The translations under genes and the position numbers were made by a program. A stretch of 64,000 nt of DNA from the IMG/VR virus record IMGVR_UViG_3300037502_002993, positions 124,001 to 188,000 of that record. One strand, given 5' to 3'. Of this stretch, positions 1 to 64,000 are shown piece after piece. Each line of letters starts with the position of its first letter. The first letter of the stretch is position 1. The notes under the pieces were generated by a model. The model was not told the origin of the DNA, made no database searches, and saw only the letters and a list, made by a program, of their open reading frames with translations.

Positions 1-1573
1 CGGCATCACCCTTGCCCCTCACTCCGACTACATCGCCACCTACTACTACGAAGACGCGTCGACGATGAGCGGCCTTGAGGTATGTGCGGCGATTGTCGTC
101 CTCAATCCGAACATCCCCTCCCCCGTCTCCATTGACTATCAAGTGGTGGGGGGTGACCATGCGTTCTCCACTACCGCACTTGCAGAAGTCCTGGAAACGC
201 TCCGTGACAACGAACAGCCCGTCCAGTGGGCCAGCATTGTCGGTAAGCCCACCATGTTCCCTCCTGGTGGTCACCTACACGCCCTGTGGGAGCTGTATGG
301 CTTTGAATACGTCACTATCCAGCTGGAGCGGATGGTCCGTGCCATTCTGGTGGGTGATCAAGCGACGATGGATGAGATCCGCGCCTACGCCCTACGTCTC
401 CATGAAGACGGCATTGACTACACCGACGCGCTTGATTCGCGTTTCCAGGATCACTTAGCTGATAGTAGCAATCCCCACAGTGTTACCAAAGCACAAGTGG
501 GTCTTGGGAGCGTACCGAACTGGCCTGGTGCTAACCAAACCGAGGCACAGCAAGGAGACCGCAATGACCGCATTATGACACCCCTGCGGACCGCTCAGGC
601 GATTACCACGCAAGCCCTGACGCCTCTTAATGCCCACGTTAATAACACCAACAATCCCCACAGTGTTACCAAAGCACAAGTGGGTCTTGGTAGTGTTCCC
701 GACTGGCCAGGGGCCACTCAAGCTGAGGCCGAGTCCGGCACACGCAATGACCGCATCATGACCCCACTGCGGACTGCCCAAGCGATCTCCACCCAGGCAC
801 TGGCTCCTTTGAACTCGCATGTTCAGAACACCAACAATCCCCACAGTGTTACCAAAGTCCAAGTCGGGTTAGGGAGTGTTCCCGACTGGCCAGGGGCCAC
901 TCAAGCTGAGGCCGAGTCCGGCACACGCAATGACCGCATTATGACTCCCCTACGTAATGCCCAAGCCTTCCCGAGGCGATTTAATGAGCAGGTGCAGAAT
1001 GGCTTTTCCATGCCCAGAAACCAAGACAACTCCACCTTGTCTTTTGGGTCGTGGAATAATGACGGTGCGTTTATACGTCACCGGTCCCCAGATAACAATA
1101 GTGCGTTTTTAGACCTTTCCTGTGGTAATACTACAACGGGCACAAGTCGTAAACTTCAGTTTGGTGGCGGTACCACCAATAATTTTTCCTCCTGGTTAAC
1201 CCTTGATCACGACCTCGCATATTTCACCGGACGTATTAACGCCGTTGATTATTATGTCCGTTCTGATGAACGTTATAAAACTAACCTACGGCCCATTGAC
1301 GATCCACTTGGACGACTTGCTGGGATTGAGGGACTGTTTTATGAGTTCATTGACGACGAAAGTCACGCGGCGGGGTTGAGTGCACAACAACTACAGAAGG
1401 TTCTTCCACAGGCAGTTCGATCGGTTATCGACGATGATGGAAAAGATCGATTACATATCAACCATGGCGGACCTATTGCCCTTTTGGTTAGTTCAGTTAA
1501 CGCACTTCGTGAGATAGTAGATAAACAGAGTGCAGAAATAGACCGTTTGAAAGAGTCAGTGGGGGAACGGTAG
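1..1573 (+). CDS. Tail fibre protein with C-terminal intramolecular chaperone (peptidase S74-like); 5'-truncated by the window
   Basis: Frame is open from base 2 (GITLAPHSDY...) into the 65..1573 ORF. It has NPHxVTKAQVGLG fibre repeats and a C-terminal SDERYKTNLRPI...GLSAQQLQKVLPQAV...coiled coil, typical of S74 chaperones. Confidence 0.85.
   Translation, partial: GITLAPHSDYIATYYYEDASTMSGLEVCAAIVVLNPNIPSPVSIDYQVVGGDHAFSTTALAEVLETLRDNEQPVQWASIVGKPTMFPPGGHLHALWELYGFEYVTIQLERMVRAILVGDQATMDEIRAYALRLHEDGIDYTDALDSRFQDHLADSSNPHSVTKAQVGLGSVPNWPGANQTEAQQGDRNDRIMTPLRTAQAITTQALTPLNAHVNNTNNPHSVTKAQVGLGSVPDWPGATQAEAESGTRNDRIMTPLRTAQAISTQALAPLNSHVQNTNNPHSVTKVQVGLGSVPDWPGATQAEAESGTRNDRIMTPLRNAQAFPRRFNEQVQNGFSMPRNQDNSTLSFGSWNNDGAFIRHRSPDNNSAFLDLSCGNTTTGTSRKLQFGGGTTNNFSSWLTLDHDLAYFTGRINAVDYYVRSDERYKTNLRPIDDPLGRLAGIEGLFYEFIDDESHAAGLSAQQLQKVLPQAVRSVIDDDGKDRLHINHGGPIALLVSSVNALREIVDKQSAEIDRLKESVGER
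463..960 (+). repeat. Three tandem ~183 bp (61 aa) intragenic repeats
   Basis: AATCCCCACAGTGTTACCAAAG recurs at about 470, 653 and 836; copies 2 and 3 are nearly identical at DNA level. Confidence 0.95.
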
Positions 1574-1590
1574 TCATTTGAGGGTTTGTC

Positions 1591-2838
1591 ATGTATCAAA
1601 TCACACGAACTTTTCGACGTACTAATCGACAACAGGGAAGGTGGGAAGAGTATCCGCTCGCTGATGAACCAGTTCTCACCTTAACAGAAACACATGGCGA
1701 CGTTTGGATTTTCCTCACCTACCCGATGCTCCAGGGTGAGGAGCGCGCACTGCGCTTTGACAAGGTAAGGAATCTACTGGTAAACACCGCCCCCACCACC
1801 ACCGTCCAGGAGTGGCTTACGTCACTGGGAAACCAAACCCTGCCCGTTGAAGCCAGCCTACCGGAATTCAAAGAGCGGTTTGTGACCTACGCGTCTGCCT
1901 GGCATGCGGGTTATGAGGTTATCGCCATCGGCCGCGGAGCGAGTGCGGATCAGAATGCGTCTAAGTTCAATAAGGAGGACTTAAGGCTCACTAAGGACGA
2001 TGTCACCCCCGAGTACCTCCGTAAACATGCCATGGTTTCCGTCAATGGGTTTTTCCACATGACGGAATACGACCACCAAGGTGTCTATGTACGGGAGGGA
2101 AACCGTTCGGTGCGTCATGCCAATGAGAACCAGGTGGGGGTTCACTCCTTTGCCGACATTGGTGAGATCAACTACGTCCCGATCACCGAGGCAATGATCA
2201 CCTCGAAACGGGAAGATACCCCTCTTAGAGAAGGGTGCTATATCACGCTACCCGGTACGGTTGACCTCACGGGAAAGACCGCCCTGCTCGTAGCGGGGGG
2301 ATACCTTCAGGTCATGGACCGCACCTACCAACGCGTGGGGGACCGTACCTGGCGTATCCACTTGGGCCGCCTGTCCCTGGTGGAGCGGTACTACGACTCC
2401 AAGGACTGGATCGACCTATCGGCGTTAAACTTCACGGAGTATGAAAATAACCCCAGTCTGATCTCTCTGACTGAGATGTTTAAGGACGAGACCATTATCG
2501 CTTATCTGACCCTCCCGCAAAGCTTTGTGGTGCTGGTCAATACCGATAACCTCTTCCAGGAATATCTCCCTATTGAGCATGCTGGTGTTCCCGGTCGCTG
2601 GCTGGAGTACCAGTTCAATCAGTATCCCGCTATTGGTGCCTATGGAAAAGCCCTGGAGTATCACCCCACGCAAGAAGGGGAGATCACTGTGGTCAATGGG
2701 ATGGAGTCGAAAATGCATGCCTACGACTTCCAGACGCGCCCGTGGCGAAAGAAACCTGGGTTAGATGGGTCACGCTACCCGGCAAAGCCCTTCGAACACA
2801 CACAGGCCTTCTGGCGCGTTCTCGGCACCATTCGTTAA
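1591..2838 (+). CDS. Conserved phiKZ-like virion structural protein (putative)
   Basis: 415 aa ORF following the tail fibre in a structural block; function inferred from context only. Confidence 0.55.
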   Translation: MYQITRTFRRTNRQQGRWEEYPLADEPVLTLTETHGDVWIFLTYPMLQGEERALRFDKVRNLLVNTAPTTTVQEWLTSLGNQTLPVEASLPEFKERFVTYASAWHAGYEVIAIGRGASADQNASKFNKEDLRLTKDDVTPEYLRKHAMVSVNGFFHMTEYDHQGVYVREGNRSVRHANENQVGVHSFADIGEINYVPITEAMITSKREDTPLREGCYITLPGTVDLTGKTALLVAGGYLQVMDRTYQRVGDRTWRIHLGRLSLVERYYDSKDWIDLSALNFTEYENNPSLISLTEMFKDETIIAYLTLPQSFVVLVNTDNLFQEYLPIEHAGVPGRWLEYQFNQYPAIGAYGKALEYHPTQEGEITVVNGMESKMHAYDFQTRPWRKKPGLDGSRYPAKPFEHTQAFWRVLGTIR

Positions 2839-2863
2839 TGACAATAAAAGGGGAAGTCAGGGT

Positions 2864-3226
2864 ATGGGTCAGGTAGTCGGAGTGAGTGAAGCCTACTTGC
2901 AGAAACTTCTTCATGAGACGCCTTATTCACTGGTGTGTTTTCATAATGGCGATCGACACGCCAGTGCGTTAATGCGGGTTGTCCGTGAGAGCCTCCCGCC
3001 ATTGGCGTTCGACGATCTATTGATCGAAGTTGACGTATCGCGGCTATCCCACCGCGTGGTGCAGTGGATGGATCTAATGGGGTTGCCCGTCGTAGGGTTC
3101 TTTCACTTTCACCGCGAGGTCAGTCGGTTGGACGGGGACATCACCTCAGGGCGGGTGTTAAGGGAATGGGAGCGCTTGAAGCGGCGCTACCCACCCTCCC
3201 TGAAAACGCCACGTAAGCTTCTGTGA
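2864..3226 (+). CDS. Hypothetical protein (120 aa)
   Basis: ATG at 2864 after GGGGAAG; the longer ORF start overlaps the upstream gene. Confidence 0.55.
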   Translation: MGQVVGVSEAYLQKLLHETPYSLVCFHNGDRHASALMRVVRESLPPLAFDDLLIEVDVSRLSHRVVQWMDLMGLPVVGFFHFHREVSRLDGDITSGRVLREWERLKRRYPPSLKTPRKLL

Positions 3227-3350
3227 CAAGTGTTGGTGTCAACTGGTACCTAGTTACCTCTTTTTGAATAACGTGGCTTAGAGGGGCTTACAGAGCGTTC
3301 TAGAGGGTATTGTAGTAGTGTGTAGAGAGTGATGGTGGTATCGGAGCAGA

Positions 3351-3390
3351 CGACATACCTCCCCTCCCGTTGTGGGAGGGGATATGCCGT
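3351..3390. terminator. Bidirectional hairpin at a convergent junction, flanked by GACATA/TATGCC
   Basis: CCCCTCCC-GTTGT-GGGAGGGG between converging genes. Confidence 0.75.
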
Positions 3391-3406
3391 GAACATCACA
3401 ATTAGA

Positions 3407-4393
3407 CTACAGGGCAATTAAGGGATACATCTGTCGAGCGAGTTGCCGGTGATCATGCAGGCGATAGTGGGGAGCGGCGATCACGCCACCGACCAGTTCT
3501 GGATCGGTACACAATACCAGCTGCGCATCCTCTGAGCAGAGGGCCAGTACCTGGAAATTAAAGGCGCTCTCCCCCCGGCGCTCTAAATACAGCCAGTCGG
3601 ATTTAATTTGTGTCATCACTGAGATTAGATCCTGGCGCAGCTCGGGGTAGTGAGACGCATCTTTCCCATCGGGGATACTAAAACGCTGGAGAAACTGCTG
3701 GACAAACTGCGGATTGGTGGACAGCAGTACGCTACCATTCACGTGCTTAAGTAGCACTTTTAACCCTTCAAGATCGGCTGTCCCTGCCAGACGCGTAGCA
3801 GCACCTCGGACTACCTGATCTTTTACGTCTTGAGGTGATCCCCCCAGGTAATCCATCAGCTCATCAAGTAGCTCAGGCACTTCCCATTTAGCGAGCTCTT
3901 CTAGGCCGACTTGGATAACCCCAATAACAGGACCTAATCCGATGGCATCAAAGACAGGGTTACCGGTGAGTCCCCCCAACACTCCCATAATGCCCTCAGC
4001 ACTTCGGTAGTCGCCGTTTTTAATCACATACTCAAGGTCGTTGATCTTTCCGACCATGTAGTTGTGTTCGGGACTGCCCACCCCACTCTGTTCGATAAAC
4101 CGTGAGCGTAGGTTATCCGGGAGATCATTTAGTTCACGAATGCTCCCCCCGATGGACTCCTGCAGGCGCTTGCGGGCAGTGTTTAATCCAATCTCTTTAT
4201 TCCGTACGCCCGAGGCGAGGTCGGACAGGGAGGTGCGGGTTGCCCCTAAGCGTGAGGTTAGCCCTTCACTGAAGGCACTGTAGCTGGACTGGAAGGCATT
4301 GCGGGTTTCTGGGGTGACCTCGGTATAGACATCCACCGCAGCGAGTTCATCATCGGGTCCAGCAAGGAAGGTACTGCGGGCGGCTTTTCCCAT
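3407..4393 (-). CDS. Putative virion structural protein
   Basis: 328 aa from ATG 4393 with AAGGAG SD; function from context only. Confidence 0.55.
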   Translation of the reverse strand: MGKAARSTFLAGPDDELAAVDVYTEVTPETRNAFQSSYSAFSEGLTSRLGATRTSLSDLASGVRNKEIGLNTARKRLQESIGGSIRELNDLPDNLRSRFIEQSGVGSPEHNYMVGKINDLEYVIKNGDYRSAEGIMGVLGGLTGNPVFDAIGLGPVIGVIQVGLEELAKWEVPELLDELMDYLGGSPQDVKDQVVRGAATRLAGTADLEGLKVLLKHVNGSVLLSTNPQFVQQFLQRFSIPDGKDASHYPELRQDLISVMTQIKSDWLYLERRGESAFNFQVLALCSEDAQLVLCTDPELVGGVIAAPHYRLHDHRQLARQMYPLIAL

Positions 4394-4464
4394 GAGGGAA
4401 CTCCTTAGCAACAAAAAAGAAAAGGTATTGACGGGGGTGGTTGCCCACCCCCTGGATCACACCA

Positions 4465-4917
4465 TTACCGATTCTCTACCTGAAGGTCATGAATGACCTG
4501 CTTCACTACCCGCAACCAGCGTTTCTCGGCATTCTTCAACGCATGAAAGGGTTCAAGCCAGACAATCGGAAGTGAGTTATCTCTTACCCACTGAAGGGCT
4601 ACCGGATTGATCTTCAGATTATGCTTTAAGGCATAACCCAGTTTGATCTCAAGGCCCTTAACATTTTCCCAGTGGTAGCGTTTGCTTGCCGCCAACTCCT
4701 CTTTGGTGGCGGCTTTGAGAAAGCGCCGATTGTCCCCTTCAGTGATCAGGTAGTAATGTAAGCCGGCATAGGTACGAAACCCATACCCATCTGGGTGAGT
4801 CTTGGGGAAGTCCCGATACCACCCAAGTTGCTTACCAATGGCGGTGGTGGCCCCACTGCCAATGTCGATATAGGTGATGCCATCGCGTTCAGGAGGGTGC
4901 ACCATGTCATGCCTCAT
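4465..4917 (-). CDS. Conserved jumbo-phage hypothetical protein (possibly degenerate NADAR-like)
   Basis: DGITYIDIGS...HPDGYGFRTYAGLHYYL resembles a family I recall from phiKZ-like phages; not searched. Confidence 0.45.
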   Translation of the reverse strand: MRHDMVHPPERDGITYIDIGSGATTAIGKQLGWYRDFPKTHPDGYGFRTYAGLHYYLITEGDNRRFLKAATKEELAASKRYHWENVKGLEIKLGYALKHNLKINPVALQWVRDNSLPIVWLEPFHALKNAEKRWLRVVKQVIHDLQVENR

Positions 4918-5671
4918 CTGCCGGGTCCTGTTTCAGGAGAAGTGCATTGGGGTTGGGGGGTGTGCAGCGATGGGTGCTCTTCTCCCCCGTTCGTGCGTTC
5001 CAGAGCAGTTCGAGATAATAGGTCACTTTCTCGGCATCTAGAACGTCAATCCCCAATCGAAACTTCTTCCAACTTAAGTCATCACTGAGTAGTGACCGAT
5101 GAAGTTGGGTGACCTGATCCCGTACACTGCGCTTGGAGACCGCATGTTGCGAGATGGGGGAGGTCGCATGGTTATGGAGCAGCTGCTCCCACTTCTCCAT
5201 GTCAATCCCTTCTTTGGCGATGATTGTCCGGTAGAGTTTAGCCAGTGAGCTAATCGCCGGAGGTCGGCTATAAAGCACCTCATTCTCAGCAGGCACCTCA
5301 CCTTCCGTTAAGACGTCAGTGTCCCATTCCTGAATCGCGGGATCGATCTTAAAGGAGTAGGTGCTGGTGTGTCCATCCTTCCAGGTTAGCTCCACGCCAA
5401 AGGTGGCACTGACGGGATTGAGGAAATCTACCGCCTCACGAAAGTTCGTCCAGGTGAACTCATCACGGACCAACTTCTTATTGAGGTTCCCAATGTCTCG
5501 GTTTTTGAGATTGTGGGGTTTCTCCGCAAACTTCTTTGCGCGATCCTTCCAGTTAAACTGGTTGATCTGGCGCCAAGAGAGTACGTGGCGAAACAGGTAG
5601 GTCAATACCCCTTTGGATTTGTAAAGGCCCTTGTACTGATCCGACAAGAGTTCCTTAACAGCGTCGCTCAT
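4907..5671 (-). CDS. Hypothetical protein with two similar halves
   Basis: 254 aa ORF with AAGGA SD; motifs LVRDEFTWTNFREAVDFL and LLSDDLSWKKFRLGIDVL suggest an internal duplication. Confidence 0.65.
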   Translation of the reverse strand: MSDAVKELLSDQYKGLYKSKGVLTYLFRHVLSWRQINQFNWKDRAKKFAEKPHNLKNRDIGNLNKKLVRDEFTWTNFREAVDFLNPVSATFGVELTWKDGHTSTYSFKIDPAIQEWDTDVLTEGEVPAENEVLYSRPPAISSLAKLYRTIIAKEGIDMEKWEQLLHNHATSPISQHAVSKRSVRDQVTQLHRSLLSDDLSWKKFRLGIDVLDAEKVTYYLELLWNARTGEKSTHRCTPPNPNALLLKQDPADEA

Positions 5672-5850
5672 GTGTTATATCCTTTTAGCTTCAACGAAGC
5701 CGTCCCCCACGGGGACGCGTAGTCCTGTTAATCAGGACGCGGCAGCGAAGTGACGTGGGTGATGGTTCACATCGACGTTCTCCTTGTTCAGATGTAATGA
5801 AAGGGGGTCCTTGGTATTACTCAAGGACATGATGTAAGTCTCAAATCGAG

Positions 5851-6342
5851 TTAAGTCTCAAATAGGGTATAGGTGAGTTCTGTAAGGTCCCGATAGAGCG
5901 GTACCGACACCCGTTTGATAAAGTCTGCCTCACCCGCCCTCACGGATGCTCCATGGAGGAGAATCAACAGCTGTAACTCCCCTAACTGAGCTAGGGTATC
6001 GACAGGCATACCATCGCCATCCACCAGGTAGGTGTCCAAGGTGCGCTCTACGGGAGTAGGTTGGTTCTTTAAGTTAACCTCAAGGACCGTTTCTTTATCT
6101 AGCCTCACTAACCGGTCATGTTCTTTTAACTTAGTGACCAGCTCAGTGATGTTAGTGCTGTGAGTGGTGAGGCGTCGATAGCGGCGTTCCTCAATAACGG
6201 CACTGACATCCGACACCCTGATGTAGCGCCAGTGATAAAGGAGGTGGGTGAGAATTGTCGGCAGGTGAGTGGGTGTCAATGGGCGGGACTGCAGGAGCTG
6301 ATGATACCGTGTCAACCGCCATTGGGTAATTAGGTGTTTCAT
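5851..6342 (-). CDS. Hypothetical protein
   Basis: ORF from ATG 6342 (MKHLITQW). Confidence 0.6.
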   Translation of the reverse strand: MKHLITQWRLTRYHQLLQSRPLTPTHLPTILTHLLYHWRYIRVSDVSAVIEERRYRRLTTHSTNITELVTKLKEHDRLVRLDKETVLEVNLKNQPTPVERTLDTYLVDGDGMPVDTLAQLGELQLLILLHGASVRAGEADFIKRVSVPLYRDLTELTYTLFET

Positions 6343-6448
6343 GGAGAATGCCTTAGCCGGCCACACTGGCAGGGCCTACGGCAGGGAATTGTATAGACCA
6401 CTGATGTAACCCCTGTTCTATTTAACATATTGTCATGGAGATGCGTAA

Positions 6449-6964
6449 ATGTCCCAGCACCCCACTCTCGACGATAACCTCCAGTACCCCGAGCCCGAAG
6501 AGCAACAGGTGTTCGATGACCCACCCCCCGCTATTGAGGACCAAGAAGACCTCTCTTACGGGGAGACTCTTAATTACAGTCAGCGCATTCGGCGTCAGAT
6601 TGTGGACTCCCGTATGGTAAAGGGCGTTCCTGAGGATGATGACTCTGTCAAGTTGGTCCTCACTGCCCTGAAGGACATGGACAAGACGGCCCTTGACCGC
6701 CGCCGTAATGAGATCGATGCTGATAGCGGGGAGAGTGCCAAGGAGATCGCACAGGCCATGCAGGCGTTTATCGCCATGCAGGGAAATGGTAACCCGTTTA
6801 TGGGAGAGGGTGGTGGTAAGATCCCCTCTCTGACAGAGCAGGACCTGGGAGAGTATGACATCCCAGCCGGTGAGATGGAAAGTGGTGTGATCGAAGAGAC
6901 CTCGGAGGAGTTCCAGGCACGTATGGAGCAGCGTAAAGCCGACGCTGCGGACACCTCCTCTTAA
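6449..6964 (+). CDS. Acidic hypothetical protein
   Basis: 171 aa, GGAG upstream, followed by a hairpin terminator. Confidence 0.7.
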   Translation: MSQHPTLDDNLQYPEPEEQQVFDDPPPAIEDQEDLSYGETLNYSQRIRRQIVDSRMVKGVPEDDDSVKLVLTALKDMDKTALDRRRNEIDADSGESAKEIAQAMQAFIAMQGNGNPFMGEGGGKIPSLTEQDLGEYDIPAGEMESGVIEETSEEFQARMEQRKADAADTSS

Positions 6965-6968
6965 TGAG

Positions 6969-7009
6969 GACATAAACCGCCCTCCCAACCAGGGAGGGCA
7001 CTTATGCCG
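6969..7009. terminator. Bidirectional hairpin flanked by GACATA/TATGCCG
   Basis: GCCCTCCC-AACCA-GGGAGGGC at a convergent junction. Confidence 0.75.
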
Positions 7010-7290
7010 TTAGGGGGGTGTTGAGGTAAGAGGGTAGTGGATGTGGTCCTCTTTGATCTCGGTGTTGTCCTTAGTGATAATCCGGATGGTCACTCGAATG
7101 CCATGGCGCCGTGCCATCATCATGATGGGAAGATCAGCCAGGATCGCCCGGTAGGGCCTTGGATTATTTACAAACAGAGTGATCTCCCGCCGTTCCGTTC
7201 CTGGGGAGAACTCTGCGATCACCTCGACCATCCGCTCAAGTGTCGTGATCAGTTCACGTGCCTTCAGTCGGTCTCTCACGTGGGTCAGGT
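7010..7290 (-). CDS. Small hypothetical protein; start uncertain
   Basis: 3' part of the 7010..7441 ORF fills the gap between the upstream gene and the terminator. Confidence 0.4.
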
Positions 7291-7295
7291 TCTTG

Positions 7296-8003
7296 TTATA
7301 AGGAAAGTACGTCGGGAGGTACGGCTGAGAAGTAGCGTGGTTCAATGAAGTCAATGTCAATATGCTCCAATAGCCAGAGTTTAAAGGTGAAGAACTCGCG
7401 CTTCTTTTCTTCCTGACTGAGCGTATCGGGGTCTTTCTCAAACAGTCGAGGAACGATCAAGTTAAAATCACGCCCCTTTAAACGTCCGAGTTCCCAACAA
7501 TGGGTCTTTAACCACCCTGGGAAGTCATAGATCAGTGCTCCGCTGTAGTGCTGAAACCAAAAGGTTGGGGTAAGCTCTTTTAATGGACGCGATATAAAGG
7601 TTACCATGAGCTCTGGGAACAGTAACTCCTTCAATACCCCAGTGAGGGTTTCAATCTCATCTGAATTCAGGTTGTAAGGATGGACGTTCACCTCAAGACG
7701 TAAGTCACTTTTGGTAAGCCCTTCCATGTTGATCAGATGGAAATCCCCAAAGAGCTGATTGAGTACCAAAAAGAGCTGGCTTGCCACACTGCTCTTTAGT
7801 ACCTCAATCCCCCGTACTGCCCAAGCTGCCTTAAAGGCCTCTTGAGTGATCTTCCCTTGAGTCAACCGCTCCCAATCATCCTGCTCCCGATCCCAGTACG
7901 TCTTTTGTTTTACCAGGGATTGGGCGGCTCCTGGGTCGAGCGTGGCCATCACCCCGAGACGTGTATCTAAGAGGCTATCTAGGTCGGTATACAACACCTT
8001 CAT
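7296..8003 (-). CDS. HAD-fold-like protein conserved in phiKZ-like phages
   Basis: N-terminal VLYTDLDSLLDT resembles the HAD DxD motif I. Confidence 0.55.
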   Translation of the reverse strand: MKVLYTDLDSLLDTRLGVMATLDPGAAQSLVKQKTYWDREQDDWERLTQGKITQEAFKAAWAVRGIEVLKSSVASQLFLVLNQLFGDFHLINMEGLTKSDLRLEVNVHPYNLNSDEIETLTGVLKELLFPELMVTFISRPLKELTPTFWFQHYSGALIYDFPGWLKTHCWELGRLKGRDFNLIVPRLFEKDPDTLSQEEKKREFFTFKLWLLEHIDIDFIEPRYFSAVPPDVLSL

Positions 8004-8006
8004 GGA

Positions 8007-8501
8007 TCAGGCCCCTTTAGTGGGTTTACCTGAGATGACACCCCACCCCGTAATGCCTAACAGTCGGGTATGGCTCAACAGGAACAGTAACCATACAAGC
8101 CAGCCGTTTTGTTGAAGAAGGGGTTCGATATCCCGACTGCGACTGAGGTGGGCGAAGAAGTCCTCATCCACCACGTCAGAACTTGCTATTCCCCGGTAGC
8201 TCGACTTCACGGCATTCGTGAGGAGCTCAAAGCCCTCTTCCTCATCAATCTCCACCAACTGACGAAAAGTCATCATGGTGCTGAACAGGAAATGCAGTAC
8301 AATTTCCTCTTCATTACGCAGTGACGGCCAAAGGGAATCCCTGACGTAGGCGGTATTGAGCATGTAGGGACGCAGTGATACGTGGCGAGAGGTGAAGAAT
8401 AGCTTCAGGTACTGAACGTCGTCTTGACTGAGGTAGTTCAGTTCTTCAGCTAATGCCCGCTTGGCTTTTTCTAACACAGCTGTCAGGAGGTGGTTATCCA
8501 T
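8007..8501 (-). CDS. Hypothetical protein
   Basis: 164 aa ORF in a tightly packed operon. Confidence 0.65.
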   Translation of the reverse strand: MDNHLLTAVLEKAKRALAEELNYLSQDDVQYLKLFFTSRHVSLRPYMLNTAYVRDSLWPSLRNEEEIVLHFLFSTMMTFRQLVEIDEEEGFELLTNAVKSSYRGIASSDVVDEDFFAHLSRSRDIEPLLQQNGWLVWLLFLLSHTRLLGITGWGVISGKPTKGA

Positions 8502-8510
8502 GAGGGTGCC

Positions 8511-9182
8511 TTACAGGTTGTTATCAAGGTGCATGGCTTTCAGATAGACCGACAGTGTCTCCGTGGCCTTTACGGTCCCTGGGAGTTGCTTCTCCAATGC
8601 AGAGACATCCACGTGTCCGGTTTCTTCAATCTGCTTATTCATCTCGTGGTACAATTTGGCATGTCCGCCTCTGGCCTTAATCAACTCAAGGAGCATGTTA
8701 TCAAGACCCTTAGCGGCATTGATCTGCGTTTCCGGGTAGGACATCGAGGCCCCTTTCGATTCACCCGTGACTTGTCCTGTGCGCTCATCGATGACTCGGT
8801 TGTTCTCAGGGATCGAGACTTTCTTTGACAACATCTGAACCTGACGTCTCACGGGTAGATCCACGACAATGTGGGGCACCTCAGTGCGGTAGGTCTTTCC
8901 GGTATCAGGGTCAGTGAGATGAAGATAGTGGAAGAAGTTATAACCCAGTTGATCGGCAATCTGAAAATTGCGTGCCATGTCAATTTTGTGCTCTGACAAA
9001 TTAGGTGCAAAGAGGGCCAGTACCTCCTCTCCCTGCTCCAGGCGGGTCATAAAGGCCTCAAAATCCTTATTGGACATGGCCTTCAAGCGCTTCTCATAGA
9101 TCTCTCGATTAGGCGACCCAGGTAAGAACTGATCGATAAAGTACAGAAGCTCAGCTGTAGCCTCTTCTCTAGGTGTTGTCAT
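8511..9182 (-). CDS. rpoB: Virion RNA polymerase beta subunit, C-terminal fragment (phiKZ gp149-like)
   Basis: LPVRRQVQMLSKKVSIP...IDERTGQVTGESKGASMSYPE matches the beta C-terminal region of phiKZ gp149 as I recall it; located near uvsX as in phiKZ. Confidence 0.8.
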   Translation of the reverse strand: MTTPREEATAELLYFIDQFLPGSPNREIYEKRLKAMSNKDFEAFMTRLEQGEEVLALFAPNLSEHKIDMARNFQIADQLGYNFFHYLHLTDPDTGKTYRTEVPHIVVDLPVRRQVQMLSKKVSIPENNRVIDERTGQVTGESKGASMSYPETQINAAKGLDNMLLELIKARGGHAKLYHEMNKQIEETGHVDVSALEKQLPGTVKATETLSVYLKAMHLDNNL

Positions 9183-9224
9183 GGGGTGGATGCTCCTGTT
9201 AACTCAAAGCCCCCACGCCATGCC

Positions 9225-9662
9225 TCACACCAACATGATTTTAGTGGGACGCTTAGGACGAGGGGAGTGATAGAGGTAGTGCTGAATGGGGGGGAAGCGC
9301 CCATTATCGAGTACAATGACGTGGGTAGCGTAATGAGCGGCCCTTAGGTAGACTTCAAGCCAGGGGGAGGGGACCTCCCAATCAATTTGCTGATAGGTGA
9401 TGTGCGGGTAGTATTCATTACGGAACAGATCATCTAAAAAGTGATCGTCCATCAACTTGGTGTGGAGAAGCACCCATTCGGCATTCTTCTCCCACCAATG
9501 GGGTTGGTCTAAGAACATGGTGACCAACCCCGCTTCATCCGTGTACCCCTCAGGGTGAAGAATCGCAATGCGTGGAGAATGAAGAACCAACTCGTTCCCC
9601 ACGGCGACTTCAATCAGTGAACGAGTCCCCTTAGACAGGCTGGGGGTTTCCTTGGGGTGCAT
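9225..9662 (-). CDS. Hypothetical protein
   Basis: 145 aa ORF in operon. Confidence 0.5.
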   Translation of the reverse strand: MHPKETPSLSKGTRSLIEVAVGNELVLHSPRIAILHPEGYTDEAGLVTMFLDQPHWWEKNAEWVLLHTKLMDDHFLDDLFRNEYYPHITYQQIDWEVPSPWLEVYLRAAHYATHVIVLDNGRFPPIQHYLYHSPRPKRPTKIMLV

Positions 9663-9993
9663 AGAAATCCTCAGTAAAGGGACGGGTCACGGTGGGGAAA
9701 CGATGACGCTGGAGGAGTGGGAGAATCTCCCACTCGAACATGGTCAGCCATCCGCGCGGACTGTCAATCGTATCGTCCAGACACACTCTCGCTTCCATTG
9801 AAGGCGCATCAATCTGCGCCAACATGTCACGGAAGAAGTGATTCATGGCACGAATCTCACCCTTGACATGATCGTGCTGAATGCCAGCACTTGGGTGCTC
9901 CTGATAGAACCGGTAGAAGGTATCAGCGAGTTCGGGATCGTAGTGTCGAATCAAGGAGTAGGCCTGAGAGGCCATAAAATTTAACGTTTTCAT
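9631..9993 (-). CDS. Hypothetical / putative virion protein
   Basis: 120 aa ORF directly downstream of uvsX. Confidence 0.55.
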   Translation of the reverse strand: MKTLNFMASQAYSLIRHYDPELADTFYRFYQEHPSAGIQHDHVKGEIRAMNHFFRDMLAQIDAPSMEARVCLDDTIDSPRGWLTMFEWEILPLLQRHRFPTVTRPFTEDFYAPQGNPQPV

Positions 9994-10004
9994 CTGAAAG
10001 CCTC

Positions 10005-11444
10005 TTATTTCTTTGAACCCTCAGCAAAGCCCAAAGGTTTGATGGTCGCCTTTTGTTCTTCACTAAACCAATAGGGGATGTAAACACCCTGACGCATGCG
10101 TAACAGATCAACAATGGAAAGGAAAGGAAGATGATTTGCCTCGTCCTTAACCGGCACCCAGTAATCTCGGGTATCAAGCAGGACCTCCCAATCATACCCC
10201 ATCTTGATGAGGTCTTGATAAAGCTCTTCCGGGGTACAGAGGATCTCTCCCCACTTCGTGGACTGTAATTGCCACAGCTGGAGAAGGTCTGAGGTGAACT
10301 TTACCGCCTTTCTGAGTTTGGGATCATCATCCAGCTTACGACGCACCTTAGTACGTTGTAATTTAACATCAGGACGCAGGACCATGGCATAGCTTTGCAG
10401 GTTGCCCTCAATACCAAAGCGCCCATTCTCCTTACAGTAATCAAACTCAGTTAATGAGGGTTGGACGCCTTCTGACTGACTGACGATAATGTTGAACGGT
10501 AGTCCCGTCACGCCATTCTTACCGCGCAGGTTTTTGATGGTCAGTTTGACCAAATCCGTATCGCCCTGTACCGCATTGCCATTATCACGGGGGTACTCGG
10601 GGGTCTTGTCTTTGGTCTGCATGGGTTTGTTGGAGAACACCATCCACAGGTTCGTGGGGAGGTCAAAGAACCCCTTGGACACCCCTGCCAGTGTGGTGTC
10701 CTTTTCAAGGAAGGTCAATGGACGCTTGTCCTTGGCATACATCTCCATGTTGATCACATCGGTCACGTGGGCCGTCATGAACATGTAGATACCACCCCGC
10801 GGTACCAGCTGAGTGAGCTGATTGAACATCTGCTTCTTGGCTTTACCGCTGTTCATCGCTTCGGTGTTCAGGTCAGACTCACCGATCTTACCCTTGTCGT
10901 AAATGGTCTCAGTGGTTGAGATATTGAACTTCGACAGGGAGTCGATATCCACCTGAGCTGGATAGATGGCTTTATGGACCTCACTGTCCTTACCAACAAA
11001 CGGGGTTTCGTACAGGTGTTTGTCTTGTTCCTTACCGCGCTGCTTGACGACCTCTTTAAAGATATTGAAGAACTCATCCCCGTTATAGCGAGACACATCC
11101 GTAAAAGCAAAGGAGTCGTCTTCATAAAAGTCGATTGACGCAAGGTAGCTGTCCATCTTCTGGTACTTCGTCAGCCGCTGGATCGGGAACAGGGTGGCCT
11201 CACTGTCATAGATCAGGGTATCGGTTTCACGGAATGCCCGCTTGACCATGCTATTCATGTACATCAGGAGTTCTGACTTAAAGTTGTTCGGCCGTGCCAC
11301 GATCCCAGTGATGCCTGCAACCCCACCATTGAGGATATACTCCCCATGGCGACCGGGTTGATAGTGCCCAGATGAAATATCAAACAGACACCCTACATTG
11401 ATGGCCGGGCGGTAGATGGGCGGCAGAAAACGATTCTTAAACAT
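10005..11444 (-). CDS. uvsX: UvsX/RecA-like recombinase (phiKZ gp152-like)
   Basis: GITGIVARPNNFKS Walker-A variant, IYDSE, VDIDSLS Walker-B region, FMTAHV; 479 aa. Confidence 0.85.
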   Translation of the reverse strand: MFKNRFLPPIYRPAINVGCLFDISSGHYQPGRHGEYILNGGVAGITGIVARPNNFKSELLMYMNSMVKRAFRETDTLIYDSEATLFPIQRLTKYQKMDSYLASIDFYEDDSFAFTDVSRYNGDEFFNIFKEVVKQRGKEQDKHLYETPFVGKDSEVHKAIYPAQVDIDSLSKFNISTTETIYDKGKIGESDLNTEAMNSGKAKKQMFNQLTQLVPRGGIYMFMTAHVTDVINMEMYAKDKRPLTFLEKDTTLAGVSKGFFDLPTNLWMVFSNKPMQTKDKTPEYPRDNGNAVQGDTDLVKLTIKNLRGKNGVTGLPFNIIVSQSEGVQPSLTEFDYCKENGRFGIEGNLQSYAMVLRPDVKLQRTKVRRKLDDDPKLRKAVKFTSDLLQLWQLQSTKWGEILCTPEELYQDLIKMGYDWEVLLDTRDYWVPVKDEANHLPFLSIVDLLRMRQGVYIPYWFSEEQKATIKPLGFAEGSKK

Positions 11445-11597
11445 GAAGGTTCTTTTCCCTATAGGTAACGTTAGGTGACTTGGTCAATGGATGAAGGATG
11501 TCAGTAGCGCACGTAGGTGATTTCACATTCTTGGAATTCTATGACGACGACGCCATGGTTGAACGTTGGTCTTATCCACTCCAAGAGGAACGCCTTA

Positions 11598-12443
11598 ATG
11601 ACCCAACACACTTTCCGTCAGCTGTACACTGCATTAGAAGAGTTTCGAGAGGTTGGCAATAACGAAACCGTCTCCAACGAAAGTATTCGTCAGTTCCTCA
11701 CTAACCGAGCTCCTAAGTTGGTCTCTTTATTGAGCGATGTGTTCCGCACCCTATCCACTTGGGATTATAGCCAGCCCGAAGTGCTCAATGTGCGTTCGAT
11801 CGAAGGGGTGCTCAGGAAAGCGGATTTCCAGGAGCTTGAAGGGGTGCTGATGATGAAGCCGGTGGGCTTCAATACCAAGCAGGGTCCTCTTGATGTGTAT
11901 GCCCAACAACTGCTTGACAGACAGGTGGACTCTCTGGTATTGACCAAGGATGTCCTGTCTCGTGTACAGGATGTGCTGAGTGGGTACGTGAGTGACCCTG
12001 AGGCACTCAAGGAGAGGGCTAGGGAGCCGCGAGTACTCAAGGAGCAACTCACTGCCCTTGCTCGGTACAAAGAGCGTGAGGCGCCCTGGTTGGTCGAGGG
12101 AAACCGCACCCACGAGGCTGACTTCACCGTCCTGTTCCATAACCTTAAAGCTTTCAGTGAAACCGCACGACTGGTCAATGCCGTGAACGCCAAACGCTGG
12201 TCAGTGGCCCCACCGAAAGAGGTGGCTATGCGCGGCCAATCCCTTAGTCGAGTAGCAGAAGCCCTTCAGCAGATAATGGAAGGGGGCGGTGTAGTGCCTC
12301 ATCGGGATACCCTTCTTCTTCTGGCCAGTGAGATCGAACTCGCTGCGCTTTGGCTTGAATGGTATTCCGTCCTCACTACTCGCATCATGGACCTGACGGC
12401 GGCTATGAAAACCAATGAACGTAAACTCATGAGGGTTCTGTAA
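11598..12443 (+). CDS. Putative virion structural protein
   Basis: ATG 11598 with GAGG SD; divergent from uvsX; stop overlaps the next start (TAATG). Confidence 0.6.
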   Translation: MTQHTFRQLYTALEEFREVGNNETVSNESIRQFLTNRAPKLVSLLSDVFRTLSTWDYSQPEVLNVRSIEGVLRKADFQELEGVLMMKPVGFNTKQGPLDVYAQQLLDRQVDSLVLTKDVLSRVQDVLSGYVSDPEALKERAREPRVLKEQLTALARYKEREAPWLVEGNRTHEADFTVLFHNLKAFSETARLVNAVNAKRWSVAPPKEVAMRGQSLSRVAEALQQIMEGGGVVPHRDTLLLLASEIELAALWLEWYSVLTTRIMDLTAAMKTNERKLMRVL

Positions 12444-13276
12444 TGAGGAATCGTCATTTAAGGGGCACTAGCTCACAGCTGAATCAGTTGAACATGGAGG
12501 CCGGTTCGTTAGCTATTGATACCGAAAAGAACGCTCTGCGCTTCTATGATGGAGAAACCCAAGGCGGGTTTGAGGTGTTAGGCACCCGGGCCTATGAACC
12601 CCCGCCTTTACCAGGGCCTCAAACACTGGTAGGAGGAGACCTCCAGGCGGGGTTCTATGGAGAAACCACTCCTGAGGAGTTCATCTCCTACGGTGCGTTA
12701 AGCACTTTGGTAGGGCTCTCCGCGGGGACCCTCCAGCATGATGCTGAATCCTTCTGGCTGAAGTTCAGTCTCGATGGGTCCCCGCTGTACGTCATGAAGA
12801 AGCCTGCACGACACACGGTGTCGTGGGATCAGCTGCACGCGGCGGGCCTGGTCTTTGGGACCAACACTGTGGAGATTGATGGACTCACCTACCAGGTCCG
12901 CCTCCTCAAAGGGGCCAACTCCGACCCCACCACCGATGCCACGGGCTGGGACATCCCCACCAGCCATGGGTCGGAGTGGAACCGACTCATCTACCCCGTG
13001 CACTCAGGCGTACACACCGACACCCGCAACCCCAGTGTGCACAGTGACCCCACGGCCGCGCCCTTCGGCGCCTGGGCGCAGTACAGTGACGCGGATCTGG
13101 TATTGCGTGGTACCGACAATGGTCGCGCCAACTGGTGTCAGGAAACCCCCGCCACCAGCACCAATCGCGTGCCTCGTGGTGCTTCTGGTGTTACGCGCTT
13201 GGATCGCGCTCCCTCTTCGTTTACGAATTCGACTTACGGTTGGAGAGCGGTACTCGTCCCCATCTTAGACAACTGA
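12443..13276 (+). CDS. Mtd-like receptor-binding protein, paralogue 1 (Mtd_N-like N-terminus plus C-type-lectin/FGE-like C-terminus; DGR-type target)
   Basis: N-terminal LRGT..QL...GSLAIDTEKNALRFYDGETQGG resembles Mtd_N; C-terminal WCQE...RVxRG..G..R......GWRAVL resembles CLec variable proteins. Confidence 0.75.
   Translation: MRNRHLRGTSSQLNQLNMEAGSLAIDTEKNALRFYDGETQGGFEVLGTRAYEPPPLPGPQTLVGGDLQAGFYGETTPEEFISYGALSTLVGLSAGTLQHDAESFWLKFSLDGSPLYVMKKPARHTVSWDQLHAAGLVFGTNTVEIDGLTYQVRLLKGANSDPTTDATGWDIPTSHGSEWNRLIYPVHSGVHTDTRNPSVHSDPTAAPFGAWAQYSDADLVLRGTDNGRANWCQETPATSTNRVPRGASGVTRLDRAPSSFTNSTYGWRAVLVPILDN
13169..13243 (+). repeat. DGR-like variable region VR1
   Basis: Aligns without gaps to 27485..27559 (-) and 48463..48537 (+); 14 of 25 codons identical, 11 vary as NNY. 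Confidence 0.8.
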
Positions 13277-13452
13277 TGGGCACTCACACCGCTCACCGAT
13301 GGAGGCGTGCAGTCCTCGTGCCGGTATAACGCCACCGTCACACGGACCGCCCACCACTGGGGGAGAGCAGTCCTCGTCCCCATCCTAAACGACTGATGAG
13401 CACTCACACCGCTCACCGATGGGGGCGTGCTGTCCTTCAGTTAGTTATCTAA
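13241..13452 (+). repeat. Array of four ~60 bp hairpin units (A-B-A'-C) encoding alternative C-terminal tails
   Basis: Units start TGG at 13241, 13300, 13358 and 13420 and read RAVLVPILDN*, RAVLVPV*, RAVLVPILND* and RAVLQLVI*. Confidence 0.85.
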
Positions 13453-13455
13453 AGT

Positions 13456-13490
13456 GACATAAACCCCTCCCGTAATGGGAGGGGTTCTTT
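13456..13490. terminator. Hairpin terminator
   Basis: AACCCCTCCC-GTAAT-GGGAGGGGTT then CTTT; GACATA on the left. Confidence 0.8.
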
Positions 13491-13525
13491 CTACGTTTAC
13501 GCAGAGTCGGTCTTCGGACCGACGT

Positions 13526-13975
13526 CTATGCTGTACCTTTAGAGTACTGACTCGTCTCTGGGTTTTGATACTGTTCTCTTAACCAAACCACTAACCGTTC
13601 AATGTCTTCTCGCCGCTGCTCAGCATCTGCATACCAAAGCCAACACGGGGTTTTCTTCACGAGGCGGTGCACATAGTGATCCTCGTTTTTCAGACAGACT
13701 CGGTAGATGGGTAGTAGGCGCTTCCACACCCAGCGTGATACCAATGCGGGAAACTTCATCTCCTTGGCCCTTGAGTTCAGTTCAAACTCCTGACTGAACG
13801 TCTGTAGGCGTTGGAGACTCATGTCTTCATCGTCGGTTAATCGCGCGTAGAGGGAAGTTAACACAAACATCCGTTTTAGTGAATCGGGTGTTCGGTACCA
13901 AAAGACAAACCAAATGATGACCAGGGGGTTATAGGTCTTGGTGTATGCTGTATGTATCAGCAACATGGAGATCAC
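13526..13975 (-). CDS. Hypothetical protein; start uncertain
   Basis: ORF overlapping the RNase H stop by 4 nt. Confidence 0.5.
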   Translation of the reverse strand: MISMLLIHTAYTKTYNPLVIIWFVFWYRTPDSLKRMFVLTSLYARLTDDEDMSLQRLQTFSQEFELNSRAKEMKFPALVSRWVWKRLLPIYRVCLKNEDHYVHRLVKKTPCWLWYADAEQRREDIERLVVWLREQYQNPETSQYSKGTA

Positions 13976-15489
13976 TCCTTTGGGATTAAGAAGTTGGTGT
14001 AAGGGGATTGGTACAAGATGTCACCCACTTCCGTTTCAATGATAAAACCGAAGCTGTAGCTAAAGGGCCCCCCTGCAATCAAAAACAGGGTGACTTTTGG
14101 CTTGTGATCCGCTAACCGCGCTAAGGTATTGCGTTCAGGAAGATCCACCCCAAGAAGTGCGGGGAGTTGTCGTGCCTTCCCTTTGTGCTCAAACCGAAAA
14201 ATCCATTTGGCCAGGCCATTGACGATCTCAGGCTTGAGCTTTAGTACGGGCTTAGGATCTTTTTTGCCCTTTAGCTCCTCAACGTAAAGTTGATCGGTAA
14301 CATCCACCTTCATTATCCCGCGTCCTTCCTTCCCTGCGAGGTGGTCTGTCAGTTGCCTTTGCATCCCATTGAACACATCAACCCCTTCCATGGCAAGCCC
14401 TGGGGGGTCAATGGTGATAGAAACCAACTCGTCTTGAACCGTTGTGATACTGCGGTTCATCGGGTTAACGATCAACCCCGTTGTCCCAAGGGTTAGGATG
14501 CGCTGTTTCACAGCTGGTTTAAATGCATGGTCGAGTCTCACTTTAACGAGGTCCACCACGTCCCTTACATGCGCTTGCTCGTGCTGCGTTTTTAGTAGTT
14601 CCAAAAACACATCAGGTTCATCAAGGCGCATGACACAGAAGGATGCATCCGCAATACGCCGTCCGAGAAGTAAGTCAGTTTTCGCATGACGCGTTAACAA
14701 ACTGTCTTCTTTCTTATGGGCGTAGTTTGACATGGCTCCCAGATGGTAGAAGTAATAGAACTGCCCCATGTCATTAGGTAGTGACTTCCCACCGATGGAA
14801 AATACCATACGGGTTTTCAAGATCAGAGGGTTATGGTCATTCTTGGGGTTGTGATAACCTTGGGGGTCGGATTCGCGCTTGATAAACGGGGCGGTCACCC
14901 CACCGCCGTTCTTTGCGTTAAGATCGGCCTGATCATTTCCAGGACACCCTGAGTGACCTTTTACCCACGTCCAAGTGATCTTACCGCCAATGGCCTGAAA
15001 GTCCGCTTCCTCTTTCTGGAGCGCCTCCCACAATTCACGATTGGCAACGTCGTTACCGGTTGTGGTTTTCCAGCCGTTCTTTGCCCAACGCTTAACCCAA
15101 CCCGTAATGCCCTTTCGGACGTACTCACTGTCGAGGCGTAAGGTAAGGGTCTTTACTTCGTAGTGGCGCGCTAATCGAATGCCCTCGACCGCCGCTTGCA
15201 GCTCTCCGACGTTGTTGGATTGACTTCCATTGACTCTGCCGAAAGCGTCAATGTAAAACAACGGCGTGACGGTTCCTGGGTACTCAACTTTATCATACCC
15301 TTCTTTGGTGGGAAGTGATTTGATACCGATCCCACGGGTTAATGGGGTGGCTTTGTACGCATAGCCGTGAATGCCCCATCCTGTCACTTGACGTCTAAAG
15401 CTGCCATCGATGTAGAGTACGAGCCCTTCCGCTTCTGACAGGGCAGATTCGAACGCTGAGCCTACCGTGTATTCTTTACGTACCGTCAT
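13972..15489 (-). CDS. rnhA: Ribonuclease HI with long C-terminal extension (phiKZ gp155-like)
   Basis: YIDGS, NNVGELQA, LDSEYVRKGITGW..W..NGWKT, WVKGHSGCPGNDQAD: the full RNase HI catalytic set. Confidence 0.92.
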   Translation of the reverse strand: MTVRKEYTVGSAFESALSEAEGLVLYIDGSFRRQVTGWGIHGYAYKATPLTRGIGIKSLPTKEGYDKVEYPGTVTPLFYIDAFGRVNGSQSNNVGELQAAVEGIRLARHYEVKTLTLRLDSEYVRKGITGWVKRWAKNGWKTTTGNDVANRELWEALQKEEADFQAIGGKITWTWVKGHSGCPGNDQADLNAKNGGGVTAPFIKRESDPQGYHNPKNDHNPLILKTRMVFSIGGKSLPNDMGQFYYFYHLGAMSNYAHKKEDSLLTRHAKTDLLLGRRIADASFCVMRLDEPDVFLELLKTQHEQAHVRDVVDLVKVRLDHAFKPAVKQRILTLGTTGLIVNPMNRSITTVQDELVSITIDPPGLAMEGVDVFNGMQRQLTDHLAGKEGRGIMKVDVTDQLYVEELKGKKDPKPVLKLKPEIVNGLAKWIFRFEHKGKARQLPALLGVDLPERNTLARLADHKPKVTLFLIAGGPFSYSFGFIIETEVGDILYQSPYTNFLIPKE

Positions 15490-15559
15490 GTGGCTATTCC
15501 ATTCCCTTAATGGTTAATCAAACTATTCCCTTCAGGCGTAGAAGATGACATAGGCCACA

Positions 15560-15982
15560 TTAACAGTCCTGTAGGTACTGGCGGTAGGCTTCCTCGTACT
15601 CCGCCCTGACTTCTGAGATGTAATGGCGTAGCTGGAGGATGTGTTCCACCAGTAACGCTTCCGATTCCTGATAACTTAAAGTGTCGATGCTTTCAGGTCT
15701 GGCAATCTCAGGAATGGGTGGAAAGGGTGGTTGATCATAAAACGAACAAGTGGTGTGGTCAGCGTCCGGCGCAGACACCGACTCGGGCACCAATACCCGC
15801 TCCACCACCGGTGGTTGGGGCAGTGGCTCTGGCGCAATGGTTTGCTGATCCACCATTACCGTCGTGTTGACTTCTGGGGACTTCACTACAATGGGAATTA
15901 CCAGAGGGGGTGGGGTATCTACTATGACAACACACCCTGACAAGCTCGCGCCCATCAATGCCCCCACCCAACCGCTCCTCAT
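15560..15982 (-). CDS. Lipoprotein, putative o-spanin
   Basis: AAGGAGG SD; MRSGWVGALMGASLSGC lipobox followed by a Pro-rich segment. Confidence 0.6.
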   Translation of the reverse strand: MRSGWVGALMGASLSGCVVIVDTPPPLVIPIVVKSPEVNTTVMVDQQTIAPEPLPQPPVVERVLVPESVSAPDADHTTCSFYDQPPFPPIPEIARPESIDTLSYQESEALLVEHILQLRHYISEVRAEYEEAYRQYLQDC

Positions 15983-15993
15983 GGTAAACCTCC

Positions 15994-16329
15994 TTATCGA
16001 AACAGTTCGCGCATTCTTCGATCGGCATCCCAATCGCCCGTCGCGGCACACTCGCCGCGCACGGTCTCGATCTCTTGGGCAATCACCGAAAGGCGCGCTT
16101 CCTGCCGCTCACTCTCACGTATCAGTTGACGATTCTCAGTCTGGAGGGCCGATACGTGTTTCATGGACACGAAAAAAGAGTAGGTCATCAGCAGGAACAG
16201 ACAGAACATGATCAGAAACAGTCGGTTCTTGGCTAAGACATACGTAACGGGGCGACCTCCGAAAACAACACGACCGACGAACGGCCATGCCCAGGTCAAC
16301 AACTTAAACGCTATCTTCAGGTATGTCAT
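15994..16329 (-). CDS. Inner-membrane protein, putative i-spanin
   Basis: GAGGT SD; one hydrophobic helix (LFLIMFCLFLLMTYSFFV) then a coiled-coil-like tail; stop overlaps the SD of the lipoprotein gene. Confidence 0.55.
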   Translation of the reverse strand: MTYLKIAFKLLTWAWPFVGRVVFGGRPVTYVLAKNRLFLIMFCLFLLMTYSFFVSMKHVSALQTENRQLIRESERQEARLSVIAQEIETVRGECAATGDWDADRRMRELFR

Positions 16330-16510
16330 GCTTACCTCGGTTGTCTCGTAGCTCGGTGGGCTGTATAGGCCCCGACACAGCATACTTCTTGAGACAACCC
16401 CACGTATTACACACTTGTCTTCTGTGGGATTTCCCTGCGTAATGCTAACTCCGGGCGATTTTATGATGGCTTAGGTGAATTGACTGACTCAACAACGGAG
16501 TATTGTCACT

Positions 16511-17848
16511 ATGTATCAACTGAAAGGCTTTTTCAAGTTCATCCCCCTGATCGACAATACCCGAGATCAGGTAGCACCTTTCGGGGAGATTTCAGATGAT
16601 GGGTTAACGTACGCCAAGGACAAGACCTACCACTCCTCCAATGCCCATCCCCAGACGGTACTGATCGGTTTCCACTCCAGTGAGGATGGTGACTACGCTC
16701 CCGTCTCAAATAGTGTAGCGGAGCGCGCCGTTCAGATCGGGCAGTGGCTGCTGGATCGTGCCCTGAATGGTCAGATCTCGGGAGACGTTCATCAGGTCCG
16801 TAATAGCCTGCAAAACGAATTCTCCTCAATGATCTCTCACGTGACCACAGGCGCACTGCTTGAAGAGGACGATCTACGTCTGCCTGAGTGGATCGGATAT
16901 CGTGATATAGCCCTTGGTGATGAGAATCAGATCCAGATCTGGCTTGCCGATGCCTCCTTCCGTCGTCAATATGACGAGTATGACATTGAGATCATCCCTC
17001 CGTTTGAGCCGCTCGATGATTTCTTTCAAGACCCCATCTTGGTGATCGGGAAGATCAACGACATTGACTTCGTTGAGAAGATGGAAGAGGTACAGGCCCG
17101 CCGTGGGGAGTATCCTTATACCCAACTGTTAGCGCAGCGCTATGATTACGTCCATCCAGCGGACCCCAATAACCGGACCCCCACCAAGTGGGTCGTGTTG
17201 GTATACGGTCAAGCGGGCAATAACCCTGACCTGATCCGCAATGAGATCATCGACTACGTACTTGAGAACAGCACCCGGGACCGTGAAGAGTGGGCAGTCA
17301 TTTTGCCCGACCTGTTCATGGCAACCGAGTACGTCATCACGCCCTTCTGGCACCAGTACAGCGTCCCTAACCGTGAGATGCAGGCAGGCATCCACTCCCC
17401 CATCATCAAGCCCCAGGAAAGCCTTGAGCTGTTAAAGCGCACCACACGAGGCAGTGGCTTTGATGACGCTTGGGTAGCCGCAGAACACCAATACAGCATG
17501 GTGATCTATAAGTCCCTGGCTTTCGGGGCGGTGGGCAATGCCCAGAACCGTGATGGGATCTATGGCCTGAAAGAGCGCTTTACCGATTACATGGTTGTGA
17601 CCAACCAGAGTGCGGATTTCAACCGCATGAGCGTTAGGACCCAGGACTTTATCAACCTACTCAACTCCCTGATCCAGATCGCTGAGACTCTCACCCCCAC
17701 CAGTGATGTCCCGGTGGGGTACGCGCGCCTGGTCCGTGATGGGGTGGTCTATATCACCCGGCAGTATGAGCAGGTGCTCTACCTGGTAGCGGGACGACGC
17801 AGTGTGGAGCTTGCTTATGATGAGGTAGTGGAGGCAATGAATGGCTAA
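16511..17848 (+). CDS. Conserved phiKZ-like virion structural protein
   Basis: 445 aa ORF, MYQLKGF start as in related structural proteins I recall; context. Confidence 0.6.
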   Translation: MYQLKGFFKFIPLIDNTRDQVAPFGEISDDGLTYAKDKTYHSSNAHPQTVLIGFHSSEDGDYAPVSNSVAERAVQIGQWLLDRALNGQISGDVHQVRNSLQNEFSSMISHVTTGALLEEDDLRLPEWIGYRDIALGDENQIQIWLADASFRRQYDEYDIEIIPPFEPLDDFFQDPILVIGKINDIDFVEKMEEVQARRGEYPYTQLLAQRYDYVHPADPNNRTPTKWVVLVYGQAGNNPDLIRNEIIDYVLENSTRDREEWAVILPDLFMATEYVITPFWHQYSVPNREMQAGIHSPIIKPQESLELLKRTTRGSGFDDAWVAAEHQYSMVIYKSLAFGAVGNAQNRDGIYGLKERFTDYMVVTNQSADFNRMSVRTQDFINLLNSLIQIAETLTPTSDVPVGYARLVRDGVVYITRQYEQVLYLVAGRRSVELAYDEVVEAMNG

Positions 17849-18956
17849 TCTCAGCGATGCGCTGGTGGGGTTTGGTCAGGCAGTGCGGGCACGGTTTCGC
17901 ACGCCCTTTAATACCCAGAACCAACTCCTCACAGGGGGAGAGCAGGGGTTCGCTGCGCGCCCCACTGCGTTAACCGTAGGGTTTGTGCAGACCGATGAAG
18001 AGTTAGCGTTTCAGCAGGAGCAGGAAGAGTCGTTCGGTACGGTGTTCAACGAGTGGACCCGTATCTCACGGATGACGGCTGAGCGTGATACGCTACATGC
18101 TAACGGCGACAGTAATAGCGATGCAGCACTGCCGAGTGAATTAAACGCCTGGGACTTCAACCCCACTACCGAACGCATCACCTGTACGATCAACTCCGAG
18201 ACCCTGCTTGGGTTTATCTCCAATGAACGCTATAATAACTACACTCTAGAGGTGAGACTAAACTCCAACAACAGCGACGATGACTTCATCGGACTGTGTA
18301 TCGCGCACGCCCAGGACAGCTCAGGGAAGACCCACATTCTAACGGCCATTCGTGGGTATAATGCCCGTGCCCCACTGGTGATCGATAAGAACTACTGGGC
18401 ACACACAGCGGACAATTGGATTGATAATCCGAGTGAATATGAGGTAGCGCGAGTGTACAGTGGCCTTCAGTGGGCCGACGGTACCACCACCACCACCCCC
18501 ATAGCCAACGGCAGTCGTGGTGGGTGGAATGCAGTCTCTAATGGAGTGCTCTTAAAGATCACCCGAGAGGATGATCTTATCACCGTGGAGACCAGTCTCA
18601 ATAATGGGACCAGTTATCACGAACCCGCTAAGCGAGTGATTGATCTGTCCATGGACCCAGAGCTTGAGGTCTTTCGAGGGCCTCAGCGGTATGGGTACGT
18701 GTGTCACTCACAAAACGCCAGTACGTTTGATGTGTTAGATCGTGTCACTGAACGACACCCCATTGTCGACACCCGCAATTATCGTCTGTATGTGTTTGAA
18801 GGGGGTAATTGGGTCGTCAAATCGGATGGACTGCCAGCACTTATCGCCAGTGGCGTTTTAGTGCCCAATCAACTCCACATGAACCCCATCACTGGTCGGT
18901 TCTATTACATGCGGGGTGAGGAGAGCCTAGACCTGATCACCGCCCCCAGCGAGTAA
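17841..18956 (+). CDS. Putative virion appendage protein with lectin/ConA-like domain
   Basis: TLEVRLNSNNSDDDFIGLCIA resembles the DDD motif of thrombospondin-C-type lectin domains; beta-rich. Confidence 0.5.
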   Translation: MANLSDALVGFGQAVRARFRTPFNTQNQLLTGGEQGFAARPTALTVGFVQTDEELAFQQEQEESFGTVFNEWTRISRMTAERDTLHANGDSNSDAALPSELNAWDFNPTTERITCTINSETLLGFISNERYNNYTLEVRLNSNNSDDDFIGLCIAHAQDSSGKTHILTAIRGYNARAPLVIDKNYWAHTADNWIDNPSEYEVARVYSGLQWADGTTTTTPIANGSRGGWNAVSNGVLLKITREDDLITVETSLNNGTSYHEPAKRVIDLSMDPELEVFRGPQRYGYVCHSQNASTFDVLDRVTERHPIVDTRNYRLYVFEGGNWVVKSDGLPALIASGVLVPNQLHMNPITGRFYYMRGEESLDLITAPSE

Positions 18957-18966
18957 GGAGCGACCC

Positions 18967-19374
18967 ATGGCCTTGGATGTATTAACACAGGGTGTCCGTA
19001 CCTACCTGGACAGCTTTAAGGAGACCTTTTTGGGCTTTAAAGCACCGCGTGGGTATGGCTACTACATCAATAACAACGATGGGCTATTCCAGTTTGACCT
19101 AGAACCTCTGGTAACTCCTTTCGTGGTGGTCAACACCGCAGGTGATTTGACGTTCTGCCGCGACCGTATCCAGGTGGAAGGGTCTTCAGGGGACACGGTA
19201 TTGGACCTTCGTGATAATCGACTTTGGACGTATCAGTCGGGAACCACGTGGACAAACACCATCGTCAATATCGACAGCTACATGAAACCGGGAAGGATGT
19301 ATTTCTCTCCCTACACACGTAAGGTGTTTATTGTCGATACCCTACGGCGCATCGAACAACTTCTTGGGGGGTAG
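18967..19374 (+). CDS. Small structural protein, paralogous to the C-terminal domain of 17841..18956
   Basis: Shares D-x-R..L..G..W and P..L/M..SP..R/K-V/F motifs. Confidence 0.6.
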   Translation: MALDVLTQGVRTYLDSFKETFLGFKAPRGYGYYINNNDGLFQFDLEPLVTPFVVVNTAGDLTFCRDRIQVEGSSGDTVLDLRDNRLWTYQSGTTWTNTIVNIDSYMKPGRMYFSPYTRKVFIVDTLRRIEQLLGG

Positions 19375-19378
19375 GGCA

Positions 19379-19786
19379 ATGACACTTAATGCGTTTATGC
19401 AGGCGGTCGAGGAGTACCTGGATCAGTTTCTGTGGCGATTTCGCCAACTGCCCAGTGACGGCAGTGTACTTGTGGTCGATGATCCGGAGACGTCGTTCTC
19501 AGTACGGGGGGCTAACCCCATCAGTAACGTAGCAGTAGCTCGCCCTGCAGGGGTCACTGTGACCACGTTGAAAGCGAATCATGACCGCGTCTATGATCTC
19601 AGCACTAATGAGTTCCATCGCCAGGTAGAAGGCGTATGGGAGGTGATGGACCCTGAGGTAGAGGATGATGTTAACCTGGTCCCCAACTCACTGATCTACT
19701 CCCCGCATGATGGGCGGTTCTACTACGTTGATGAATCCTTTGAATTAACTGACGTTAATCTCACGACCGATACTCCGGGGAACTAA
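19379..19786 (+). CDS. Small structural protein, paralogue of the preceding gene
   Basis: VYDLSTNEF...GVWEV...VPNSLIYSPHDGRFYYV. Confidence 0.6.
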   Translation: MTLNAFMQAVEEYLDQFLWRFRQLPSDGSVLVVDDPETSFSVRGANPISNVAVARPAGVTVTTLKANHDRVYDLSTNEFHRQVEGVWEVMDPEVEDDVNLVPNSLIYSPHDGRFYYVDESFELTDVNLTTDTPGN

Positions 19787-19789
19787 ACC

Positions 19790-20410
19790 ATGCGCTCACC
19801 CGCACCCCCCATCGGCACGCGTGGGCGCTATGAACTAAAAGCGCCCTTTCAGGCACGTCCTGATCGTGTCTACACCTGCAGTGCCATTCGTAAGTTTGTT
19901 GATCTTGAGAACCAAGGGATCAACATCTTTCTCCGTTATTACGACCCTTTGGGATTGGAAGACAGTGACTTTGCTCAGGACAAACGCAACGGAGAGCTTC
20001 TGCTGACCCTTACGTCAGAGACCGAAGCCCCCATCTACGTCCCAACAAGTTATCTTCTCTCCTTTCCCAACCAATCCGGCCGGCGCTATCACCATGTGGT
20101 GCTCTCCGCCTCAATGGGACCGATCCCGGATTATATAGACCTGACTCACGTCAGGGTGGAAATGGCGAATGTCATTTCCGATGCCATTGGTCATGTTCCT
20201 GAAGTACACGTTGGAGTCTCTCCCCTGACACAGGACGTGACCCCTGAGGAGCATGAATCATTGGAGGCGGCGCGGGTTGCTGCCATCACCAATCGTACGA
20301 CGGACTACACCCGCTTCCTTGCGGAGCGACAGAAAGTTGCGCGTTTGGAAGCCAAGCTCGCGGCCCTGGAAGAGATCCTGAGGGTTAATGGTCTCATTCC
20401 ATCCACTTAA
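19790..20410 (+). CDS. Conserved phiKZ-like virion structural protein
   Basis: 206 aa ORF in the structural operon. Confidence 0.6.
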   Translation: MRSPAPPIGTRGRYELKAPFQARPDRVYTCSAIRKFVDLENQGINIFLRYYDPLGLEDSDFAQDKRNGELLLTLTSETEAPIYVPTSYLLSFPNQSGRRYHHVVLSASMGPIPDYIDLTHVRVEMANVISDAIGHVPEVHVGVSPLTQDVTPEEHESLEAARVAAITNRTTDYTRFLAERQKVARLEAKLAALEEILRVNGLIPST

Positions 20411-20456
20411 AGTTCCTGGCCAGGAATTTTGTTTATCCCAAATGGAGAAATCTCCC

Positions 20457-21152
20457 ATGCTGAATGATTGGATCAAGCCGTCTCTGGAAGACAACGGGCA
20501 AGAAATCGACCTGCACAAAGCCAAGAGCGACGGTGACGACGCGGCAAGCTCCCTGAACCACGACATCGACTCTGAGGCTGAGGCGAAGAAGGAAGGCACT
20601 GTTGGGGCTGAGCTGGAACCGGCGTCCACTGGCGTCGATGACACCACCACCAAGAAGCCTGATGACCATCTGGAGGTTAAGGCCTCTAATGAGGATGGTG
20701 ACAAGGAAGCGGGTGACCAGGGTGACCAGCCCAAGGTGGAAGGTGAGCTCGATGCCGGTGGTGATGAAGTGGAAACCGGTGAAGAGACCACCGTGAAAGA
20801 CGGTGAGGAGAACGGCGACGTCGATAATGATGCTGAGCCTGAGGTGAAGGAAGCCGAAGCGGCCATGGAATCCTTCAAGGTCATGCACACGGCCATCGAA
20901 GCGTTCCGGGAGACCCTTGAGGTGACCCATGACCCGCGTGTAGTAGGAGCGATCAAGACTGCGGTTGAAAGCTTCGATGAAGATTTCAGCTGCGACACCG
21001 TGATTCCCTCTGTGGAGCACTTCGGTGATGCCGACAAGCGCGAGCGCGCAGTAGGGATCGCTCGGGAAGGTCTGGAGAAAGCCAGTGAGAAGCTCAAGAC
21101 CTCGATGGAAAACATCGACAAGTTCCTGAAGGTCAAAGGTGTGGTCAAGTAA
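20457..21152 (+). CDS. Inner head (ejection-type) protein with acidic propeptide
   Basis: Acidic N-terminal half; multiple (A/S)-x-E sites (AAMES, TAIEA, TAVES, PSVEH); strong C-ending codon bias. Confidence 0.65.
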   Translation: MLNDWIKPSLEDNGQEIDLHKAKSDGDDAASSLNHDIDSEAEAKKEGTVGAELEPASTGVDDTTTKKPDDHLEVKASNEDGDKEAGDQGDQPKVEGELDAGGDEVETGEETTVKDGEENGDVDNDAEPEVKEAEAAMESFKVMHTAIEAFRETLEVTHDPRVVGAIKTAVESFDEDFSCDTVIPSVEHFGDADKRERAVGIAREGLEKASEKLKTSMENIDKFLKVKGVVK

Positions 21153-21182
21153 CACCACGCTGAAAACACCATGCTGTAGTGA

Positions 21183-21216
21183 CTCGGGGACTCCTTCTTG
21201 GGGTCCCCGTTTTCTT
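21183..21216 (+). terminator. Intrinsic terminator
   Basis: GGGGAC...GTCCCC stem followed by GTTTTCTTT. Confidence 0.75.
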
Positions 21217-21246
21217 TGTTAGCTCTGTGAATGTGGGGATGCGGAA

Positions 21247-22539
21247 ATGAAGAAGGTTGGATTCTGGGCGACCAATGATGTCGCTGAAAAGATCACACAG
21301 GCCAAGCATGTCGCTAATCCCGATGTTGGTATCGAAGATTTCAATGCGGTACTGGCGGATATCGACCGCCTGGAGATGATGGCAACTGCCCTGGAGTCCT
21401 ATGAGGGGATTCTGGAGGCCAGCCTTGAGCGGGGCGGGGCGGATGATGCCACCATCCGTGTGATCAAGACCGCAGTTGAGAGTTTCGATGAGGACCTCGC
21501 TGGTGGGAAGGTCATCCCGTCCATTGAGGCCTTTGGTCAGACCAACTCCCGCAAGGGCGCCACCCTGGTCAGCGTGGAGTCGCTGGGCGACAAGCTGAAG
21601 GCCACGGGGGAGGCCATCAAGAAGGCCATCGCCAAGCTGTTTGATATCCTGCTGGACCTGTGGAACATCCTGACCGATGGTCTTGGTCGTGCTGAGAAAC
21701 GCCTGCTGAAACTGAAGGGTGAGCTGAAGTCCCTTAAGAGCAGTGCAGGTAGCAAGGTGTCGGTGAGCAATCGGCGTTTGATGGCAGAAGGGAAATTCGT
21801 GGGTAATGATCCCGCGTCTATCACCATTCTTCAAGAAGTGGCATCTGACATGTGGGGGGGTTACCTGAAGAACTCTTTGACCGCCGCCAAAGAGTTCGCG
21901 GCGGCAGCCAAGCGCGACGGCGCGCCGTCAAACGTTTTCCTGCATAAGAATCTGACCAGCTCCACCAACACACACTACACAGCGCATGATCGCACACTGC
22001 CGTCATTTGTTCGTCGCCATGCTGATGAGCTGAACTCCACCATCAAAGCATCTAAGGTGCTGCCAGGTGATTATGCGCTGATCGAGTTCCGTCACAAGAC
22101 CAGCACCACCCGCCAAGAAGGGTCAAGTGTCTACTCCTATACAGGCTACGCCAAGAAGGTGATGTTCACGCCGCTGAGCGAGGTGAGTTCTCCCCAGGTC
22201 ATGGAGGTGCCGGTTCCCTCTCGTCACGAAATGGAAGCGGTAGTGGATGCCCTACTTAAGGTCACCGCACTTCGTAAGCAACAGCAGAGTGGTTCCCGCA
22301 CTGCCCGTGAGATCCGTCAAGTATTGTCTGAGGTCTCGCGTAGCTCGGATGATCGAGAAGTGGCCACTCGGGCAATGTTCATGGCCCGTACCTTTACTCA
22401 GCCATCCGGTCAGTTCTCCGCCTACATGGCAAAGACCGTGAATGCCTATGTGAGTCATCTTCGCGCGATGGTGGAGGTTCATGAGACCTCAGGTAGTGCG
22501 GTGACCACCAGTACACCCACGAGTGTTGTTCCAGCGTAA
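21247..22539 (+). CDS. Inner head protein (phiKZ gp93/gp162-type paralogue family)
   Basis: TALES, ASLER, TAVES, PSIEAF, VSVES protease-type sites; shares IKTAVESFDED..VIPS.E.FG with the upstream gene. Confidence 0.7.
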   Translation: MKKVGFWATNDVAEKITQAKHVANPDVGIEDFNAVLADIDRLEMMATALESYEGILEASLERGGADDATIRVIKTAVESFDEDLAGGKVIPSIEAFGQTNSRKGATLVSVESLGDKLKATGEAIKKAIAKLFDILLDLWNILTDGLGRAEKRLLKLKGELKSLKSSAGSKVSVSNRRLMAEGKFVGNDPASITILQEVASDMWGGYLKNSLTAAKEFAAAAKRDGAPSNVFLHKNLTSSTNTHYTAHDRTLPSFVRRHADELNSTIKASKVLPGDYALIEFRHKTSTTRQEGSSVYSYTGYAKKVMFTPLSEVSSPQVMEVPVPSRHEMEAVVDALLKVTALRKQQQSGSRTAREIRQVLSEVSRSSDDREVATRAMFMARTFTQPSGQFSAYMAKTVNAYVSHLRAMVEVHETSGSAVTTSTPTSVVPA

Positions 22540-22550
22540 CTGTGCGTTAG

Positions 22551-22590
22551 GTCATAAGTGCCCTCCCGCTCGGGAGGGCGTTTTATGCCG
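22551..22590. terminator. Bidirectional hairpin flanked by CATA/TATGCCG
   Basis: GCCCTCCC-GCTC-GGGAGGGC then TTTTATGCCG at a convergent junction. Confidence 0.8.
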
Positions 22591-22594
22591 TTCC

Positions 22595-23599
22595 CTACAG
22601 GTTAGGGGCACTGACACTGTTACTGGCCACCAACCTCACGCAGTTGATGGTTTGTGCCGTAACCGTACCACTGAAGGTCAGGCTACCGTCGAAGGTGCCA
22701 TTACCACTAATGTGGATATCACCACCTCCTCCTCCACCTCCGCCAACGGACATGTTCCCTCCAACTCCTAAATTAGCCCCTACATTGAGATTCCCACTGT
22801 AAGAGCTATTAGGTGACGTGTGGCTAATCTCACTGGCCTCACTGGTAATGCTGCTTGCTTTACTGCTGATGGTGGGCGCCTCCATGTAGATCTGATTCCC
22901 TGCTTTAAGGGTGATCCCCGTACCCGCGGTAAGGTCGATGTTGGTGGGGGCTTTGATCAGGATGTTCTTTCGATCCAATCGATAGTGACTGCCATCTGCA
23001 TTTTTCATCTCCCAGAGACCCGACCCACTGTTAAGGTAGAGATGATCACCGATATCGTCCTCCAGCACAAACTCACCCGTCCCCGTGTTAAACTGCGCGG
23101 TATACGCAAAAGGCTCTCCATTCGCCTTGGAGGTCCCTAAGGTGACCATCTTGTCATGGGAAGAGACTTCGATGAAATAGCATTTACTGATATCCAATCC
23201 CTCACTATTAGGATTAGGATCGGCACTGATGGCAAAGATCACAGTTTCTAAGCGCCGTAAGTCATCGCGTAGTCCCAAGCACTCCCAGAAGTAGCGATCT
23301 GAATCCGCCATGCGGTAGATCAAGATCGGCTCTCCACGGCGGATGTCCGGAGGGGTTACGCGGTTACTGCCAAAGGGTAGCCATTCGGCGTTCAGCGATA
23401 CGTCCTTGTTGACCGCGACCTCGTAAGGGTCGCCCTTACTGTCGACACCACTGAAGGTCTCTCGTTGGGGGTTAAAGTTAATCTCTCCATCCAAGGCTGG
23501 AAGGGCCTCTGTCGGTGTGATGTTTAAGTGACGTGCGCTGCGGGGTTTATTCTCAGCCGCGATGCCCAGTGAGTATGGGCGCAGTTGACTGGTTTGCAT
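22595..23599 (-). CDS. Baseplate central spike-like protein (phiKZ gp164-like)
   Basis: N-terminal OB-like part, then beta-helix-like repeats (INLxAG, ITLKAG), Gly run and HISGNGTFDGSLTFSG; adjacent to sbcC as in phiKZ. Confidence 0.6.
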   Translation of the reverse strand: MQTSQLRPYSLGIAAENKPRSARHLNITPTEALPALDGEINFNPQRETFSGVDSKGDPYEVAVNKDVSLNAEWLPFGSNRVTPPDIRRGEPILIYRMADSDRYFWECLGLRDDLRRLETVIFAISADPNPNSEGLDISKCYFIEVSSHDKMVTLGTSKANGEPFAYTAQFNTGTGEFVLEDDIGDHLYLNSGSGLWEMKNADGSHYRLDRKNILIKAPTNIDLTAGTGITLKAGNQIYMEAPTISSKASSITSEASEISHTSPNSSYSGNLNVGANLGVGGNMSVGGGGGGGGDIHISGNGTFDGSLTFSGTVTAQTINCVRLVASNSVSAPNL

Positions 23600-23655
23600 T
23601 GAGGAATACTCCTGAACAAGATACCATGTCTAAGACCATGCAATAGGAGAGGTCA

Positions 23656-26142
23656 GTGTTCATTACACGACTGCGACTTGAAGGGTATAAGCGGTTGATG
23701 CTTGCTTCTATCAAGGTATTTGAGATTACCCCTCGCCACAGTTTACAGATCATTCTGGGTACAAATGGGTCGGGAAAATCTTCCGTGTTGGAGGAGATGT
23801 CCCCCGTTCCCGGGAACAAAGGGGACTATATCAAAGGGGGAAAGAAGATCTTCGAGTGTCAACACAATGGACATGCCTACGTACTAACCAGCCATTATGT
23901 CCATGGTAGTGGGAAGCACTCCTTTCTCAAGGACGGAGAAGAACTCAACAAAGGGGAAACCCTTCAGATTCAAAAAGAGCTCGCCTTTCAAGAGTTTGGC
24001 CTTAACAAAGAACGCTTAGATGTTCTACTGGGCATTACCCGTTTTACCTCCATGAGCGTGGCCAAGAGGCGGGAGTGGCTGACGGAGTTAAGTCCGGTGG
24101 ACCTCAATTACGCCTTTTCCATTCTGAAGACCGTTAAAGGAGCCAAACGGGATGCTGATGGGGTGGTCAAGCACACCGCACAGCGCATCCATCGGGAAGC
24201 CCAGGACTTTCCTGGTGAGAGTGAACGTCAAGCGCTGAAACAGCGGGTTGCGAAACTCACCGAGCAGCTTAACTTACTGTTTCAACACAGTCGAGTGCAG
24301 GGGCAGGGCACCACGTACACGCATATGTCCTTTGTGGACTCCCTTACATCGTCCTGTGAGGCCCTCAAGGGCATTTTAAAGGGTTACCCAGAGCTACCCC
24401 CCACCCTTCAGGTGAAAACCGCCCAGGAGGCCTCTGAGGCTGTTTTAGGCCTATCTAGGGATTACGGCCATCTAGCGGAACAACTGAAAGCCAAACAAGC
24501 GCAGTATCTGGAGTTAGAGAAACAACAACCCCAGGACCAGGTGACTTACACCGCTGAAGACATTGCGTCGCTGAAAACACGCAAGGAGGAACTAAGACGT
24601 ACATTAGAGGCATTACCGACCCCTTCAGGTACGGAACACTTCCCTCTGATTGAGCTCTCTGACTTCCCCGACGCCTCTAGCTACCTTAAAGGAGTGTTGG
24701 ATGAGTGGGAGGGGCTGATGGTGACCATTCCTGATAATAGCACTGGGCGCTTCTCTCGTGAGTTGTTACAACGCACAGTAGAGCGTCACCGAGCGCTATC
24801 GGCCATGAACAGCCAAAAAGAGGACCGCTGTGTTACCATCCGACGGCGCATGCAAAGCCTAAAGGCCTGTGAGGCCGTGGAGTGTCCTAAGTGTCAGCAC
24901 AGTTTCCGTCCTGGGGTCGACCCGAATGAAGTGGCGGCATTAAAAGCCGAATACAAAACCCTCATCGAAACCCTAGAGAAGGACAAGGTGGCGGTAGAGA
25001 AAGACCAGGGGTACATCGAGGCATGTCAAGAGTACCTGGAGTACCGCAAACGCTTCCATCACCTTAGTCGCATGCACCCGCGCCTGAGGGACTTCTTTGT
25101 GGTGTGGGTCGAGAAAGGGTTAATCCAAGCCCCTCTTACTTATCAGTCCGAGTATGCCCAGTGGCGAGAGCAGATGTTCCTCGCCTTAAAGCGGGCAGGG
25201 GAGGAGAAGGCCCTCAAGACGGTAAGTGAACAGCTGAAGATGGCGGAAGACACTCAGCGCTACCAGAACCATCACCTGAAACAACAACTTAACCACCTCC
25301 AGGGGGAGATTGAAACCCTCACAGGTCGAGTGAGGGATGTTCAACAGCAACATCAAGCACTCAAGCGGACGGTGGAGCACATGCGTCAGCATGAAGGCCG
25401 ACTCAACCATGCGATTCGTGAACTGGAAGTGCTGTTGACTGCCCCACCACAACTACTGGAGTCCTCTCTGGTACAGTTGGTACAAGAGCGCATTAAAGAA
25501 CTCCAACTGCAGCTTGCACAAGCCCAGGAACGTTTGTCTAAGTCTGACATTCAGGAGGGCATCCTCCGTGATCTAGAGGCGCAGCATCAAGCGGTGCTGG
25601 AGTCTCAGGGGGACTATGCATTACTGGTGAAAACCATGAGTCCCAATGAAGGGTTGATTGGTCGTTACCTGATGGGCTTCATGCAGATTGTGGTAAAGTT
25701 CATGAATGCCGTGATCGCACGCGTATGGACCCACTCCCTGGAGATCCTTCCCTCTAAGGTAGACCGAGATGAGCTGGATTACCGGTTTCCCTTAGACGTG
25801 CAGAACGGAGCGGTCACTCCACCCGATATTGCATTGGGGAGCAGTGCTCAGCGTGATATCGTAGATTTTGCCTTTCGTCTGCTGATGATGAAGTTCCTCA
25901 AAATCGAACACCTGCCCTTGTACTTGGATGAGATGGGGAACATGTTCGATGAAGAACACCGGGTTAACCTCGTTCGTTTGATCGAGAACATGTTGGAGGT
26001 AGGACACACCTCACAGGTGTTCTTTATCTCCCACTACATGTCCACTCACGGGGCATTGGAGAAAGCAGCAGACGTCTGTGTGGTGGACGACACCAACATC
26101 ACTGTCCCACAACGCTACAACGAACACGTCATTATTCAGTAA
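23656..26142 (+). CDS. sbcC: SbcC/Rad50-like SMC ATPase (phiKZ gp165-like)
   Basis: GTNGSGKSS Walker A, central CPKC zinc hook within coiled coil, LGSSAQ signature, LYLDE Walker B, FISH. Confidence 0.92.
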   Translation: MFITRLRLEGYKRLMLASIKVFEITPRHSLQIILGTNGSGKSSVLEEMSPVPGNKGDYIKGGKKIFECQHNGHAYVLTSHYVHGSGKHSFLKDGEELNKGETLQIQKELAFQEFGLNKERLDVLLGITRFTSMSVAKRREWLTELSPVDLNYAFSILKTVKGAKRDADGVVKHTAQRIHREAQDFPGESERQALKQRVAKLTEQLNLLFQHSRVQGQGTTYTHMSFVDSLTSSCEALKGILKGYPELPPTLQVKTAQEASEAVLGLSRDYGHLAEQLKAKQAQYLELEKQQPQDQVTYTAEDIASLKTRKEELRRTLEALPTPSGTEHFPLIELSDFPDASSYLKGVLDEWEGLMVTIPDNSTGRFSRELLQRTVERHRALSAMNSQKEDRCVTIRRRMQSLKACEAVECPKCQHSFRPGVDPNEVAALKAEYKTLIETLEKDKVAVEKDQGYIEACQEYLEYRKRFHHLSRMHPRLRDFFVVWVEKGLIQAPLTYQSEYAQWREQMFLALKRAGEEKALKTVSEQLKMAEDTQRYQNHHLKQQLNHLQGEIETLTGRVRDVQQQHQALKRTVEHMRQHEGRLNHAIRELEVLLTAPPQLLESSLVQLVQERIKELQLQLAQAQERLSKSDIQEGILRDLEAQHQAVLESQGDYALLVKTMSPNEGLIGRYLMGFMQIVVKFMNAVIARVWTHSLEILPSKVDRDELDYRFPLDVQNGAVTPPDIALGSSAQRDIVDFAFRLLMMKFLKIEHLPLYLDEMGNMFDEEHRVNLVRLIENMLEVGHTSQVFFISHYMSTHGALEKAADVCVVDDTNITVPQRYNEHVIIQ

Positions 26143-26151
26143 GGGGAACCC

Positions 26152-26574
26152 ATGAAGATCCAGTGGCCATGTTGGTTACACGCTCTTAAGTCCTGGGAGT
26201 TAGTGGATCAATATTACCAGATCACTGAGAAAGGCAAGTGGCACAAAGCCGGGGAGTGGTACCGTCCTGATGTGCACGACTGGCAACAGGACATTCACTT
26301 TGAACGTAAGGTGTCAGTGTGGCGCACTCACCTCATGGTGGCGCGCGTTGAGCGGGTGGGGCAGTTGGTGTATCGCAGACGGGCACTTAAGTGGTGCCCG
26401 CTGTTCTCCAGGAAAGACCGATTCATCCACGTGAGGGTCATTGAAAAGGCTTATGGGGACGCTGTGCTGGAAGAAGGGGTCTCCATGTCACTGCCTTTAC
26501 TTCGAGGCCTCACCGTGGTGGAGTCGGTTAAGTGCGGTCTACAGTACCGCTATCATTGGAACCTTAAAGTATAG
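26152..26574 (+). CDS. Hypothetical protein
   Basis: 140 aa, AAGGGG SD. Confidence 0.6.
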   Translation: MKIQWPCWLHALKSWELVDQYYQITEKGKWHKAGEWYRPDVHDWQQDIHFERKVSVWRTHLMVARVERVGQLVYRRRALKWCPLFSRKDRFIHVRVIEKAYGDAVLEEGVSMSLPLLRGLTVVESVKCGLQYRYHWNLKV

Positions 26575-26588
26575 TAAGGAGTTTAATC

Positions 26589-27173
26589 ATGAAAGTCAAT
26601 ACGTTAGGTCAGTCGATCATCAGTGAGGCTGTGGAGATTATAGCTAAAGCACATGGTGGGGAAGTGGGGGCAATTCAACTTCAAGTAAGTAATCCCATCG
26701 AAGTGAAATTTGTGGAAGAGAGCTTTGACCTCCTGCCCGATGAGGTGGTGGAGCATGTACGTGGTGAATACCTTAAGGCAGCGACTGAGGGAAGTGCTGG
26801 CATTGATCTGCGCTATCTGGGAGCCGAACCTTTGGTATTGGCTCCGGGTGAAACACGCTTAATTCCTACGGGACTTGCGATCTTCCTTCGCGATCCTGAA
26901 TATGTCGGGAAGGCCTACCCCCGCAGTGGACTTGGTGTGAAAGGACTGGTGCTCGGGAACCTAACAGGCATCATCGACTCCGACTATCAGCAAGAAATTA
27001 AACTTTGTCTGTGGAACCGCAATCCTGAAGGAGGTCAGGTGTTTGAGATTAACCCCGGTGAACGCGTAGCTCAGTACGTGATAGAACGTAAAGTGATTGT
27101 GAACTTCGAAATAGTGGAAGGGTTTAGTAGTAATACAGGGCGTGGTGGATTTGGTAGCAGTGGCCTGAAGTAA
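26589..27173 (+). CDS. dut: Trimeric dUTPase
   Basis: SAGIDL, PRSGLG, GIIDSDYQ, GERVAQ, RGGFGSSG: all five dUTPase motifs. Confidence 0.96.
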   Translation: MKVNTLGQSIISEAVEIIAKAHGGEVGAIQLQVSNPIEVKFVEESFDLLPDEVVEHVRGEYLKAATEGSAGIDLRYLGAEPLVLAPGETRLIPTGLAIFLRDPEYVGKAYPRSGLGVKGLVLGNLTGIIDSDYQQEIKLCLWNRNPEGGQVFEINPGERVAQYVIERKVIVNFEIVEGFSSNTGRGGFGSSGLK

Positions 27174-27175
27174 AT

Positions 27176-27215
27176 GACATAAAGTCCCCCTCCCACTGTG
27201 GGAGGGGGCTATGCC
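27176..27215. terminator. Bidirectional hairpin flanked by GACATA/TATGCC
   Basis: CCCCCTCCC-ACTGT-GGGAGGGGG at a convergent junction. Confidence 0.8.
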
Positions 27216-27244
27216 ATCATCTATTTTTTCAACGCGTTTCGTCC

Positions 27245-27487
27245 GGGCGTTACCATCCCTCAACGCGTATTCTCATTAGACCACGGGGGTCAAAGCGGCA
27301 CGCCCCCACTGGTGGGCGGTGTGAGTGCCCATCAGTTGTCTAAGATGGGGACGAGTACCGCTCTCCCCCAGTGGTGGGCGGTCCGTGTGACGGTGGCGTT
27401 ATACCGGCACGAGGACTGCACGCCTCCATCGGTGAGCGGTGTGAGTGCCCATCAGTTGTCTAAGATGGGGACGAGTACCGCTCTCCA
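27245..27487 (-). repeat. Array of four hairpin units (A-B-A-D) encoding alternative C-terminal tails
   Basis: On the minus strand A and B are identical to locus 1; the last unit (27276..27308) reads WGRAALTPVV*. Confidence 0.85.
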
Positions 27488-28288
27488 ACCAAAATGCGAA
27501 TTCGTACCCGAAGAGGTACTGCGACCCAAGAACGTAACACCAGAAAGACCACGATGCACGCGCTGGGTGCTGGTGGCGGTGGTTTCTTGACACCAGTTGG
27601 CGCGACCATTGTCGGTACCACGTAATACCAAATCACTGTCACTGTACTGCGCCCAGGCGCCGAAAGGCGCGGCAGTGGGGTCGGTGTGCACCGTGGGGTT
27701 ACTGGTGTCGGTGTGCACACCGGAGTGGATGGGGTACAACAACCGGTTCCACTCCGACCCGTGGCTGGTGGGGAGGTCCCAACCCGTGGCATCGGTGGTG
27801 GGGTCGGAGGCAGCACCGCGCAGCAGGCGGACCTGGTAGGTGAGTCCATCAATCTCCACAGTGTTGGTCCCAAAGACCAGGCCCGCCGCGTGCAACTGGT
27901 CCCACGACACACTGTGTCGTCCCGGTTTCTTCATGACGTACAGCGGGGACCCGTCAAGGGAGAACTTGAGCCACGCCGACTCGGCATCATGTTGCAGGGT
28001 CCCCGCGGAGAGCCCTACTAGGGTACTCAGGGTACCGTAGGAGATCAACTCTTCAGGAGTAGTTTCACCGTAGAACCCCGCCTGGAGGTCTCCTCCAATC
28101 AAGGTTTGGGGACCCGGTCCCGTAAATACCGGCTCATACGCCCTAGTCCCCAGGATTTCAAAACCACCCTGTATGTCGTCGAGGTGAAAGCGTAACGCTT
28201 TCTTCTCTAAATCGACAGCCATCATCCCTTCAGGTAGATTGAGTGTGTTGTTAAAGGCGGTATCGCCATGAGTAAGTTTTGTCTTCAT
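27452..28288 (-). CDS. Mtd-like receptor-binding protein, paralogue 2 (DGR-type target)
   Basis: 278 aa; near-identical core to paralogues 1 and 3; divergent N-terminus; GGAGGA SD. Confidence 0.75.
   Translation of the reverse strand: MKTKLTHGDTAFNNTLNLPEGMMAVDLEKKALRFHLDDIQGGFEILGTRAYEPVFTGPGPQTLIGGDLQAGFYGETTPEELISYGTLSTLVGLSAGTLQHDAESAWLKFSLDGSPLYVMKKPGRHSVSWDQLHAAGLVFGTNTVEIDGLTYQVRLLRGAASDPTTDATGWDLPTSHGSEWNRLLYPIHSGVHTDTSNPTVHTDPTAAPFGAWAQYSDSDLVLRGTDNGRANWCQETTATSTQRVHRGLSGVTFLGRSTSSGTNSHFGWRAVLVPILDN
27485..27559 (-). repeat. DGR-like variable region VR2
   Basis: See VR1 alignment. Confidence 0.8.
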
Positions 28289-28348
28289 GTTTCCTCCATA
28301 AAAAGAGCACGAGGACCTTTAGGGGTCCTCGCTTATGCCTTTTTGAAA

Positions 28349-28588
28349 TTAACCCTGACGGGCACGATACACCAACACGCCCAACTCCACCATGGCATTG
28401 ATTGCCGATTGCGTCAGCTGTGGATCGCGCTCTTTGATGGCCCGGTACACAAAGCCGCGTTTGGCCATGTTGTTGGTGTGTTCGGCATCGGCTTGAATGA
28501 CCAGAGCGAGGATGTCACGAAAGCGGGTGTGGTCGGCAAGAAGCGCCACCAGTAGACGCAGTGCAGCCTGCAGCAGTAGGGTTTTCAT
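28349..28588 (-). CDS. Small hypothetical protein
   Basis: 79 aa, AAGGA SD. Confidence 0.6.
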   Translation of the reverse strand: MKTLLLQAALRLLVALLADHTRFRDILALVIQADAEHTNNMAKRGFVYRAIKERDPQLTQSAINAMVELGVLVYRARQG

Positions 28589-28610
28589 TTAAAGGTTCCT
28601 TTTGGTTAGG

Positions 28611-30674
28611 TTAAAAACGGTCGGTGGTCTGAGCCAACCCCTGTAGGGCACGAGCTGAAGGCATGTCCATCAGCTGACTCATGAAGTTACTGGGACTCTT
28701 CCAATGTTGGAAGGCTTGTAGCGTACGGGTCATGTTGAGATTAAGTCGTCTCCTTGCATAGAAAATGTCCTCAGGAGGAAGTCCCCCAAGAACCGCCATG
28801 TAATCGGAAAAGGTACTCTGCTCATCCCAGGTGGCACCCCCGAATACGGCCCCTGTGGCGGCGGTGGTCAACCCCATGGCCTGAGTGGTGGTTTCAGACC
28901 CATCCTCTCCCCGAATTGCCGTGGTGACGGTACCTAGCAGTGACACTTGTTGTAGGGTAGCAGCACTGGCTGCCGTACCAATCATACTCCCCCCACCGAA
29001 CGCCCCTTTAACGGGAACATGCAGTACGTTGGACAGATCAATTACAGAAAAAGAGATCTCGGCACCCAACATCTCATTCTCGGCATTCCACCCCACGTTC
29101 CCACTCCCTCGGGTAATGGTGATGGAATCAATCATGCCCAACTGACACAGTACCCGCCCTTGGTGCATGATCTGGCAGAGAAACGGACTCCCATAGGACG
29201 ATCTCCCTGTACTTAAAGGTAGTCCCCCAGCAAGGATCATGGCAATGGGGATATACATGTTGATAAAGCGTGACAGCTTATTTCCGTAGGGACTGTAGAG
29301 GGGGATGGTGTATTCAGCTCGTGGAAGATTGGCGGTGGAGTCCTCCCAATGTTTGGGGGCATCAATGAATGCACTCCCCCACAGGAAGGACAATCCCCCT
29401 AACTGCACACTGTCTAACAAGCCATCAGCAAAACTGGCAAAAGCACTACCCGCCTCTTGAACTGCTCGACTAATCCCAAACCCCATGGTGGAGAAGTTAA
29501 TCGATTTAAACCGATTGGCTTTGGCGTTAAGGGTATTAACCATGGCCGAATCGGTGGTGCTATTGGAGAAACTTTCCGATACCGCACCACGATGGTTAAC
29601 CCGGAAACTCGCCCAATGGGCCCCTTTACGTAGATTCGCTTTAAGAAAGTTCCCAACACCTTCTAGGTCACTCCATTCAGAAAACGACTCTGAAGCCGTC
29701 CCCCGATCATCATCCTCGATCTCCCCCTCCGCCATTACCGCCTCATAAAAATACTCCCTGGCATCCACGCCGGGTTCCGGATCGGTGGGGAGGCTATTGA
29801 CATAGTCTCGCATGCGTCCATGAAGGGCATCGATATTTCTGACCTGACTGGCGATCAGCCGCTCTTGTTCGCGTTGGTTATTGGCAATGCGTTGAGATCG
29901 ATTGGCCAGCGCCATGACATCAATACCGCCTCCCGGACGAAACAGATCCGGCATGTTCAGATGCGCCATTTGGTACAGTCGATTAAACTCTCCGGGATCA
30001 ACCTCAGCATTGTCTTCATTAAAGGCGCTGTCTGCGCCACCACTGAACACCCGGGGCGTAATGCCCATGTTAATGGAGAGTTCATTGGCGATGGTGTTAA
30101 CCGCACTCCAGTAGGTGTGCATTGAGGGTTTAAAGTAGTACCACTTACTGGGACGATTTCCCTGAAGGAAATTCGTTACCCGGGAGACCATTGAGGCCCC
30201 CAAGATAAATGGCTGTAAAGGGAGACTGACAATGAACCCCCCCACCAGCCCCACTTCGTACATGGTACGACTTCCACGGCCCGTATTGACTAGACGTGCC
30301 GTCTGGGCGTCATAGAACCCATTGAGGAAATTAAACCAGGTGTTAAAGCGCGGTACCCCAAAAGTCATATGGACGATCTGCTTGGGATCGTCAAACATTT
30401 CTGAATAGGCCCGCCCCATTCCTTCATCGGCATTTTCTGCCGTCCGTCCGATCCCCGGATAACGGACATCGGCATTACGGGTGAATTGGGGTGGGTTATT
30501 AATCGCAAAGTTACCCCCTAAGGAGGCATTGGTGAATTTATATTCCGCACTGGTGGGATAGCGCAGACGCTGTCCGCTACTGTATCCCCGACGGGTTTGG
30601 CTTGGAGGGAGGAGAAATGCCCGCCGGAGCCAATCACCATCAGTTCGGGTATTAGGATTTGTTGCTGTTGCCAT
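28611..30674 (-). CDS. Virion structural protein (phiKZ gp182-like, baseplate/tail-end region)
   Basis: 687 aa directly downstream of the tape measure gene, as in phiKZ. Confidence 0.6.
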   Translation of the reverse strand: MATATNPNTRTDGDWLRRAFLLPPSQTRRGYSSGQRLRYPTSAEYKFTNASLGGNFAINNPPQFTRNADVRYPGIGRTAENADEGMGRAYSEMFDDPKQIVHMTFGVPRFNTWFNFLNGFYDAQTARLVNTGRGSRTMYEVGLVGGFIVSLPLQPFILGASMVSRVTNFLQGNRPSKWYYFKPSMHTYWSAVNTIANELSINMGITPRVFSGGADSAFNEDNAEVDPGEFNRLYQMAHLNMPDLFRPGGGIDVMALANRSQRIANNQREQERLIASQVRNIDALHGRMRDYVNSLPTDPEPGVDAREYFYEAVMAEGEIEDDDRGTASESFSEWSDLEGVGNFLKANLRKGAHWASFRVNHRGAVSESFSNSTTDSAMVNTLNAKANRFKSINFSTMGFGISRAVQEAGSAFASFADGLLDSVQLGGLSFLWGSAFIDAPKHWEDSTANLPRAEYTIPLYSPYGNKLSRFINMYIPIAMILAGGLPLSTGRSSYGSPFLCQIMHQGRVLCQLGMIDSITITRGSGNVGWNAENEMLGAEISFSVIDLSNVLHVPVKGAFGGGSMIGTAASAATLQQVSLLGTVTTAIRGEDGSETTTQAMGLTTAATGAVFGGATWDEQSTFSDYMAVLGGLPPEDIFYARRRLNLNMTRTLQAFQHWKSPSNFMSQLMDMPSARALQGLAQTTDRF

Positions 30675-30727
30675 TAGGCACTTGCTCCTTTTGTTAACAA
30701 AGGGGGAGTTGCCTCCCCCAAATGGGA

Positions 30728-33700
30728 TTACACGAGATCACGAGATAGCGCCGTCAGTCGTGATGCGGTATTAACCGCTGGGTTTTGCTGACCCACGGTC
30801 CGCTCGGCGCGTGGGGGGTTAGCTGGGGGGGTCACCTCACTAGGACGACTGGTGTCGTTAGTGTGTTGACGACCCTCCTCGCCTGCGGTGGCTGCGGTAT
30901 TACCACCCACCTGGAAACGCTCAGCGATCACACGTAGGTATTCGCGCATCTCGCGTTGCACTTCCAGTTGGTGTTCTGCAATCCGTCCCATGGCGTGGGT
31001 CTCCCCTTCCTGGGCCTGCGTCCTTGCACGCTGTTGGACATCCGCCATCCGCGCTTGTTGCTCGCGATACTGCCTGGCTTCCGTCACTGGGTCTGCAGAG
31101 ACACCAGCGCCGCCTCCATAACCACCACTGGACGACACTGTGGTCTGCCCGTCATACCCCTCAGCACTGGTATACTCACCTCCACCAGTCCCACCATACC
31201 CAGACGTGACCGGATCACGTGATGACTGAGATAGGTTTGCAAGGTTCATAGGGGCGGGACCGTCTGGTATATCACCCTCGCCTACTGCCTCTTCACTGGT
31301 AAGGAGAAGATCAACGGCCTCGTGACCTGCGCCGCCAAATACCGCTGGCGCTTGATGGCTATTGGGGTCAGGCACCTCCTGTGCCGAAAAGTCCCCCGCT
31401 GTCGATCCCGCAGGTAAATGCTCACGGATCTTGTTATTGACGTACTCGTAAATCTCGGCGAGTGTACGTGGCGCTCCCCGCCCACGATCCTTACGGAACA
31501 CCCCGGGATTACTTCCTGCTTCCCGTGAGAACATCTGTGTCCCAAGGCGACTCCCATCTTCTGCTAATGCTCTCAGGAAACTACGAGCACCCCCCACGCC
31601 TAAGAAGTGAGCCATGTAAAGGTCAGAGAAGGTCAGGGCTCTACCCAGTGCATTTTTCAAGCCATTGTAGTTCTCCCTTGTAAACTCCGCTGCCATCAAT
31701 GCCGCGATACGTGGGTCGCGACGCAGGGCTAACGTACGGTTTTCGTCACCGGGGTGAGGAATGCCGTACTTACTGGCAAACCGATCGAACACCCCACGTC
31801 CATTTTTGGTCCAAGTCCCTTTAATGAACTGGAACCACCCTAGAGCGCTTGAGGTGTCAGGTCCCACGTTAAACCGCCAGGTGGACTCTGTCCCGGCTAC
31901 TGCAAACAGGTACTCCCAGGGAATTCCCGTCATGGCACCAACAGCGCGCAGGGTCGGTGCAGCATGCTGTCGCCCTTCCCCTTCGGGGGCCGGGATCTCC
32001 TCCCATACACCACCCGTTCCCTCCATGGAGACAAAGTCCCCCGTTCCACGGCCAGTATGTGGCTGTGGGTTCACATTGGTATCAAAACCTCCAACATGAC
32101 CCCCAATGCCTGGGGTTTCCGAGCTGCGATACCGCACCCCGCTTCCCATGGGCTGGTACTGATACCCCTGGAGGTTGGCGCTCTCATGCAGACGACGCAT
32201 CACACTTTGTCGGGCCCTCTCCTGTGATGCTTCAGCACTCTGCGTTGACCCATCTGAGGAGGGTAACTCCTGGCGTGATGTGGTCTCAGAACTCTGCTGC
32301 TCCATGGCCTCAAAATGCGCCATAAGAATCTGTGCCTGCTGGTGGGCCACTGAGCCACTGTGGCCTGGCAGATCAACTCCCGCCTCAAACACCGACTCAC
32401 GAGAACGGGGCTCTAATGCCGCAAAGATTGCACGAGCTACCGCTGCACGCTTGAAGCGATCCAACACCCCTTCCGGGTTAGCTGGACGGGCATCCGGTGC
32501 CACACTCTTAAGGGCAGTCAGGTAATCTGCCAGTACCGGGATAAAGCGTTGCTGCAACCACTGCGCCCAGTAACGATAGTCGCGACTGGAGCGGTTCACC
32601 CCAAACAGTGCCCCAAACTCTTCAAAGAAGTGGCGTGGGGAAACGCTGTAGGTCGCCTTTCCATCCTCCCAAGTAAAACGTGAGTAGAGTTCGTCTTCGA
32701 TGGTGAGGATCGCCCGGGTCAAACTACTTTCCAGGTTTTCCACCCCGTAGGTCCGAAGTCTCAACTGCTGTAGACGGGTATACCCCGTATCCCGCGTTGG
32801 GAGCGCTACCCCACCACGTCCTTGGACGGTGAGAAGATCCCGTGGGTTAATCGCTCGTGATGCTTCAATGGTTGCAGTTGATACCGTGGGGGTATCGCGT
32901 CTTGATGCAGCGCGCTGGCGCTGTTCCCGTTCACGTTCCTCCTGTGTCAGTCCAGCCTGTGCAGCCACCACGGGACTCATTGCCGCTGCCTGATGACGAC
33001 GACGTTCCTCTCGCAGATTGCCCCGAATGCGCTCAAGGTAAGTCTGGACAAGATCCCTACCGGTAAGGTCATTTCCCCCTCCAAAGGGATCGACTGTGAA
33101 GGTGTACGGCTCCTCCCCAACGGCTCTTACCATGTCGTCCAGATAGTCCCGCATGGTCTCATCGTCCAATTGGGTATCTAGCTCATGGAAATCACTATTG
33201 GGGGAGTGGGTCTTCCAGGCATTGAGGTGGGCAAGCAGTACGGGATTGAAGCGGTTAATGGCCCAGGTATTCCATTGCTCAAAGTGGGCCTCATCCTCAC
33301 TATCCACTGAGAGACCAAATGGCTCCAGCAGGTGTTGGGGGTTAATCGCTCCCGTATTGATGGTAACCTCTCCATCAACTACCCGGACGTGCTCAAGTAG
33401 GGCAGCCTCCATGCTCAGGGCAGCCTTGACTTGAGAGTGGCTGTCGGGATCAAAACCGTACTGCACCATTCTCAGCTGCTGCAGATCCCCTTTAGTGCTT
33501 TGATAACGCCGCCAAAGATGACGCCCCAGAAAGAAGGCCCCAGTGGCAGCCGCTGCCCCCAATACCACAGGCCAGCCTAAGGTCGCCACTAATCCCTTAC
33601 CGGCGATCAATCCCCCCTTAAGAGCCCAGCCCGCAGGACGCATCAGTAGGTTCCTTGCCCCCCACTTAGCCCCTCGTCCTAGTGCTCTCGCCCCACGCCC

Positions 33701-36700
33701 CAGGAGTGACCCACCCGCGGCACCTGCCGCTGCACCCGCAGCCGCACCCCCAGGACCAGTGAAGAGCTCCTTGATCCGGTTCAGGATGCTCCCACCGGGG
33801 ATCAGTCCCATTAAATCCTCAAGGAAACTGGTGGTTTTCTCCTTCTCTTGCGGGGCGCCCTCTTTATCGCCTTCCTCCTTATCTCCCTTCTCACGTGAGA
33901 ACAGATCCTGCCAAGATCCCCTACGATGCGCCTCAGGTGGGAGTCGACGATCTAGCTTATCCAACATCCGTGACAACAGGCCTTCAGTTGGATTGGAAAA
34001 ACTCTCCTCATCGATCTCCTTCTTCGGGTCTCTTAACCACCGCATCGTTCTTGGTAGTACGCCCTCTTTCTTTGGTTCCTTATCGCGGTCAATATTGAAG
34101 AAGGTCTTGGCCGCCCCCAATGCCTTACCGCCCAACCAACCATAGTAACGTTTCGTCAGGTTCCAATACCCACGCGCCGCGCGGCGACTCCACCGGGAGA
34201 GGAAACTGCGATTCTTACGGATGGGGTGTGGGGTACCTTCCGCGGTAATGGTTTTCTCAATCTCCTCAAAGGAGAGGACTTCATTGCCCTCTTCCGTGAC
34301 CAGAGACCCCTTAATGTCCTCGGGGTTGGTGACAGGCTCCCCCGACTCCCGATCAAAAAATCGTCCTTTAAGGAGATCTGCCATCCTGACACGCGGTCTT
34401 TCTTCCCCTTCAACAAAGATATCCTTTCTCAGGTTATTGAAGGTGTCAACGACCTTATTCTTCACCCGAGTGGCCAGCGGAGCAATGCGCGCTTTCACAG
34501 CCGTAACTTGAGGCGTTTCAGCAAACTGCTCGATATGACGACGAAGTGAACTTACCGTACGGCCTTCATTATCGACCAATCCGTCCTTCCACTCTTGTGC
34601 GGTGATGACGGTATTACCAAACCGGTCTACCACCCGTCCTTTGATATCACCAAACGACTCAATGAGTTTTCCTGTCTCGGCATCAAAATAATGCCCTTCC
34701 TTGAGACGGTGATAGAGGAGTCGGGGATTGCGCAGGTTGTCCTTGGTGAAAAGGTCAGTCTTAAGACGCTCCCACTCCTCACGTCGCTTAGCCCGATCGG
34801 CCCGCCGTTGCATCTCCTGCATGATGCGCTCACGCGCATCATCACTACGGTCTCCCGCTAAATGACCCAAATGGTCAGAGGTACGGTCTGTCCATTTCTC
34901 TTTGAGTCGATCAATTTGAGATTCAGCCTGCTCACGCACTTCTGCCAGCTGCGACTTGACGCCGGATCTTTCCAGCTCGTCATTAATGCGTGCTTTGGTT
35001 TCGTTGACGCGTTGCTGGGCCTTCTCCTTAAACGCGTTGAACCGCTCGACATCCTGAGGACGGTTTTCTTTAAACCATGTCTTAAGGCGATCAGTTTCTT
35101 CCTTGATGTAGTCACTCGTGGTGGGACCCACCTCTTCCGCGTCCTGCTGTGGCGCCCGGTCACCTGCCCCACGGTACATTTCCCAGATGGAGGGGTGGTT
35201 AACAAAGTCCTGACCAATTTCATCACGCACCAAGCCGAGCCCGCGCAGAAGCTCTTGACTGCCAGTTCCGTAGATGCGCTGAATGGCTGCCCTGGAATCA
35301 GGCACCACATCACGCAAACGCAAGAACTCTGAGGAGCTCTCCTGAAGACGACGCATGTTGTCCACATTACGGACCAGCTTGTCCCCTTCATCGAACTCAA
35401 AGCGTTCACGGAAGAACTGCTCCAGTTCATTGAGCGTGTCATCGGGGGTGTCTTTATCGTAACCCCCCCACTGCAGGTACTGCTCAGGATCAAAGCGTCC
35501 ACCCGTGGCACTGTCGCGCATCAAGCGCTCACGCAGGGCGGTACGGGCTTCATCGGAAAGGACGTTCTCAGGATCGTACTGCTGGACAACCCGATCCAGT
35601 TCCCGTCCTACGTTCTCACGCATAGCAGGAGAGAACAGGGTATCTCTCAAGGCATTGCGGGCAGCCCCCTCCCCGGTAAAGCGTCCTGAGGTGATGTCAT
35701 ATACCTCACGCTCCACCGATACATCCCCAGTACGCAGGATGCGCATCTCATGAAGAATGCGTGAGAGGTACCCAGGGATGATCTCCACGATACTGCGTTG
35801 GGTCAGGTGATTAAAAGCACTCTCTTGATCAATCGTGTGGAAGCCCCCATCGGTCAGTTTGCCTTCCAGACCGAAGGTGGGGAATATGTTACGCGCGGCA
35901 TTCTGCAGGATACCCCGCCAGCCATAGCTCTGTTCAGGATCATTGACGTAGTCCTGAATCAGTGAGGGGGCATTGGCAAGGCCGTACGCCAGGAGGTGGT
36001 TACGTCCCCCTAGGCGCTCATTGAGGCGATCAGTATGGGGACGTAGACGATCTCCAAGCTTAGGTGCCAGACGTGACATCGCCCAACTGCTGGCGCCGCT
36101 CCCAGCGAGCATCCCAGCGGTGTTGACCCTATCGCCCATTCCTGCCATGTCTGCCATCATTTCGGCAGAGCTGGCGGAGCTGTCCAGGCCCTGCAGGCCG
36201 CGGGTCATGGCATCGACTAGATTACGGCGTACCTGGGGCCCATAGGTCCTTAAATGGGAGTGCAGGCTCTCACTGGCCATCTGCGAGGCCTGGAGTGTTA
36301 AGGCATGCCCCAAGTGCTCTCTCTTAAAGATCGCATTGCGTCCCGCATTCGGGTCAAAACCACTGCTGCCGATCAGGTCATTAAACTGCTGGGAATCCAG
36401 CACGGTAACGGCATGCTTGCGCTTGGCATGTTCTGGCAGTGATGAGTTATGAATCAGTGATTCAAACGCATTGCGACTCAGTGCTAGTTGAGCGCCGGCT
36501 AGACGACGCATATCCCGCAACATAAACAGGGAGCGGAACTGAAGCTCCAACCCCTTCTTGCCGATCTGGTGACCTACGGTATCCTGATAGGCCACCTGAC
36601 GGTGTTGTGCATTGCGAATGTCGGTAAGGATCTCATGGGTCAGCTCAAAACGACCCGCCTCTACCCGGTCACGAATTCCCTCTTCGACCTTCTCCTGGCT

Positions 36701-37246
36701 ATCGCGCTCTTCTTCACGTCTCTCCTGTTGCACTGACGAAGAGGCATGGAGACTCGCCATCATCTCCGCGAGTTCACTGTTCTCGCGATCTCGCTCTGAT
36801 CCGGTTTGACTGCGGTTGCGATCAATCTGGTACTGGAGGCTCTCCTTACGCCGAGCAATGGCCTGTTCCAACTGGTCATAACGCTTACTGGAGAGTCGAT
36901 CCTTTAGACGGGGAAGCTGGCGTTCAGCCTGCTCTGTGATATTGAGTAAGGATGATGCATTCTCCCGAACGACCTGATCACGAGCCTCTCGCGCAAAGCT
37001 AATGCCCCGACGCCCTTCATCGATTAGGGCATTATACCCATCGGGCAAGGCGCGATCCAGTACCAGGTTCAGAGAGGTCTGTGATTTCACCCCACCTAAG
37101 AATCCACGCTTGAACCCAGCAGTAAACCGCTTCAGTTTAGATTGTTGGGTTTCCCCTCCATCAATATCGAACAGGGCATCGAGATCATCCAGTTCAGGAA
37201 GATCCCAATCATCATTATCCAGCTTATGGTGTTTCTTTGCCATCAC
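30728..37246 (-). CDS. Tail tape measure protein with lytic transglycosylase domain (phiKZ gp181-like)
   Basis: 2172 aa, helical; SLT motif AVAGTESTW...SSALGWFQFIKGTW...YMAHFLG near 31450..31950; divergent from the gp180-like gene. Confidence 0.88.
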   Translation of the reverse strand: MMAKKHHKLDNDDWDLPELDDLDALFDIDGGETQQSKLKRFTAGFKRGFLGGVKSQTSLNLVLDRALPDGYNALIDEGRRGISFAREARDQVVRENASSLLNITEQAERQLPRLKDRLSSKRYDQLEQAIARRKESLQYQIDRNRSQTGSERDRENSELAEMMASLHASSSVQQERREEERDSQEKVEEGIRDRVEAGRFELTHEILTDIRNAQHRQVAYQDTVGHQIGKKGLELQFRSLFMLRDMRRLAGAQLALSRNAFESLIHNSSLPEHAKRKHAVTVLDSQQFNDLIGSSGFDPNAGRNAIFKREHLGHALTLQASQMASESLHSHLRTYGPQVRRNLVDAMTRGLQGLDSSASSAEMMADMAGMGDRVNTAGMLAGSGASSWAMSRLAPKLGDRLRPHTDRLNERLGGRNHLLAYGLANAPSLIQDYVNDPEQSYGWRGILQNAARNIFPTFGLEGKLTDGGFHTIDQESAFNHLTQRSIVEIIPGYLSRILHEMRILRTGDVSVEREVYDITSGRFTGEGAARNALRDTLFSPAMRENVGRELDRVVQQYDPENVLSDEARTALRERLMRDSATGGRFDPEQYLQWGGYDKDTPDDTLNELEQFFRERFEFDEGDKLVRNVDNMRRLQESSSEFLRLRDVVPDSRAAIQRIYGTGSQELLRGLGLVRDEIGQDFVNHPSIWEMYRGAGDRAPQQDAEEVGPTTSDYIKEETDRLKTWFKENRPQDVERFNAFKEKAQQRVNETKARINDELERSGVKSQLAEVREQAESQIDRLKEKWTDRTSDHLGHLAGDRSDDARERIMQEMQRRADRAKRREEWERLKTDLFTKDNLRNPRLLYHRLKEGHYFDAETGKLIESFGDIKGRVVDRFGNTVITAQEWKDGLVDNEGRTVSSLRRHIEQFAETPQVTAVKARIAPLATRVKNKVVDTFNNLRKDIFVEGEERPRVRMADLLKGRFFDRESGEPVTNPEDIKGSLVTEEGNEVLSFEEIEKTITAEGTPHPIRKNRSFLSRWSRRAARGYWNLTKRYYGWLGGKALGAAKTFFNIDRDKEPKKEGVLPRTMRWLRDPKKEIDEESFSNPTEGLLSRMLDKLDRRLPPEAHRRGSWQDLFSREKGDKEEGDKEGAPQEKEKTTSFLEDLMGLIPGGSILNRIKELFTGPGGAAAGAAAGAAGGSLLGRGARALGRGAKWGARNLLMRPAGWALKGGLIAGKGLVATLGWPVVLGAAAATGAFFLGRHLWRRYQSTKGDLQQLRMVQYGFDPDSHSQVKAALSMEAALLEHVRVVDGEVTINTGAINPQHLLEPFGLSVDSEDEAHFEQWNTWAINRFNPVLLAHLNAWKTHSPNSDFHELDTQLDDETMRDYLDDMVRAVGEEPYTFTVDPFGGGNDLTGRDLVQTYLERIRGNLREERRRHQAAAMSPVVAAQAGLTQEEREREQRQRAASRRDTPTVSTATIEASRAINPRDLLTVQGRGGVALPTRDTGYTRLQQLRLRTYGVENLESSLTRAILTIEDELYSRFTWEDGKATYSVSPRHFFEEFGALFGVNRSSRDYRYWAQWLQQRFIPVLADYLTALKSVAPDARPANPEGVLDRFKRAAVARAIFAALEPRSRESVFEAGVDLPGHSGSVAHQQAQILMAHFEAMEQQSSETTSRQELPSSDGSTQSAEASQERARQSVMRRLHESANLQGYQYQPMGSGVRYRSSETPGIGGHVGGFDTNVNPQPHTGRGTGDFVSMEGTGGVWEEIPAPEGEGRQHAAPTLRAVGAMTGIPWEYLFAVAGTESTWRFNVGPDTSSALGWFQFIKGTWTKNGRGVFDRFASKYGIPHPGDENRTLALRRDPRIAALMAAEFTRENYNGLKNALGRALTFSDLYMAHFLGVGGARSFLRALAEDGSRLGTQMFSREAGSNPGVFRKDRGRGAPRTLAEIYEYVNNKIREHLPAGSTAGDFSAQEVPDPNSHQAPAVFGGAGHEAVDLLLTSEEAVGEGDIPDGPAPMNLANLSQSSRDPVTSGYGGTGGGEYTSAEGYDGQTTVSSSGGYGGGAGVSADPVTEARQYREQQARMADVQQRARTQAQEGETHAMGRIAEHQLEVQREMREYLRVIAERFQVGGNTAATAGEEGRQHTNDTSRPSEVTPPANPPRAERTVGQQNPAVNTASRLTALSRDLV

Positions 37247-37322
37247 ACACCTCGTTATCTCACATCGGGGCTTGGTCGGAAACCCCTGAAATCATAGCAT
37301 CCAGCGAATCCGGAGTCACCTT

Positions 37323-38993
37323 ATGTCGTCGGTACTTCCTAAGCGAGCAGAAATCCCCTTAAACCTCTCTCTGTTGATCCCCACAAAGGAGCAGCTTCGA
37401 ACCATTCGTGAAGTGAAAGTGACGGATGTCTTTGATGGCCCTGGAGGGAACTTTCACGACGAGGGTCTCTACTCTACCCTAATCTTCGGTAAGGTGGGGG
37501 ATGACCTTCGTGATAAACGCTTTGGGTATATCCGCTTAAAGCTGCCCATTCTTCATCCGGTGATCTATTCTCAATTGATCAAGCTCAGGGGCTTCTACAA
37601 GGAGATCCTCTCGGGAACCGGCTACGCCACCTGGGATGAAAAACAAAAGGACTTCGTCTTAAGTGATGCCCTCTCTGGCCAGACGGGCTATCACTTCTTT
37701 ATGTCTCACTGGAAGGATCTGGTGTTTAAGCGTTCAGGCTCTGATATTCGGGATGTGCGTATTAAGTCCATTGAGACCTATCGGGATCGAGCTCAGTTGA
37801 CGGAACTGCTGGTATTGCCAGCCGGACTTCGTGACATTGATCTTGAAGCGGATGGTCGGGCTAAAAGTGATGCGATTAATGAGCTCTACCATTCCGTACT
37901 GTCCCTGGCACGAACCATTCCCGACCCCCCACCGAGAGGGAACGATGTTGAGATCTACGATCGGGTACGGTTTAACCTTACTCTGAAGGTGGGTGAGATC
38001 TACACCTACATCGAGAATCTGGTCAGTGGTAAGCGGGGACTGATTCAGAACTACTGGGCCAGTCGGCGTGTGTTCAATGGCACCCGGAATGTCATCTCCT
38101 CACTCAACACCGCAGCCAACGACCTAGGGGCGCCCAATCGTCCTTCCTTTAAGGACGTGGTCATCGGGACCTATCAAGCCGCCAAGTGTGTGCTCCCCCA
38201 TACCAAGTTCTTTATGACTCAGTGGTTACTTGGGGATGTCTTTGACACTACCTCCAATCGGGTTCAGTTGGTAGACCCCAAGACCAAGAAGTTGGTCTGG
38301 GTAGAGGTAGGTAATGAGGAGGTGGATCGTTTTACTACATCAGAAGGCCTTGAAGGTCTGATCAATGAACTCTCGGTAGTGGAGAAGCGCCATCGTCCGA
38401 TCGTGGTTAAAGGTCACTATCTGGCTCTGATGTATCTGGATGAGGCTCAGGGATTTAAACTGATCCGTGATATTGACGAGCTCCCCGATGGGGCAGACCC
38501 GGATAGAGCACAGCCGTTAACCTATATCGAGTTGGTTTACCTCTCAGGTATACATCGCTGGCGGGACTTCCCTTGTTTTGTAACGCGTTATCCCGTGGAG
38601 AATTTTAACTCCTCCATTCCGATGATGATGTACGTCAAAACCACCACTCGGGGAGAGTTACGTTATCCCATCAATGACGATTGGACAGGATACGACGAAG
38701 GACCCATTGCCTTGGAATACCCGAAGCTCCGTGACGGGAGAGTGCCAGACTACCATGACAGCACCAGCGTGAGTCCCTCTACCCTGGATGCCTTCGGAGG
38801 GGACTTTGATGGCGACATGGTAAGTGTTATTGCAGCTTATGCTGATAACAGTATCGAAGAGGCAAAGGCGTATTTCAAGCGACGTGAAGCGCACATTCAA
38901 GCAGGGGGTGGGTTGGCGTTCTCAACCAATATCCACACCTTGAAACTGACCATGGCTTTCTTAACAGGCGAGCCGGTGGACGAGGTCACTTAA
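37323..38993 (+). CDS. rpoC: Virion RNA polymerase beta' subunit, catalytic part (phiKZ gp180-like)
   Basis: AFGGDFDGDM catalytic motif; RRVFNGTRNVIS; RYPV. Confidence 0.92.
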   Translation: MSSVLPKRAEIPLNLSLLIPTKEQLRTIREVKVTDVFDGPGGNFHDEGLYSTLIFGKVGDDLRDKRFGYIRLKLPILHPVIYSQLIKLRGFYKEILSGTGYATWDEKQKDFVLSDALSGQTGYHFFMSHWKDLVFKRSGSDIRDVRIKSIETYRDRAQLTELLVLPAGLRDIDLEADGRAKSDAINELYHSVLSLARTIPDPPPRGNDVEIYDRVRFNLTLKVGEIYTYIENLVSGKRGLIQNYWASRRVFNGTRNVISSLNTAANDLGAPNRPSFKDVVIGTYQAAKCVLPHTKFFMTQWLLGDVFDTTSNRVQLVDPKTKKLVWVEVGNEEVDRFTTSEGLEGLINELSVVEKRHRPIVVKGHYLALMYLDEAQGFKLIRDIDELPDGADPDRAQPLTYIELVYLSGIHRWRDFPCFVTRYPVENFNSSIPMMMYVKTTTRGELRYPINDDWTGYDEGPIALEYPKLRDGRVPDYHDSTSVSPSTLDAFGGDFDGDMVSVIAAYADNSIEEAKAYFKRREAHIQAGGGLAFSTNIHTLKLTMAFLTGEPVDEVT

Positions 38994-38995
38994 TC

Positions 38996-40756
38996 ATGGC
39001 ACAGCAGAAGTTTGATATCTTTTTTCGACGTGTGGGGATTCGTGATCGGGCCCACCTTGCCCGACCGCGTCTGTTCCCATTTGGGGAGTTCGCCTTCCCG
39101 TTTGAGAGTATCTATCACTTTAACCAGAGCAATGTGCACAATGGACCGACCCGAAACGACCCTGTACTGCAGAGCGTGGCCGGTCGTGTGTTCATTGAAC
39201 ACGTCACTGAACTCTCCGCTACCGAGGGGAACCCCCGTAAGACTTCGATCAACGTTAGAATGTTGGAGAATGACTTCCGGCGCCGTAGTCGGGGCCTTCG
39301 CCCCTTGCGTCGTGATGAGGCACTGGCGATCAACCCCCGTAATCTGCTTGTTGTGAACTATGCCATGCTTTATCCGACCTACCGCTATACGGTGTCGTTT
39401 AAGGCGGAGTACTATCGCTGGGTTAACATCGCCAGTACCTTCTGGCAGCGGGTAGCGGATCTCCATCAGCGTTTCCGCTGGCATCAGTTCGTGGAGGTGG
39501 GTGTCCCTGAGCGGGTGCCTGGGTATGAGGATTTTCTTCGTATCAGTAATGGCATCACGGCAAAGTCGCTCGATGCCTTTGCCGAACCCGGTGCCTTAGA
39601 CCTAGTGGATCTGTGGCAGTGGATGGGGGAGTCCCGTGAGGCGTCAAACCTCGCCAAGGTGAAAGACCCCAGTCTGGTGAACCTGATCTTCCGGGTACGG
39701 GGTCATTTCTGTCTCATGAACCTGGGACTGATCGACCAGTGGCGCAAAGCCCCAGAGGGGGAGTTGGCCCTTGAAGGGTTTGGATTGGAAGAGTGGGAGG
39801 AGGTTGGTCAGGAGATCGCCTCACTGGAGAGTGTGCAAAGTGATATCTTAGCGCCCACTCAACTGCAACGGCTGTTTCTCGCCCTGCTAAGGCGTCTTGG
39901 GAAGGTACAGAGTGGAGAAGAGGGGGTAGCGGACCCTGAAGAGGAAGCGCCCGTAGAGCGCGCCCAGGAGGCACCTAAGCGCATTACCGTCGATCAGGGG
40001 GATGACGATCCTGAAGGTGCAACTTCATCAAGCGGTACTGTAGGGGAGGTCAGTTCGAAAAAAGAGGACGATGTTCTCTCACTGCCACCTTTAGACGATG
40101 CGCTTAAGTTCCCTGATTTCGATCAGGAACCCGAACCCCCTGCTGAGCCTGACCCGAAAAGTGTGACCTACCGACCAGAGCGAGTCACACCCCCGCGAGA
40201 AGAGCGCCCGGTAGTGGAGAGTGATGACACTGAGGGCGATTACAGTACGGCACTTAAGGCGTATGCCGATCAGCAACTAGAAGCGGGACTGATCACGGCA
40301 GGTGCGCATAAACGGATACTGGCCGAGGCAGAACACTACAAGACGCTACCCAACCCATACGGGGATGAAGGGACCTTAGGGGAGAGTCTTGAGATCACTC
40401 AAGAAGACCTCTCACTTGAGGATCGTGAGACCTTCCCTGACCGCGATACCATCATTGACAAATCCATGCTGAAGAGCTCTCCACGGGAAATGACCCGGAA
40501 GTACGTGGAAAAGACCCTTAAGAAAGACGTCATGAATGCCGTGTTGGCAGCGACTCAGCACCAACAGGTGGTGATCAAGCGGTATAACGTGGAAGTGGTT
40601 CATGACAACATGAATCACTTTGAGGTCCACACGCTAACCTTGAAGCCCATTCATGGTCGGCAGTCCACTGTGCGGTTTCGTCTCCCCGTGGTAGATAAAG
40701 ACGGGCGTTTCATGGCAAATGGCCAGCGAAATCGGCTTCGTTTCCAGCGTGCGGAT
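38996..40756 (+). CDS. rpoB: Virion RNA polymerase beta subunit (phiKZ gp178-like), exon 1
   Basis: Ends RLRFQRAD on U40756; joins LPIRKI at 42305. Spliced product is 1442 aa (1761+1439+1129 nt including stop). Confidence 0.85.
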
Positions 40757-42304
40757 TAAAACTCTACCCTACTGTATAGTTTTTTCAGTAGAGGTAAGTG
40801 ATAATGGGACAACCACTTAAGTATACAACTGAAGATTTTATTGACACAGCTACCATGATGTTCGGTGACCACCTTAGCTACGAGAAAGCCGTTTATAGGG
40901 GTAAACGTCAGCGCCTTATTGTAACATGTACGCACCACGGGGAGTTCGATGTAAACCCACTGGTGTTTCTGATGAGTACCCACGGCTGCGCCAATTGTGC
41001 TAGGGATGAAACAAAAGAACGCTTCATACGTCGTTCTTTGGAACTTCATGGTGATCGTTACGACTATAGTCTCGTTGAAGTGGACGGATATACAGACCCT
41101 GTTACGGTTGTCTGTAAAACCCACGGTGCATTCGAAACATCTATTTACGGACATTCTGTAAGGGGCAATCAGTGTCCTAAATGTTCACGAGAACGCGACC
41201 GTACCTGCCCTAACGAGTGGATTAAAAAAGTTAAGAAGATCCACAAGGGTAAGTACGACTATAGTAAGGCAGTCTACATTCACGGTAAGTTGCCAGTTAC
41301 GATTATCTGTCCGCACCACGGGGAGTTCACCCAGCCAGCACGCTCCCACTACGCGGGACATGGATGTAAGCAGTGTCATATTCAGTTTGTTGCTAGGTCG
41401 AATAAAGAGAGATTTGTTAGGCAGGCCAAAGAAAAACATGGTGTTCAGTATGATTACAGCCGCGTAGTGTTTTTGACGACAAAGGAAAAGGTTGAGATAC
41501 TCTGTCGTAAACACGGACCGTTCTGGGTAACCCCGAACGCGCACGCATCTAGTGGCGCGGGCTGTCCACGCTGCATTGAGTCAAAGGGTGAACGAAGAAT
41601 TAGATTATTCCTAGGGAACCATAAAGTTCGGTTTATTCAGGAATATCGGATCGAACCCTTCAGGTATAGATACGATTTCTTCTTACCTGATTACAACTGC
41701 GTAATAGAACACCATGGTGGTCAGCACTACATGCCTGTTAAACGTTTTGGAGGGGAAAAAGCCTTTAAGCAATGTGTGCAGCGAGATAAGAACAAAAAAC
41801 ACATCGCAAAAAGGAAAGGGATTACTTATCGAGTCACTAACTACAAAATGATGAACAACAGCAAACTCGAAAAGAATTTAACCCGCATCCTTCTAGAACT
41901 CGGTCACTCTCTCGACCACTAACCCATTATTACCTATGGTCCGCTTAAAACCCCCCTAACTGCGGGAACCTGCTAATGATGCTGTTACTACCACTTGTCG
42001 GGGGAAACCCACGGCAACACCCACTCCAGTAATGGAAGTAGTGGGCAGGGTAAAAACGTAACAGCTAGGCACAACCGACGCAACGAAGTCCCTACGTTGG
42101 TCAATCGACCAATATGGGATGTGTTCAGAGGCCATCGAAAACTACAGCTTGTTTAATGCAAGCCTAATGACACAGGTATAGAACCCTGTGGTCTCCACGG
42201 AGATTAAAGTGAGTAGAGTAGCTGATTTCTATATCGGCGAAACGGGGGGCTTCTGTTTGCTATTCACGAACCAGAAGAAGATATGGTCCAATTTGAATTG
42301 ATTG
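40757..42304 (+). mobile_element. Group I intron (1548 nt) carrying a homing endonuclease in the P1 loop
   Basis: Exon ends in U and intron ends in G. Core elements P (AACTGCGGGAA), Q (ACCGACGCAAC), R (GTTCAGAGGCCAT) and S (AAGATATGGTCC) are present. IGS GTCCGC at 41939..41944 pairs with exon GCGGAT. Confidence 0.88.
40804..41922 (+). CDS. Intron-encoded homing endonuclease: four DUF723-like Cys/His repeats plus C-terminal Vsr/DUF559-like (EDxHD-type) nuclease
   Basis: Repeats Y..V.Y......V.I.C..HG.F...P..H..G..CP.C; C-terminal ESKGERRI...YDFFLP...IEHHGGQH; visibly more AT-rich than the flanks. Confidence 0.8.
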   Translation: MGQPLKYTTEDFIDTATMMFGDHLSYEKAVYRGKRQRLIVTCTHHGEFDVNPLVFLMSTHGCANCARDETKERFIRRSLELHGDRYDYSLVEVDGYTDPVTVVCKTHGAFETSIYGHSVRGNQCPKCSRERDRTCPNEWIKKVKKIHKGKYDYSKAVYIHGKLPVTIICPHHGEFTQPARSHYAGHGCKQCHIQFVARSNKERFVRQAKEKHGVQYDYSRVVFLTTKEKVEILCRKHGPFWVTPNAHASSGAGCPRCIESKGERRIRLFLGNHKVRFIQEYRIEPFRYRYDFFLPDYNCVIEHHGGQHYMPVKRFGGEKAFKQCVQRDKNKKHIAKRKGITYRVTNYKMMNNSKLEKNLTRILLELGHSLDH

Positions 42305-43743
42305 CTTCCAATTCGTAAGATCTCTCCAAGCAGGGTTGCTCTCACCTCTTACTATAATAAAACGTTTGTCGACCGCTCTTCTCGCTCTACGAATAACTTT
42401 GCTCAATGGGTCACACGCCAAATGACCCAGATCGGACTTGATCCGGATAACGACCAGATCACTAACCTGAAGTTAGGTAATGCGTTTGATCAGTCCATTG
42501 AAGTGCCAAGGGTTTACTCCTTGCTCTCAGCGCGCTTTACGCAATTTGCCGTAGGGCCACTACAGTTCTACTTGAGCTACCATAAACGAGCTGCTCATTT
42601 TGAACAACATGGGATACGGGTAGAACAGGTAGAGAAAGAAGGGCGAACGGTAATCGGGATGGATCGTGAGTCATTAAGTCCCATCACGGTAGATGCCAGT
42701 GACACTTTCTATCTGGGCGATGAGCCCTTAGGTACTCTGTGTCAGGTAGTGGGACTTCCCGAAGCCAAAGCACCGCTGGATATCGCGGAGGTAGGGGTTT
42801 CCAATAAGGTCATCCCGGTGGGGTTGGTGCTGGCTTACCAGATGGGGCTGTCTAAACTCATCGAGAAACTTAATTGTGATGTGGCCAGACACCGACGGGG
42901 CAGTCGGTTTGAAATGGCCGATGATGAGTACAGTGTGGTCTTTCAGGATGAGGTGCTTGTCTTCTCGCGGTTGGATCGACGGGCCTCACTGGTGTTGGCG
43001 GGACTGAATCGCTATCACCGCGCCCTACGGCAATTCAGTGTCTGGGACTTTGATCGTAAAGACGTCTACCACAACGTCCTTCTGGATCAGGGCCTTGGGG
43101 TGCGCTACCTGCGGGAAATCGATACCCTCTTTAATGTCTGGGTTGATCCCATCACAAAAGGACTCCTGGAGGAGATGGGGGAACCCACTGACTTTGGAGG
43201 ACTGCTCCTCAGAAGTGCTGACCTACTGCTACACGACCACGCTCCCAATGAGGTAGAAGGGGAGTACATGCGCTATCGGGGGTATGAGCGCATGGCAGGG
43301 ATGGTCTATGGGGAGCTGGCGAGGGCCTGCAAAGCCTATCACGCGCGCAGTCACTACGGTGATGCTGCAGTGGATCTAAATCCCCACCAGGTGTGGCAGC
43401 GCATTGTGGGTGACCCCTCATCCATGATCGTGGAGGAAGCCAACCCCTTTACGGTGGTCAATGAACAGGAAATCATGACCTATCGTGGAGATGGCGGTCG
43501 TAGTGGTAAGTCCATGGTGAAGCGGACGCGTATCTACTCTGACACTGATGTCGGGGTAGTGAGTGAATCCACCCTAGATTCGGGAGATGTCGGGGTAGTG
43601 GCGTACCTGGCCCCTGATGCGAACTTCACCTCCACTCGGGGATTGACCCGACGTTACGATAAAAGTAAGGATGGCGCAGCAACCCTCCTATCCACTGCTG
43701 CACTCAATGCCCCTTGTGCGGACAGAGATGACGCCAAGAGAAT
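42305..43743 (+). CDS. rpoB: Virion RNAP beta subunit, exon 2
   Basis: LPIRKISP...SESTLDSGDVG...ADRDDAKR-AT; continues exon 1 in frame after splicing. Confidence 0.85.
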
Positions 43744-44203
43744 CCGATAAGTTGGTTCCCCCAGCAGGTAACTGTTGGGTAAACACTCCTCTAATTGCTG
43801 GGACCTCTCGTAAGACCTTAGGTACGATCCCGTTCCGAAAGGAAGCCATGGATAGCCGGGCCTGTAAGAATCCTAAGGATAGAGACAACCATGCAGCGAA
43901 GTCCCTAAGCCTACTCAACGAGTAGGGATGGGATGTGTTCATCGACTATCGAAAGGCGCCCATTAGGGCGAACTGAGTAGAGTAGGGCCAAGCGGTAGGC
44001 CGCTAACGTGGAATGGCGTTAGTTATAAGTCCTTTAAACCGAAACGGGGAGCTTCCTACTTGTTAAGAGAGGAAGAAGATATAGTCAGTCCTTTAGCGAG
44101 AGTTAAAGGTAACCATGGAGTGGTTAGCTCGATCTAGCGAATCGGGTTTGGAAAGGGAAGGAGGATTTCACCCAATTAGGGTGATCTTCATCTGTGTACA
44201 GCG
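43744..44203 (+). ncRNA. Group I intron (460 nt), no endonuclease ORF
   Basis: P (AATTGCTGGGA), Q (CCATGCAGCG), R (GTTCATCGACTAT) and S (AAGATATAGTC); removal restores DDAKR-I-NFISVQ; exon GAAU pairs with GUUC at 43755..43758. Confidence 0.88.
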
Positions 44204-45332
44204 CAACTTTATCTCAGTGCAAGCAAGACAGGGCATTTGGGCGGAAGGGTATACGGTCACGCCACTAAGGACGGGGTATGAACAGGTACTGGCCTCACGG
44301 GTAACAGATCTGTTCGCGACCATGGCACAGCAAGATGGGAAGGTTACGTCAGTGGAAGAGAATTCCATTGTGGTGACCTATAAGGATGGGACGCAGGAGA
44401 AGGTCCTTCTTGGGAAGCGCTACGGTAAAGCCGCTGGGTATACCTACCCACAGACCTTGGTAACGGATCTAAAGGTAGGGGATAAGGTTAAGTCAGGTGG
44501 GGTGATTGCGTATAATCGTAACTATTTCATGCCTGATACCTTTAATCCCGGTCATGTGGTATTGAAAGCGGGGGTAATGTGTAAGGTGGCCCTGATGGAC
44601 CCCATCGATGCTTTGGAAGATGGGTCTGTTATCTCTGAGGAGATCGCCAAGCAGTTCACCACGCAAACCAGTGAGGTCAGGACCCTGCAAGCGCGTTTTG
44701 ATCAGTCTGTCAGGGACCTAGTGAAAGTCGGCGATCATGTGGACTTGGATTCCATTCTATGCATTATTGAAGACCCGGAGATCCGCGATAATCCCCTGTT
44801 CAATGACATTGCCATGGATACCTTAAGAAAGCTCTCTTCCCACACCCCACGAGCAAAAGTGACAGGGGTGGTGAGCCGAGTTGAGGTGTTCTATCATGGT
44901 GAGTTTGAGGACATGTCAGAGTCCCTTCAAGGTGTGGCGGGTCAATCCAATCGTCGTCGCCGTCAAGAGGCCAAGGCCTCAGGGCAGCCCGCTTTCGATG
45001 GTCAGGTGGATACGGGCTTTCGTATCCGTGGGGCCGCCCTTGATCCGGATAGCGTGGCCATTCAGGTGACCATTGATCATGACGTGGGGGTAACTGCGGG
45101 GGATAAGTTGGTGTACGCCAGCCAGCTGAAGTCCGTCATTTCTCGTGTCATGACGGGTCGTAATGAAACCGAAAGCGGTGAAGCCATCGATGCCCTCTTT
45201 GGTAACACCTCTGTGGAGGATCGGATGGTGTTGTCCCCCAAACTCATGGGCACCACCAATACCCTACTCCGGGTCCTTTCCCAACATATCGCATCTGTCT
45301 ATCGAGGACGTAGTGATGTCAAGAGACCGTAA
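44204..45332 (+). CDS. rpoB: Virion RNAP beta subunit, exon 3
   Basis: NFISVQ...LRTGYE...EDGSVISE...GDKLVYASQLKSVI (GDK motif of beta). Confidence 0.85.
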
Positions 45333-45525
45333 GAAGATCAGTCCCGATCTCCTCTACACGCAAAACCTGGCCGTGGTCAGTGCCGCCCTTGAATTGGGCG
45401 GCTGTGTCCTGTGTGAGGTCGCCGGTGGCGAAGAGCTCTCCAATCGCCTCAATGATAAAACCCATGAGAAGAAGGACTTCCAGGAACTCCTGGCAGCCCG
45501 CCTGATGGTCAAACTGGGAGTCTGA
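45316..45525 (+). CDS. Small hypothetical protein
   Basis: ATG 45316 with GAGG SD; 69 aa. Confidence 0.55.
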   Translation: MSRDRKKISPDLLYTQNLAVVSAALELGGCVLCEVAGGEELSNRLNDKTHEKKDFQELLAARLMVKLGV

Positions 45526-45528
45526 ATC

Positions 45529-47001
45529 ATGCTGTCACCCTGTACTATCCATAATGCCCGTCAGGTAGCCACCTCACTGACGGAAGCCAAACGTGAAGCC
45601 CGCGCTAAATCCAGCCACTACCCACTAGGGCAGTTGACCGACCGCCTTGAAGTCGGGGCCCCGATGCTCAAGCGCAGTGTGAACTATGAGGGGTATGAAA
45701 AACTCACCCAGCGTTTTAAAGAAGTCAATGAGGTGACCAGTGCGCAGAGCGAAGAGTTCTTTCGTGATCTGGTGAAGGTGACCAGTGACGGGGTGAACAA
45801 CATGCTCCACCTGTCGCGTAATGTGGTGGTTCCGCTGATCAAGCGCTGCGCGCAAGATGTTCAGTACTACTTTGAGGACCGCCATCCGGAACTCAAAATC
45901 CAGCCGGTCTCACTGACCCCCTTGTTGCAGTCTGACGTCCTGCTGCAGCACCTTCAGGATTATCCAAAACAATACGGGGTTAAGGAAGAGTACAAGACCT
46001 TTATCCTGGCACCCCCCACCATTGAGCAACTGCGCGAATGGGCCGCCCAGACCCCGCACATTGAGAGTGATCTCATCAAGCGCTGGCTTGGGAAGGTGGA
46101 GGATGAGGATCTGCTTGGGGTATTCAGTACCCTCTTCAATGACAAACGCGTACTGAATGTGGACGACCTTTACTTTGCGCGTCCCCACACTCTGGTATGG
46201 CATGCCGATCTCCTGCTCTTTGCCTACTTCCTGACCAGCTACCTGCGGGATAACCCCCAGGACACCGTTGATGATGGAGCCAGTCTTGCAGAGTGGGAAA
46301 CCGCACTGGGAGACCTTCACGGTTATATGGGTCTGCGCCTGATTGAGCTTAATGAGCGCCGGGCTCGTCTGAAACGCGAAGGGCGCCTGGTCCTGAATTA
46401 TGATGATCGGGTAGCGGGTGATGGCATGCATGTGTACATCAACCCCGATCTGGTGGATGAGTGGCAGGCCAAAGGGGGCACCGCTGGCATGTTGCTGGCG
46501 GCGGGTTACGTCGACCCCATGCTGACCCGCATCGATGCACTCATGGCAGAGAAGGACGCCCTGGAGGCCTTTTGGGCACGCAAACACAAAGCCCTGAAGA
46601 TGCATTCCAACGCCGCCAATAAAGCCAATCGTCGTGGTCACTATCGCATGATCATGGAAACCACGTCAGGTGATGGGGAAGACGGTCTCCCTAAGGTGGG
46701 GCATGACGTGTGGAAGGAGCGTCTTAACGACTCCCTGGCAGCGCTCTCTGAAGATGACATGGAGAAGCCCTATTACGCCATCACGGAGTTGGTGTGTGAC
46801 TGCTACTTTCCTGGAACGGCCATTAAGGACTTCCTGAGGACCATGGAACGTTGTGGGGTGGATATCCATGCCCGTGAAGCAGCTACATTCGCTACCGTTG
46901 AGGTACTCGCCTCCTGGATGGCAGAGCAGATCAAGGTGGAGGCGGTTGAGCTTGACCTTGCAGGGGAAGAGAACGGCAAGCAAGTGCTCGCCAACGCTTA
47001 A
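45529..47001 (+). CDS. Conserved phiKZ-like hypothetical / virion protein
   Basis: 490 aa in the operon between gp178-like and gp175-like genes. Confidence 0.6.
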   Translation: MLSPCTIHNARQVATSLTEAKREARAKSSHYPLGQLTDRLEVGAPMLKRSVNYEGYEKLTQRFKEVNEVTSAQSEEFFRDLVKVTSDGVNNMLHLSRNVVVPLIKRCAQDVQYYFEDRHPELKIQPVSLTPLLQSDVLLQHLQDYPKQYGVKEEYKTFILAPPTIEQLREWAAQTPHIESDLIKRWLGKVEDEDLLGVFSTLFNDKRVLNVDDLYFARPHTLVWHADLLLFAYFLTSYLRDNPQDTVDDGASLAEWETALGDLHGYMGLRLIELNERRARLKREGRLVLNYDDRVAGDGMHVYINPDLVDEWQAKGGTAGMLLAAGYVDPMLTRIDALMAEKDALEAFWARKHKALKMHSNAANKANRRGHYRMIMETTSGDGEDGLPKVGHDVWKERLNDSLAALSEDDMEKPYYAITELVCDCYFPGTAIKDFLRTMERCGVDIHAREAATFATVEVLASWMAEQIKVEAVELDLAGEENGKQVLANA

Positions 47002-47015
47002 TGGGAGTGTGACCG

Positions 47016-47738
47016 ATGGATGTGACCACCCTAGTGCGTGATCCGGATTATATCACACGCCACCTGGTCGTAACTGATGGGGGTGGGGTGGTCACTCGCC
47101 GCCCCACCAAGATCATGATTCCTGAACGCTACGCTGAACGCCATCTCGCCTCCCTAGGGGGCGAGACGTATATTCTCGGACTGTTTGGGATCATTATGGA
47201 TGAGAAGTACTATGGGGTTTCCTTTGTGAACGCCATGGTGCGCATTACCCCAAGCTCCACCACCACAGTAGATGTTGGCGGAGATGCCTATTTGGAGTTT
47301 TCATTTGAACCAGGGGACCAGGTCATCTATAGTTTAGACCTGGTGAAGAACGACATTCTGACCTTTTACATCTACGATGAACATGTGGCGAAGGGCAGAA
47401 TCCCTTGGTACATGAATTACCTAGATCTGGCCTATCTGTTTGACAGCGCCAAAGAGCATGCTGGGATGAACTTGGGTAACCGTGCTGTATTGGAGCTGAT
47501 GCTCTCCACCATTGCCCGCGACTCCAATAATGTCGGGGCGTTGTATCGCCACATCATGCAGGGTCTCACTTACGTTTACCAAATCCCCCCGAAATGGATA
47601 CCATTTAGAAGCGTGATCTGGAACACCAGTGATACCACGAGTAAATTGATCGGGGGGTATTTCAGTGATGCCGTAACGTCAGCCCTGGTCAACCCTAGTG
47701 AGCGGGTAGAGCGGATTGAGGGACTTTTGAGGACGTGA
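47016..47738 (+). CDS. Conserved phiKZ-like virion structural protein
   Basis: 240 aa; GGAG SD; context. Confidence 0.6.
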   Translation: MDVTTLVRDPDYITRHLVVTDGGGVVTRRPTKIMIPERYAERHLASLGGETYILGLFGIIMDEKYYGVSFVNAMVRITPSSTTTVDVGGDAYLEFSFEPGDQVIYSLDLVKNDILTFYIYDEHVAKGRIPWYMNYLDLAYLFDSAKEHAGMNLGNRAVLELMLSTIARDSNNVGALYRHIMQGLTYVYQIPPKWIPFRSVIWNTSDTTSKLIGGYFSDAVTSALVNPSERVERIEGLLRT

Positions 47739-47739
47739 T

Positions 47740-48561
47740 ATGAAAACACGCTATTTGAGGGGCACTCGTGCACAGTTAAATGCCCTAAATCTCCCTGAGG
47801 GGAATTTAGCTATTGATGTAGAAACCAAGGCTTTACGGTTCTTTGATGGAGAAACCCAAGGCGGCTTTGAGGTCCTGGGAACACGGGCCTATGAGCCCTC
47901 ACCTCCTGGACCCACTGAGTTAATTGCGGGTGATTTAACCACTGGTTTTTATGGCGAGGTGGGGCCTGAGGAGTTCATCACCTACGGTGCCCTGAGTACC
48001 TTGGTTGGGTTGAGTGCGGGGACCCTCCAGCATGATGCTGAATCCCTCTGGCTGAAGTTCTCCCTCGATGGGTCCCCGCTGTACGTCATGAAGAAGCCTG
48101 CACGACACACGGTGTCGTGGGATCAGCTGCACGCAGCGGGCCTGGTCTTTGGGACCAACACGGTGGAGGTCCAAGGACTCACCTACCAGGTCCGCCTGCT
48201 GCGCGGTGCTGCCTCCGACCCCACCACCGATGACATCGGCTTCGACATCCCCACCAGTCATGGGTCGGAGTGGAACCGGTTACTGTACCCCATCCACAGT
48301 GGGGTCCACACCAACACCAATAACCCCACGGTGCACACTGACCCCACTGCTGCGCCTTTTGGGAGCTGGGCACAGTACAGTGACAGTGATTTGGTATTAC
48401 GTGATACCGACAATGGTCGCCTCACCTGGTGTCAAGAAACCGCCGCCACCAGCACCCAGCGCGTGTATCGTGGTAATCCTGGTGTTACGACCTTGTTTCG
48501 CAATACCTCTTCGACTACGCGTTCGGATGTCGGTTGGAGAGCAGTCCTCGTGCCGGTATAA
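47740..48561 (+). CDS. Mtd-like receptor-binding protein, paralogue 3 (DGR-type target)
   Basis: 273 aa; same core; ends with the B-type tail RAVLVPV*. Confidence 0.75.
   Translation: MKTRYLRGTRAQLNALNLPEGNLAIDVETKALRFFDGETQGGFEVLGTRAYEPSPPGPTELIAGDLTTGFYGEVGPEEFITYGALSTLVGLSAGTLQHDAESLWLKFSLDGSPLYVMKKPARHTVSWDQLHAAGLVFGTNTVEVQGLTYQVRLLRGAASDPTTDDIGFDIPTSHGSEWNRLLYPIHSGVHTNTNNPTVHTDPTAAPFGSWAQYSDSDLVLRDTDNGRLTWCQETAATSTQRVYRGNPGVTTLFRNTSSTTRSDVGWRAVLVPV
48463..48537 (+). repeat. DGR-like variable region VR3
   Basis: See VR1 alignment. Confidence 0.8.
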
Positions 48562-48716
48562 CGTCACCGTCACACGGACCACTCACCAGTCCGGGAGAGC
48601 GGCGTGAGTGCCCATCAGTTATCTAAGATGGGGACGAGTGCCGCTCACCAGTGGGGGCGTGCCGCATCGGGTCACTGGCGTGCCCCGCGTAAGCGTGGGG
48701 TCCCTGTGACCTGTTA
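48535..48716 (+). repeat. Hairpin unit array (B - inverted A - Y)
   Basis: 48597..48646 is the reverse complement of unit A (47/50 identical). Confidence 0.85.
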
Positions 48717-48798
48717 ACATCAACAACCACCGTAGGGGGTGGTCGAGGACTCAAGTGACGCCTTGATCCGGCCACCCTGCTCTTTGGGAGACTTGGTA

Positions 48799-49566
48799 AT
48801 GTCTATTCAGAAAAGCCCAGTGATGGGCTGTACGATGTTAGTGGGGACGACCAAGAAAGGTATCCTCGCTCCAGATGCCGACGGTTATTACCGTGTGGTA
48901 CTCGGCGCTTATGGTGCGTATAACAGCGTTAACATGTTTTACGATCTCGATTCCGCCAAGCTTCTTTTCCAGTCCGGTTCCCCTTTGATGCGGATGTTGG
49001 AGAAAGGGGTATTGCGTGGAGAGTACAAGCACCCCGAGATGGAACGGGGGATGACAGAAGCTGAGTACATTCGCCGCATTCGTCAGATCGATGCGGATCG
49101 TGTCTCCCACCATATCCGTAAGGTGTGGTTGGAGGGGGGACATAGCGATGAGAAGGGTCGTCCGGTGACGCTGGTCATGGGAGAGGTCAAACCCGATACC
49201 GAGTGCGAACACGGACGTAGACTGAAGGCCGCACTGGACAACCCCCATGAGAACGTCTACTTCTCAGTGCGTTCACTGACTATGGACGACATGATGCGGG
49301 GAATTAAGTACACCCGTGAGATTGTCACTTGGGACTACGTCAACGAGGGGGGTATCTACAGTGCCAACAAGTACAACAGTCCGTCACTGGAAAGCTTCAC
49401 TGAAGTCCGTCTGACGCAAGAGATGGTTTATCAAGCAGTGGCGATGGAACCCAAGGCCGTTGGTATGGAGAGCGCTGACACCACCTGGAGGGGGTTGATC
49501 CAGGAGATGGGGTGGGAGTTATCTCCCTGTAATGCCCCTGAGGTGCCGAACTATACGCAATGGTAA
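48799..49566 (+). CDS. Prohead maturation protease (phiKZ gp175-like)
   Basis: LRGEYKHP (His), RVSHHI, YFSVRS (Ser), VTWDYVNEGGI; GGAG SD. Confidence 0.85.
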   Translation: MSIQKSPVMGCTMLVGTTKKGILAPDADGYYRVVLGAYGAYNSVNMFYDLDSAKLLFQSGSPLMRMLEKGVLRGEYKHPEMERGMTEAEYIRRIRQIDADRVSHHIRKVWLEGGHSDEKGRPVTLVMGEVKPDTECEHGRRLKAALDNPHENVYFSVRSLTMDDMMRGIKYTREIVTWDYVNEGGIYSANKYNSPSLESFTEVRLTQEMVYQAVAMEPKAVGMESADTTWRGLIQEMGWELSPCNAPEVPNYTQW

Positions 49567-49580
49567 ACAAAAAAGAAAGC

Positions 49581-49620
49581 GACATAGTTGCCCTCCCGTA
49601 ATGGGAGGGCGGTTATGCCG
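49581..49620. terminator. Bidirectional hairpin flanked by GACATA/TATGCCG
   Basis: GCCCTCCC-GTAAT-GGGAGGGC at a convergent junction. Confidence 0.8.
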
Positions 49621-49630
49621 GAGTTTGCAG

Positions 49631-50101
49631 TTAATGGAAGGTAAAGGTCCACTCACCACGGTTAGAGTTCACATCCACTTCCAAGATGTCCGTAGGACGA
49701 CACCCGGTATTGACTCCCACCTTCTGGCCGAAGTTAAGAGAGATACCGCCGTTGATGGGGACTGTTTCACAGTTACCGCGATTAACCACCACGCCAGTAA
49801 CGACCAGATCATCCGTGGCGGATTGGATGTTCACCGTAGCAAAGTTCATGGAGACGGGGTGGTGGGTCAGTTCTATCCGAAACCCAGGGGAGTCGTAAAC
49901 CTGTGGGATGGGCTCAGCTCCTCCCAGTTCCGCCTCACACTCTTCTTGGGTCATGCGCCAATCCATCATGGCAGCGGTATCGGGGTCAATGCCCCGGGCA
50001 TCAAACTTATCGGCCACACAGTCCATCACGGTGGAGGCGTGGGTGGTAACTGAGAACAGCGAGAGCAGAGCCACAGATGCGAGCGTAATGAATGTTTTCA
50101 T
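49631..50101 (-). CDS. Exported protein with signal peptide
   Basis: MKTFITLASVALLSLFSVTTHA signal peptide; four Cys; beta-rich C-terminus (VNRGNC). Confidence 0.65.
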   Translation of the reverse strand: MKTFITLASVALLSLFSVTTHASTVMDCVADKFDARGIDPDTAAMMDWRMTQEECEAELGGAEPIPQVYDSPGFRIELTHHPVSMNFATVNIQSATDDLVVTGVVVNRGNCETVPINGGISLNFGQKVGVNTGCRPTDILEVDVNSNRGEWTFTFH

Positions 50102-50221
50102 AAGAGGATATCCTTTAAATGCACGTGGTGGTTAAAACGCCTTATAGACCTCTGTAAGCGCTTTTGTGTAGTGGGGGTAGGGCTATGTACCCCCTAACGT
50201 TTTAAAAAGCGTAGAAGTGCC

Positions 50222-50791
50222 TTACAGGCTCTTCTCGGTACGGAGTTTCAGCAGGAACTCCTTTAGTCGATCACGATCCTCCTCTACGGCGATATTGTAG
50301 CACGGTACACTGTTTTGCTTGGCGAGTTGCCAGGCAGTATTGGTTCCCCCTTTTACCGAACCATCGGCATTAGGAGGGGCATAACAAACCAGTAAGTCAG
50401 ACGGTCGGTCTAATGCCGATCCAAGTACCTGATAGGCGTTTCGGGTGTGGGCCCTTAACGCGAAATCACTCCTGCTGTTAACCACTGCGTTCCAGTTGGG
50501 ATGAACACTCGCTGCTAGGGCCTGTGCCTCTGGCCAGTTGGGAAACTGGGTGGCGTCAAAGAACTCTACTTCATCAGCGAGCTGTTCGTTGAGGAACACC
50601 CCAGGAAGAAAGCTTTCGATACGCCCCCCGCCTCGTTTTGTTCCTTGTTCAAAGGCACAGTCGCTGTTCGGGGCGTGCCCACTGCGACAGGTGGCCCCCA
50701 ACTGCCCGAAGCGCACGCCGATTTGATAGCAGTCTTTTAAGTAGTGGTGTGGAATATCACGACTTCCTACTCCAGTAAAAATGAGGTCCAT
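50222..50791 (-). CDS. SLOG-superfamily (DprA/Smf/YspA-like) protein
   Basis: IFTGVGSR, RSGHAPNSDCAFEQG, RNAYQVLG, GGTNTAWQLA...VPCYNI; ATG 50791 with TAAGGA SD. Confidence 0.72.
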   Translation of the reverse strand: MDLIFTGVGSRDIPHHYLKDCYQIGVRFGQLGATCRSGHAPNSDCAFEQGTKRGGGRIESFLPGVFLNEQLADEVEFFDATQFPNWPEAQALAASVHPNWNAVVNSRSDFALRAHTRNAYQVLGSALDRPSDLLVCYAPPNADGSVKGGTNTAWQLAKQNSVPCYNIAVEEDRDRLKEFLLKLRTEKSL

Positions 50792-50868
50792 GGTTGGGTC
50801 CTTACGGCATAAAAGGCCCTCCCGAAGGAGGGCAAGGCAACACACCAGCCTGGTGTTGGGGGTGCGGA

Positions 50869-52893
50869 TCAGGCCCGCTTGATCAAAAGGGCGTTGTCGA
50901 CAAGCCACCCTTTGAAGATCTCATAGTAGACGCCGTCAAGACTGATCAGACGAACGTTACGCCCCTCCAGGGTACCGGCATCCTGATGACGATCCAGCAG
51001 ACCGCGCACCAACTTGTGGAGTTTCGGGTGGTAGGTCTGACTGATCAGTACTGGCTCTTCATCCATGACCACGGATTCGAGCTGCTCACTGCGCCAATTC
51101 ACCTGTACGTTGAGGAACACATCAACGAGGTCACACGCCTCGATCACAGTGTTGTCTTCGTTCCACTCCACCTCCATCATGAAGGGGCGCTTTAGGATCT
51201 GGTGGCTGCGGGACTTGATCACCGTCACCACGTCCGCTTTCCCTTTCCCCTGTAAGTAAGTGTACAACTCCTTGATGTCTTCGCAGAAGTCATCAACCTG
51301 CACTGACATGGAGAGGTTGTCCTTCAAGATGCGGTTAAGCTCTCGCGTCAGGCGCTGATTGAGGACCCGGTAATGCCGCAGTGACAAGATGCCATCACTC
51401 AGGGCTTCTTTCAGTCCTCGGGCAACCGCTGGGAGACTATCGGCCGTGGCCAGCATCTCAATGCGCTCCACGCACTCCTTGTTGGTGCAGAACGGATACG
51501 CTTTGACGCTCTGGTACTCATGAGCGGGTAGGGGGGCATCAGCCGACAAGGTCAGGGCTTCACGGATCAACTCCCGAGCACGCTCCTCATTTTCCTCATC
51601 TGTACTTCCCAGTAGGATCTCCTCGATCAATACCGGAGTCTCATCACTGAGCTTACCGTCTTTACTCAGGTCGATGACCTCCCCCAACCCCACTGTCTCA
51701 TCGGCGTCGTAGTTGAGCACTTTGATATTATTTGCCACTAACTTATCTGTGGACTTCAGTTTCACACGACGCAGCTTCTCATCGATTTCATGTTTCAGGT
51801 AATCCATCCCCAGACTCCAGGCAACGGGGTGTTCTTCCACCCAACCATCGGGCCATTTGACGTGGTACAGGCAATACTGCATCGGGTCATAAGACTCACT
51901 CCACGGGTGTTCGTCATTACGCACGCTCTTCCACCCGGACAGATGGGCAGGTCTGCACTCCACACCGCCCGGTGCATAGATCACATCCCAAGGCCGCTCC
52001 TCGTTGATCTCTACCCCAAACGGCTGGAAGTGATCCGGATCAAACTCGATGTCCTCGATACTGCGTGGGGTGTTCTCATCGTACGTGGGTTGAGTCGCCA
52101 TGTGAGCACTCTCCTGTCCCTGTTGAACGGGTTGTGTGTGGGTGGAGTGTTGTGTGCTCCAACTCTCCTGGTGGGGCGGCTCTTCAGCGGGGGTCTCATG
52201 ATATCGACCCGAAGAGCCCTGGAAAGAACCACCGCCTCCAGGGGCTGACTGACCACCCATGGACGGTTGAGCTACCTGAGCCTGACCGTGGACATTATAC
52301 CCGTGGAAGCTCTGATTAACTACGGTGTTCTGGGGCTGCTGCTGGAACTGCGGCGGGTTGCGGCCATTGCGCAGAAAGGCCTCCACGTCAATGTGAATGG
52401 CTTCGAGGTCTTGACTGGCTTTCACCAAGCCCTGCATCAGTTGTTGATTACCGGATACCATCTGAGCCACAGCGGGGTATTGGGCGGCCATAGAGGCCAC
52501 CAGTCCGGCATAGCACATCCCAACGGCTTTATCCGCTGCAACCTGAGGTGGGTTGCTGTTGCCCTGACAGACCACTAGGTAATCTGCAAAATCCACCGCC
52601 AGCTGTACCCACTGGGTAAAGAGCGGGTTGGCAAACCAGTTATTGGAGACCAGGTTATAGGTGAATATGTGCAGCGGTGATCCTGGACGCTCTGCCCGGT
52701 CCTGGAGCAGTTGACGAAACGTGGTGGTGATGTAGTCGGTCAGATTCCCCGGCAGTCCCCGCGGGGGGGTGAGGCGTGGCCAGACGTTGTTCTGACCGGG
52801 GGCCATGAACGTGGAGCGCTCCGGCACATCCGTCCGTGCGGGAAGTGGCTGGCCGTACCCACCATGTGGCTGGCCTTGCTGGTAGTGTTGCAT
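50869..52893 (-). CDS. Conserved phiKZ-like hypothetical protein (gene after the gp123-like gene)
   Basis: 674 aa with a Gln/Gly/Pro-rich linker. Confidence 0.65.
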   Translation of the reverse strand: MQHYQQGQPHGGYGQPLPARTDVPERSTFMAPGQNNVWPRLTPPRGLPGNLTDYITTTFRQLLQDRAERPGSPLHIFTYNLVSNNWFANPLFTQWVQLAVDFADYLVVCQGNSNPPQVAADKAVGMCYAGLVASMAAQYPAVAQMVSGNQQLMQGLVKASQDLEAIHIDVEAFLRNGRNPPQFQQQPQNTVVNQSFHGYNVHGQAQVAQPSMGGQSAPGGGGSFQGSSGRYHETPAEEPPHQESWSTQHSTHTQPVQQGQESAHMATQPTYDENTPRSIEDIEFDPDHFQPFGVEINEERPWDVIYAPGGVECRPAHLSGWKSVRNDEHPWSESYDPMQYCLYHVKWPDGWVEEHPVAWSLGMDYLKHEIDEKLRRVKLKSTDKLVANNIKVLNYDADETVGLGEVIDLSKDGKLSDETPVLIEEILLGSTDEENEERARELIREALTLSADAPLPAHEYQSVKAYPFCTNKECVERIEMLATADSLPAVARGLKEALSDGILSLRHYRVLNQRLTRELNRILKDNLSMSVQVDDFCEDIKELYTYLQGKGKADVVTVIKSRSHQILKRPFMMEVEWNEDNTVIEACDLVDVFLNVQVNWRSEQLESVVMDEEPVLISQTYHPKLHKLVRGLLDRHQDAGTLEGRNVRLISLDGVYYEIFKGWLVDNALLIKRA

Positions 52894-52920
52894 GGTGCAG
52901 TTCCTATTGTAGCGGGGTGA

Positions 52921-54546
52921 TTAGTCGATCAACTCTTGAACGCCATCAATGAGTTCTTGTAGTTCTGGACGACGCTCTACCACGCCGTTGGCTTTCAAGC
53001 GCAAATAGGGATTCACGCGTGTCCGTCCATCGGGATGGGTCTTGGGTTGATTGTTAAACTGGCCAACTTCTGCAATGCTGGCATGCAGGCGTTTGGTGGG
53101 GTCGGTGATAAACCCTTTGTCGCTGTTGGGACTCTTCTTGGACTTCTCCTGGGGCACCGCCATGCAAGTGATGCGAAAGCACTTGTTATCCCCAGGGTAG
53201 GCGACGGTGTTGATCTCCCCGTGTTTACGAGTGAGATAACGCATCGCCGTTTTGGGTTTGATGTGTTTATTGAGCTCTTTATTGAGCTCCTCAAGCGTCC
53301 ACTGTTTATCCCTTTGCGATTGAAACCGAAACGCAAAGTAGTTGATTGCGGCATTGAGCTCCTCTAGGACATAGCGCAGCACCGTATAGCGCTTGTTGTA
53401 CATGGAGGCCTCTTCGCTGGACCGATGGAAGAAGTGCGGGGCCAGATCCGTCATGATCTTAAACAGCAACTCCCAGAAGTCCTTCACGTCGACATTAGCG
53501 TCCCGGAGCTCCTTACGAGTCAGGGAGTCCAGCATGTGCGACACACTGTCCAGGTGAACCGCAACGTTCTCAAGTGCTCGACCGCGGTGTTCAAAGTCAC
53601 CGGAGATCAAACGCCCAAGGAGCCACTGCCACAGTTCCACATTGTCAACGTCTTGCGGGTGACGAAAGTCACTGGGGAAGGTATCCACCACGTAGAAGAA
53701 ACCTGCCACGAAACGTCGCACGGCTTCTGAATCGTCATCGCGCTTTACCATCAACACGATATCGCCCGTGGGGTGTTTCCCACTCAATACCAGGGATTCG
53801 TAAACCACCCAGCGTTCCCTAGGATATTTCTTACTGTCGAAGTCCTTGGCATAGCCCACCTTGACGTCGACCTTCAACCACTCCTTAAAGGTCTTCTTCA
53901 CTCCCGACATGCAGTAGAAGTAATGCGGCAGGCAGGAGTTGATCTTACGTCGATTGTCAATTTGTGAGCTCTTGACATTTTTCATCTGGTAGTGGATAAG
54001 ACTCCAGAAGACGTGTGAGATCTCGCGCTTGCCGTTGACAAAGAAGTGGTAGTCCTCTCGACGGAAGGTGAGTTTGGTGCGCTGGAAGCGTACGAACAAA
54101 CTTCCCTGTGCCACAGAGTACCCCACATCGGCCATTACGGGAGCGATGTTGTACAGTGCCCCATTCAGCCAAAGTATACCCCCTGGTCTGACAAACGGCA
54201 AGATGATGCGCTTGTCATAAAGGTCTTGTCCCTTATAGCGAAACCGCAGCTTGATCATAAACTCATCACTTTGAGCGATGTTGGCTTTGCGTTTGGACTT
54301 GTACTCCTTGGTGACTTCTTCAAACTGTTCCTGGGGACTGCAGGGTGCTGACCCCACATACTCAAATCCTTCAGGAAAGAAGTCGGTGTTGATACGAACC
54401 AGTTCATCAATGTACTTGATCATCGAGAGGGTAAAGTCATCGTCAGATGCCTTTCCCATCATGTGCTCGACAGCGAGGCCATTGGTGATTGTCCGGTTAA
54501 AGTCTGGGGTAAGTCGATCGATCTGTTCGAGTAGATAGCGATCCAC
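52921..54546 (-). CDS. rpoB: Non-virion RNA polymerase beta subunit, N-terminal part (phiKZ gp123-like)
   Basis: LPFVRPGGILWLNGALYNIAPVMAD and LHASIAEVG as recalled for gp123; likely GTG start at 54546 with CAGGAG SD; synteny with capsid and DnaB. Confidence 0.78.
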   Translation of the reverse strand: MDRYLLEQIDRLTPDFNRTITNGLAVEHMMGKASDDDFTLSMIKYIDELVRINTDFFPEGFEYVGSAPCSPQEQFEEVTKEYKSKRKANIAQSDEFMIKLRFRYKGQDLYDKRIILPFVRPGGILWLNGALYNIAPVMADVGYSVAQGSLFVRFQRTKLTFRREDYHFFVNGKREISHVFWSLIHYQMKNVKSSQIDNRRKINSCLPHYFYCMSGVKKTFKEWLKVDVKVGYAKDFDSKKYPRERWVVYESLVLSGKHPTGDIVLMVKRDDDSEAVRRFVAGFFYVVDTFPSDFRHPQDVDNVELWQWLLGRLISGDFEHRGRALENVAVHLDSVSHMLDSLTRKELRDANVDVKDFWELLFKIMTDLAPHFFHRSSEEASMYNKRYTVLRYVLEELNAAINYFAFRFQSQRDKQWTLEELNKELNKHIKPKTAMRYLTRKHGEINTVAYPGDNKCFRITCMAVPQEKSKKSPNSDKGFITDPTKRLHASIAEVGQFNNQPKTHPDGRTRVNPYLRLKANGVVERRPELQELIDGVQELID

Positions 54547-54569
54547 GAAGCTCTCCTGCGATTCTTGGG

Positions 54570-55817
54570 TTACGCCTGTCGTCCCCGTAGGTATTTGATG
54601 GCACTGGCGACCAGTCCACTGACGATGATGATGCCTGCAATCAACTCCTTGGAGTTTTTCAGGAACTCCCCGACCTGACGCCATCTGGCATTGCGTTGGT
54701 CGCGTTCCATTTGTAATAATCGAAACTGACGATCCTTCTCTTTCAATTCCTCTTCCTTCTCCCGCATGCGCTCTTTGAACTCGCGTTCGCGCTCCTTCTC
54801 CTGGTATTCACTTTCCCGCCGCTTGTCTTCAAGATCCCGTCGCTCTAACTCCCACTCCCGCTTGTCTTTCTCATACTGGATTTTTCGTTCCAGTTCTTCG
54901 CGTTCCAAGCGTTTGAGGCGCTGTTTCAGCTCAAGCTCTTCAATCTTCTCGCGGCGTTTCATCACCTCATCGGGACTGCCCAGGGTCTCCGCTTGTGCCT
55001 TGGTGGCATAGAACCCGTTATCAGGTGTGATCTCACGAAAGTGTACCGTGTGGTTACGTTTCGGGTTAACCCCGCCATCTGTTACCGTACGGTATACCCC
55101 ATCCTCAAGAGTGGGGTCTGCCGTGGGGATGAGTTCTCGCACCTCTCGACCATCATGCAGCCACACACTGCCGCACATACCACGATTGTCCACGTAGTAG
55201 TACTGTGTCGTGACTTCATTGTAGCGTTTGGTGATATCCAGAAGTCGTTTTGCCTGACCCTCACGTGAATAGGGATGCGGTACCTCATGGAGGAGCTCAG
55301 AAACCCCCACGATCAAGTCCAGGTCTTTCAGATAGATCACGCCATCGGCTTCCAGTATCATGGCCAGTGGGACAAAGAGTTCGTACTCAAATCCCGCTGA
55401 CGCACTCACCCTCCGGGCATTGGGGTGATTGGGGTACCCCCCGTACTCGCTTGGGGCTCCGATGGTGTATACCGTTCCAATGATGCGATTGATCTCTGAC
55501 TTGAGGCGTTTGTTCTCCTCATTGGTTCTGAAGTGTTTAGTGCGGTCTATCTCATTCAGTAGTCCCTCAGGGTGAACTACCGCATGGGAGGCGAAGCTAT
55601 AGCTGACTCGAATGACGATTCCCTCGTCACCAAAACAGCCTGCGACGCCGTCCATCATAACGGCCATACCTAAAGCATTCTTCCAGAACAGCTGTCGTCT
55701 TGCGGTGCTCCAGATAGAAAGGGTGTGTCCGCATTGGTTCCAAGTTCCCCTTGCCGTCTCCCCCCCAATGCGGGGGGGGACCGATACCGTCGGGAAGCGA
55801 TGGTTGATGTTACGCAT
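54570..55817 (-). CDS. Conserved hypothetical protein with charged coiled coil and C-terminal hydrophobic helix
   Basis: 415 aa; E/K/R-rich stretch then LIAGIIIVSGLVASAI. Confidence 0.7.
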   Translation of the reverse strand: MRNINHRFPTVSVPPRIGGETARGTWNQCGHTLSIWSTARRQLFWKNALGMAVMMDGVAGCFGDEGIVIRVSYSFASHAVVHPEGLLNEIDRTKHFRTNEENKRLKSEINRIIGTVYTIGAPSEYGGYPNHPNARRVSASAGFEYELFVPLAMILEADGVIYLKDLDLIVGVSELLHEVPHPYSREGQAKRLLDITKRYNEVTTQYYYVDNRGMCGSVWLHDGREVRELIPTADPTLEDGVYRTVTDGGVNPKRNHTVHFREITPDNGFYATKAQAETLGSPDEVMKRREKIEELELKQRLKRLEREELERKIQYEKDKREWELERRDLEDKRRESEYQEKEREREFKERMREKEEELKEKDRQFRLLQMERDQRNARWRQVGEFLKNSKELIAGIIIVSGLVASAIKYLRGRQA

Positions 55818-55838
55818 GACGTCGCTCCTGACGGTCAG

Positions 55839-56792
55839 TTAGTAAAAGAGACTCTCTCCGTTATAGCGGACATTGAGGAGGTGGAGTTCGTCGAGGCCAA
55901 CCGTTTGAATCGCCCGGCGTTTCTTCTTGCGCTTTTGGCTTTTTGAAACTGGCGACTGAACACCGCCTTTGGAGTGTCCTCCAGCCGGTCCGACCTTGGG
56001 TCGAGTGGGGCGGCTGGTATTATCCCCTCCCGACCGGGGGCTTTTTTGCTGATCTTCCCCGGACGGAGATACGGGGCTTGACTGCGTTCCGCTCTCCAGC
56101 GCATGCACGTCTCCGGTAGTAACTGGCTGGGGGGAGGGTTGGCTCTCCTGGGAGTCGGTCCGCACACTGTGGATGGTAGCGTGGGACCGATCGACAAAAG
56201 GGCCAACATCGTCCGTGTAGACGATCTCAGGGGTGATCTCGGCCACCTTGGCGTGAGCACAGTAGGCCCAGGTGGCGTAGTGGACCTTAAGGGTCTCTCC
56301 AGTAGCCAAGCTGCGGCACTTGCGCTTCCATTCCTTGATGACGACCTTAGGGATACCAAAGGCCTTACCTAACTCGTCCCCCAGTACCGCAATGTCACGC
56401 CGGGTGGTCTTTGCTTTGGTAGTGAGTGTCCAGGTAACCCCTTTAAGGATGGTGATGGAGCGGCGGGCATCATCCACCTTACGGAAAGGCTCTCGCTGGA
56501 TGTGCCAATCCAAATGGGCCAGAAGCTCCTCATCCCGCACCGCTTTCTTTTCACACTCCTGCGCCTGCGGGACTTCCTCTTCCTTAGGGGACTCTTCAGC
56601 CGGTGTCACCTCCCCATCACCCGCCGTTGGGGTAGATGGAGGTGGCGTAGGGCCCTGACCTCCATCCTCGTTGTCATCCCGACGGTAGGTGCCAATGGCA
56701 ATGCCATCCGGTCCCTGGGGGCGTTTTATATACCCCACTGCCAGGGTACCCAGCGCTACTGCACCTAATGCGAGTTTTGCATAGAGGTTCAT
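55839..56792 (-). CDS. Membrane-anchored low-complexity protein of unknown function
   Basis: N-terminal hydrophobic helix; Pro/Glu/Ser-rich linkers; GGAG SD. Confidence 0.65.
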   Translation of the reverse strand: MNLYAKLALGAVALGTLAVGYIKRPQGPDGIAIGTYRRDDNEDGGQGPTPPPSTPTAGDGEVTPAEESPKEEEVPQAQECEKKAVRDEELLAHLDWHIQREPFRKVDDARRSITILKGVTWTLTTKAKTTRRDIAVLGDELGKAFGIPKVVIKEWKRKCRSLATGETLKVHYATWAYCAHAKVAEITPEIVYTDDVGPFVDRSHATIHSVRTDSQESQPSPQPVTTGDVHALESGTQSSPVSPSGEDQQKSPRSGGDNTSRPTRPKVGPAGGHSKGGVQSPVSKSQKRKKKRRAIQTVGLDELHLLNVRYNGESLFY

Positions 56793-56899
56793 GGTCTACA
56801 TCTCCAAGACATATTGATTGACACTCCCCCTACTTTAGGAGGGGGTTTTACGGCCACAACTGATAAAGGGAACTGATCAGGTTCCCATAGCTCCTGGAT

Positions 56900-56914
56900 G
56901 ATGTAGATGTGAAA
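56900..56914 (-). promoter_or_regulatory. Candidate phage promoter motif TTTCACATCTACATC
   Basis: 14/15 identical to 58118..58132; both lie upstream of minus-strand accessory genes. Confidence 0.4.
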
Positions 56915-57157
56915 TCTGTTTCCATGCATAGGGCATAATACCAGCCCTTTAGAGGCTGGCTTCTATTGGTTTGCTTCTATTCAGTAAAATACTGCTATGT
57001 TTCCATCATAAGAGGGGGGTTTATTTATAAAAGAATAAAAGGGGGCCCTCCAGGCCCCCCGAAACAGGGCTCTCCTTCGCTTTCGCTCAGTCGGCTTTTA
57101 TCCAAATTATAAATATTTTCAGTATTTTTCTACATCAAAAGAAAAACGAATAAGGAG

Positions 57158-57350
57158 GATTGAGCATAAAGCTCAATCGAATCTAGAAGGTCAAAAGCCT
57201 GTACGGTGTCTTCAACAACGGATTGTCCTCAAAGATGGGATCAACCCAATGAGGACAATCCGATTGTTTATTCATCGAAACCCCTTAGTTGTGCTAACGC
57301 ACCTTACCAAGGGCTGGGAGTGACGCCGCGGCCCGGCGCGCGGATTTTCA
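57158..57350. ncRNA. Candidate structured non-coding RNA
   Basis: Perfect 8 bp (57158..57178) and 13 bp (57219..57262) stems plus further hairpins in a region with no ORF in the track. Confidence 0.3.
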
Positions 57351-57545
57351 GGCTAAAGTAAGGACAGTGCTATAGTCCAATGATATCCCCCCTGACTGAT
57401 AAGGATTATGTTGTTATGAATGAGAGCGGGTTGACGTTTGCCACTATTGAAGATCTGGCTAAGGCACTCGATGAGGCCTTACGGGAGTATTAAGACACTG
57501 TTGGCTCAGTAGCTGTTATAGTAAACAAAAAAGAATAGCAAGCAT

Positions 57546-57576
57546 CAGGGGACCCCGAAGGGTCCCTGTTTATGTC
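57546..57576. terminator. Hairpin followed by TATGTC
   Basis: GGGACCC-CGAA-GGGTCCC stem. Confidence 0.75.
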
Positions 57577-57586
57577 GTCGATGTGA

Positions 57587-57805
57587 TCACTCTTCTGACT
57601 GGATTGCCTCGCTAAAACAGACGCCAGCTAAGGCTACACCCACCACCCCACTTACCCCTGTCAGGACATAACCTTTAATCGCTTCTGTGCGAGTGATGAG
57701 GCCAGCCTTTTGCATTTTGTGGATGCGCTTGGCAGCCATGCCGGACATACCAACCAAACCCAGGCTACCGATACCGGTTGCCGCATTCGTGATACGATTC
57801 AACAT
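57587..57805 (-). CDS. Small two-helix membrane protein, paralogue A
   Basis: AAGGAG SD; hydrophobic - KAGLITRTEA - hydrophobic. Confidence 0.7.
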   Translation of the reverse strand: MLNRITNAATGIGSLGLVGMSGMAAKRIHKMQKAGLITRTEAIKGYVLTGVSGVVGVALAGVCFSEAIQSEE

Positions 57806-57851
57806 GATACTCTCCTTCCTTTTGATTTTTCGAAAGTGTTCAGGGGATGGA

Positions 57852-58067
57852 TCAATCCCCGTTCACCATGTCCTTAATGGACACCACCACACCTGTCGCA
57901 TTGGCCACGGTCAGTGAGCCAAAGGTGGCGTAGAGAAGGACCCCCTCCGTCCGACTGATCACGCCTGCTTTACGCAACTTGCGGGTGCGGCGTACACCGT
58001 CGACAGACAGTGCAGTGCAGACAGAACCGATGGTGATGCCGATGGCATTTCCGATGACGTTGTTCAT
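57852..58067 (-). CDS. Small two-helix membrane protein, paralogue B
   Basis: GGAG SD; hydrophobic - KAGVISRTEG - hydrophobic. Confidence 0.7.
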   Translation of the reverse strand: MNNVIGNAIGITIGSVCTALSVDGVRRTRKLRKAGVISRTEGVLLYATFGSLTVANATGVVVSIKDMVNGD

Positions 58068-58105
58068 GGTAACTCTCCAGGACTTTTTGATTTTTCGTGG
58101 TGGGA

Positions 58106-58132
58106 TTTCACATTCAGGATATAGATGTGAAA
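58106..58132. promoter_or_regulatory. Inverted repeat TTTCACAT-N11-ATGTGAAA overlapping the candidate promoter motif
   Basis: Seen directly at 58106..58113 and 58125..58132. Confidence 0.4.
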
Positions 58133-58364
58133 AACGTTTGGATTAAGCTAATAAAGGGAAATGTATCCTACACTACCCTCTATATCGCTCTATACGCCGT
58201 TTTGAGACGTTTTAATGGGGTTACCTGAACCAAGGTACTGGGTTGGGTAAATGAAGGCTTAGGAGCGAGTATACGAGGTATTTGATAAGTACGGCATAAA
58301 AGCCCCCAGAGGGGGCTAACTTGGGTTGTATAGCGACTTTAACAGATTATAGTGTCATGAGATC

Positions 58365-58808
58365 TCACTGCGAAGCTTTCTCTTCATGTCGTCCACCTGT
58401 TCCTGTGACGTTGGGTGTCCTCACCCGCTCGACAATACCTTCCACTACCCCACCGCCAAAGTACAGTGACAGCACAAGAATGGCAGGCCACTCTAAGGTA
58501 TCGCGGTTGAGGTTTGCAATCTCAACAGCCACCTCACGAATAGTGTCACCAAGCTCACTCCCCATAAAGAAAACAGAGCTCACCATCAACATGGCACAGA
58601 TAGCCCACACCCCTACATAGGTGAGGCTTACCAGCAGTGCGAGGAAACGTTGGATGAGCTTAAAGGGTTCATAGCTTCTAAACAAAGCTCTGGCACTTTC
58701 GGCCCTTTCGGTGGTCGTAAAGTGTTCTGCTTTACTGCCCGCGAGTTTCTCATACACCTCACGCACTATCTCTTCATGACCGAAGAGACGTTTTAGTAAC
58801 GTCCTCAT
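58365..58808 (-). CDS. Membrane protein, holin-like
   Basis: YEPFKLIQRFLA followed by two hydrophobic helices; GGAG SD before ATG 58808. Confidence 0.5.
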   Translation of the reverse strand: MRTLLKRLFGHEEIVREVYEKLAGSKAEHFTTTERAESARALFRSYEPFKLIQRFLALLVSLTYVGVWAICAMLMVSSVFFMGSELGDTIREVAVEIANLNRDTLEWPAILVLSLYFGGGVVEGIVERVRTPNVTGTGGRHEEKASQ

Positions 58809-58810
58809 AT

Positions 58811-59209
58811 CTACCACTCCACCCAATTGGGGTTAGAATAACCCTCCTTACCGGTAGTGGGCTGACGAAGTCCCCGAACGTAGGTGTCTTTAATGTTCTT
58901 GGATTGCGTTTCCCACTTGAGGTTACTCTTGGCATTATTCAACCGATCGTCATCTTGATGACATCCTACCTCGCCCGCTTTAGGGGGACCATAGAACGCA
59001 CGACAGACTAAATCATGCACATAGCAGAGTTTCCTTCCTTCCCCTACCTTCACACTCACACGACGATACTGCCCCGCAACTCCCCCCAATGTAATCTTCT
59101 CACTCTCCTTAAGAAACACCTCTCCCTTTTTATTGACCAGTACCTGGGGATAGCCCGGCACTGTGTAAAACCCTTTGGGCTTCTCTACCGCCTTGGGTGT
59201 GAAGGCCAT
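58811..59209 (-). CDS. Free-standing HNH endonuclease (NUMOD4-like N-terminus plus HNH)
   Basis: VPGYP.V.VNKKGEV, YVHDLVCRAFYG, CHQDDDRLNNAKSNLKWETQSKN. Confidence 0.82.
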   Translation of the reverse strand: MAFTPKAVEKPKGFYTVPGYPQVLVNKKGEVFLKESEKITLGGVAGQYRRVSVKVGEGRKLCYVHDLVCRAFYGPPKAGEVGCHQDDDRLNNAKSNLKWETQSKNIKDTYVRGLRQPTTGKEGYSNPNWVEW

Positions 59210-59233
59210 GTCTCCCCCTTGTTCTTAACGGCA

Positions 59234-59261
59234 GAATGGCCGCCCCGGAGGGCGGCCATTC
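59234..59261 (-). terminator. Strong hairpin downstream of the capsid and Ig-domain ORFs
   Basis: Perfect 12 bp stem GAATGGCCGCCC/GGGCGGCCATTC with a 4 nt loop. Confidence 0.65.
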
Positions 59262-59277
59262 CATGGCACCACTCATC

Positions 59278-59565
59278 TTAGAGTTCCGAATACCGAGGAG
59301 TGCCGTCTTCCGTTGTTCGCATCTCCCCGTCTTCGGTTAACCGAAGCTCTACCACAGTCACCTCGGCTTCCAGTCCAGCCACCCGCAGCGTAACACTACC
59401 AGGCGCCAGTGCAGTGACCACCCCACTGGAGTCGACAATGGCGGTACCATCATCAGGTTCCAACATCCAAGTAACATCACTCGGAGTGTTTCCCACCTCA
59501 TCGGTAAGGGAGAACGCTTGGCTCTCCCCAACGGTCAATGTTACTGCTGTGGGCTCTAAGGTGAG
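59278..59565 (-). CDS. Ig-like (Big_2-type) domain in frame with the major capsid protein, probably expressed by stop readthrough
   Basis: LTLEPTAVTLTVGESQ...VTW...AIVDSSGVVTALAPGSVTLRV follows the capsid TAA directly; no SD before the TTG. Confidence 0.7.
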   Translation of the reverse strand, partial: LTLEPTAVTLTVGESQAFSLTDEVGNTPSDVTWMLEPDDGTAIVDSSGVVTALAPGSVTLRVAGLEAEVTVVELRLTEDGEMRTTEDGTPRYSEL

Positions 59566-61827
59566 TTAACCCGCAGGCGGCTCTTCTACCGGCTCTTCCG
59601 GAGTGGTCGGAGCTGCGCTGCCACCGCCGATACGGGCGTTGAACTGCGACAGGCTCATGACCTCTTCCAGACCTTCCACGTCGATCTCCAGCGCGAACGG
59701 GATGTTGTTGACGTGCAGGTTGAAGGGCACGGCGGCGATCTCACGAGAGATCTGACCATGACGAGAGATCGGCAGGTCGGCCACGATGGTCGGCACGTAG
59801 TAGAAGGTACCCCAGTTCAGGATATCGTTCTCCACGGGCTTCTCACGGGTCAGGATGACCACGATCTTACCGTCCATCCGCTCGTTGTTGGTGGCAACGA
59901 TGTCGTACTTCAGGTAGGCACCGAGGGCACGGTCGTCACCAGAGTGCATCAGGTAGTTGGCGATATCAGAAGAGGTCAGGATGACCGCCTTCGGACGCTC
60001 GTCAGCATTGCCGGTGATGGTCTGGAACGCCGCCTGGATGTTCGAGTCGCGATAAGCGGTGAACATCATGGAGCGGATCACGTTCAGGATGGACTCACAG
60101 ACATCCTTGAAGCGGTCTTGGCTCTTGATGGAGTCGACTGCATCACGCAGATCCAGAGACGCATGACGGTAGGTCGGACGCATCACGGCGGACAGAGCCC
60201 CTTCCACCTGACCGAACTTCGGACGGGTGAAACCAGCACCTACGTACTCACGCAGCTGGGCACAGTAGTTCAGCAGGCGAGTCACGGCGTTGGCGGAGTT
60301 GCGCACGTTGGTGGCGGCGGTCAGGAACTTGACCACATCGCCCGGACCGGCTTCGTCCATGGTGGACATCGGCAGGGTGATCGGCGCATGCATCGGGATC
60401 GGGTAGCGGAACTGCAGGGCACGGGTCTGCAGCAGCTGACCGCGGTTACGACGGTTGGTGTTGGTGAAACGGGCGTCGAGCTCGTAGCCCACCACAGCCA
60501 TGTCACCGAGGGCAGTGATCATAGCGGCAACCGCACCGCCGGTCAGGGCCAGAGAGGTACCTTCCTCGTCGTACACGCGGCTGACTTCCACCGGGCTCGG
60601 GGAGAGGTACAGGCTGCCCTTGGACAGGGACACAGTACCGGACATCTGCACGGACACACGAACGCTCCAACCAGCCGGAACGTTTGCCAGGGCAGTGCCT
60701 TCCACGGTGGTGGTGTCGGCAGTGATCAGCAGGTCGTCTGACATGAACGCCAGGTTGGCGTTACGGGTATCAGACTGCAGGGCCGGTTGGAAGACAGCGG
60801 TCGGCATACGGCGCACGTTGAAGCGCACCACGCCATCGCCAGTCTGCACATACAGGCTCTTCAGCCACATGGCGCTGTCCAGGGTATCGGAGATATCCAG
60901 GTAGTGGCCATTCAGCAGCTGCTGCTGGTTGGAGATACCGATCAGGTTCAGCTTGGTGTTCGGACGCAGCGGAGCAGTGCGCACCGGGCCGGTGTTGGGG
61001 TGCTCGACTTCGATCGGCGCGACCAGGCCTGCCGGGATGAAGTACTGGGTGTTGTCATCCTGCTCGTTGACCACCGGGATACAGGCAGTGCTGAAGTCTT
61101 CCAGAATGGACGGATCACGGAAGGCTTCGACCAGGTTGACTTCCTGGGTGTCGAACAGCGCGCCAGTGGTCTGGTGATAGACATCACGCATCACGGCGAC
61201 GTAGGTCAGGTTCTGGGTCACACCACCTTCGGTCGGGTTCACGACCACGGTCGGGTAGGCGGCTTCACCGAAGGCATCCTGACGGGCGGCGGTCAGGCTG
61301 TAGCCGACAGAGACCACACGGAAGTCACGCTGGGACTTCTCGTTGTAGTTCTCCATGGCGGCTTTGGCATCGGAAACGGTCATCAGAGAACCAGCCGGGC
61401 CATCCAGCATCGGACGCACGTTGATCACGTTCGGATCAGCGGATTCCACAGCCACGGCCATCTTGGCCATGTTGTTGCGCCACTGGCGGGCGTTGGTCAG
61501 CGCCGCTTGGGTCAGCAGGGCGGCAGTGATCTGGTTGGAGGCCACGCGATCGGCATCAGCACCACGACCCTGGTTGTAGTGCTCAAAGCCCACGCTCGGA
61601 TCACCGAGGATGTCTTCCAGCGCACGGTACATACCCTGGATCTCTTCACCCAGGTGACCATCGACGTCGCCGAAACCTTCCAGGGCGGCGGAGAAGTGCT
61701 CAGCGCCAACGCTCAGTTGACCGGCTTGGGTGCCGTCGATCTGCTCGTAGGACTTGGCGAAGGCGCTCAGGTTAAAGTGGGCAGACGTGCGATCCCGCTT
61801 GCCCATCAGGAAGTTCTTGATGCTCAT
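59566..61827 (-). CDS. Major capsid protein (phiKZ gp120-like)
   Basis: About 753 aa from ATG 61827; AAME-NY processing-type site; PTVVVNPTEGG, YRFPIP-like QFRYPIPMH, PFNLHVNNIP; extreme codon bias; next to DnaB as in phiKZ. Confidence 0.9.
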   Translation of the reverse strand: MSIKNFLMGKRDRTSAHFNLSAFAKSYEQIDGTQAGQLSVGAEHFSAALEGFGDVDGHLGEEIQGMYRALEDILGDPSVGFEHYNQGRGADADRVASNQITAALLTQAALTNARQWRNNMAKMAVAVESADPNVINVRPMLDGPAGSLMTVSDAKAAMENYNEKSQRDFRVVSVGYSLTAARQDAFGEAAYPTVVVNPTEGGVTQNLTYVAVMRDVYHQTTGALFDTQEVNLVEAFRDPSILEDFSTACIPVVNEQDDNTQYFIPAGLVAPIEVEHPNTGPVRTAPLRPNTKLNLIGISNQQQLLNGHYLDISDTLDSAMWLKSLYVQTGDGVVRFNVRRMPTAVFQPALQSDTRNANLAFMSDDLLITADTTTVEGTALANVPAGWSVRVSVQMSGTVSLSKGSLYLSPSPVEVSRVYDEEGTSLALTGGAVAAMITALGDMAVVGYELDARFTNTNRRNRGQLLQTRALQFRYPIPMHAPITLPMSTMDEAGPGDVVKFLTAATNVRNSANAVTRLLNYCAQLREYVGAGFTRPKFGQVEGALSAVMRPTYRHASLDLRDAVDSIKSQDRFKDVCESILNVIRSMMFTAYRDSNIQAAFQTITGNADERPKAVILTSSDIANYLMHSGDDRALGAYLKYDIVATNNERMDGKIVVILTREKPVENDILNWGTFYYVPTIVADLPISRHGQISREIAAVPFNLHVNNIPFALEIDVEGLEEVMSLSQFNARIGGGSAAPTTPEEPVEEPPAG

Positions 61828-61929
61828 GTGGTATACCTTTTGCAAAAGGATTGGTATGTTGAAGAAACGTTTGAGTTTGCTTACCGTTCTCTGTAATCAC
61901 CACCTTTATGTCAGTATCAAGGAATGACC

Positions 61930-62529
61930 TCAATCCAACGGCAGGGATTTCAGATAATAGGAAAACAAATTGGTCTTGCTCATTCGTTCAAAGGAGAACG
62001 TGTGCAGGACCTGAGCGATCATCGCATCGAAGAACGCTCGATTGTACGAGAGCTGCATGCTGTCAGGATCGCCTTCTTCATGGCGTGACCTCTGCCACAC
62101 CACGACCCAGAACGTCTCGTCTACCACATCCAGGGAGTATACAGGAATGGTTACCGCATCTCCCATTTGGAAATCTGTTTCATACCGTAGTTGCAGGGTT
62201 TCTACCCGCTGTTGAACACGATCCTTAAGCGGCTCGTCATCCAGCAGTTGTTTCAGTGGTGAGGGCACCAACTGAATGTCCAGTTCTCGATCAAACGAGA
62301 AGGGGAAGTAACGCATCCCGAGTTCAATATCCGCTAGATCATCCGCACTGAGGACCTTGGTCATGCGGTTGATGGAGCGGAGTTCTTGGAGTGACACCCC
62401 TTCGTCTTTAAGACTTCGGTAGGTGTCATCAGAAATCACCAAGACCTGTGGCATGGCCAAGACTCCCATCGGGGCACCTGCCCCAGTGCATGAAAAACAA
62501 CAGTTGTCATCATACAGTAAGGATTTCAC
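61930..62529 (-). CDS. Conserved hypothetical protein between capsid and helicase; start may be ATG 62454
   Basis: 199 aa ORF; synteny. Confidence 0.6.
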   Translation of the reverse strand: MKSLLYDDNCCFSCTGAGAPMGVLAMPQVLVISDDTYRSLKDEGVSLQELRSINRMTKVLSADDLADIELGMRYFPFSFDRELDIQLVPSPLKQLLDDEPLKDRVQQRVETLQLRYETDFQMGDAVTIPVYSLDVVDETFWVVVWQRSRHEEGDPDSMQLSYNRAFFDAMIAQVLHTFSFERMSKTNLFSYYLKSLPLD

Positions 62530-62620
62530 CCATGGTAGTTTCCTGCGCTTTGGATAAAATACGCTCTGCTGTGATAGTCTGCTAAAGGGGTCCGTCTATT
62601 GCATAAGGAGAGTCCACTTG

Positions 62621-64000
62621 ATGTTTTCCCCCAAACAATTGCTGGTTCACTGCATTACACTGGCATGCTTTGAACACCGGGAAGGGGTATCGACCTCTCC
62701 CTCGAAAGAACTCGTTGAAAATGTGATTGCCTCACTCCCCATTCCTGAGGCCACCGTAGACCACGATCATGGACGCCAGACCTTTTTGGAGCTACGTGGG
62801 TATGTAATGTGGCTAAACGCGAGAGGGAAAGGGGACTTCCCCACTGAACAGGAGGTGTTACAAAACGTTCAGATTGCCTGTCGTGAAGAGACCTACCTGT
62901 ACGAGGCCATTGCCTCTCCGTTGCTTGAGAAACACAAGAACGTCAAAGAAACCGTTAAGATCATCCAGAGTTACCGTAATAAGCTTAGCCAATACCTGAA
63001 TGAAGAGAAGATCCGTCAACTGATCAAAGAGTACCAAGGGAAGCTGCTCTTTAAACGCGACCAGTATGACGTAACAGAAACCGTCAGAGAACTCCAAGAG
63101 AAGCTAGAGCCACTGATTGCCATTCGCGGTAAGCAGTCTCACCCCTCACTGATGGGGGAGATCGACTTTGGGAACGGAGAGTCTCTTACAGAAGGGTTTA
63201 ATGAAGTCAAGGTCGCGGTATCCCCTGAAGGCGCCTTTAAGACCGGGTGGAAAGCACTCAATCGGATGCTGGGGCCCACTGGCGCAATCAAGCGGGGTGA
63301 GTGTGTGGTAGTGGGGGCGCTACAGCACAACTTCAAGTCCGGCTTTATGATGCTAATGTTCATCTTCTTTGCGATGTTCAATAAACCCTACATGCGCGAT
63401 AAGACCAAAAAACCCCTGTTATACTTTATTTCCTTTGAGAACTCGATCTCTGAGAACCTGTTAACCATCTATAAGTACCTCAAAGAGAATGAGACAGGGG
63501 TGGCGGTGGTGGATAGCCAAGTCAACCCCGATGAAGCAGCAAAGTACGTAGCGGAACAGTTGCGTAAGACGGGGTATGAGCTACGCATGGATCGGTTTGA
63601 TCCCACTGAGTTTACCTGCAGTTCATTGATCGCGACACTGGATGGTCTGTCGGCTGATGGGTATGAGATCCACGCGCTCTTTATTGATTACTTGAACATG
63701 ATCAATAAGGCAGGCCTTGAAGCCAAAACCATCGGGGAAGATATCCGTCTGGCATTTCGTCGCGTCAGAAACTTTTGTGCGCCTAGAGGCATCACCTTTA
63801 TTTCTCCTCACCAGCTCAGTACAGAGGCACTTCAGCTCACCCGTGAGAATGTGGAAGACTTCGTTAAGGTGGTAGCCAACAAGGGGTATTACGACGGCTC
63901 TAAACGCTTGACACAGGAACCAGATCTGGAGATTTTCCTCCACATCGTCGAAGTCAACGGAGAGAAGTTCTTAACCGTTGCACGGGGTAAACACCGTGGG
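62621..64000 (+). CDS. dnaB: DnaB-like replicative helicase (phiKZ gp118-like), 3'-truncated by the window
   Basis: Absent from the ORF track because there is no stop. ATG 62621 after AAGGAG; reads MFSPKQLL...FKTGWKALNRMLG...VVGALQHNFKSG (Walker A variant), FISFEN, LFIDYLNM, SPHQLS. Confidence 0.88.
   Translation, partial: MFSPKQLLVHCITLACFEHREGVSTSPSKELVENVIASLPIPEATVDHDHGRQTFLELRGYVMWLNARGKGDFPTEQEVLQNVQIACREETYLYEAIASPLLEKHKNVKETVKIIQSYRNKLSQYLNEEKIRQLIKEYQGKLLFKRDQYDVTETVRELQEKLEPLIAIRGKQSHPSLMGEIDFGNGESLTEGFNEVKVAVSPEGAFKTGWKALNRMLGPTGAIKRGECVVVGALQHNFKSGFMMLMFIFFAMFNKPYMRDKTKKPLLYFISFENSISENLLTIYKYLKENETGVAVVDSQVNPDEAAKYVAEQLRKTGYELRMDRFDPTEFTCSSLIATLDGLSADGYEIHALFIDYLNMINKAGLEAKTIGEDIRLAFRRVRNFCAPRGITFISPHQLSTEALQLTRENVEDFVKVVANKGYYDGSKRLTQEPDLEIFLHIVEVNGEKFLTVARGKHRG

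Follow-up and report, generated by a model that had tools for sequence, protein, structure and literature searches.

At least five paralogous virion protein genes of a nucleus-forming, phiKZ-like jumbo phage end in 25 codons that show the signature of a diversity-generating retroelement (DGR), and a homologue of the DGR accessory gene avd is located directly after one of them, but no intact template repeat was found on the 220,598-nt contig and no reverse transcriptase (RT) in the 97% of it that was read. The window, i.e. the whole stretch of DNA analysed at first, comprises 64,000 nt (positions 124001-188000 of contig Ga0310151_0000032). A sequence-only reading of the window had described three Mtd-like genes with a DGR-type variable region and neither an RT nor a template repeat nearby. 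This observation was confirmed and proved to be larger than described, since two further genes of this type lie outside the window and the five together span 129 kb.

Variable 3' ends of the paralogous genes

The three target genes in the window, A (12443-13276, + strand, 277 aa), B (27452-28288, - strand, 278 aa) and C (47740-48561, + strand, 273 aa), encode proteins with 79-80% amino acid sequence identity. Their last 25 codons before GGT TGG (13169-13243, 27485-27559 and 48463-48537, on the strand of the respective gene) align without gaps. Fourteen codons are identical at all three positions, including the silent ones, while eleven vary, ten of which retain the third base; the exception is TAC/TTT/GTC. 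The pattern of invariant positions, with the variable positions set to N, occurs three times in the window and was not found in 100 shuffled sequences. Ordinary third-position divergence had been named in advance as an outcome that would speak against a DGR, and the upstream parts of the same genes served as internal control. Variable columns at codon positions 1/2/3 amount to 60/46/124 in 241 upstream codons, but to 11/9/1 in the 25 codons of the variable region (Fisher p = 1e-5), and the chance that none of the 14 fixed codons differs at position 3, given the upstream rate, is 4e-5. Variation is thus confined almost entirely to positions 1 and 2, as expected for AAY template codons.

When seven variable regions (the five paralogs and two orthologs, see below) were compared, the 51 invariant columns contained a single A, whereas the gene is 21% A (p = 1e-4). 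The template derived from these seven sequences is the A-rich one predicted by the sequence-only reading. The upstream parts of the five paralogs differ by 12-40%, and the invariant positions of A, B, C and E carry no substitutions at all outside the variable columns. A few exceptions to the pattern were observed: the one A (GTT ACG) is invariant in all seven variable regions, three third-base changes fall in columns that otherwise hold only T or C, which adenine mutagenesis should not touch, and the variable region of D has a codon deletion and one non-A change.

Two orthologous genes (at loci L004 and L005) were found in a 95-98% identical phage from another metagenome (Ga0194138). Both keep the invariant positions but carry different variable codons. 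D and L004 differ at 11 of 72 nt in the variable region (15%) compared to 28 of 822 nt outside (3.4%, p = 1e-4), and B and L005 differ at 13 of 75 nt (17%) compared to 13 of 828 nt in the flank (1.6%). Hypervariability between closely related genomes is therefore confined to the variable region, while within-sample polymorphism, which had been proposed as a test, was not examined, as no reads were available. The variable region of D is identical in samples 3300037502 and 3300035670, so that no sign of turnover is seen on the shortest timescale.

Downstream of the variable regions, imperfect palindromic units of approximately 58 nt are located, which occur only 3' of variable regions. In gene A, an array of three units (u1, u2, u1'; 13244-13420, +) is inserted between GGTTGG and the original gene end and supplies the present C-terminal tail and stop codon. 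The displaced original 3' end (TGGGGGCGTGCTG... up to TAA; 13420-13452, +) was recognised by comparison with genes lacking the units (D, L004 and L005). Gene B is followed by a u1-u2-u1 array (27311-27484, -), which is absent from L005, where the displaced 3' end of B (27272-27310, -) directly follows GGTTGG. Gene C is followed by a u2-type unit and u1 in inverted orientation (48538-48650, +) and then by its displaced 3' end (48650-48692, +). Unit insertions split the GGTTGG|CGTGCCGC boundary in four of the five targets. A hairpin follows the variable region directly in A, B and E (z = -2.9 to -3.1; -2.9 for u1 of A), while in C the same unit comes second in the array (z = -4.0) and D has a smaller one (z = -0.4). 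All variable regions end at GGTTGG, but the sequences behind it differ between targets and the IMH is not definable without the template, which leaves this feature of a DGR undecided here. Identity among A, B and E continues for 115 nt past the variable region, which is not predicted by canonical homing.

Avd and the search for template and reverse transcriptase

The statement that no RT or template repeat is nearby holds for the window itself. However, a 115-aa gene product matching Avd is encoded 243 nt after target E (L016:11174-11521, L016 being the locus that contains target E), 8 kb before the window, or about 9 kb upstream of its start when taken together with the template-like remnant described below. 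It matches Avd in three libraries over nearly its full length (NCBIfam NF033474, 3e-9, positions 2-95 of 104; PHROG 3206, 5.6e-8; Pfam bAvd PF22296, 1.5e-5) and has a pI of 8.95. The reading frame is intact. All scores are below the curated cut-offs, BLASTP against BPP-1 Avd gave no hit, and tblastn against phage records found no match. Starting 42 nt after the avd stop codon, 21 of 27 nt, including an exact run of 14 nt, match the first 27 nt of the predicted A-form template; similarity is lost thereafter. None of 300 shuffled sequences reached this score, and it is the best hit outside the variable regions in the 214 kb read. The next gene encodes a DUF4376 tail-fibre-like protein and not an RT in all three samples that carry avd.

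A search of the remaining genome and of other replicons for the predicted template and a DGR-clade RT had been suggested as a check, and neither was found in the sequence covered. Patterns of the invariant positions retrieved only the variable regions in all of IMG/VR, including the whole contig, only the two orthologous variable regions in the JGI metagenome collection (which does not hold the phage's own sample, since the variable regions of the window were not found there) and nothing in 185,579 species-representative GTDB genomes. Sensitive blastn of the predicted template against the window and the 214 kb read returned only the variable regions and, as the single other match, the decayed remnant after avd. 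For the RT, a profile built from seven DGR RT sequences (HMM search with --max) and tblastn against all six-frame ORFs of 214,089 of 220,598 nt gave no hit below E = 0.6, and no RVT family appears in the JGI Pfam tables; positions 1-4343 and 62937-65102 (6.5 kb) were not read. A 96-aa frame at the edge of the 2.2-kb unread gap is an antisense artefact of a 742-aa gene, and a sixth member of the family runs into the unread left end of the contig.

A scan of the window and 15 further loci (L001-L015) for repeat pairs with mismatches falling on A flagged one candidate (125 nt, six mismatches, all at T), which is the shared end of IS605/TnpB elements and not a DGR; loci retrieved later were compared with the predicted template only. 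The 505-aa gene product encoded next to gene A has a weak RVT_3 hit, but is the conserved PhiPA3 gp178-type RNase H of these phages and not part of a retroelement. A 51%-identical homologue (P0012) lies on a phiKZ-like contig that ends 217 nt after the gene and shows no RT.

Phage affiliation and the target protein family

The phage belongs to the Chimalliviridae. A chimallin (PF25677, Chimallin_Phikzvirus) is encoded at L030:3165-5144 (another locus of the contig), the major capsid protein is 51% identical to that of PhiPA3-like phages, and RNA polymerase beta fragments, the gp29 sheath, phiKZ_IP proteins and a DNA polymerase were identified. The targets are members of the phiKZ gp83/PhiPA3 gp080 family (PHROG families 1062 and 16120 for gene A), which is annotated in cultured relatives only as virion structural proteins. 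blastn of gene A against 50,697 phage records gave no hit, and two exact-protein look-ups gave none either, because the database assigns different start codons.

Homology of the N-terminus to Mtd_N is weak but specific. Mtd is the only hit of the family profile among PDB sequences (E = 0.004, residues 3-54) and PF18454 is recorded on several homologues, although the three proteins of the window gave no Pfam hit at E <= 0.1 and target E has a different N-terminus. The C-type lectin fold is only suggested. The AF2 models are confident (pLDDT 94 and 97) and the best PDB matches of the C-terminal domain model (PorK, SenA and EgtB) are all FGE-sulfatase-type C-type lectin (CLec) domains, with pFGE and langerin appearing in addition for the full-length model, but with E = 0.03-0.7 for the best domain matches, up to 5 overall, and TM <= 0.31 these matches do not decide the fold in either direction. 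Whether the variable residues form one surface, also proposed beforehand as a test, was not examined, since they were not mapped onto the models.

Origin of the variable regions and comparison with known systems

The most likely explanation, with a probability of about 0.8, is that the last 25 codons of at least five paralogous virion proteins were written by DGR-type mutagenic retrohoming. In this view, cDNA copied from one shared A-rich template (AAY at the 11 variable codons), with adenines misread at random, replaced the 3' end of each gene up to the GGTTGG boundary followed by an inverted repeat, so that one sequence overwrote all of them, and the decayed template copy after avd would mark where a target-avd-TR-RT cassette once lay. 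The codon signature, the shared invariant positions, the turnover between near-identical phages, Avd, the hairpins and the absence of the template rest on direct evidence, while adenine mutagenesis itself, a receptor-binding role and the whereabouts of the RT are inferred. The interpretation given in the sequence-only reading is thus supported in part. The DGR signature, the jumbo phage and the Mtd_N-like N-terminus were borne out, whereas the targets are five over 129 kb rather than three over 35 kb, the system is not entirely remote because Avd is encoded next to the fifth target, and diversification in trans from one remote template is an inference, present-day activity not having been established.

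The RT-template module might have been lost recently, lie in an unassembled part of the genome or lie on another replicon, and the data do not choose between these. Tentatively, the phage lineage might have had a DGR at the E-avd locus that is now a relic, in which the template decayed, the RT was deleted and the five variable regions and Avd are recent fossils that no longer change. This is in line with the six mismatches in the remnant, the gene following avd, the unit insertions, the state of the D variable region and the lack of a template on a contig of a size normal for a complete Chimalliviridae genome that carries chimallin, capsid, sheath, RNA polymerase subunits and DNA polymerase, but not with the unsubstituted invariant positions of A, B, C and E, the turnover after the split from a 95-98% identical lineage and the intact Avd frame; moreover, 6.5 kb are unread and completeness of the genome was not determined. 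These observations would fit an active DGR with its module elsewhere in the same genome, as would the sixth family member running into the unread left end of the contig, and repeats such as a template next to five variable regions are typical places for assemblies to break. This possibility is only slightly less likely than a relic; against it, the pattern scans cover the unread 6.5 kb as well and find no template, and templates normally lie within a few hundred bases of the RT (Wu et al. 2018, PMC5758913), so that an RT in the unread part would lack its template.

Supply of RT and template in trans by a host chromosome, prophage, satellite or co-infecting phage is unlikely. DGR functions of BPP-1 reportedly work in trans from plasmids, and RT and template are absent from the contig as far as it was read, but nothing matching the template was found in the GTDB genomes, the chimallin shell excludes most cytoplasmic proteins from phage DNA (PMC11087766), so that a foreign RT-Avd complex would need to be imported, and targets on a lytic phage would not be inherited together with a template elsewhere (PMC5758913). 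Similarly unlikely, though not excluded, is that the phage keeps only the receiving half of a DGR (five or more targets plus Avd) and is diversified from a different replicon or a physically separate genome segment; cDNA or the RT-Avd complex would then have to cross the chimallin shell, and the variable region-plus-hairpin blocks copied to several targets would reflect a non-canonical 3' integration step. Diversifying selection on a binding surface combined with gene conversion among paralog 3' ends, without a retroelement, is very unlikely. The identity of A, B and E beyond the variable region and a chimeric gene in another sample (B-type N-terminus, D-type variable region), which shows that paralogs do recombine, speak for it, but gene conversion would homogenise the variable codons as well, and selection does not fix third bases while randomising bases 1 and 2, nor does it leave 51 invariant columns with a single A. 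The avd gene beside one target and the lack of such conserved positions among the paralogs of a more distant relative (L014) also argue against it.

Full-text literature searches ranked no paper linking DGRs to phiKZ-like or nucleus-forming phages, and a 2021 survey of 224 jumbo phages reported no DGR-type FGS/C-type lectin domains in them (PMC7824862). If the signature reflects a working system, the large family of paralogous virion structural proteins of Chimalliviridae would be adaptable ligand-binding proteins, a lytic phage would diversify five or more of them at once from one template, and the question would arise how reverse transcription products reach DNA enclosed in the phage nucleus. 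If the RT is truly gone, the locus would be a clean natural example of DGR decay, in which Avd and the targets outlive RT and template.

The phiKZ gp83/PhiPA3 gp080 family shares clear sequence and fold homology with the targets (tblastn down to 7e-42, Foldseek E down to 1.6e-24) and has several paralogs per genome, but no cultured member is known to be hypervariable, the paralogs of L014 share no common invariant positions, and none of 60 rows sampled evenly down the ranking of the 155 phage records with a Brt-like RT is a jumbo phage. In DGRs with several non-adjacent targets, such as that of Treponema denticola with seven, one template likewise serves dispersed paralogous targets sharing the variable-region sequence. 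In the survey of Wu et al. 2018 (PMC5758913), targets more than 100 kb from the RT were found almost only for cellular, non-phage DGRs and phage-associated DGRs had targets within about 50 kb, whereas here the targets alone span 129 kb of a phage genome and the RT was not found. The DGR of Bordetella phage BPP-1 (mtd-avd-TR-brt) differs in having one main target in a 42-kb temperate phage instead of five or more in a nucleus-forming jumbo phage, an intact template and Brt, a variable region of 134 nt instead of about 75 nt, and a longer target protein (381 compared to 273-309 aa), the C-terminal domain of the proteins described here matching CLec/FGE folds only weakly. Shared with BPP-1 are the variable region at the extreme 3' end of a gene for a virion protein with an Mtd_N-type N-terminus, the NNY codons expected from AAY template codons, avd directly downstream of a target, a template-like sequence immediately after avd and, in A, B and E, an inverted repeat directly after the variable region.

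Variable 3' ends of five paralogous genes

Three ORFs in the window, A (12443-13276, plus strand), B (27452-28288, minus strand) and C (47740-48561, plus strand), encode proteins of 273-278 amino acids, which are 79-80% identical to each other. In a DNA alignment, the last 25 codons before GGT TGG were found at exactly the positions given for them in the sequence-only reading (13169-13243, 27559-27485 and 48463-48537, respectively). Fourteen of these codons are identical at every base, while eleven vary, ten of which keep the third base. A pattern made of the invariant bases, with N at the variable ones, matched three times in the window and never in 100 shuffles. Upstream of this stretch, variable columns fall 60/46/124 on codon positions 1/2/3, whereas within the 25 codons they fall 11/9/1 (Fisher p = 1e-5). 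The chance that none of the 14 fixed codons shows a third-base difference, at the upstream rate, is 4e-5. The codon pattern described from the sequence alone is confirmed. On the strand opposite the coding sequence of gene C (48256-48332, minus strand) ARAGORN called a tRNA-His, which is probably a false positive, since no such call was made in the paralogs.

The contig (IMGVR_UViG_3300037502_002993, JGI record Ga0310151_0000032; 220,598 nt), in which the window occupies positions 124001-188000, belongs to a phiKZ-like phage according to PHROG and tblastn results. It encodes a major capsid protein 51% identical to PhiPA3-like phages, split RNA polymerase beta subunits and a 2172-aa tail-fibre-like protein. 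The JGI gene tables add chimallin (PF25677), the gp29 sheath, phiKZ inner-body proteins and gp85/86/91. The earlier guess of a nucleus-forming jumbo phage is supported. A 502-aa tail-fibre-like ORF (window 65-1573), which matches many tail-fibre PHROGs, contains three tandem 183-nt repeats (469-1017; 63-77% identical). A 131-aa gene (L017:17646-18041, in a locus retrieved during the analysis) carries the Pfam domain Acb2_Tad1_hairpin of the anti-CBASS/anti-Thoeris sponge family, and an 859-aa protein (L031:14177-16756, from the left part of the contig) contains a LAGLIDADG_3 homing-endonuclease domain, which may be an intein or intron-type insertion in a large gene.

Whereas three such genes had been reported before, a protein-pattern scan and a homologue search revealed two more on the same contig with the same 3' end. 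Gene D is located at contig positions 43265-44089 (L009:10001-10825, L009 being the contig segment around it) and has one codon deleted inside its variable region. Gene E is located at 115278-116207 (L016:10001-10930, the corresponding segment; 309 aa), has a different N-terminus, and one of its two ACG codons reads GCG. Due to these small differences the exact patterns missed both genes. The five targets span 129 kb. A sixth, shorter family member (209 aa; L031:20122-20393, contig about 3989-4615, minus strand) starts near contig position 4615 and runs into the left end of the contig, which was not read, so that its 3' end and the sequence following it were not seen. At least four IS605/TnpB (Cas12f-like) genes are encoded on the phage contig (L009:892-1866 and 16945-18171, L022:12089-13306 and L028:19816-21033, with a solo element end at L009:11388-11512), one of them next to an HNH endonuclease.

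A metagenome scan returned two short contigs of sample Ga0194138. One of them (L005) is the ortholog of the B locus, with the same dUTPase-side flank at 98.4% identity, and the other (L004) is the ortholog of the D locus at 95-98% identity. L004 directly joins the sequences before and after two 125-nt element-end repeats that are 5.4 kb apart in the contig studied here, so the related phage lacks that stretch. Both orthologs keep the invariant positions and carry different codons at the variable sites. D and L004 differ at 11 of 72 nt in the variable region compared to 28 of 822 outside (p = 1e-4), and B and L005 differ at 13 of 75 nt compared to 13 of 828 in the flank. Over all seven variable regions (five paralogs and two orthologs), 24 of 75 columns vary, and the 51 invariant columns hold T20, G18, C12 and A1 in a gene that is 21% A (p = 1e-4). 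Every observed variable codon is NNY except for three third-base changes. A template with AAY at those codons and random misreading of adenines predicts exactly this pattern, while gene conversion or selection does not. The 25 codons further upstream keep ten invariant As and group by ordinary phylogeny (A, E and L004 against B, C and D); the rewritten stretch is therefore about 75 nt.

An Avd gene and the search for template and reverse transcriptase

Directly downstream of target E, just outside the window, a 115-aa gene is located (L016:11174-11521), the product of which matches the DGR accessory protein Avd over almost its whole length in three libraries (NCBIfam NF033474 at 3e-9, PHROG 3206 "Avd protein of DGR" at 5.6e-8 and Pfam bAvd at 1.5e-5). 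All three scores are below the curated cut-offs, and BLASTP against BPP-1 Avd shows nothing. Avd is described as very poorly conserved (Wu et al., PMC5758913). The protein is basic, with a pI of 8.95. In BPP-1 the template repeat begins right after avd. Here, 42 nt after the avd stop codon, 21 of 27 nt match the first 27 nt of the predicted A-form template, including a 14-nt exact run that contains GGT AAT ACT GGT. No shuffle out of 300 reached either value, and this is the best hit of the predicted template outside the variable regions in the 214 kb read. After those 27 nt the similarity ends, and the next genes encode a DUF4376 tail-fibre-like protein, a DUF1353 protein and a muramidase. The same avd-DUF4376 arrangement, 100% identical, occurs in two other samples. 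In another sample (3300035670; L020, a sequence of 1434 nt, protein P0004), a gene with the N-terminal part of B and the variable region and tail of D lies directly upstream of avd, which is either recombination between paralogs or an assembly chimera across repeats.

The sequence-only reading had proposed to look for the A-rich template and a DGR-clade RT in the rest of the genome and beyond it, and neither was found. No intact template exists on the contig. Two different patterns of the invariant positions, scanned over all of IMG/VR, found only variable regions, and a control pattern showed that the scan covers the stored contig without gaps. Nothing was found in the GTDB species genomes. 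For the RT, contig positions 4344-62936 and 65103-220598 were read, i.e. 214,089 nt or 97%. An HMM built from seven phage DGR RTs (BPP-1, VP585, BalMu-1, a crAss-like phage, Lagaffe, Bacteroides phage p00 and Cruim01) was run without filters on all six-frame ORFs of 40 aa or more, and tblastn was run with the same seven sequences; neither gave any hit better than E = 0.6. The unread 6.5 kb could hold an RT but not a template of this sequence, and templates normally sit next to the RT. No RVT family appears in the JGI Pfam tables. A 505-aa RNase H protein encoded next to gene A (window 13972-15489, minus strand) has a weak RVT_3 hit, but is a full-length homologue of PhiPA3 gp178, a conserved Chimalliviridae gene, and not part of a retroelement.

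The target protein and its 3' boundary

The targets belong to the multi-copy "virion structural protein" family of phiKZ-like phages, which includes phiKZ gp83 and PhiPA3 gp080 (best values 7e-42 in tblastn and 1.6e-24 in Foldseek against BFVD). The N-terminal 50 residues are Mtd_N-like: PF18454 is recorded on many homologues, and Mtd is the only PDB sequence found by the family profile (E = 0.004). AlphaFold models are confident (pLDDT 94 for the full length and 97 for residues 60-278). With the full-length model, the five Mtd entries rank first in the PDB at E of about 1e-3, but with poor superposition. With the domain alone, the top hits are PorK, SenA and EgtB, all of which carry FGE-sulfatase-type C-type lectin domains, but at E = 0.03-0.7 and TM <= 0.31. 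The lectin fold is therefore suggested, not shown. In a more distant relative (L014), two paralogs share no common invariant positions, and the family as such is not always DGR-marked. One paralog of this relative ends in an Asn-rich stretch written largely with AAC/AAT codons before WRP (L014:10560-10650), which resembles an undiversified, template-like variable region.

In A, B, C and E, the sequence between GGTTGG and the original gene end is filled by two kinds of approximately 58-nt imperfect palindromes, u1 and u2, a feature for which no explanation was found. The arrays are u1-u2-u1' in A (window 13244-13420), u1-u2-u1 in B (27311-27484), u2-u1(inverted) in C (48538-48650) and u1-u2 in E (L016:10898-11012). 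They now encode the C-terminal tail, while the original end is still recognisable further downstream as TGGGGGCGTGC... The u1 unit folds as a hairpin (z = -2.9 to -4.0). The units occur nowhere else in the 214 kb read than directly 3' of these four variable regions, and are absent from D and from both Ga0194138 orthologs. Since u1+u2 are 100% identical in A, B and E, the block shared by the targets is thus the variable region plus about 115 nt. The units may serve as the post-IMH cruciform, or they may have spread with aberrant homing products or by conversion between paralog ends; the data gave no basis for a choice between these. Canonical homing, whose 3' limit lies inside the IMH (the sequence that marks the 3' boundary of homing), does not predict a shared block of this extent.

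Origin of the variable tips and comparison with known systems

DGR-type retrohoming is considered the origin of the variable tips with a probability of about 0.8. What the analysis shows is that these tips were written like those of a DGR target, whereas membership in the DGRs fails on two defining parts, the template and the RT, as far as they could be tested; the adenine mutagenesis itself is inferred. The sequence-only interpretation was thus borne out in part: the DGR-type pattern, the Mtd_N-like N-terminus and the phage type were supported, but there are five targets over 129 kb instead of three over 35 kb, and the single remote template acting in trans was not found.

The present state of the system is open. 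A relic is a tentative reading, to which the decayed remnant, the missing template, a D variable region that is damaged and identical in two samples, and a contig of normal genome size with all major modules point, i.e. to a cassette that died recently. On the other hand, intact invariant positions in four targets, turnover since the split from a 95-98% identical lineage and an intact Avd point to a module that still exists; its location in the same phage but off this contig is possible, at slightly lower confidence than the relic. Supply in trans from another replicon is unlikely and is made harder by the chimallin barrier, which excludes most cytoplasmic proteins (PMC11087766).

A full-text literature search surfaced no paper linking DGRs with phiKZ-like phages, and no FGS/CLec domains were reported in 224 jumbo phages by Iyer et al. 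(PMC7824862). Among 155 phage records with a Brt-like RT, none of the 60 rows sampled evenly down the ranking is a jumbo phage. The closest system is the BPP-1 DGR, which shares the target type as far as the Mtd_N-like N-terminus, the avd placement and the AAY logic; an inverted repeat also follows the variable region in A, B and E, and comes second in the array in C, but the IMH cannot be defined without the template, and neither an intact template nor an RT was found here in the sequence searched. Multi-target DGRs are known. However, in the survey of Wu et al. (PMC5758913), phage-associated DGRs had targets within about 50 kb and targets beyond 100 kb belonged to cellular DGRs, while the five targets described here span 129 kb of a phage contig.

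What the first reader, a model, noticed from the sequence alone, without database searches (positions are those of the whole stretch)
13241..13452. Arrays of ~60 bp hairpin micro-cassettes encoding interchangeable C-terminal strands follow each Mtd-like gene
Seen: after each gene are tandem units of 58-62 bp joined by the quasi-palindrome CGCYCACCRNTGGRGGMGWGC. Each unit encodes a version of the protein's final strand plus a stop: RAVLVPILDN*, RAVLVPV*, RAVLVPILND*, RAVLQLVI* and RAALTPVV*. Each folds as an imperfect stem-loop. A is GAGCGGT..CCCATC-10 nt-GATGGG..ACCGCTC and B is GTCC-TC-GTGCCGG-10 nt-CCGTCAC-AC-GGAC: same geometry, different sequence. Order differs between loci: gene-A-B-A'-C (locus 1), gene-A-B-A-D (locus 2) and gene-B-A(inverted)-Y (locus 3). 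Locus 3 is what precise loss of unit A from loci 1 or 2 would produce. A' differs from A mostly by synonymous changes, suggesting it has been used as coding sequence. Inference: an integron-attC-like or shufflon-like tail-swapping system, or stacked IMH/hairpin recognition sites for retrohoming. I know no description of such arrays. B also lies in an open -1 frame and A' in the open frame beyond the TGA, so recoding is an alternative route.
Basis: partly seen in the sequence, partly recalled or inferred. Interest (0 to 1): 0.88.

Follow-up and report, generated by a model that had tools for sequence, protein, structure and literature searches.

The report
Stacked spare gene ends after phage DGR targets
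In one giant phage, four of the five receptor-binding-type genes that carry a hypervariable tip are followed by stacks of two or three ~60-base modules, each holding a spare copy of the protein's last strand plus a stop codon; the stacks are real, recent and reshuffled by recombination, but nothing shows a dedicated swapping machine.

Summary
The arrays exist as described. The window is part of a 220.6-kb phiKZ-like contig with five paralogous Mtd-like genes, each with a DGR-type variable region (VR). Four are followed by 58-62-nt modules inserted exactly at the Trp|Arg codon boundary that ends the VR; the fifth has none.

Each module starts with a family-typical last beta-strand plus a stop codon, and ends with a partial inverted copy and the core TGGRGG|MGWGC. 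This core occurs 7 times in the window (0.1 expected).

An orthologue in a near-identical phage (98-100% over the first 400 nt) lacks the 182-nt array cleanly, and all distant relatives lack arrays. So the old gene end is pushed downstream and the arrays are recent.

Module pair A-B is 119-120/120 identical at three loci whose flanks are 89-94% alike. Chimeric units and one flipped hairpin show DNA recombination.

Only unit A folds better than shuffled sequence. No integrase, HUH enzyme or reverse transcriptase lies in the window, and no cognate template repeat lies in the contig.

Best reading: recombination-built stacks of displaced gene ends at the DGR target boundary. The VR-proximal module is the working gene end and possibly the DGR recognition site. 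The attC, shufflon and recoding readings are unsupported.

The parts
12443..13276 (+). Locus 1 Mtd-like target gene (277 aa by ORF; called as 260 aa in the public collection)
   Evidence: ORF list. AF2 model and Mtd/TvpA fold hits. PHROG virion-structural-protein families.
13127..13243 (+). Locus 1 variable region (DGR-type variation at the first two codon positions), ending in the invariant GGTTGG (Gly-Trp)
   Evidence: Alignment of the five paralogous 3' ends.
13244..13305 (+). Unit A (62 nt). It supplies the working gene end RAVLVPILDN plus TGA and forms a two-tier hairpin (7-bp outer stem, 6-bp inner stem, 10-nt loop).
   Evidence: fold z -2.67.
13306..13363 (+). Unit B (58 nt), with the tail RAVLVPV* in the -1 frame. 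Its stem-loop is weak and no better than shuffles.
13364..13425 (+). Unit A' (62 nt), 89% identical to A, with a B-type 5' arm and two stem mismatches
13426..13452 (+). C: the displaced original gene end of locus 1 (RAVLQLVI*), which fits the family pattern R-x-x-L-x-L-V
   Evidence: The locus-1-context relative L103 ends directly in a terminator.
13465..13495 (+). Intrinsic terminator-like hairpin (10-bp stem) that closes the locus 1 transcription unit; the array lies in the 3' UTR
   Evidence: Fold z -4.95.
27452..28288 (-). Locus 2 Mtd-like target gene
27423..27484 (-). Locus 2 unit A, identical to the locus 1 copy
27365..27422 (-). Locus 2 unit B, identical to the locus 1 copy
27303..27364 (-). 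Locus 2 unit A2 (A body with a B-type 3' end)
27276..27302 (-). D: the displaced original gene end of locus 2 (RAALTPVV*). In the orthologue L102 the same sequence position is the working end, RAALVLVV*.
27214..27275 (-). Conserved downstream stem-loop (7-bp stem, loop containing GTAACGCCCGGAC), 60/62 identical to L102
27186..27208 (-). Locus 2 intrinsic terminator, with compensatory stem changes relative to L102
47740..48561 (+). Locus 3 Mtd-like target gene; its end (RAVLVPV*) is supplied by unit B3
48538..48595 (+). Locus 3 unit B3 (B body with an A-type AGAGC start)
48596..48657 (+). Locus 3 unit Ainv: hairpin A with its interior flipped between the outer stems. One outer-stem pair has changed compensatorily (T-A to C-G).
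   Evidence: fold z -2.81.

Best explanation
The arrays are stacks of short modules inserted at the Trp|Arg codon boundary where the DGR variable region of an Mtd-like virion protein ends. In relatives this boundary is the GC-rich start of the IMH.

Each module brings a replacement last beta-strand plus a stop codon, followed by a partial inverted copy of itself and the ~10-nt core GG-MGWGC. The module next to the VR is the working gene end. The gene's earlier end, and earlier modules, are pushed into the 3' UTR and decay.

Stacks are gained, lost, copied between paralogues and rearranged by ordinary DNA processes: gene conversion seeded in the near-identical VR scaffold, microhomology-mediated crossover or template switching at the repeated core, and hairpin flip. 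No dedicated recombinase is needed.

Shown: the anatomy, the insertion site, the displaced ends, recency, chimeras, the inversion, and the restriction to VR ends.

Inferred: the recombination mechanism, and that the VR-proximal A(-B) module doubles as this phage's IMH plus inverted-repeat recognition site for DGR retrohoming.
For: Context.
- The five paralogues show DGR-type codon-position variation on an otherwise invariant scaffold.
- An Avd-like gene follows locus 4.
- Relatives have the canonical target-Avd-TR-RT order, with TR/VR homology ending 4-10 nt after the same TGG.

Insertion site and polarity.
- Locus 5 runs straight from GGTTGG into CGTGCCGCT.
- The locus 2 orthologue L102 is 98-100% identical over the first 400 nt, yet lacks exactly the 182-nt A-B-A2 array. 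Its working end sits where D lies.
- Of 122 family members, 116 end within about 8-13 residues after a final WR. All 14 relative loci read are unit-free.

Tails are real strands.
- AVLVP is a beta-strand in a model with pLDDT 94.
- Natural ends such as WRPVLVPIV and WRPILTPVV exist in the family.

Recombination.
- The paralogues' 3' halves are mosaic. Loci 2 and 5 are 100% identical in alignment columns 701-800 but 54-72% identical over columns 1-400.
- A-B is 119-120/120 identical at loci 1, 2 and 4, while the flanks are 89-94% identical.
- A', A2 and B3 are chimeras of A and B parts.
- Ainv is a flipped hairpin.

Specificity.
- A-type and B-type units occur only at the four VR ends in the whole IMG/VR collection.
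- The core motif occurs 7 times against 0.1 expected.

No dedicated enzyme.
- No integrase, transposase or RT Pfam family was hit by the 56 window ORFs scanned.
- A UvsX-like recombinase and an SbcC-like hairpin nuclease are present.
Against: - A and B are not detectably similar at nucleotide level to the ancestral gene ends, so they are not simple local duplications. Their source is unknown.
- Three identical A-B copies, with only about 6-10 nt of perfect homology on each side, look more site-specific than general recombination would predict.
- The DGR-recognition role is untested. No cognate TR is in the contig, and no RT was seen in the ~100 kb examined.
- Hairpin A lacks the 4-nt GRNA loop and the continuous GC stem of characterised DGR hairpins (PMC3240598).
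- The unit-free L102 also has a diversified VR, so units are not required for a gene to have been a target.
- Everything rests on one metagenomic assembly, in which 120-140-nt identical repeats could have been mis-joined.
Confidence: 0.45

Rival explanations
1. By-product of DGR retrohoming. Occasional cDNAs that carry sequence 3' of the template repeat (IMH* plus spacer hairpins), or cDNAs copied from another target's mRNA, integrate at the IMH core by microhomology. Each such event adds about 60 nt and displaces the old end.
For: - Every junction lies at the same Trp|Arg boundary, which is where TR/VR homology ends in relatives.
- Unit length is in the range of the spacer segment included in BPP-1 cDNAs (my own recollection of Handa et al. 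2018, not checked here).
- A and B are foreign to the ancestral locus.
- Identity with the other loci runs unbroken from the VR scaffold through A-B.
Against: - A-B contains 25 adenines yet is 119-120/120 identical at three loci. Independent adenine-mutagenic cDNAs would differ.
- No TR or RT is available to compare.
- The spacers of relatives show no resemblance.
Confidence: 0.2
2. Functional RNA or DNA elements of the 3' UTR, unrelated to tail choice: hairpins that stabilise the mRNA 3' end or pause transcription or replication. Their coding look would be a leftover of their origin.
For: - The arrays lie between the stop codon and a strong terminator, so they are transcribed.
- The whole 3' region of locus 1 folds well as RNA (z -5.7).
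- The A and B arms co-vary at the inner stem (CCCATC/GATGGG versus CCGG/CCG; read from the sequence).
Against: - Much of the RNA z-score comes from the terminator. The array alone, folded as DNA, has z -1.4.
- B, A' and A2 fold no better than shuffles.
- Locus 5, L102 and all relatives do without the units.
- No T-runs follow the units, and there is no Rfam match.
Confidence: 0.12
3. A dedicated cassette-exchange system (integron-attC-like, shufflon-like or HUH/REP-like) that actively swaps the C-terminal strand within a phage population.
For: - The ~60-nt palindromic units share a junction core.
- One unit is inverted.
- Unit order differs between loci.
- Array presence or absence differs between near-identical phages.
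Against: - No tyrosine or serine recombinase, Rci or Y1/HUH family was hit by the 56 window ORFs scanned.
- There is no GTTRRRY-type core.
- The units are mostly direct repeats, so inversion cannot bring them into the gene.
- The inverted copy encodes R-A-A-stop, not a tail.
- The units are not dispersed.
- About 120 kb of the contig was not examined.
Confidence: 0.06
4. Translational recoding: TGA read-through or a -1 frameshift extends the protein into downstream units, producing alternative C-termini.
For: - Frame 0 stays open for 40 codons beyond the TGA, up to the stop of A'.
- The -1 frame is open through A to the stop of B.
Against: - No X XXY YYZ slippery heptamer precedes the stop (read).
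- The products would be 20-40-residue extensions that repeat the WR-strand motif, not swaps.
- Forty open codons in 60% GC DNA is unremarkable.
- A+B = 120 nt is one observation copied to three loci.
Confidence: 0.03
5. Assembly artefact: short-read assembly of five near-identical 3' ends produced false tandem joins.
For: - The shared VR scaffold plus A-B gives 120-140-nt identical repeats, at or above the usual k-mer sizes.
- The 1.4-kb contig L101 looks like a locus 2/5/4 chimera.
Against: - Four arrays with distinct unit variants (A', A2, B3, Ainv) and distinct flanks lie inside a 220-kb contig.
- The variants cannot be generated by mis-joining the other copies.
- The units occur nowhere else from which they could have been borrowed.
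Confidence: 0.05

Closest known systems
DGR target-site elements: IMH plus downstream GC-rich inverted repeat (hairpin/cruciform), as defined for Bordetella phage BPP-1 (Guo et al. 2011, PMC3240598; survey in Wu et al. 2018, PMC5758913)
   Same: - The position is the same: immediately after the last diversified codon of a C-terminal VR in an Mtd-like protein, overlapping the final conserved codons.
- An inverted repeat follows.
- The same module is shared by several targets of one phage.
- IMH plus hairpin is known to be portable to other genes.
   Different: - Known sites are single; here two or three modules are stacked.
- Known hairpins have continuous 7-10-bp GC stems and 4-nt GRNA loops lying 4-34 bp beyond the VR. 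Relatives L013 and L015 have exactly that, with GAGA loops.
- Hairpin A starts inside the coding end, has a 7x7 internal loop and a 10-nt loop.
- Each module also carries a full replacement gene end with a stop codon.
- No TR or RT has been found to define the IMH.
Integron attC sites and gene cassettes
   Same: Imperfect palindromes of about 60 nt in tandem, conserved more in shape than in sequence, at a fixed junction.
   Different: There is no IntI, no R/L core sites, no ORF between sites, and the units sit at the 3' end of a gene rather than downstream of attI/Pc.
Shufflons and other C-terminal switching systems (Rci/sfx; Mu Gin, P1 Cin tail-fibre inversion)
   Same: Alternative C-terminal segments of a receptor-binding protein are stored next to the gene.
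   Different: Those systems invert kilobase segments between inverted recombination sites using a dedicated recombinase. Here the segments are about 60 nt, mostly direct, and no recombinase was found.
REP/BIME arrays and hairpin-loop inversions at quasi-palindromes (template-switch mutagenesis)
   Same: Tandem imperfect palindromes in 3' UTRs in alternating orientation. The interior of a hairpin is flipped between its stems (Ainv), as in classic hairpin-inversion events.
   Different: REPs are dispersed genome-wide and mobilised by RAYT transposases. These units occur only at four paralogous gene ends and encode gene tails.

Membership tests
DGR target locus | Variable region whose differences map to adenines of a cognate template repeat | tested here: inconclusive
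   The five VRs differ almost only at the first two positions of scattered codons on an invariant scaffold, and loci 2 and 5 are 100% identical just upstream but 88% identical in the VR. However, no TR is available to map adenines.
DGR target locus | Cognate template repeat in the same element | tested here: not met
   Three independent exact-pattern scans built from the VR scaffold found only the five VRs in the 220-kb contig and in the whole collection. A weak TR-like remnant follows Avd (2 of 1000 shuffles reach its score). The contig may be an incomplete genome.
DGR target locus | DGR-clade reverse transcriptase | tested here: inconclusive
   No YxDD ORF and no RVT_1 hit was found in the window or in the other ~40 kb fetched. 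About 120 kb of the contig could not be read.
DGR target locus | Accessory protein Avd next to a target | tested here: met
   L002:10919-11266 matches Pfam bAvd at E 1.5e-5 (below the gathering score) and the PHROG 'Avd protein of DGR' at 5.6e-8. It sits directly after locus 4, as in canonical cassettes.
DGR target locus | C-type-lectin/Mtd-like variable protein with a C-terminal VR | tested here: met
   The AF2 model has pLDDT 94.3. Its top five PDB hits are Mtd variants (E 8e-5 to 8e-4), followed by TvpA. Global TM-scores are low (0.2). Relatives carry Pfam Mtd_N.
Canonical DGR hairpin/cruciform (Guo 2011) | 7-10-bp GC-rich continuous stem with a 4-nt GRNA loop, 4-34 bp after the VR | tested here: not met
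   A has 7-bp and 6-bp stems split by a 7x7 internal loop, plus a 10-nt loop. B has three helices of 3-4 bp and an 8-nt loop, with z -0.2. Relatives L013 and L015 do have GAGA-loop hairpins.
Integron attC / cassette array | IntI-type tyrosine recombinase nearby | tested here: not met
   The 56 window ORFs scanned hit no recombinase family in Pfam. The remainder of the contig was not examined.
Integron attC / cassette array | R''-L''/L'-R' core sites (GTTRRRY) bounding ORF-bearing cassettes | tested here: not met
   The junction core is TGGRGG|MGWGC. The units are 58-62 nt with no ORF of their own.
Shufflon / invertible tail-fibre segment | Inverted recombination sites flanking alternative C-terminal exons, plus an Rci/Gin-type recombinase | tested here: not met
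   The units are direct repeats except for one flipped hairpin interior, which encodes R-A-A-stop. No recombinase was found.
REP/BIME or IS200/IS605-derived palindromic elements | Many dispersed copies and a Y1/HUH (RAYT/TnpA) enzyme | tested here: not met
   There are 6 A-type and 4 B-type copies, all at the four VR ends, and none elsewhere in IMG/VR. The three hits in 185,579 genomes are single and scattered, consistent with chance. No Y1_Tnp hit was found.
Intrinsic terminator | GC stem-loop followed by a T-run | tested here: not met
   No A-type or B-type unit is followed by a T-run; the single pattern match (13420-13439) spans the A'/C junction and is at chance level. Separate terminators lie downstream of the arrays.
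Programmed -1 frameshift / stop read-through | Slippery heptamer or read-through context, plus a conserved extension | tested here: not met
   There is no X XXY YYZ in the 36 nt before the stop. The extensions are open but are absent in locus 5, L102 and the relatives.

The most novel reading that the evidence does not exclude
A-B is a small portable cassette that is copied site-specifically into the Trp|Arg boundary of Mtd-like paralogues. It would then do two jobs at once. It would replace the protein's last strand. It would also install the IMH-plus-inverted-repeat that makes the gene a target of a trans-acting DGR. Its precise loss, as in L102 and locus 5, would be the reverse reaction. 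That would be a natural mechanism for recruiting and retiring DGR targets, or a new kind of micro-cassette exchange driven by retrohoming or hairpin-directed cleavage.
Probability: 0.15. Interest if true: 0.85.

Novelty: new variant of a known kind. Interest (0 to 1): 0.55.

Why it matters
How a DGR recognises its targets, and how a phage gains or loses targets, is known from only a few model systems.

Here the DNA at the VR/IMH boundary is the most dynamic part of five paralogous receptor-binding-type genes:
- Identical 120-nt modules are found at three loci.
- A clean 182-nt presence/absence difference separates near-identical phages.
- Old gene ends are left behind like strata.

If the modules are recognition sites, they would show natural portability of DGR targeting, which so far has only been engineered. 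If they are scars, they record repeated breakage and repair at the homing site, which bears on the unresolved integration step of retrohoming. In either case they matter for annotation: the true C-terminus, and possible false 'repeat' or 'terminator' calls.

Tried and rejected
1. TR search. BLAST of the VR against the window and all fetched loci, and three exact scaffold patterns over IMG/VR, found only the five VRs.
2. RT search. A YxDD regex over the window and loci found nothing.
3. Walking the contig by exact-protein look-up.
4. An Avd homologue search, meant to reach a closer intact cassette, returned one 601-bp contig.
5. Nucleotide similarity of A and B to the ancestral gene ends, forward or reverse: not above shuffles.
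6. Rfam: no family matches the units.
7. Consensus folding of the downstream stem-loops of loci 2, 3 and 4: the alignment was too divergent to be useful.
8. Phage database (GenBank/INPHARED): blastn of the gene plus array found no match.
9. Bacterial genomes: the core motif gave three scattered single hits, consistent with chance.
10. Literature: no description of stacked modules at DGR VR ends was found. The 2026 preprint on RT-associated arrays in jumbo phages concerns arrays upstream of retron-like RTs and is unrelated.
Full report
WHERE WE ARE

The window is bases 124001-188000 of IMGVR_UViG_3300037502_002993, a 220,598-bp viral contig. It is a phiKZ-like jumbo phage: it encodes the PhiKZ major capsid protein, gp119, internal head proteins and the S80 prohead protease.

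The gene before the finding (12443-13276, +) has two paralogues in the window (27452-28288, - strand, and 47740-48561, + strand). Two more lie elsewhere in the contig: locus 4 (L002:9746-10675) and locus 5 (L008:11119-11943).

An AlphaFold model of the locus 1 protein is confident (pLDDT 94.3). Its best PDB matches are the five Mtd variants of Bordetella phage BPP-1, followed by Treponema TvpA; global TM-scores are low. Relatives at about 50% identity carry Pfam Mtd_N. 'Mtd-like' is therefore justified.

DGR CONTEXT

- Over the last ~115 nt before an invariant GGTTGG (Gly-Trp), the five 3' ends differ almost only at the first two positions of scattered codons. Every other column is identical. 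This is the signature of DGR diversification.
- Loci 2 and 5 are 100% identical in the 100 columns before the VR but 88% identical in the VR, so diversification is recent.
- An Avd-like gene follows locus 4 (Pfam bAvd 1.5e-5; PHROG 'Avd protein of DGR' 5.6e-8).
- Distant relatives show the canonical target-Avd-TR-RT order. TR/VR homology ends 4-10 nt after the same TGG codon, and a single GC hairpin with a GAGA loop follows. This matches the elements defined by Guo et al. (PMC3240598).
- In this contig I found no cognate TR (three exact scaffold patterns over the whole collection) and no RT in the ~100 kb I could read.
- After Avd there is only a weak TR-like remnant (2 of 1000 shuffles reach its score).
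- The contig may be incomplete, and about 120 kb of it was not examined.

THE OBSERVATION

Cutting the DNA after GGTTGG at the repeated core GGRGG|MGWGC gives the following orders.

| Locus | Order after GGTTGG |
|---|---|
| 1 | A(62)-B(58)-A'(62)-C |
| 2 | A-B-A2-D |
| 3 | B3-Ainv-Y |
| 4 | A-B-D' |
| 5 | no units; GGTTGG runs straight into CGTGCCGCT (GWRAALVFVGD*) |

- The 17-nt core occurs 7 times in the window, all inside the arrays, against 0.10 expected.
- As single-stranded DNA, A (z -2.7) and the inverted A (z -2.8) fold better than shuffles. B, A' and A2 do not.
- The locus 1 array without its terminator has z -1.4.
- The units have no T-runs, and separate terminators close loci 1 and 2.
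- No Rfam family matches the units.

THE UNITS ARE INSERTIONS THAT DISPLACE THE OLD GENE END

L102 (ENA ERZ27247961) carries the orthologue of locus 2.
- It is 98-100% identical over the first 400 nt of the gene.
- It is 60/62 identical in the stem-loop that follows the array.
- Its terminator shows compensatory changes.
- It lacks exactly the 182 nt of A-B-A2. There GGTTGG is followed directly by CGTGCCGCTTTGGTCCTTGTGGTCTAA (RAALVLVV*), the counterpart of D.

D differs from that working end at 4 of 27 positions, while the flanks differ at 1-2%. This fits a displaced, no longer translated end.

Other relatives agree:
- L103, which has the gene neighbourhood of locus 1, ends GWRPCLRLVE* four bases before its terminator. 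C (RAVLQLVI*) is the corresponding old end of locus 1.
- Of 122 family members, 116 end within about 8-13 residues of a final WR.
- None of the 14 relative loci read has units.

The unit-free state is therefore ancestral, and the arrays are young.

THE TAILS ARE GENUINE

In the model, AVLVP (residues 269-273) is the last beta-strand. Natural family ends include WRPVLVPIV, WRPILVPDV and WRPILTPVV. The tails of A (RAVLVPILDN), B (RAVLVPV) and D (RAALTPVV) are therefore ordinary variants of that strand.

At nucleotide level, however, A and B are not significantly similar to the ancestral ends in either orientation. They are not local slippage duplicates of the ancestral sequence. Their source is unknown.

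THE UNITS ARE TIED TO THE VR ENDS AND ARE REARRANGED BY DNA-LEVEL EVENTS

- There are 6 A-type and 4 B-type copies, all at the four VR ends, and none elsewhere in the contig or in IMG/VR. Bacterial genomes give only three scattered single matches to the core.
- A-B is 120/120 identical between loci 1 and 2, and 119/120 identical to locus 4. The 100 columns before the VR are 89-94% identical, and the gene bodies are 36-90% identical.
- A-B contains 25 adenines, so three independent adenine-mutagenic cDNAs cannot explain this identity.
- The paralogues' 3' halves are mosaics, as expected from gene conversion.
- Several units are chimeras. A' and B3 share AGAGCAGTCCTCGT. A2 has a B-type 3' end. 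The 20-nt terminal junction CACCAGTGGGGGCGTGCCGC recurs at loci 2, 3 and 4.
- Ainv is hairpin A with its interior flipped between the outer stems. One outer-stem pair has changed compensatorily. It encodes R-A-A-stop rather than a tail.
- The inner stems of A and B differ in sequence but both pair (read from the sequence).
- No integrase, serine recombinase, Y1/HUH enzyme or RT was hit by the 56 window ORFs scanned. A UvsX-like recombinase and an SbcC-like hairpin nuclease are present.

INTERPRETATION

The safest statement is this. These are stacks of modules inserted at the Trp|Arg boundary, which is the VR/IMH boundary of DGR targets. The first module is the working gene end. Later modules and the original end are displaced relics. 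Stacks are built, copied between paralogues, trimmed and flipped by recombination at the short core and within the homogenised VR.

It is a reasonable but untested inference that the VR-proximal A(-B) module is also this phage's IMH plus inverted repeat. Two things favour this: it occupies that position, and it is the one part kept identical at three targets. Three things weaken it:
- Hairpin A does not meet the published hairpin definition.
- The unit-free L102 has also been diversified.
- A conserved stem-loop further downstream is an alternative candidate for the recognition structure.

Rivals:
- A retrohoming-overshoot origin is attractive because of the exact site, but it conflicts with the unmutated adenines.
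- The attC-like and shufflon-like readings fail their defining features.
- Recoding has no signal.
- An assembly artefact is unlikely for the arrays as such, because the unit variants are unique. The pairing of upstream genes with downstream tails could still be wrong, and the short contig L101 looks like such a chimera.

NOVELTY

I found no description of stacked modules at DGR target ends. The nearest known thing is the single IMH plus hairpin of DGR targets. I rate this a new variant of that kind, with a modest chance (about 0.15) that it is a portable targeting or tail-exchange cassette.

Noticed in passing
window 43734-44108 (+): A group I intron (Rfam RF00028, 78 bits, full length) lies between ORFs 42302-43750 and 44115-45332, which are probably the two exons of one gene. 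HNH_3 and DUF723 families are hit by ORFs somewhere in the window.
   Followed up: no
window 469-1017 (+): There are 2.7-3 tandem copies of a 183-nt (61-codon) repeat inside ORF 65-1573. This ORF ends in a Peptidase_S74 intramolecular chaperone domain and is therefore a tail-fibre or spike-like protein.
   Followed up: no
window 27214-27275 (-); L002:10803-10859; L008 ~11975-12030; L102:846-905: Long stem-loops lie just downstream of the arrays or gene ends, with a shared loop motif GTAACGCCYGGAC. The copy at locus 2 is 60/62 identical to that of the array-free orthologue, while the displaced end beside it has diverged. This is an alternative candidate for the DGR recognition structure, or a 3' UTR element.
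   Followed up: partly
L002:11298-11360 (contig about 114.6 kb, after Avd): A weak, gapped resemblance to the predicted template repeat sits at the canonical position after Avd (score reached by 2 of 1000 shuffles). It is followed not by an RT but by a DUF4376 gene, a DUF1353 gene and a muramidase. This may be a decayed cassette.
   Followed up: partly
L008:11850-11860 (locus 5 VR): The VR of the array-free locus 5 has a 3-nt deletion relative to the other four. It is identical to the VR in contig L101 from another sample. This suggests locus 5 is no longer being rewritten.
   Followed up: partly
L101 (JGI 3300035670, 1434 bp): This contig combines the locus 2 gene body (100% identical), the locus 5 VR and end (100% identical), and the locus 4 downstream region with Avd. 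It is either a real recombinant in a sister phage or a short-read chimera across the shared repeats.
   Followed up: partly
L002:8842-9735: A sixth paralogue of the same protein family lies directly upstream of locus 4. It has GWRPVLEL followed by a 36-residue extension and no DGR-type VR match.
   Followed up: no
window 23656-26142 (+) and 10005-11444 (-): An SbcC-like subunit of a hairpin/palindrome-specific nuclease and a UvsX-like recombinase are encoded within 1-2 kb of loci 2 and 1 respectively. They are possible players in hairpin processing and gene conversion.
   Followed up: no

What the first reader, a model, noticed from the sequence alone, without database searches (positions are those of the whole stretch)
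40757..42304. Group I intron in the virion RNAP beta gene with its endonuclease inserted in the P1 loop
Seen: the 5' exon end GCGGAU can pair with GUCCGC (41939..41944), giving a U-G pair at the splice site. That guide lies about 1180 nt downstream, so the whole 1.1 kb nuclease ORF is looped out of P1. The nuclease has four DUF723-like repeats and a Vsr-like domain rather than HNH or GIY-YIG. Established: phage intron ORFs are more often in other peripheral loops; the Vsr-like EDxHD family is typified by I-Bth0305I; the phiPA3 intron nuclease gp210 cuts the RNAP gene of co-infecting phiKZ. Inference: this nuclease may act as a competition weapon against intronless alleles of an essential virion RNAP gene.
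Basis: partly seen in the sequence, partly recalled or inferred. Interest (0 to 1): 0.62.

Follow-up and report, generated by a model that had tools for sequence, protein, structure and literature searches.

The report
Phage RNAP intron, nuclease in P1
A jumbo phage's virion RNA polymerase gene is interrupted by a self-splicing group I intron that carries its homing-nuclease gene inside the first helix loop; the type of element is known, but this family and layout have not been described in the papers I could search.

Summary
Window 40757-42304 is a 1548-nt group I intron in the phiKZ gp178-like virion RNAP beta gene of an uncultured nucleus-forming (chimallin-encoding) jumbo phage. Splicing at 40756|42305 restores exact colinearity with intronless homologues.

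The guide GUCCGC (41939-41944) does pair with the exon end GCGGAU. In 15 homologous introns at this site, six different exon hexamers each have a matching guide at a fixed distance from P4. The P1 loop ranges from 32 to 1367 nt.

A sludge metagenome holds the same intron (about 98.5% identical) lacking exactly 40794-41929, the nuclease cassette.

The 372-aa protein has four DUF723/CapR zinc modules and a Vsr-like domain. Its best structural match is I-Bth0305I (Z 12.2).

Cultured Vibrio phages vB_pir03 and Yong XC31 carry the same intron; the vB_pir03 paper does not mention one.

An extra feature is a covarying hairpin joining the intron tail to exon 2 across the 3' splice site.

Splicing, cleavage and the "competition weapon" idea remain untested. 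PhiPA3 gp210 is an HNH enzyme at a different site, close to this gene's second, ORF-less intron (43744-44203).

The parts
38996..40756 (+). Exon 1 of the gp178-like virion RNAP beta gene (587 codons, ends ..FQRAD)
   Evidence: phrog_3148 profile positions 5-574. Residue 587 aligns with phiKZ gp178 residue 594 and Noxifer residue 595.
40751..40758 (+). P1 5' strand (GCGGAU|UA). The 5' splice site follows U40756. An in-frame UAA stop lies at 40757-40759.
   Evidence: GAU followed by an in-frame stop is kept in most homologues; L022 and L033 read AAA and L027 UUU there.
40761..40799 (+). Hairpin in the P1 loop that contains the Shine-Dalgarno AGAGG (40790-40794) of the nuclease ORF
   Evidence: RNAfold of the first 62 intron nt gives -15.4 kcal/mol. 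Equivalent hairpins with different sequence occur in L007, L006 and L010.
40794..41929 (+). Nuclease cassette (1136 nt), absent from a natural near-identical copy of the intron
   Evidence: Run X9 contig joins 40793 to 41930. Depth is about 30 on both flanks and 0 over the ORF.
40804..41922 (+). Homing-endonuclease ORF, 372 aa, with four DUF723/CapR zinc modules (CxxH..CxxC at C42/H45/C62/C65, C104/H107/C124/C127, C169/H172/C188/C191, C234/H237/C254/C257)
   Evidence: Pfam PF05265 42.5 bits, 4 stretches. Invariant Cys/His columns in alignment A1. AF2 pLDDT 89.4. 4107 relatives at E<=1e-10.
41581..41907 (+). Vsr-like (EDxHD-type) nuclease domain, residues 260-368. E263, D291, E302, H308 and D328 are conserved.
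   Evidence: VIA-align against 3r3p_A: Z 12.2, rmsd 2.5 A, 96 of 97 residues. Against Vsr 1cw0_A: Z 11.8. Foldseek ranks the same two first. Conserved columns.
41937..41944 (+). Internal guide sequence, the P1 3' strand (UG GUCCGC). G41939 pairs with U40756.
   Evidence: six covarying exon/guide pairs.
41951..42288 (+). Ribozyme core. P3 41951-56/42244-49; P4 41961-64/42079-82; P5 with three-way P5a-c 41971-42071; P6 42083-42124; P7 42130-34/42284-88; extra helices between P7 and P3' (P7.1/P7.2-like) 42171-42238; P8 42250-55/42272-77. There is no P2.
   Evidence: RF00028 44.4 bits, E 1.3e-9. RNAalifold on 8 sequences: 83 pairs, 50 with compensatory changes. Coordinates.
42295..42314 (+). Hairpin across the 3' splice site. 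Intron GAAUUG (42295-42300) pairs with exon 2 CAAUUC (42309-42314). The terminal G42304 and the first exon bases lie in the loop.
   Evidence: Present in 12 of 14 homologues and covaries with the Pro-Ile/Leu-Arg codon choice.
42305..43743 (+). Exon 2 (starts LPIRK, ends ..DDAKRI in phase 2)
   Evidence: phrog_3148 positions 575-1054. Residue 1 aligns with phiKZ 595 and residue 480 with phiKZ 1076.
43744..44203 (+). Second, ORF-less group I intron in the same gene (460 nt)
   Evidence: RF00028 78.2 bits. Boundaries come from colinearity with phiKZ 1076/1077.
44204..45332 (+). Exon 3 (starts with one carried base, then NFISVQ..)
   Evidence: phrog_3148 positions 1055-1423.

Best explanation
Window 40757-42304 is a mobile, self-splicing group I intron. 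Its extra helices between P7 and P3' resemble subgroup IA. It interrupts the virion RNA polymerase beta gene of a nucleus-forming jumbo phage between the codons for ..QRAD and LPIRK.. .

Helix P1 forms between the last six exon bases plus two intron bases and a guide located 1182 nt downstream. The whole nuclease gene therefore sits in the P1 loop. After guanosine attack at U40756 and exon ligation after G42304, the mRNA encodes an uninterrupted gp178-like protein.

The loop encodes a 372-aa homing endonuclease. Four DUF723/CapR zinc modules presumably read a long DNA site. A Vsr-like (EDxHD-type) domain presumably cuts intronless alleles near the insertion site, so that repair copies the intron in. 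Its ribosome-binding site lies in a conserved hairpin, and a stop codon sits exactly at the 5' splice site.

Shown here: the anatomy, the covariation, the colinearity, the protein fold, and presence or absence of the nuclease cassette in natural copies. Inferred: splicing itself, nuclease activity, homing, and control of translation by the hairpin.
For: Gene colinearity is exact at 40756|42305.

Core: RF00028 E 1.3e-9. Homologues at the same site score 52.7-60.6 bits, above the cut-off of 50. 50 of 83 consensus pairs have compensatory changes. P7 also covaries.

P1: six exon/guide hexamer pairs in 15 introns, with the guide at a fixed distance from P4 while the loop varies from 32 to 1367 nt.

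A natural ORF-less copy joins 40793|41930, and its minimum-energy fold contains P1. Other ORF-less relatives are 405-688 nt long.

Nuclease: DUF723 in 4 stretches. All zinc ligands and E263/D291/E302/H308/D328 are conserved. Z 12.2 to I-Bth0305I.

Intronless alleles exist in relatives L008 and L009 and in phiKZ and Noxifer. The genome encodes chimallin.
Against: The window copy scores 44.4 bits, below Rfam's curated 50. It lacks P2; so do the two Vibrio phage copies, whereas 12 relatives have it. P10 would be a single base pair (sequence). No RNA run holds the locus, so splicing is unobserved. Nuclease activity is untested. In a nucleus-forming phage the enzyme must be imported into the phage nucleus to reach DNA, and PhiPA3 gp210 had to be forced into the phiKZ nucleus (PMC11620839).
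Confidence: 0.85

Rival explanations
1. The intron splices, but its nuclease is more than a selfish homing enzyme. It would cut the essential vRNAP gene of co-infecting intronless chimalliviruses and lower their yield, as the first reader proposed (interference competition).
For: PhiPA3 gp210, encoded in an intron in the same gene, nicks phiKZ gp178 and blocks virion production (PMC11620839). The ORF here is intact, with all conserved residues. Intronless alleles exist in related phages. Near-identical phages occur in several habitats.
Against: Nothing here tests cleavage or competition. The enzyme family and the site both differ from gp210. Natural copies have lost the ORF, as expected for a dispensable selfish gene. 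The gp210 effect on phiKZ required forced nuclear import.
Confidence: 0.25
2. The intron splices, but the nuclease in this copy is an inactive passenger on its way to loss, so the intron is now inherited only vertically.
For: ORF-less and short-loop relatives are common: 405-688 nt, plus the X9 variant. Yong XC31 has only a partial annotated ORF.
Against: The reading frame is full length. All 16 zinc ligands and the conserved acidic and His residues are kept. The model is confident, pLDDT 89.4. Protein identity to relatives is 44-50% with no frame breaks.
Confidence: 0.15
3. There is no splicing. The gene is split into separate subunit genes with a free-standing nuclease gene between them, as happens elsewhere in jumbo-phage RNA polymerases.
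For: Chimallivirus RNAP subunits are naturally split into several polypeptides. An ORF list alone shows three separate frames. The vB_pir03 annotation treats them as separate genes.
Against: A covarying ribozyme core fills the gap. The exon end covaries with the guide. Exon 2 has no ribosome-binding site, and homology starts at its first codon. ORF-less copies keep the core.
Confidence: 0.03

Closest known systems
PhiPA3 gp210 intron in the vRNAP beta gene gp211/209 (Birkholz et al. 2024, PMC11620839)
   Same: Same host gene in a related chimallivirus. It is a group I intron with an encoded endonuclease, and has the same order: exon, ORF, ribozyme core, exon.
   Different: gp210 is an HNH nickase. 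Its site follows the conserved DD (phiKZ D1072), about 480 codons downstream. That lies 4 codons before this gene's second, ORF-less intron. I could not locate its guide sequence, so P1-loop placement there is unproven.
I-Bth0305I, EDxHD homing endonuclease of the recA intron of Bacillus phage 0305phi8-36 (PMC3239194; PDB 3R3P)
   Same: Best structural match of the C-terminal domain: Z 12.2, rmsd 2.5 A, 96 of 97 residues, 21% identity. It is phage-borne and encoded in a group I intron.
   Different: Its ORF interrupts P5, and its N-terminal part has two NUMOD/HTH motifs. [quoted passage not shown] No sequence-level match to PDB chains was found.
Nuclear S1389 group I introns of myxomycetes with His-Cys box nuclease genes in P1 (PMC8395846)
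   Same: The nuclease gene is inserted in P1 in sense orientation.
   Different: Those are eukaryotic rDNA introns with a different nuclease family, and some of their nuclease genes contain spliceosomal introns. None is in a phage.
CapR/DUF723 zinc-module arrays in phage T5orf172 homing endonucleases (PMC10448857)
   Same: The same repeated zinc DNA-binding module is used as an array in phage homing nucleases.
   Different: There the array is fused to T5orf172 domains. Here it is fused to a Vsr-like domain. One relative, P0006, carries an HNH domain instead.
phiKZ gp55/gp56/gp56.1 intron at N|ADFDGD of the non-virion RNAP beta' gene
   Same: Chimallivirus RNAP gene with the order exon, nuclease ORF, group I core (75.6 bits), exon. 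This genome has introns at that motif too, one of them a paralogue of the intron studied.
   Different: Different gene and a different nuclease. Its guide sequence was not resolved here.

Membership tests
Group I intron (Rfam RF00028) | Conserved catalytic core (P3-P8, J8/7, P7) | tested here: met
   Core aligned over model positions 1-253, E 1.3e-9. 50 of 83 consensus pairs have compensatory changes in 8 sequences. P7 reads GGCCA/UGGUC, GACCA/UGGUC and GACUA/UAGUC.
Group I intron (Rfam RF00028) | Score at or above Rfam's curated gathering score (50 bits) | tested here: inconclusive
   The window copy scores 44.4 bits. Homologues at the same site score 59.2 (L006), 60.6 (L030), 55.3 (L017, L033), 55.0 (L023) and 52.7 (L016). 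Others score 42.4-46.7. The long P1 loop and the exon-paired tail cost score.
Group I intron (Rfam RF00028) | P1 between the 5' exon end and an internal guide, with a U-G pair at the splice site | tested here: met
   U40756 pairs with G41939. Six covarying exon/guide hexamers occur in 15 introns.
Group I intron (Rfam RF00028) | Terminal G at the 3' splice site | tested here: met
   G42304. The position is fixed by codon-exact colinearity with phiKZ and Noxifer.
Group I intron (Rfam RF00028) | Guanosine-dependent self-splicing | not testable with these tools
   No RNA run holds the locus.
Subgroup IA | Extra helices P7.1/P7.2 between P7 and P3' | tested here: inconclusive
   Covarying helices at 42171-42190, 42191-42204 and 42221-42238 lie in that position. 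No subgroup-specific model was run.
EDxHD (Vsr-like) homing endonucleases | Vsr-like nuclease fold | tested here: met
   3r3p_A Z 12.2; 1cw0_A Z 11.8; 1vsr Z 10.9. Foldseek ranks 1-4 are the same entries.
EDxHD (Vsr-like) homing endonucleases | Conserved E, D, H, D catalytic residues | tested here: inconclusive
   E263, D291, E302, H308 and D328 are at least 90% conserved in 20 homologues. No residue-by-residue superposition on D196/H213/D222 of I-Bth0305I was made.
EDxHD (Vsr-like) homing endonucleases | Cuts the intronless allele next to the insertion site | not testable with these tools
   Needs an enzyme assay.
DUF723 / CapR zinc modules | Match to Pfam PF05265 above its cut-off, in repeats | tested here: met
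   42.5 bits against a cut-off of 20.9, in 4 stretches. Four invariant CxxH..CxxC sets.
gp210-type 'weaponised' intron endonuclease | HNH nickase at the DD site of gp178 that lowers a competitor's yield | tested here: not met
   The nuclease fold and the site both differ. The competition effect is not testable here. It may work in a similar way but is not a member.

The most novel reading that the evidence does not exclude
A family-wide layout of nuclease in the P1 loop plus a 3' splice-site hairpin may be tolerated because chimalliviruses transcribe inside a ribosome-free phage nucleus. The exon end would then stay free for the roughly 1.2 kb it takes to make the guide. On this reading, the Vsr-like/CapR nuclease is a second, independent interference weapon aimed at the essential vRNAP gene of co-infecting intronless phages.
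Probability: 0.2. Interest if true: 0.7.

Novelty: new variant of a known kind. Interest (0 to 1): 0.5.

Why it matters
The virion RNA polymerase gene of nucleus-forming phages is already the one documented case where an intron nuclease gives a phage a competitive edge. This work adds a second insertion site in that gene. The site is occupied in at least 15 phage genomes, including cultured Vibrio phages that could be tested at the bench. The nuclease belongs to a different family, and natural copies exist with and without it.

The family also offers clean material for two RNA questions. One is how P1 forms across more than 1 kb of coding RNA. The other is what a helix between the intron tail and the 3' exon does at the 3' splice site. 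Practically, it shows that 'split' RNAP genes and 'hypothetical proteins' in jumbo-phage annotations hide introns.

Tried and rejected
- Megablast of the region against phage records: no match.
- Two exact core motifs scanned in IMG/VR: no match. A degenerate P5 motif then found 20 loci.
- Sequence searches of PDB chains with the protein and with a 20-sequence profile: nothing useful.
- Pfam and NCBIfam on the C-terminal 124 residues: nothing. The fold search was needed.
- My first translation used a start one base off; corrected to 40804.
- A guide upstream of the ORF, which would put the ORF in P2 or J1/2: no complementary hexamer in 40757-40803, and covariation places the guide after the ORF.
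- RNAalifold paired the guide region with exon 2 (columns 2-11 with 518-526). I rejected this. It shows only one-sided changes, and it competes with P1 and with the better-supported 3' hairpin.
- RNA evidence: no RNA holder. X14, guessed to be RNA, covers only exon 2.
- I tried to locate the guides of the PhiPA3 gp210 and phiKZ gp56 introns to see whether their ORFs are also in P1. Only 3-bp candidates were found, so this is unresolved.
- The count of structure pairs was not used because it needs a long typed structure string. Pair counts were made in scripts instead.
- The joined (spliced) coding sequence was never built or searched. Exons were compared one by one by reference.

Full report
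**What is there**

The window is bases 124001-188000 of a 220,598-bp IMG/VR virus record with direct terminal repeats. ORFs 38996-40759, 42302-43750 and 44115-45332 match consecutive parts of one PHROG profile (phrog_3148, RNA polymerase beta subunit, 1424 positions): positions 5-574, 575-1054 and 1055-1423. The closest cultured relatives of exon 1 are Pseudomonas phages Noxifer, PhiPA3 (gp211) and phiKZ (gp178), the virion RNAP beta subunit (PMC11620839). The genome also encodes a chimallin (phiKZ gp54) homologue next to a gp55-like gene. It is therefore a nucleus-forming chimallivirus.

**Splice junction**

I compared the exons one at a time.
- Exon 1 residue 587 (..FQRAD) aligns with phiKZ gp178 residue 594 and Noxifer residue 595.
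- Exon 2 residue 1 (LPIRK..) aligns with residues 595 and 596.

Removing 40757-42304 therefore restores the protein with no residue gained or lost. I did not build or search the joined sequence.

**Ribozyme**

- Rfam's group I model matches 41813-42310 at 44.4 bits (E 1.3e-9 in a local search). That is below the curated 50 bits, so the whole-window scan missed it.
- Relatives settle the question. Two IMG/VR loci (L006, L007), two contigs found through the nuclease (L010, L012), and the cultured Vibrio phages vB_pir03 and Yong XC31 carry a homologous intron at the same codon boundary.
- A degenerate motif from P5 found 20 IMG/VR loci. Several more of them sit at this site.
- Six homologues score 52.7-60.6 bits.
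- RNAalifold on eight sequences gives P3, P4, P5 with a three-way extension, P6, helices between P7 and P3', and P8. That is 83 pairs, 50 of them with compensatory changes. P7 also covaries.
- The helices between P7 and P3' suggest subgroup IA. I did not test this with a subgroup model.

**P1 and the position of the ORF**

The guide GUCCGC at 41939-41944 pairs with the exon end GCGGAU, with U40756 opposite G41939. Two further pairs (U-G, A-U) extend the helix.

Across 15 introns the exon/guide hexamers are:
- GCGGAU/GUCCGC
- GGGGAU/GUCCCC
- GUGGAU/GUCCAC
- GGAGAU/GUCUCC
- AGUGAU/GUCACU
- GCGGAU/GUUCGC

The guide always lies 39-41 nt before J3/4-P4. The distance is 18 nt in the three copies without P2: the window, vB_pir03 and XC31. 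The distance from the 5' splice site to the guide ranges from 32 to 1367 nt. The variable, ORF-bearing segment is thus the P1 loop.

Direct support comes from a sludge metagenome (run X9). A 2179-nt contig about 98.5% identical to the window joins 40793 to 41930. Depth is about 30 on exon 1, the first 37 intron bases and the core, and zero over the ORF. The missing 1136 nt are the ORF plus 10 nt upstream and 7 nt downstream. The minimum-energy fold of that short form contains P1, the loop hairpin, P3 and the P5 extension.

ORF-less relatives of 405-688 nt have P1 loops of 32-317 nt. This looks like gain, decay and loss of the nuclease gene within this one loop. The same placement in distant Vibrio phages suggests that the X9 form is a loss (inference).

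**Expression signals (inferred)**

- GAU followed by an in-frame stop at the 5' splice site is kept in most copies (three read AAA or UUU there). Ribosomes on unspliced RNA would therefore stop at the splice site.
- The Shine-Dalgarno AGAGG (40790-40794) lies in a hairpin. L006, L007 and L010 have a hairpin in the same place with a different sequence.
- By analogy with T4 intron ORFs (my own knowledge), this hairpin may limit nuclease translation.

**Nuclease**

- The 372-aa protein has four DUF723/CapR zinc modules: Pfam 42.5 bits in 4 stretches, and four invariant CxxH..CxxC sets.
- Its C-terminal domain is missed by Pfam and NCBIfam.
- The AlphaFold model has pLDDT 89.4.
- Residues 260-368 match the I-Bth0305I catalytic domain best (Z 12.2, rmsd 2.5 A, 96 of 97 residues), then Vsr (Z 11.8).
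- E263, D291, E302, H308 and D328 are conserved.
- The family is large: 4107 proteins at E<=1e-10, some labelled very-short-patch-repair endonuclease.
- PHROG's label 'HNH endonuclease' probably reflects relatives such as P0006, which joins the same modules to an HNH domain.
- I-Bth0305I itself has NUMOD/HTH motifs, and its ORF sits in P5.

**An unexpected helix**

In 12 of 14 copies the intron tail pairs with exon 2 bases +4 to about +10. The terminal G and the first exon bases are left in a 6-8 nt loop. The stems are:
- GAAUUG/CAAUUC
- GAAUCGG/CCGAUUC
- GGAUUGG/CCAAUCC
- GGAUAGG/CCUAUCC
- AAGGGG/CCCCUU
- GAUGGG/CCCAUC

The intron tracks the synonymous codon choice of Pro-Ile/Leu-Arg. The helix occupies the usual place of P9, and a canonical P10 would be one base pair. 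The two Vibrio copies instead have an internal P9. I suggest that this helix presents the 3' splice site, but this is untested.

**Comparison with what is known**

- Group I introns with nucleases in chimallivirus RNAP genes are known. PhiPA3 gp210 is an HNH nickase whose intron follows the DD of gp178.
- That site is 4 codons before this gene's second intron (43744-44203, ORF-less, 78 bits). It is not the site of the intron studied.
- Nuclease genes in P1 are known in myxomycete nuclear introns.
- The vB_pir03 paper lists its copy of this nuclease as a homing endonuclease with an HHpred hit to 3R3P. It never mentions an intron.
- I found no paper describing this insertion site, this layout or the 3' helix. 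The library is incomplete.

**Verdict**

The observation and the structural interpretation are correct and extend to a whole intron family. Splicing, cleavage and any role in phage competition remain to be shown.

Noticed in passing
window 43744-44203: Second group I intron in the same gene (RF00028 78.2 bits). It is ORF-less, 460 nt, in phase 2, and extends about 95 nt beyond the Rfam match. It sits 4 codons downstream of the PhiPA3 gp210 intron site (after DD).
   Followed up: partly
own genome G000:C1 about 28402-26990, minus strand (outside the window; L002): The gp55-like non-virion RNAP beta' gene appears to carry three tandem group I introns inside the NADFDGD motif. They leave mini-exons of 6 nt (GCGGAU = AD) and 12 nt (UUUGAUGGUGAU = FDGD). 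The middle intron is a 68-73% identical paralogue of the intron studied. It follows the same exon hexamer GCGGAU and has the guide GUCC. The guide of the first intron was not resolved. phiKZ has a single intron at N|ADFDGD.
   Followed up: partly
own genome G000:C1 13574-13948(-) and 212895-213348(+): Two further RF00028 matches above the cut-off, making seven group I matches in one 220-kb phage genome. Their host genes were not examined.
   Followed up: no
window 42295-42314 and homologues: Covarying helix between the intron's 3' tail and exon 2 that encloses the 3' splice site. It constrains synonymous sites of the Pro-Ile/Leu-Arg codons. No known named element was identified for it.
   Followed up: partly
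L010 5133-5164: In this relative the nuclease ORF reads through the guide sequence and P2 and stops in J2/3, so coding and ribozyme sequence overlap.
   Followed up: no
L009 2669-3038, 8075-8422, 9394-9720; L034 3780-5383: Relatives that lack the intron at this site carry group I introns at other places in the same RNAP gene cluster. L034 has a member of this same intron family, about 1.6 kb long, at the exon 2/exon 3 junction. The gene is a hot spot with several insertion sites.
   Followed up: no
L013 (Vibrio phage vB_pir03) 1063-2383: A second layout of exon, endonuclease ORF (annotated HNH) and group I core (40.7 bits) lies between two other RNAP fragments in this cultured phage. It is not annotated as an intron either.
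   Followed up: no
P0006 (relative of the nuclease): The same DUF723 module array is fused to an N-terminal HNH domain and lacks the Vsr-like domain. The DNA-binding array is shuffled between nuclease types.
   Followed up: no
runs X1-X11: Near-identical sequence occurs in subsurface, freshwater and sludge metagenomes, and in runs labelled with a coded organism A. The host and the meaning of that label are unknown.
   Followed up: no

Follow-up and report, generated by a model that had tools for sequence, protein, structure and literature searches.

Palindromic modules are stacked at the ends of several Mtd-like genes of a phiKZ-like jumbo phage (220.6 kb), and at one of these ends, locus 3, the interior of a hairpin unit (unit A) is inverted relative to its gene. 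The account that we consider probable combines the stacking of modules at the ends of the variable repeats (VRs) of a diversity-generating retroelement (DGR), a one-time, non-programmed inversion of the interior of unit A at locus 3, and a DGR that is now defunct. The inversion event itself is ordinary. It lies in a phiKZ-like jumbo phage whose multi-target DGR has decayed and whose VRs are bordered by stacks of palindromic gene-end modules; the position of unit A, at the 3' edge of the DGR variable repeats, was absent from the first-pass annotation of this DNA. This setting outweighs the inversion. The VRs are frozen, and their 3' boundaries have been remodelled by the stacked modules.

Mtd-like paralogs and the remains of a DGR

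The DNA stretch analyzed here (the window, 64,000 nt) spans 124001-188000 of a viral genome that measures 220,598 bp and has direct terminal repeats. Signs of a phiKZ-like phage are a Peptidase_S80 prohead protease (48739-49566) and homologues that include PhiPA3 and other phiKZ-like phages. The genome encodes five close Mtd-like paralogs of about 275 aa, three within the window (W1, W2, and W3, at loci 1, 2, and 3) and two outside it (X4 and P5), as well as four further, more distant paralogs. Homologues of the paralogs contain the Pfam domain Mtd_N, and a PDB search with the profile of the paralog family had Bordetella phage Mtd as its sole match. An AlphaFold (AF2) model of a paralog (pLDDT 91.6) returned Mtd (E 1e-4), Treponema TvpA, and formylglycine-generating enzymes (FGE) as the best folds in Foldseek. 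From these results together, the paralogs are predicted to be Mtd-like receptor-binding proteins with the C-type-lectin fold of DGR variable proteins and the VR at the C-terminus.

In all five close paralogs the VR comprises the last ~25 codons before a GGTTGG motif, with hypervariable NNY codons and no adenine in the invariant columns. As template repeat (TR) we used that of L010, a contig of 601 nt that stems from a different sample and belongs to a close relative; there an avd (accessory variability determinant) gene 95% identical to the one in this genome is directly followed by the TR. We compared 69 aligned bases of this TR with the five VRs. Sites with a TR adenine varied among the paralogs in 16 out of 17 cases, against 5 out of 52 sites with another base (Fisher p=1.6e-10); three of these five variable non-adenine sites fall in one codon. 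By this signature, the last ~25 codons of the paralogs are DGR variable repeats.

The genome retains an avd-like gene (L006:8688-9035(-)) that matches bAvd at 1.5e-5 and 23S_rRNA_IVP at 2e-4, in both cases below the gathering score, and only a ~28-nt remnant of its own TR after this gene. We found neither an RVT_1 match at E<=1 nor a plausible YxDD ORF for a reverse transcriptase (RT) in the 220.6-kb genome, and a DUF4376 gene occupies the place expected for the RT. A full DGR in this genome was ruled out because both the RT and an intact TR are absent, and the DGR is defunct, a decayed or orphan system. The lineage thus gained a DGR and spread its target over five scattered Mtd-like paralogs, after which the RT was lost in this genome.

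Searching with the W1 protein, we found PhiPA3 (L001) as the sole related locus. The PhiPA3 homologue extends past the GWRP motif without modules, and an RT was also not found in the PhiPA3 genome. Called genes of phiKZ-like contigs with Mtd-like homologues (L002-L004, L009, L012-L014) gave no RT match, and inspection of the gene ends in L002 and L003 showed that modules are absent. The Mtd-like gene of the syntenic relative L009 adjoins the DUF1353-muramidase-fibre genes, and between them there is no called gene matching avd or RT. In a limited literature search (DGRs with jumbo phages or phiKZ), no report of a phiKZ-like phage with a DGR came up. IMG/VR was scanned for exact patterns of unit A, of the avd-TR junction, and of the VR skeleton without a match, and a scan of GTDB genomes for the VR skeleton did not yield one either.

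Behind X4 and P5 lies a conserved non-coding block of ~95 nt (L006:9100-9185(-) and L007:4100-4195(+)), which contains a small GGCCT-TTC-AGGCC hairpin followed by a GGGACCC...GGGTCCC stem. A 1434-nt contig (L005, from JGI 3300035670) combines a W2-like gene body (98%) with the VR and canonical end of P5 and the avd gene found downstream of X4 (100%). Either the assembly is chimeric across the ~95-nt repeat common to P5 and X4, or the contig represents a recombinant strain with a module-free, avd-adjacent target.

Elsewhere in the window, ORF 65-1573 contains three tandem 183-nt repeats (469-1017; 77% and 63% identity to the first) and terminates in a Peptidase_S74 intramolecular chaperone domain, so that it probably encodes a tail fibre or spike. 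An Rfam group I catalytic intron (43734-44108; 78 bits, E 3.5e-18) lies between ORFs 42302-43750 and 44115-45332, which have no Pfam match and are probably a single split gene. A minus-strand ORF of 2172 aa (30728-37246) had no Pfam match either.

Stacked palindromic modules at the gene ends

The homology between TR and VR extends through GGTTGGCGTGCCGCTCT, and P5 ends with an uninterrupted GGTTGGCGTGCCGCTCT that is identical to the TR. In W1, W2, W3, and X4, modules sit between the final GGTTGG of the VR and the TR-homologous CGTGCCGC. These modules, A and B, are related palindromic units of ~60 nt of which one to three are stacked per array, in the order A-B-A' in W1, A-B-A in W2, A-B in X4, and B-A, with A inverted, in W3. 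Each array is followed by TGG-GGG-CGTGC(C/T)G(C/T), where the last part reads CGTGCCGC in W2, W3, and X4 and CGTGCTGT in W1; the tail of X4 is identical to the TR end at 14 of 15 bases. The positions of the features are given in Table 1.

Table 1. Paralogs, modules, and associated features (window positions unless marked as genome positions)
Feature	Position	Strand	Description
Paralog W1	12443..13276	(+)	277 aa; VR about 13166-13243
Unit A, locus 1	13245..13294	(+)	forward, reference copy; fold -10.5 kcal/mol, z -4.25
Unit B, locus 1	13303..13363	(+)	non-coding at locus 1
Unit A', locus 1	13365..13414	(+)	forward; 6 differences from A; hairpin decayed
Paralog W2	27452..28288	(-)	278 aa
Unit A first copy, locus 2	27434..27483	(-)	forward relative to W2
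Unit B, locus 2	27365..27425	(-)	
Unit A second copy, locus 2	27314..27363	(-)	forward, one stem mismatch; then tail CGTGCCGC at 27295-27302
Paralog W3	47740..48561	(+)	predicted Mtd-like receptor-binding protein, C-type-lectin fold, 273 aa
DGR-type VR of W3	48460..48537	(+)	terminal GGTTGG at 48532-48537
Unit B, locus 3	48538..48595	(+)	5' arm encodes RAVLVPV and stop TAA (48559-48561); 3' arm partly complementary to 5' arm
Unit A, locus 3	48597..48646	(-)	50-nt interrupted hairpin, interior inverted relative to gene, non-coding; DNA fold -15.1 kcal/mol, z -5.5
Tail after locus 3 array	48647..48665	(+)	ACCAGTGG-GGG-CGTGCCGC; displaced TR-homologous GC-rich VR end
Avd-like gene and TR remnant	genome 114560-115035 (L006:8560-9035)	minus	directly after X4; then ~28-nt TR remnant, DUF4376 gene

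Each module begins with codons for R-A-V-L-V-P and a stop, continues with a partly complementary arm, and ends in CACCNNTGG. The 5' arms of A and B both encode RAVLVP and differ by five synonymous and no non-synonymous codon changes. Because all these differences are synonymous, we conclude that A and B have each served as a true gene end. The current gene end is formed by A in W1, W2, and X4 and by B in W3; the W1 stop codon TGA (13274-13276) lies at the junction of the terminal loop of unit A with the 3' arm of its inner stem. Because the A-B period measures exactly 120 nt, the reading frame remains open for 39 codons beyond this TGA (13274-13396) and closes with another WGRAVLVPILND-stop; this could be a coincidence (with odds of about 1 in 6) or could permit a read-through extension. 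All four paralogs with modules use AGA for the Arg that follows GGTTGG, where the TR and P5 use CGT (13241-13249, 27479-27487, 48535-48543), a synonymous recoding by which W-R-A is retained and GC-rich TR-homologous sequence is removed. Terminator-like hairpins of the form CCCTCCC-N4-GGGAGGG recur behind several genes (13455-13480, 27195-27222, 49590-49614, and 6975-7009).

Copies of unit A were found only behind four paralogs in the genome. For orthologous loci we used relatives of the protease, of which the nearest complete one (L011) is only 73% identical. At the same locus L011 has an A-type coding end, WRPLLIPID-stop, without the complementary arm, suggesting that the palindrome is a recent innovation of the close lineage. 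A collection search for near-identity with 47000-50000 of the window had no match; the single match of a JGI metagenome scan for unit A (L008) was rejected as a chance match in unrelated AT-rich DNA.

Two related strains differ at this protease-adjacent locus. In a freshwater strain 48579-48640 is missing and B is the only unit; in a sludge strain the only unit is of type A, in forward orientation. Between strains, units are therefore gained and lost, at direct repeats of 19 nt on either side of A, and a simple flip-flop was not observed. A and B probably came to be stacked between GGTTGG and the displaced CGTGCCGC through unequal recombination or gene conversion between paralogs at the short repeats CACCNNTGG. 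The B-A-tail of locus 3 corresponds to the last two modules of locus 2.

Inversion of the interior of unit A at locus 3

The first-pass annotation had reported an inverted unit A at 48597-48646, matching 13245-13294 at 47 of 50 positions. Direct reading of both 50-mers confirmed this match; the reverse complement carries three substitutions, 7 (T>C), 26 (C>T), and 44 (A>G). Allowing at most three mismatches, the 50-mer has four matches in the window, at 13245(+), 27314(-), 27434(-), and 48597(-), while the chance expectation was 0 (100 shuffles). A decayed fifth copy is found at 13365-13414 and a sixth outside the window at genome position 115260-115309(-). All copies have the orientation of the adjacent gene except the one at locus 3, which is opposite.

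We then aligned locus 3 with each version of the B-A-tail of locus 2 in which one segment is inverted. Allowing such a segment increased the score of the alignment from 68 to 102, and eight best solutions tied, all of them with both breakpoints in the outer stem of 7 bp, GAGCGGT/ACCGC(C/T)C. The array at locus 3 is colinear with the B-A-tail of locus 2 with the exception of the 36-nt interior of A, which is flipped, and the flanks of the inverted segment keep the forward orientation. These results agree with the earlier proposal that the breakpoints lie inside the inverted repeat. Inversion in situ gives about 88% identity over 48566-48650 (counted from the alignment), compared with 79% for an inverted copy of the whole array, which we rejected. 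Because W3 already terminates at the TAA inside unit B, upstream of the inverted unit A, the latter is non-coding. The statement that an inverted unit would encode only RAA* is therefore correct for a hypothetical unit placed directly after GGTTGG and does not apply to locus 3, where the gene stops earlier.

Unit A has a predicted outer stem of 7 bp (5 of 7 pairs G-C) enclosing 36 nt, in which an inner 6-bp stem is set off by 7x7 internal loops and closed by a terminal loop of 10 nt, TTAGACAACT. A distance of 1-2 nt separates it from GGTTGG, and in the canonical paralog this place is taken by TR-homologous sequence. Folded as single-stranded DNA, five of the six copies were more stable than shuffled sequences (z -2.9 to -5.5), the inverted one having the stem of highest stability. 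The hairpin is lost in A' (-4.1 kcal/mol, z -0.9), and unit B and the small hairpin of P5 fold no better than shuffles.

Positions 7 and 44 indeed pair in the predicted hairpin, forming the innermost pair of the outer stem, and T-A is replaced by C-G at locus 3. The annotation had taken this exchange as a sign of selection on the hairpin. This is unproven: among the six copies, one double change (pair 7/44) stands against three single changes that break the stem, the A' copy is unfolded, and in a covariation test on these six copies 135 of 500 shuffles scored as well. A single covarying pair is no proof of selection on structure, and because the copies of unit A are 97% identical, their conservation says little. 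The better-than-shuffle folding of five of six copies, together with the most stable stem in the inverted one, is compatible with some selection for structure. The C-G pair can be explained without selection, since template switching can invert the spacer and copy one arm from the other.

Polymerase template switching between the arms of short inverted repeats is documented; it inverts the spacer and homogenises the arms, resulting in apparent compensatory changes (PMC8794818, PMC8604942). At locus 3 the inverted segment is bounded exactly by short inverted repeats with unaltered flanks, and the change from T-A to C-G at the innermost stem pair fits arm homogenisation, although six copies are too few to order the events. 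From this geometry we infer that the 36-nt interior of A may have been inverted once, through replication template switching or through recombination across its own 7-bp stem, as both would leave a similar geometry. The same event could have rewritten one stem arm from the other and so given rise to the C-G pair. Lying in non-coding DNA past the stop codon, the inversion leaves the protein unchanged, and it does not appear to be a programmed switch.

Orientation was assessed in assembled contigs of public runs, of which run X1 is the deepest; such contigs drop minor variants. An X1 contig of 8566 nt from an independent assembler, which may share the source sample of the window, matches 48448-49300 with 0 differences at single-copy depth. 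Within this limit of assembled contigs, locus 3 has a single orientation in X1 at full single-copy depth. A joint in X1 between 48541 and 48597 on opposite strands (depth 320, about 3-4 copies) was read as cross-mapping of paralog contigs and not as flipping, as was the loose end at 48602, although the X2 loose end is ambiguous.

Alternative explanations and known systems

In the Bordetella phage BPP-1, a hairpin or cruciform after the VR is needed for retrohoming, for which the structure of the stem and not its sequence is required (Guo et al. 2011, PMC3240598). Elements of this type have a GC-rich stem of 7-10 bp and a 4-nt GRNA loop and are located 4-34 bp after the VR; function was lost when the GAAA loop was replaced by CTTT or made larger (PMC3240598). 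A and B might likewise be DNA hairpins or cruciforms for DGR retrohoming, kept for their structure and tolerant of orientation, with a stem pair altered by true compensatory mutation. We regard this as unlikely, even though unit A is in the right place, just past the last VR hexamer, has a 7-bp outer stem rich in G-C pairs, and folds better than shuffles in five copies. Differing sequences (A, B, and the small hairpin of P5) also occupy the same place in different paralogs and, with post-VR hairpins functional in the BPP-1 DGR, a role in the active past of this DGR is possible. However, the 36-nt interior and 10-nt terminal loop of unit A depart from the 4-nt GRNA loop, the hairpins of B and P5 fold like shuffles, the covariation is not significant, and there is no RT here. 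Moreover, the modules split the VR from its TR-homologous end, an arrangement expected to impair homing. Because of the loop and this split, we do not class unit A as a BPP-1-type hairpin. Like that element, unit A is immediately 3' of the VR in an Mtd-like gene, has a GC-rich 7-bp stem, and travels with paralogous targets. Unlike it, unit A is a larger interrupted palindrome without a GRNA loop, overlaps the last codons, comes in one to three stacked copies, and is inserted inside the TR-homologous end instead of after it, in a genome from which the RT is absent.

It is improbable, in our view, that the units act as RNA stem-loops in the 3'-UTR that would stabilize the mRNA of the receptor-binding genes, in which case only the stems would matter and the orientation would be free. 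Whole 3' regions are predicted to fold as RNA with -99 and -105 kcal/mol (z about -4), and at loci 1 and 2 the real terminator hairpins come only after the arrays, which themselves follow the stop codon. Against this, RNA stability follows automatically from DNA palindromes, A' is decayed, and there is no conservation outside the close lineage. No Rfam family matched at the units, the sole Rfam match elsewhere being the group I intron. An intrinsic terminator role of the unit was ruled out because there is no T-tract.

Equally doubtful is the idea that the modules form an undescribed control layer of multi-target DGRs, which would uncouple the VR from mutagenic homing and thereby 'lock' receptor specificity. 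If this were true, four of the five paralogs would be locked, the paralog with an uninterrupted GGTTGGCGTGCCGC end would stay diversifiable, and gain or loss of modules or inversion of the hairpin would reset which targets are open. Any effect of the modules on retrohoming would have a bearing on how DGRs choose and limit their targets.

The annotation had also proposed that the hairpin is a substrate for site-specific inversion or template switching. The latter fits, given the 36-nt interior bounded by a 7-bp inverted repeat; the former is unsupported, and a programmed, recombinase-driven element that toggles the gene end is very improbable. The breakpoints are precise and within an inverted repeat, and a flip of the VR-proximal unit would turn the C-terminus ..RAVLVPILDN into ..RAA. 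Yet the sole inverted copy is the distal, non-coding unit past the stop, the repeats measure only 7 bp, and the deep sample has one orientation among its contigs. We detected no Resolvase/invertase (PF00239), tyrosine recombinase (PF00589 Phage_integrase), or Y1 transposase (Y1_Tnp) in the genome, although a host enzyme is possible. Neither a promoter-like site nor, on the strand of the gene, a terminator-like one is present in the inverted unit; strain differences consist of gain or loss of units and not of a simple flip. Known invertible DNA switches include the G segment of Mu with Gin, Cin of P1, Hin, fimS, and the shufflons. The phage resembles these in that the orientation of a segment beside a host-range gene differs between copies, and is unlike them in having neither a recombinase nor long crossover sites; its inverted copy holds no coding or promoter sequence, and nothing in the contigs points to two states in one population.

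An assembly artefact due to the repeated units can practically be dismissed as the source of the inversion. The region is rich in repeats, and contigs from short reads end around the locus, but 48448-49300 was recovered at single-copy depth and without any difference by a second assembler, and three private substitutions in the locus 3 copy make its k-mers unique.

The REP/BIME palindromic units of enterobacteria and the REPIN-RAYT systems are characterized by dispersed intergenic copies and a RAYT transposase. The modules are similar to REP/BIME in being imperfect palindromes at gene 3' ends that occur in tandem, in both orientations, and with mosaic linkers. They differ from REP and REPIN-RAYT in that they are found only behind four paralogs and are not dispersed, have a coding 5' arm, and are not accompanied by a RAYT/Y1 transposase.

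A one-off inversion of the template-switch type, in a stack of modules at the end of a VR, thus remains our preferred explanation for locus 3. As in published template-switch inversions (Monttinen & Loytynoja 2022, PMC8794818; PMC8604942), a 7-bp inverted repeat bounds an exactly inverted interior with no recombinase needed, and the arms are perfectly complementary afterwards, with a 'compensatory' pair change alongside. Unlike in those cases, the interior of unit A is structured and has 36 nt, compared with the usual loops of 4-8 nt, and the unit is part of a stack of repeated modules at a DGR target. The 'minute inversions' at chloroplast hairpins are a further parallel. Considered apart from its setting, the flipped hairpin clearly illustrates how an inversion of the template-switch type, with a 'compensatory' change linked to it, looks in nature.
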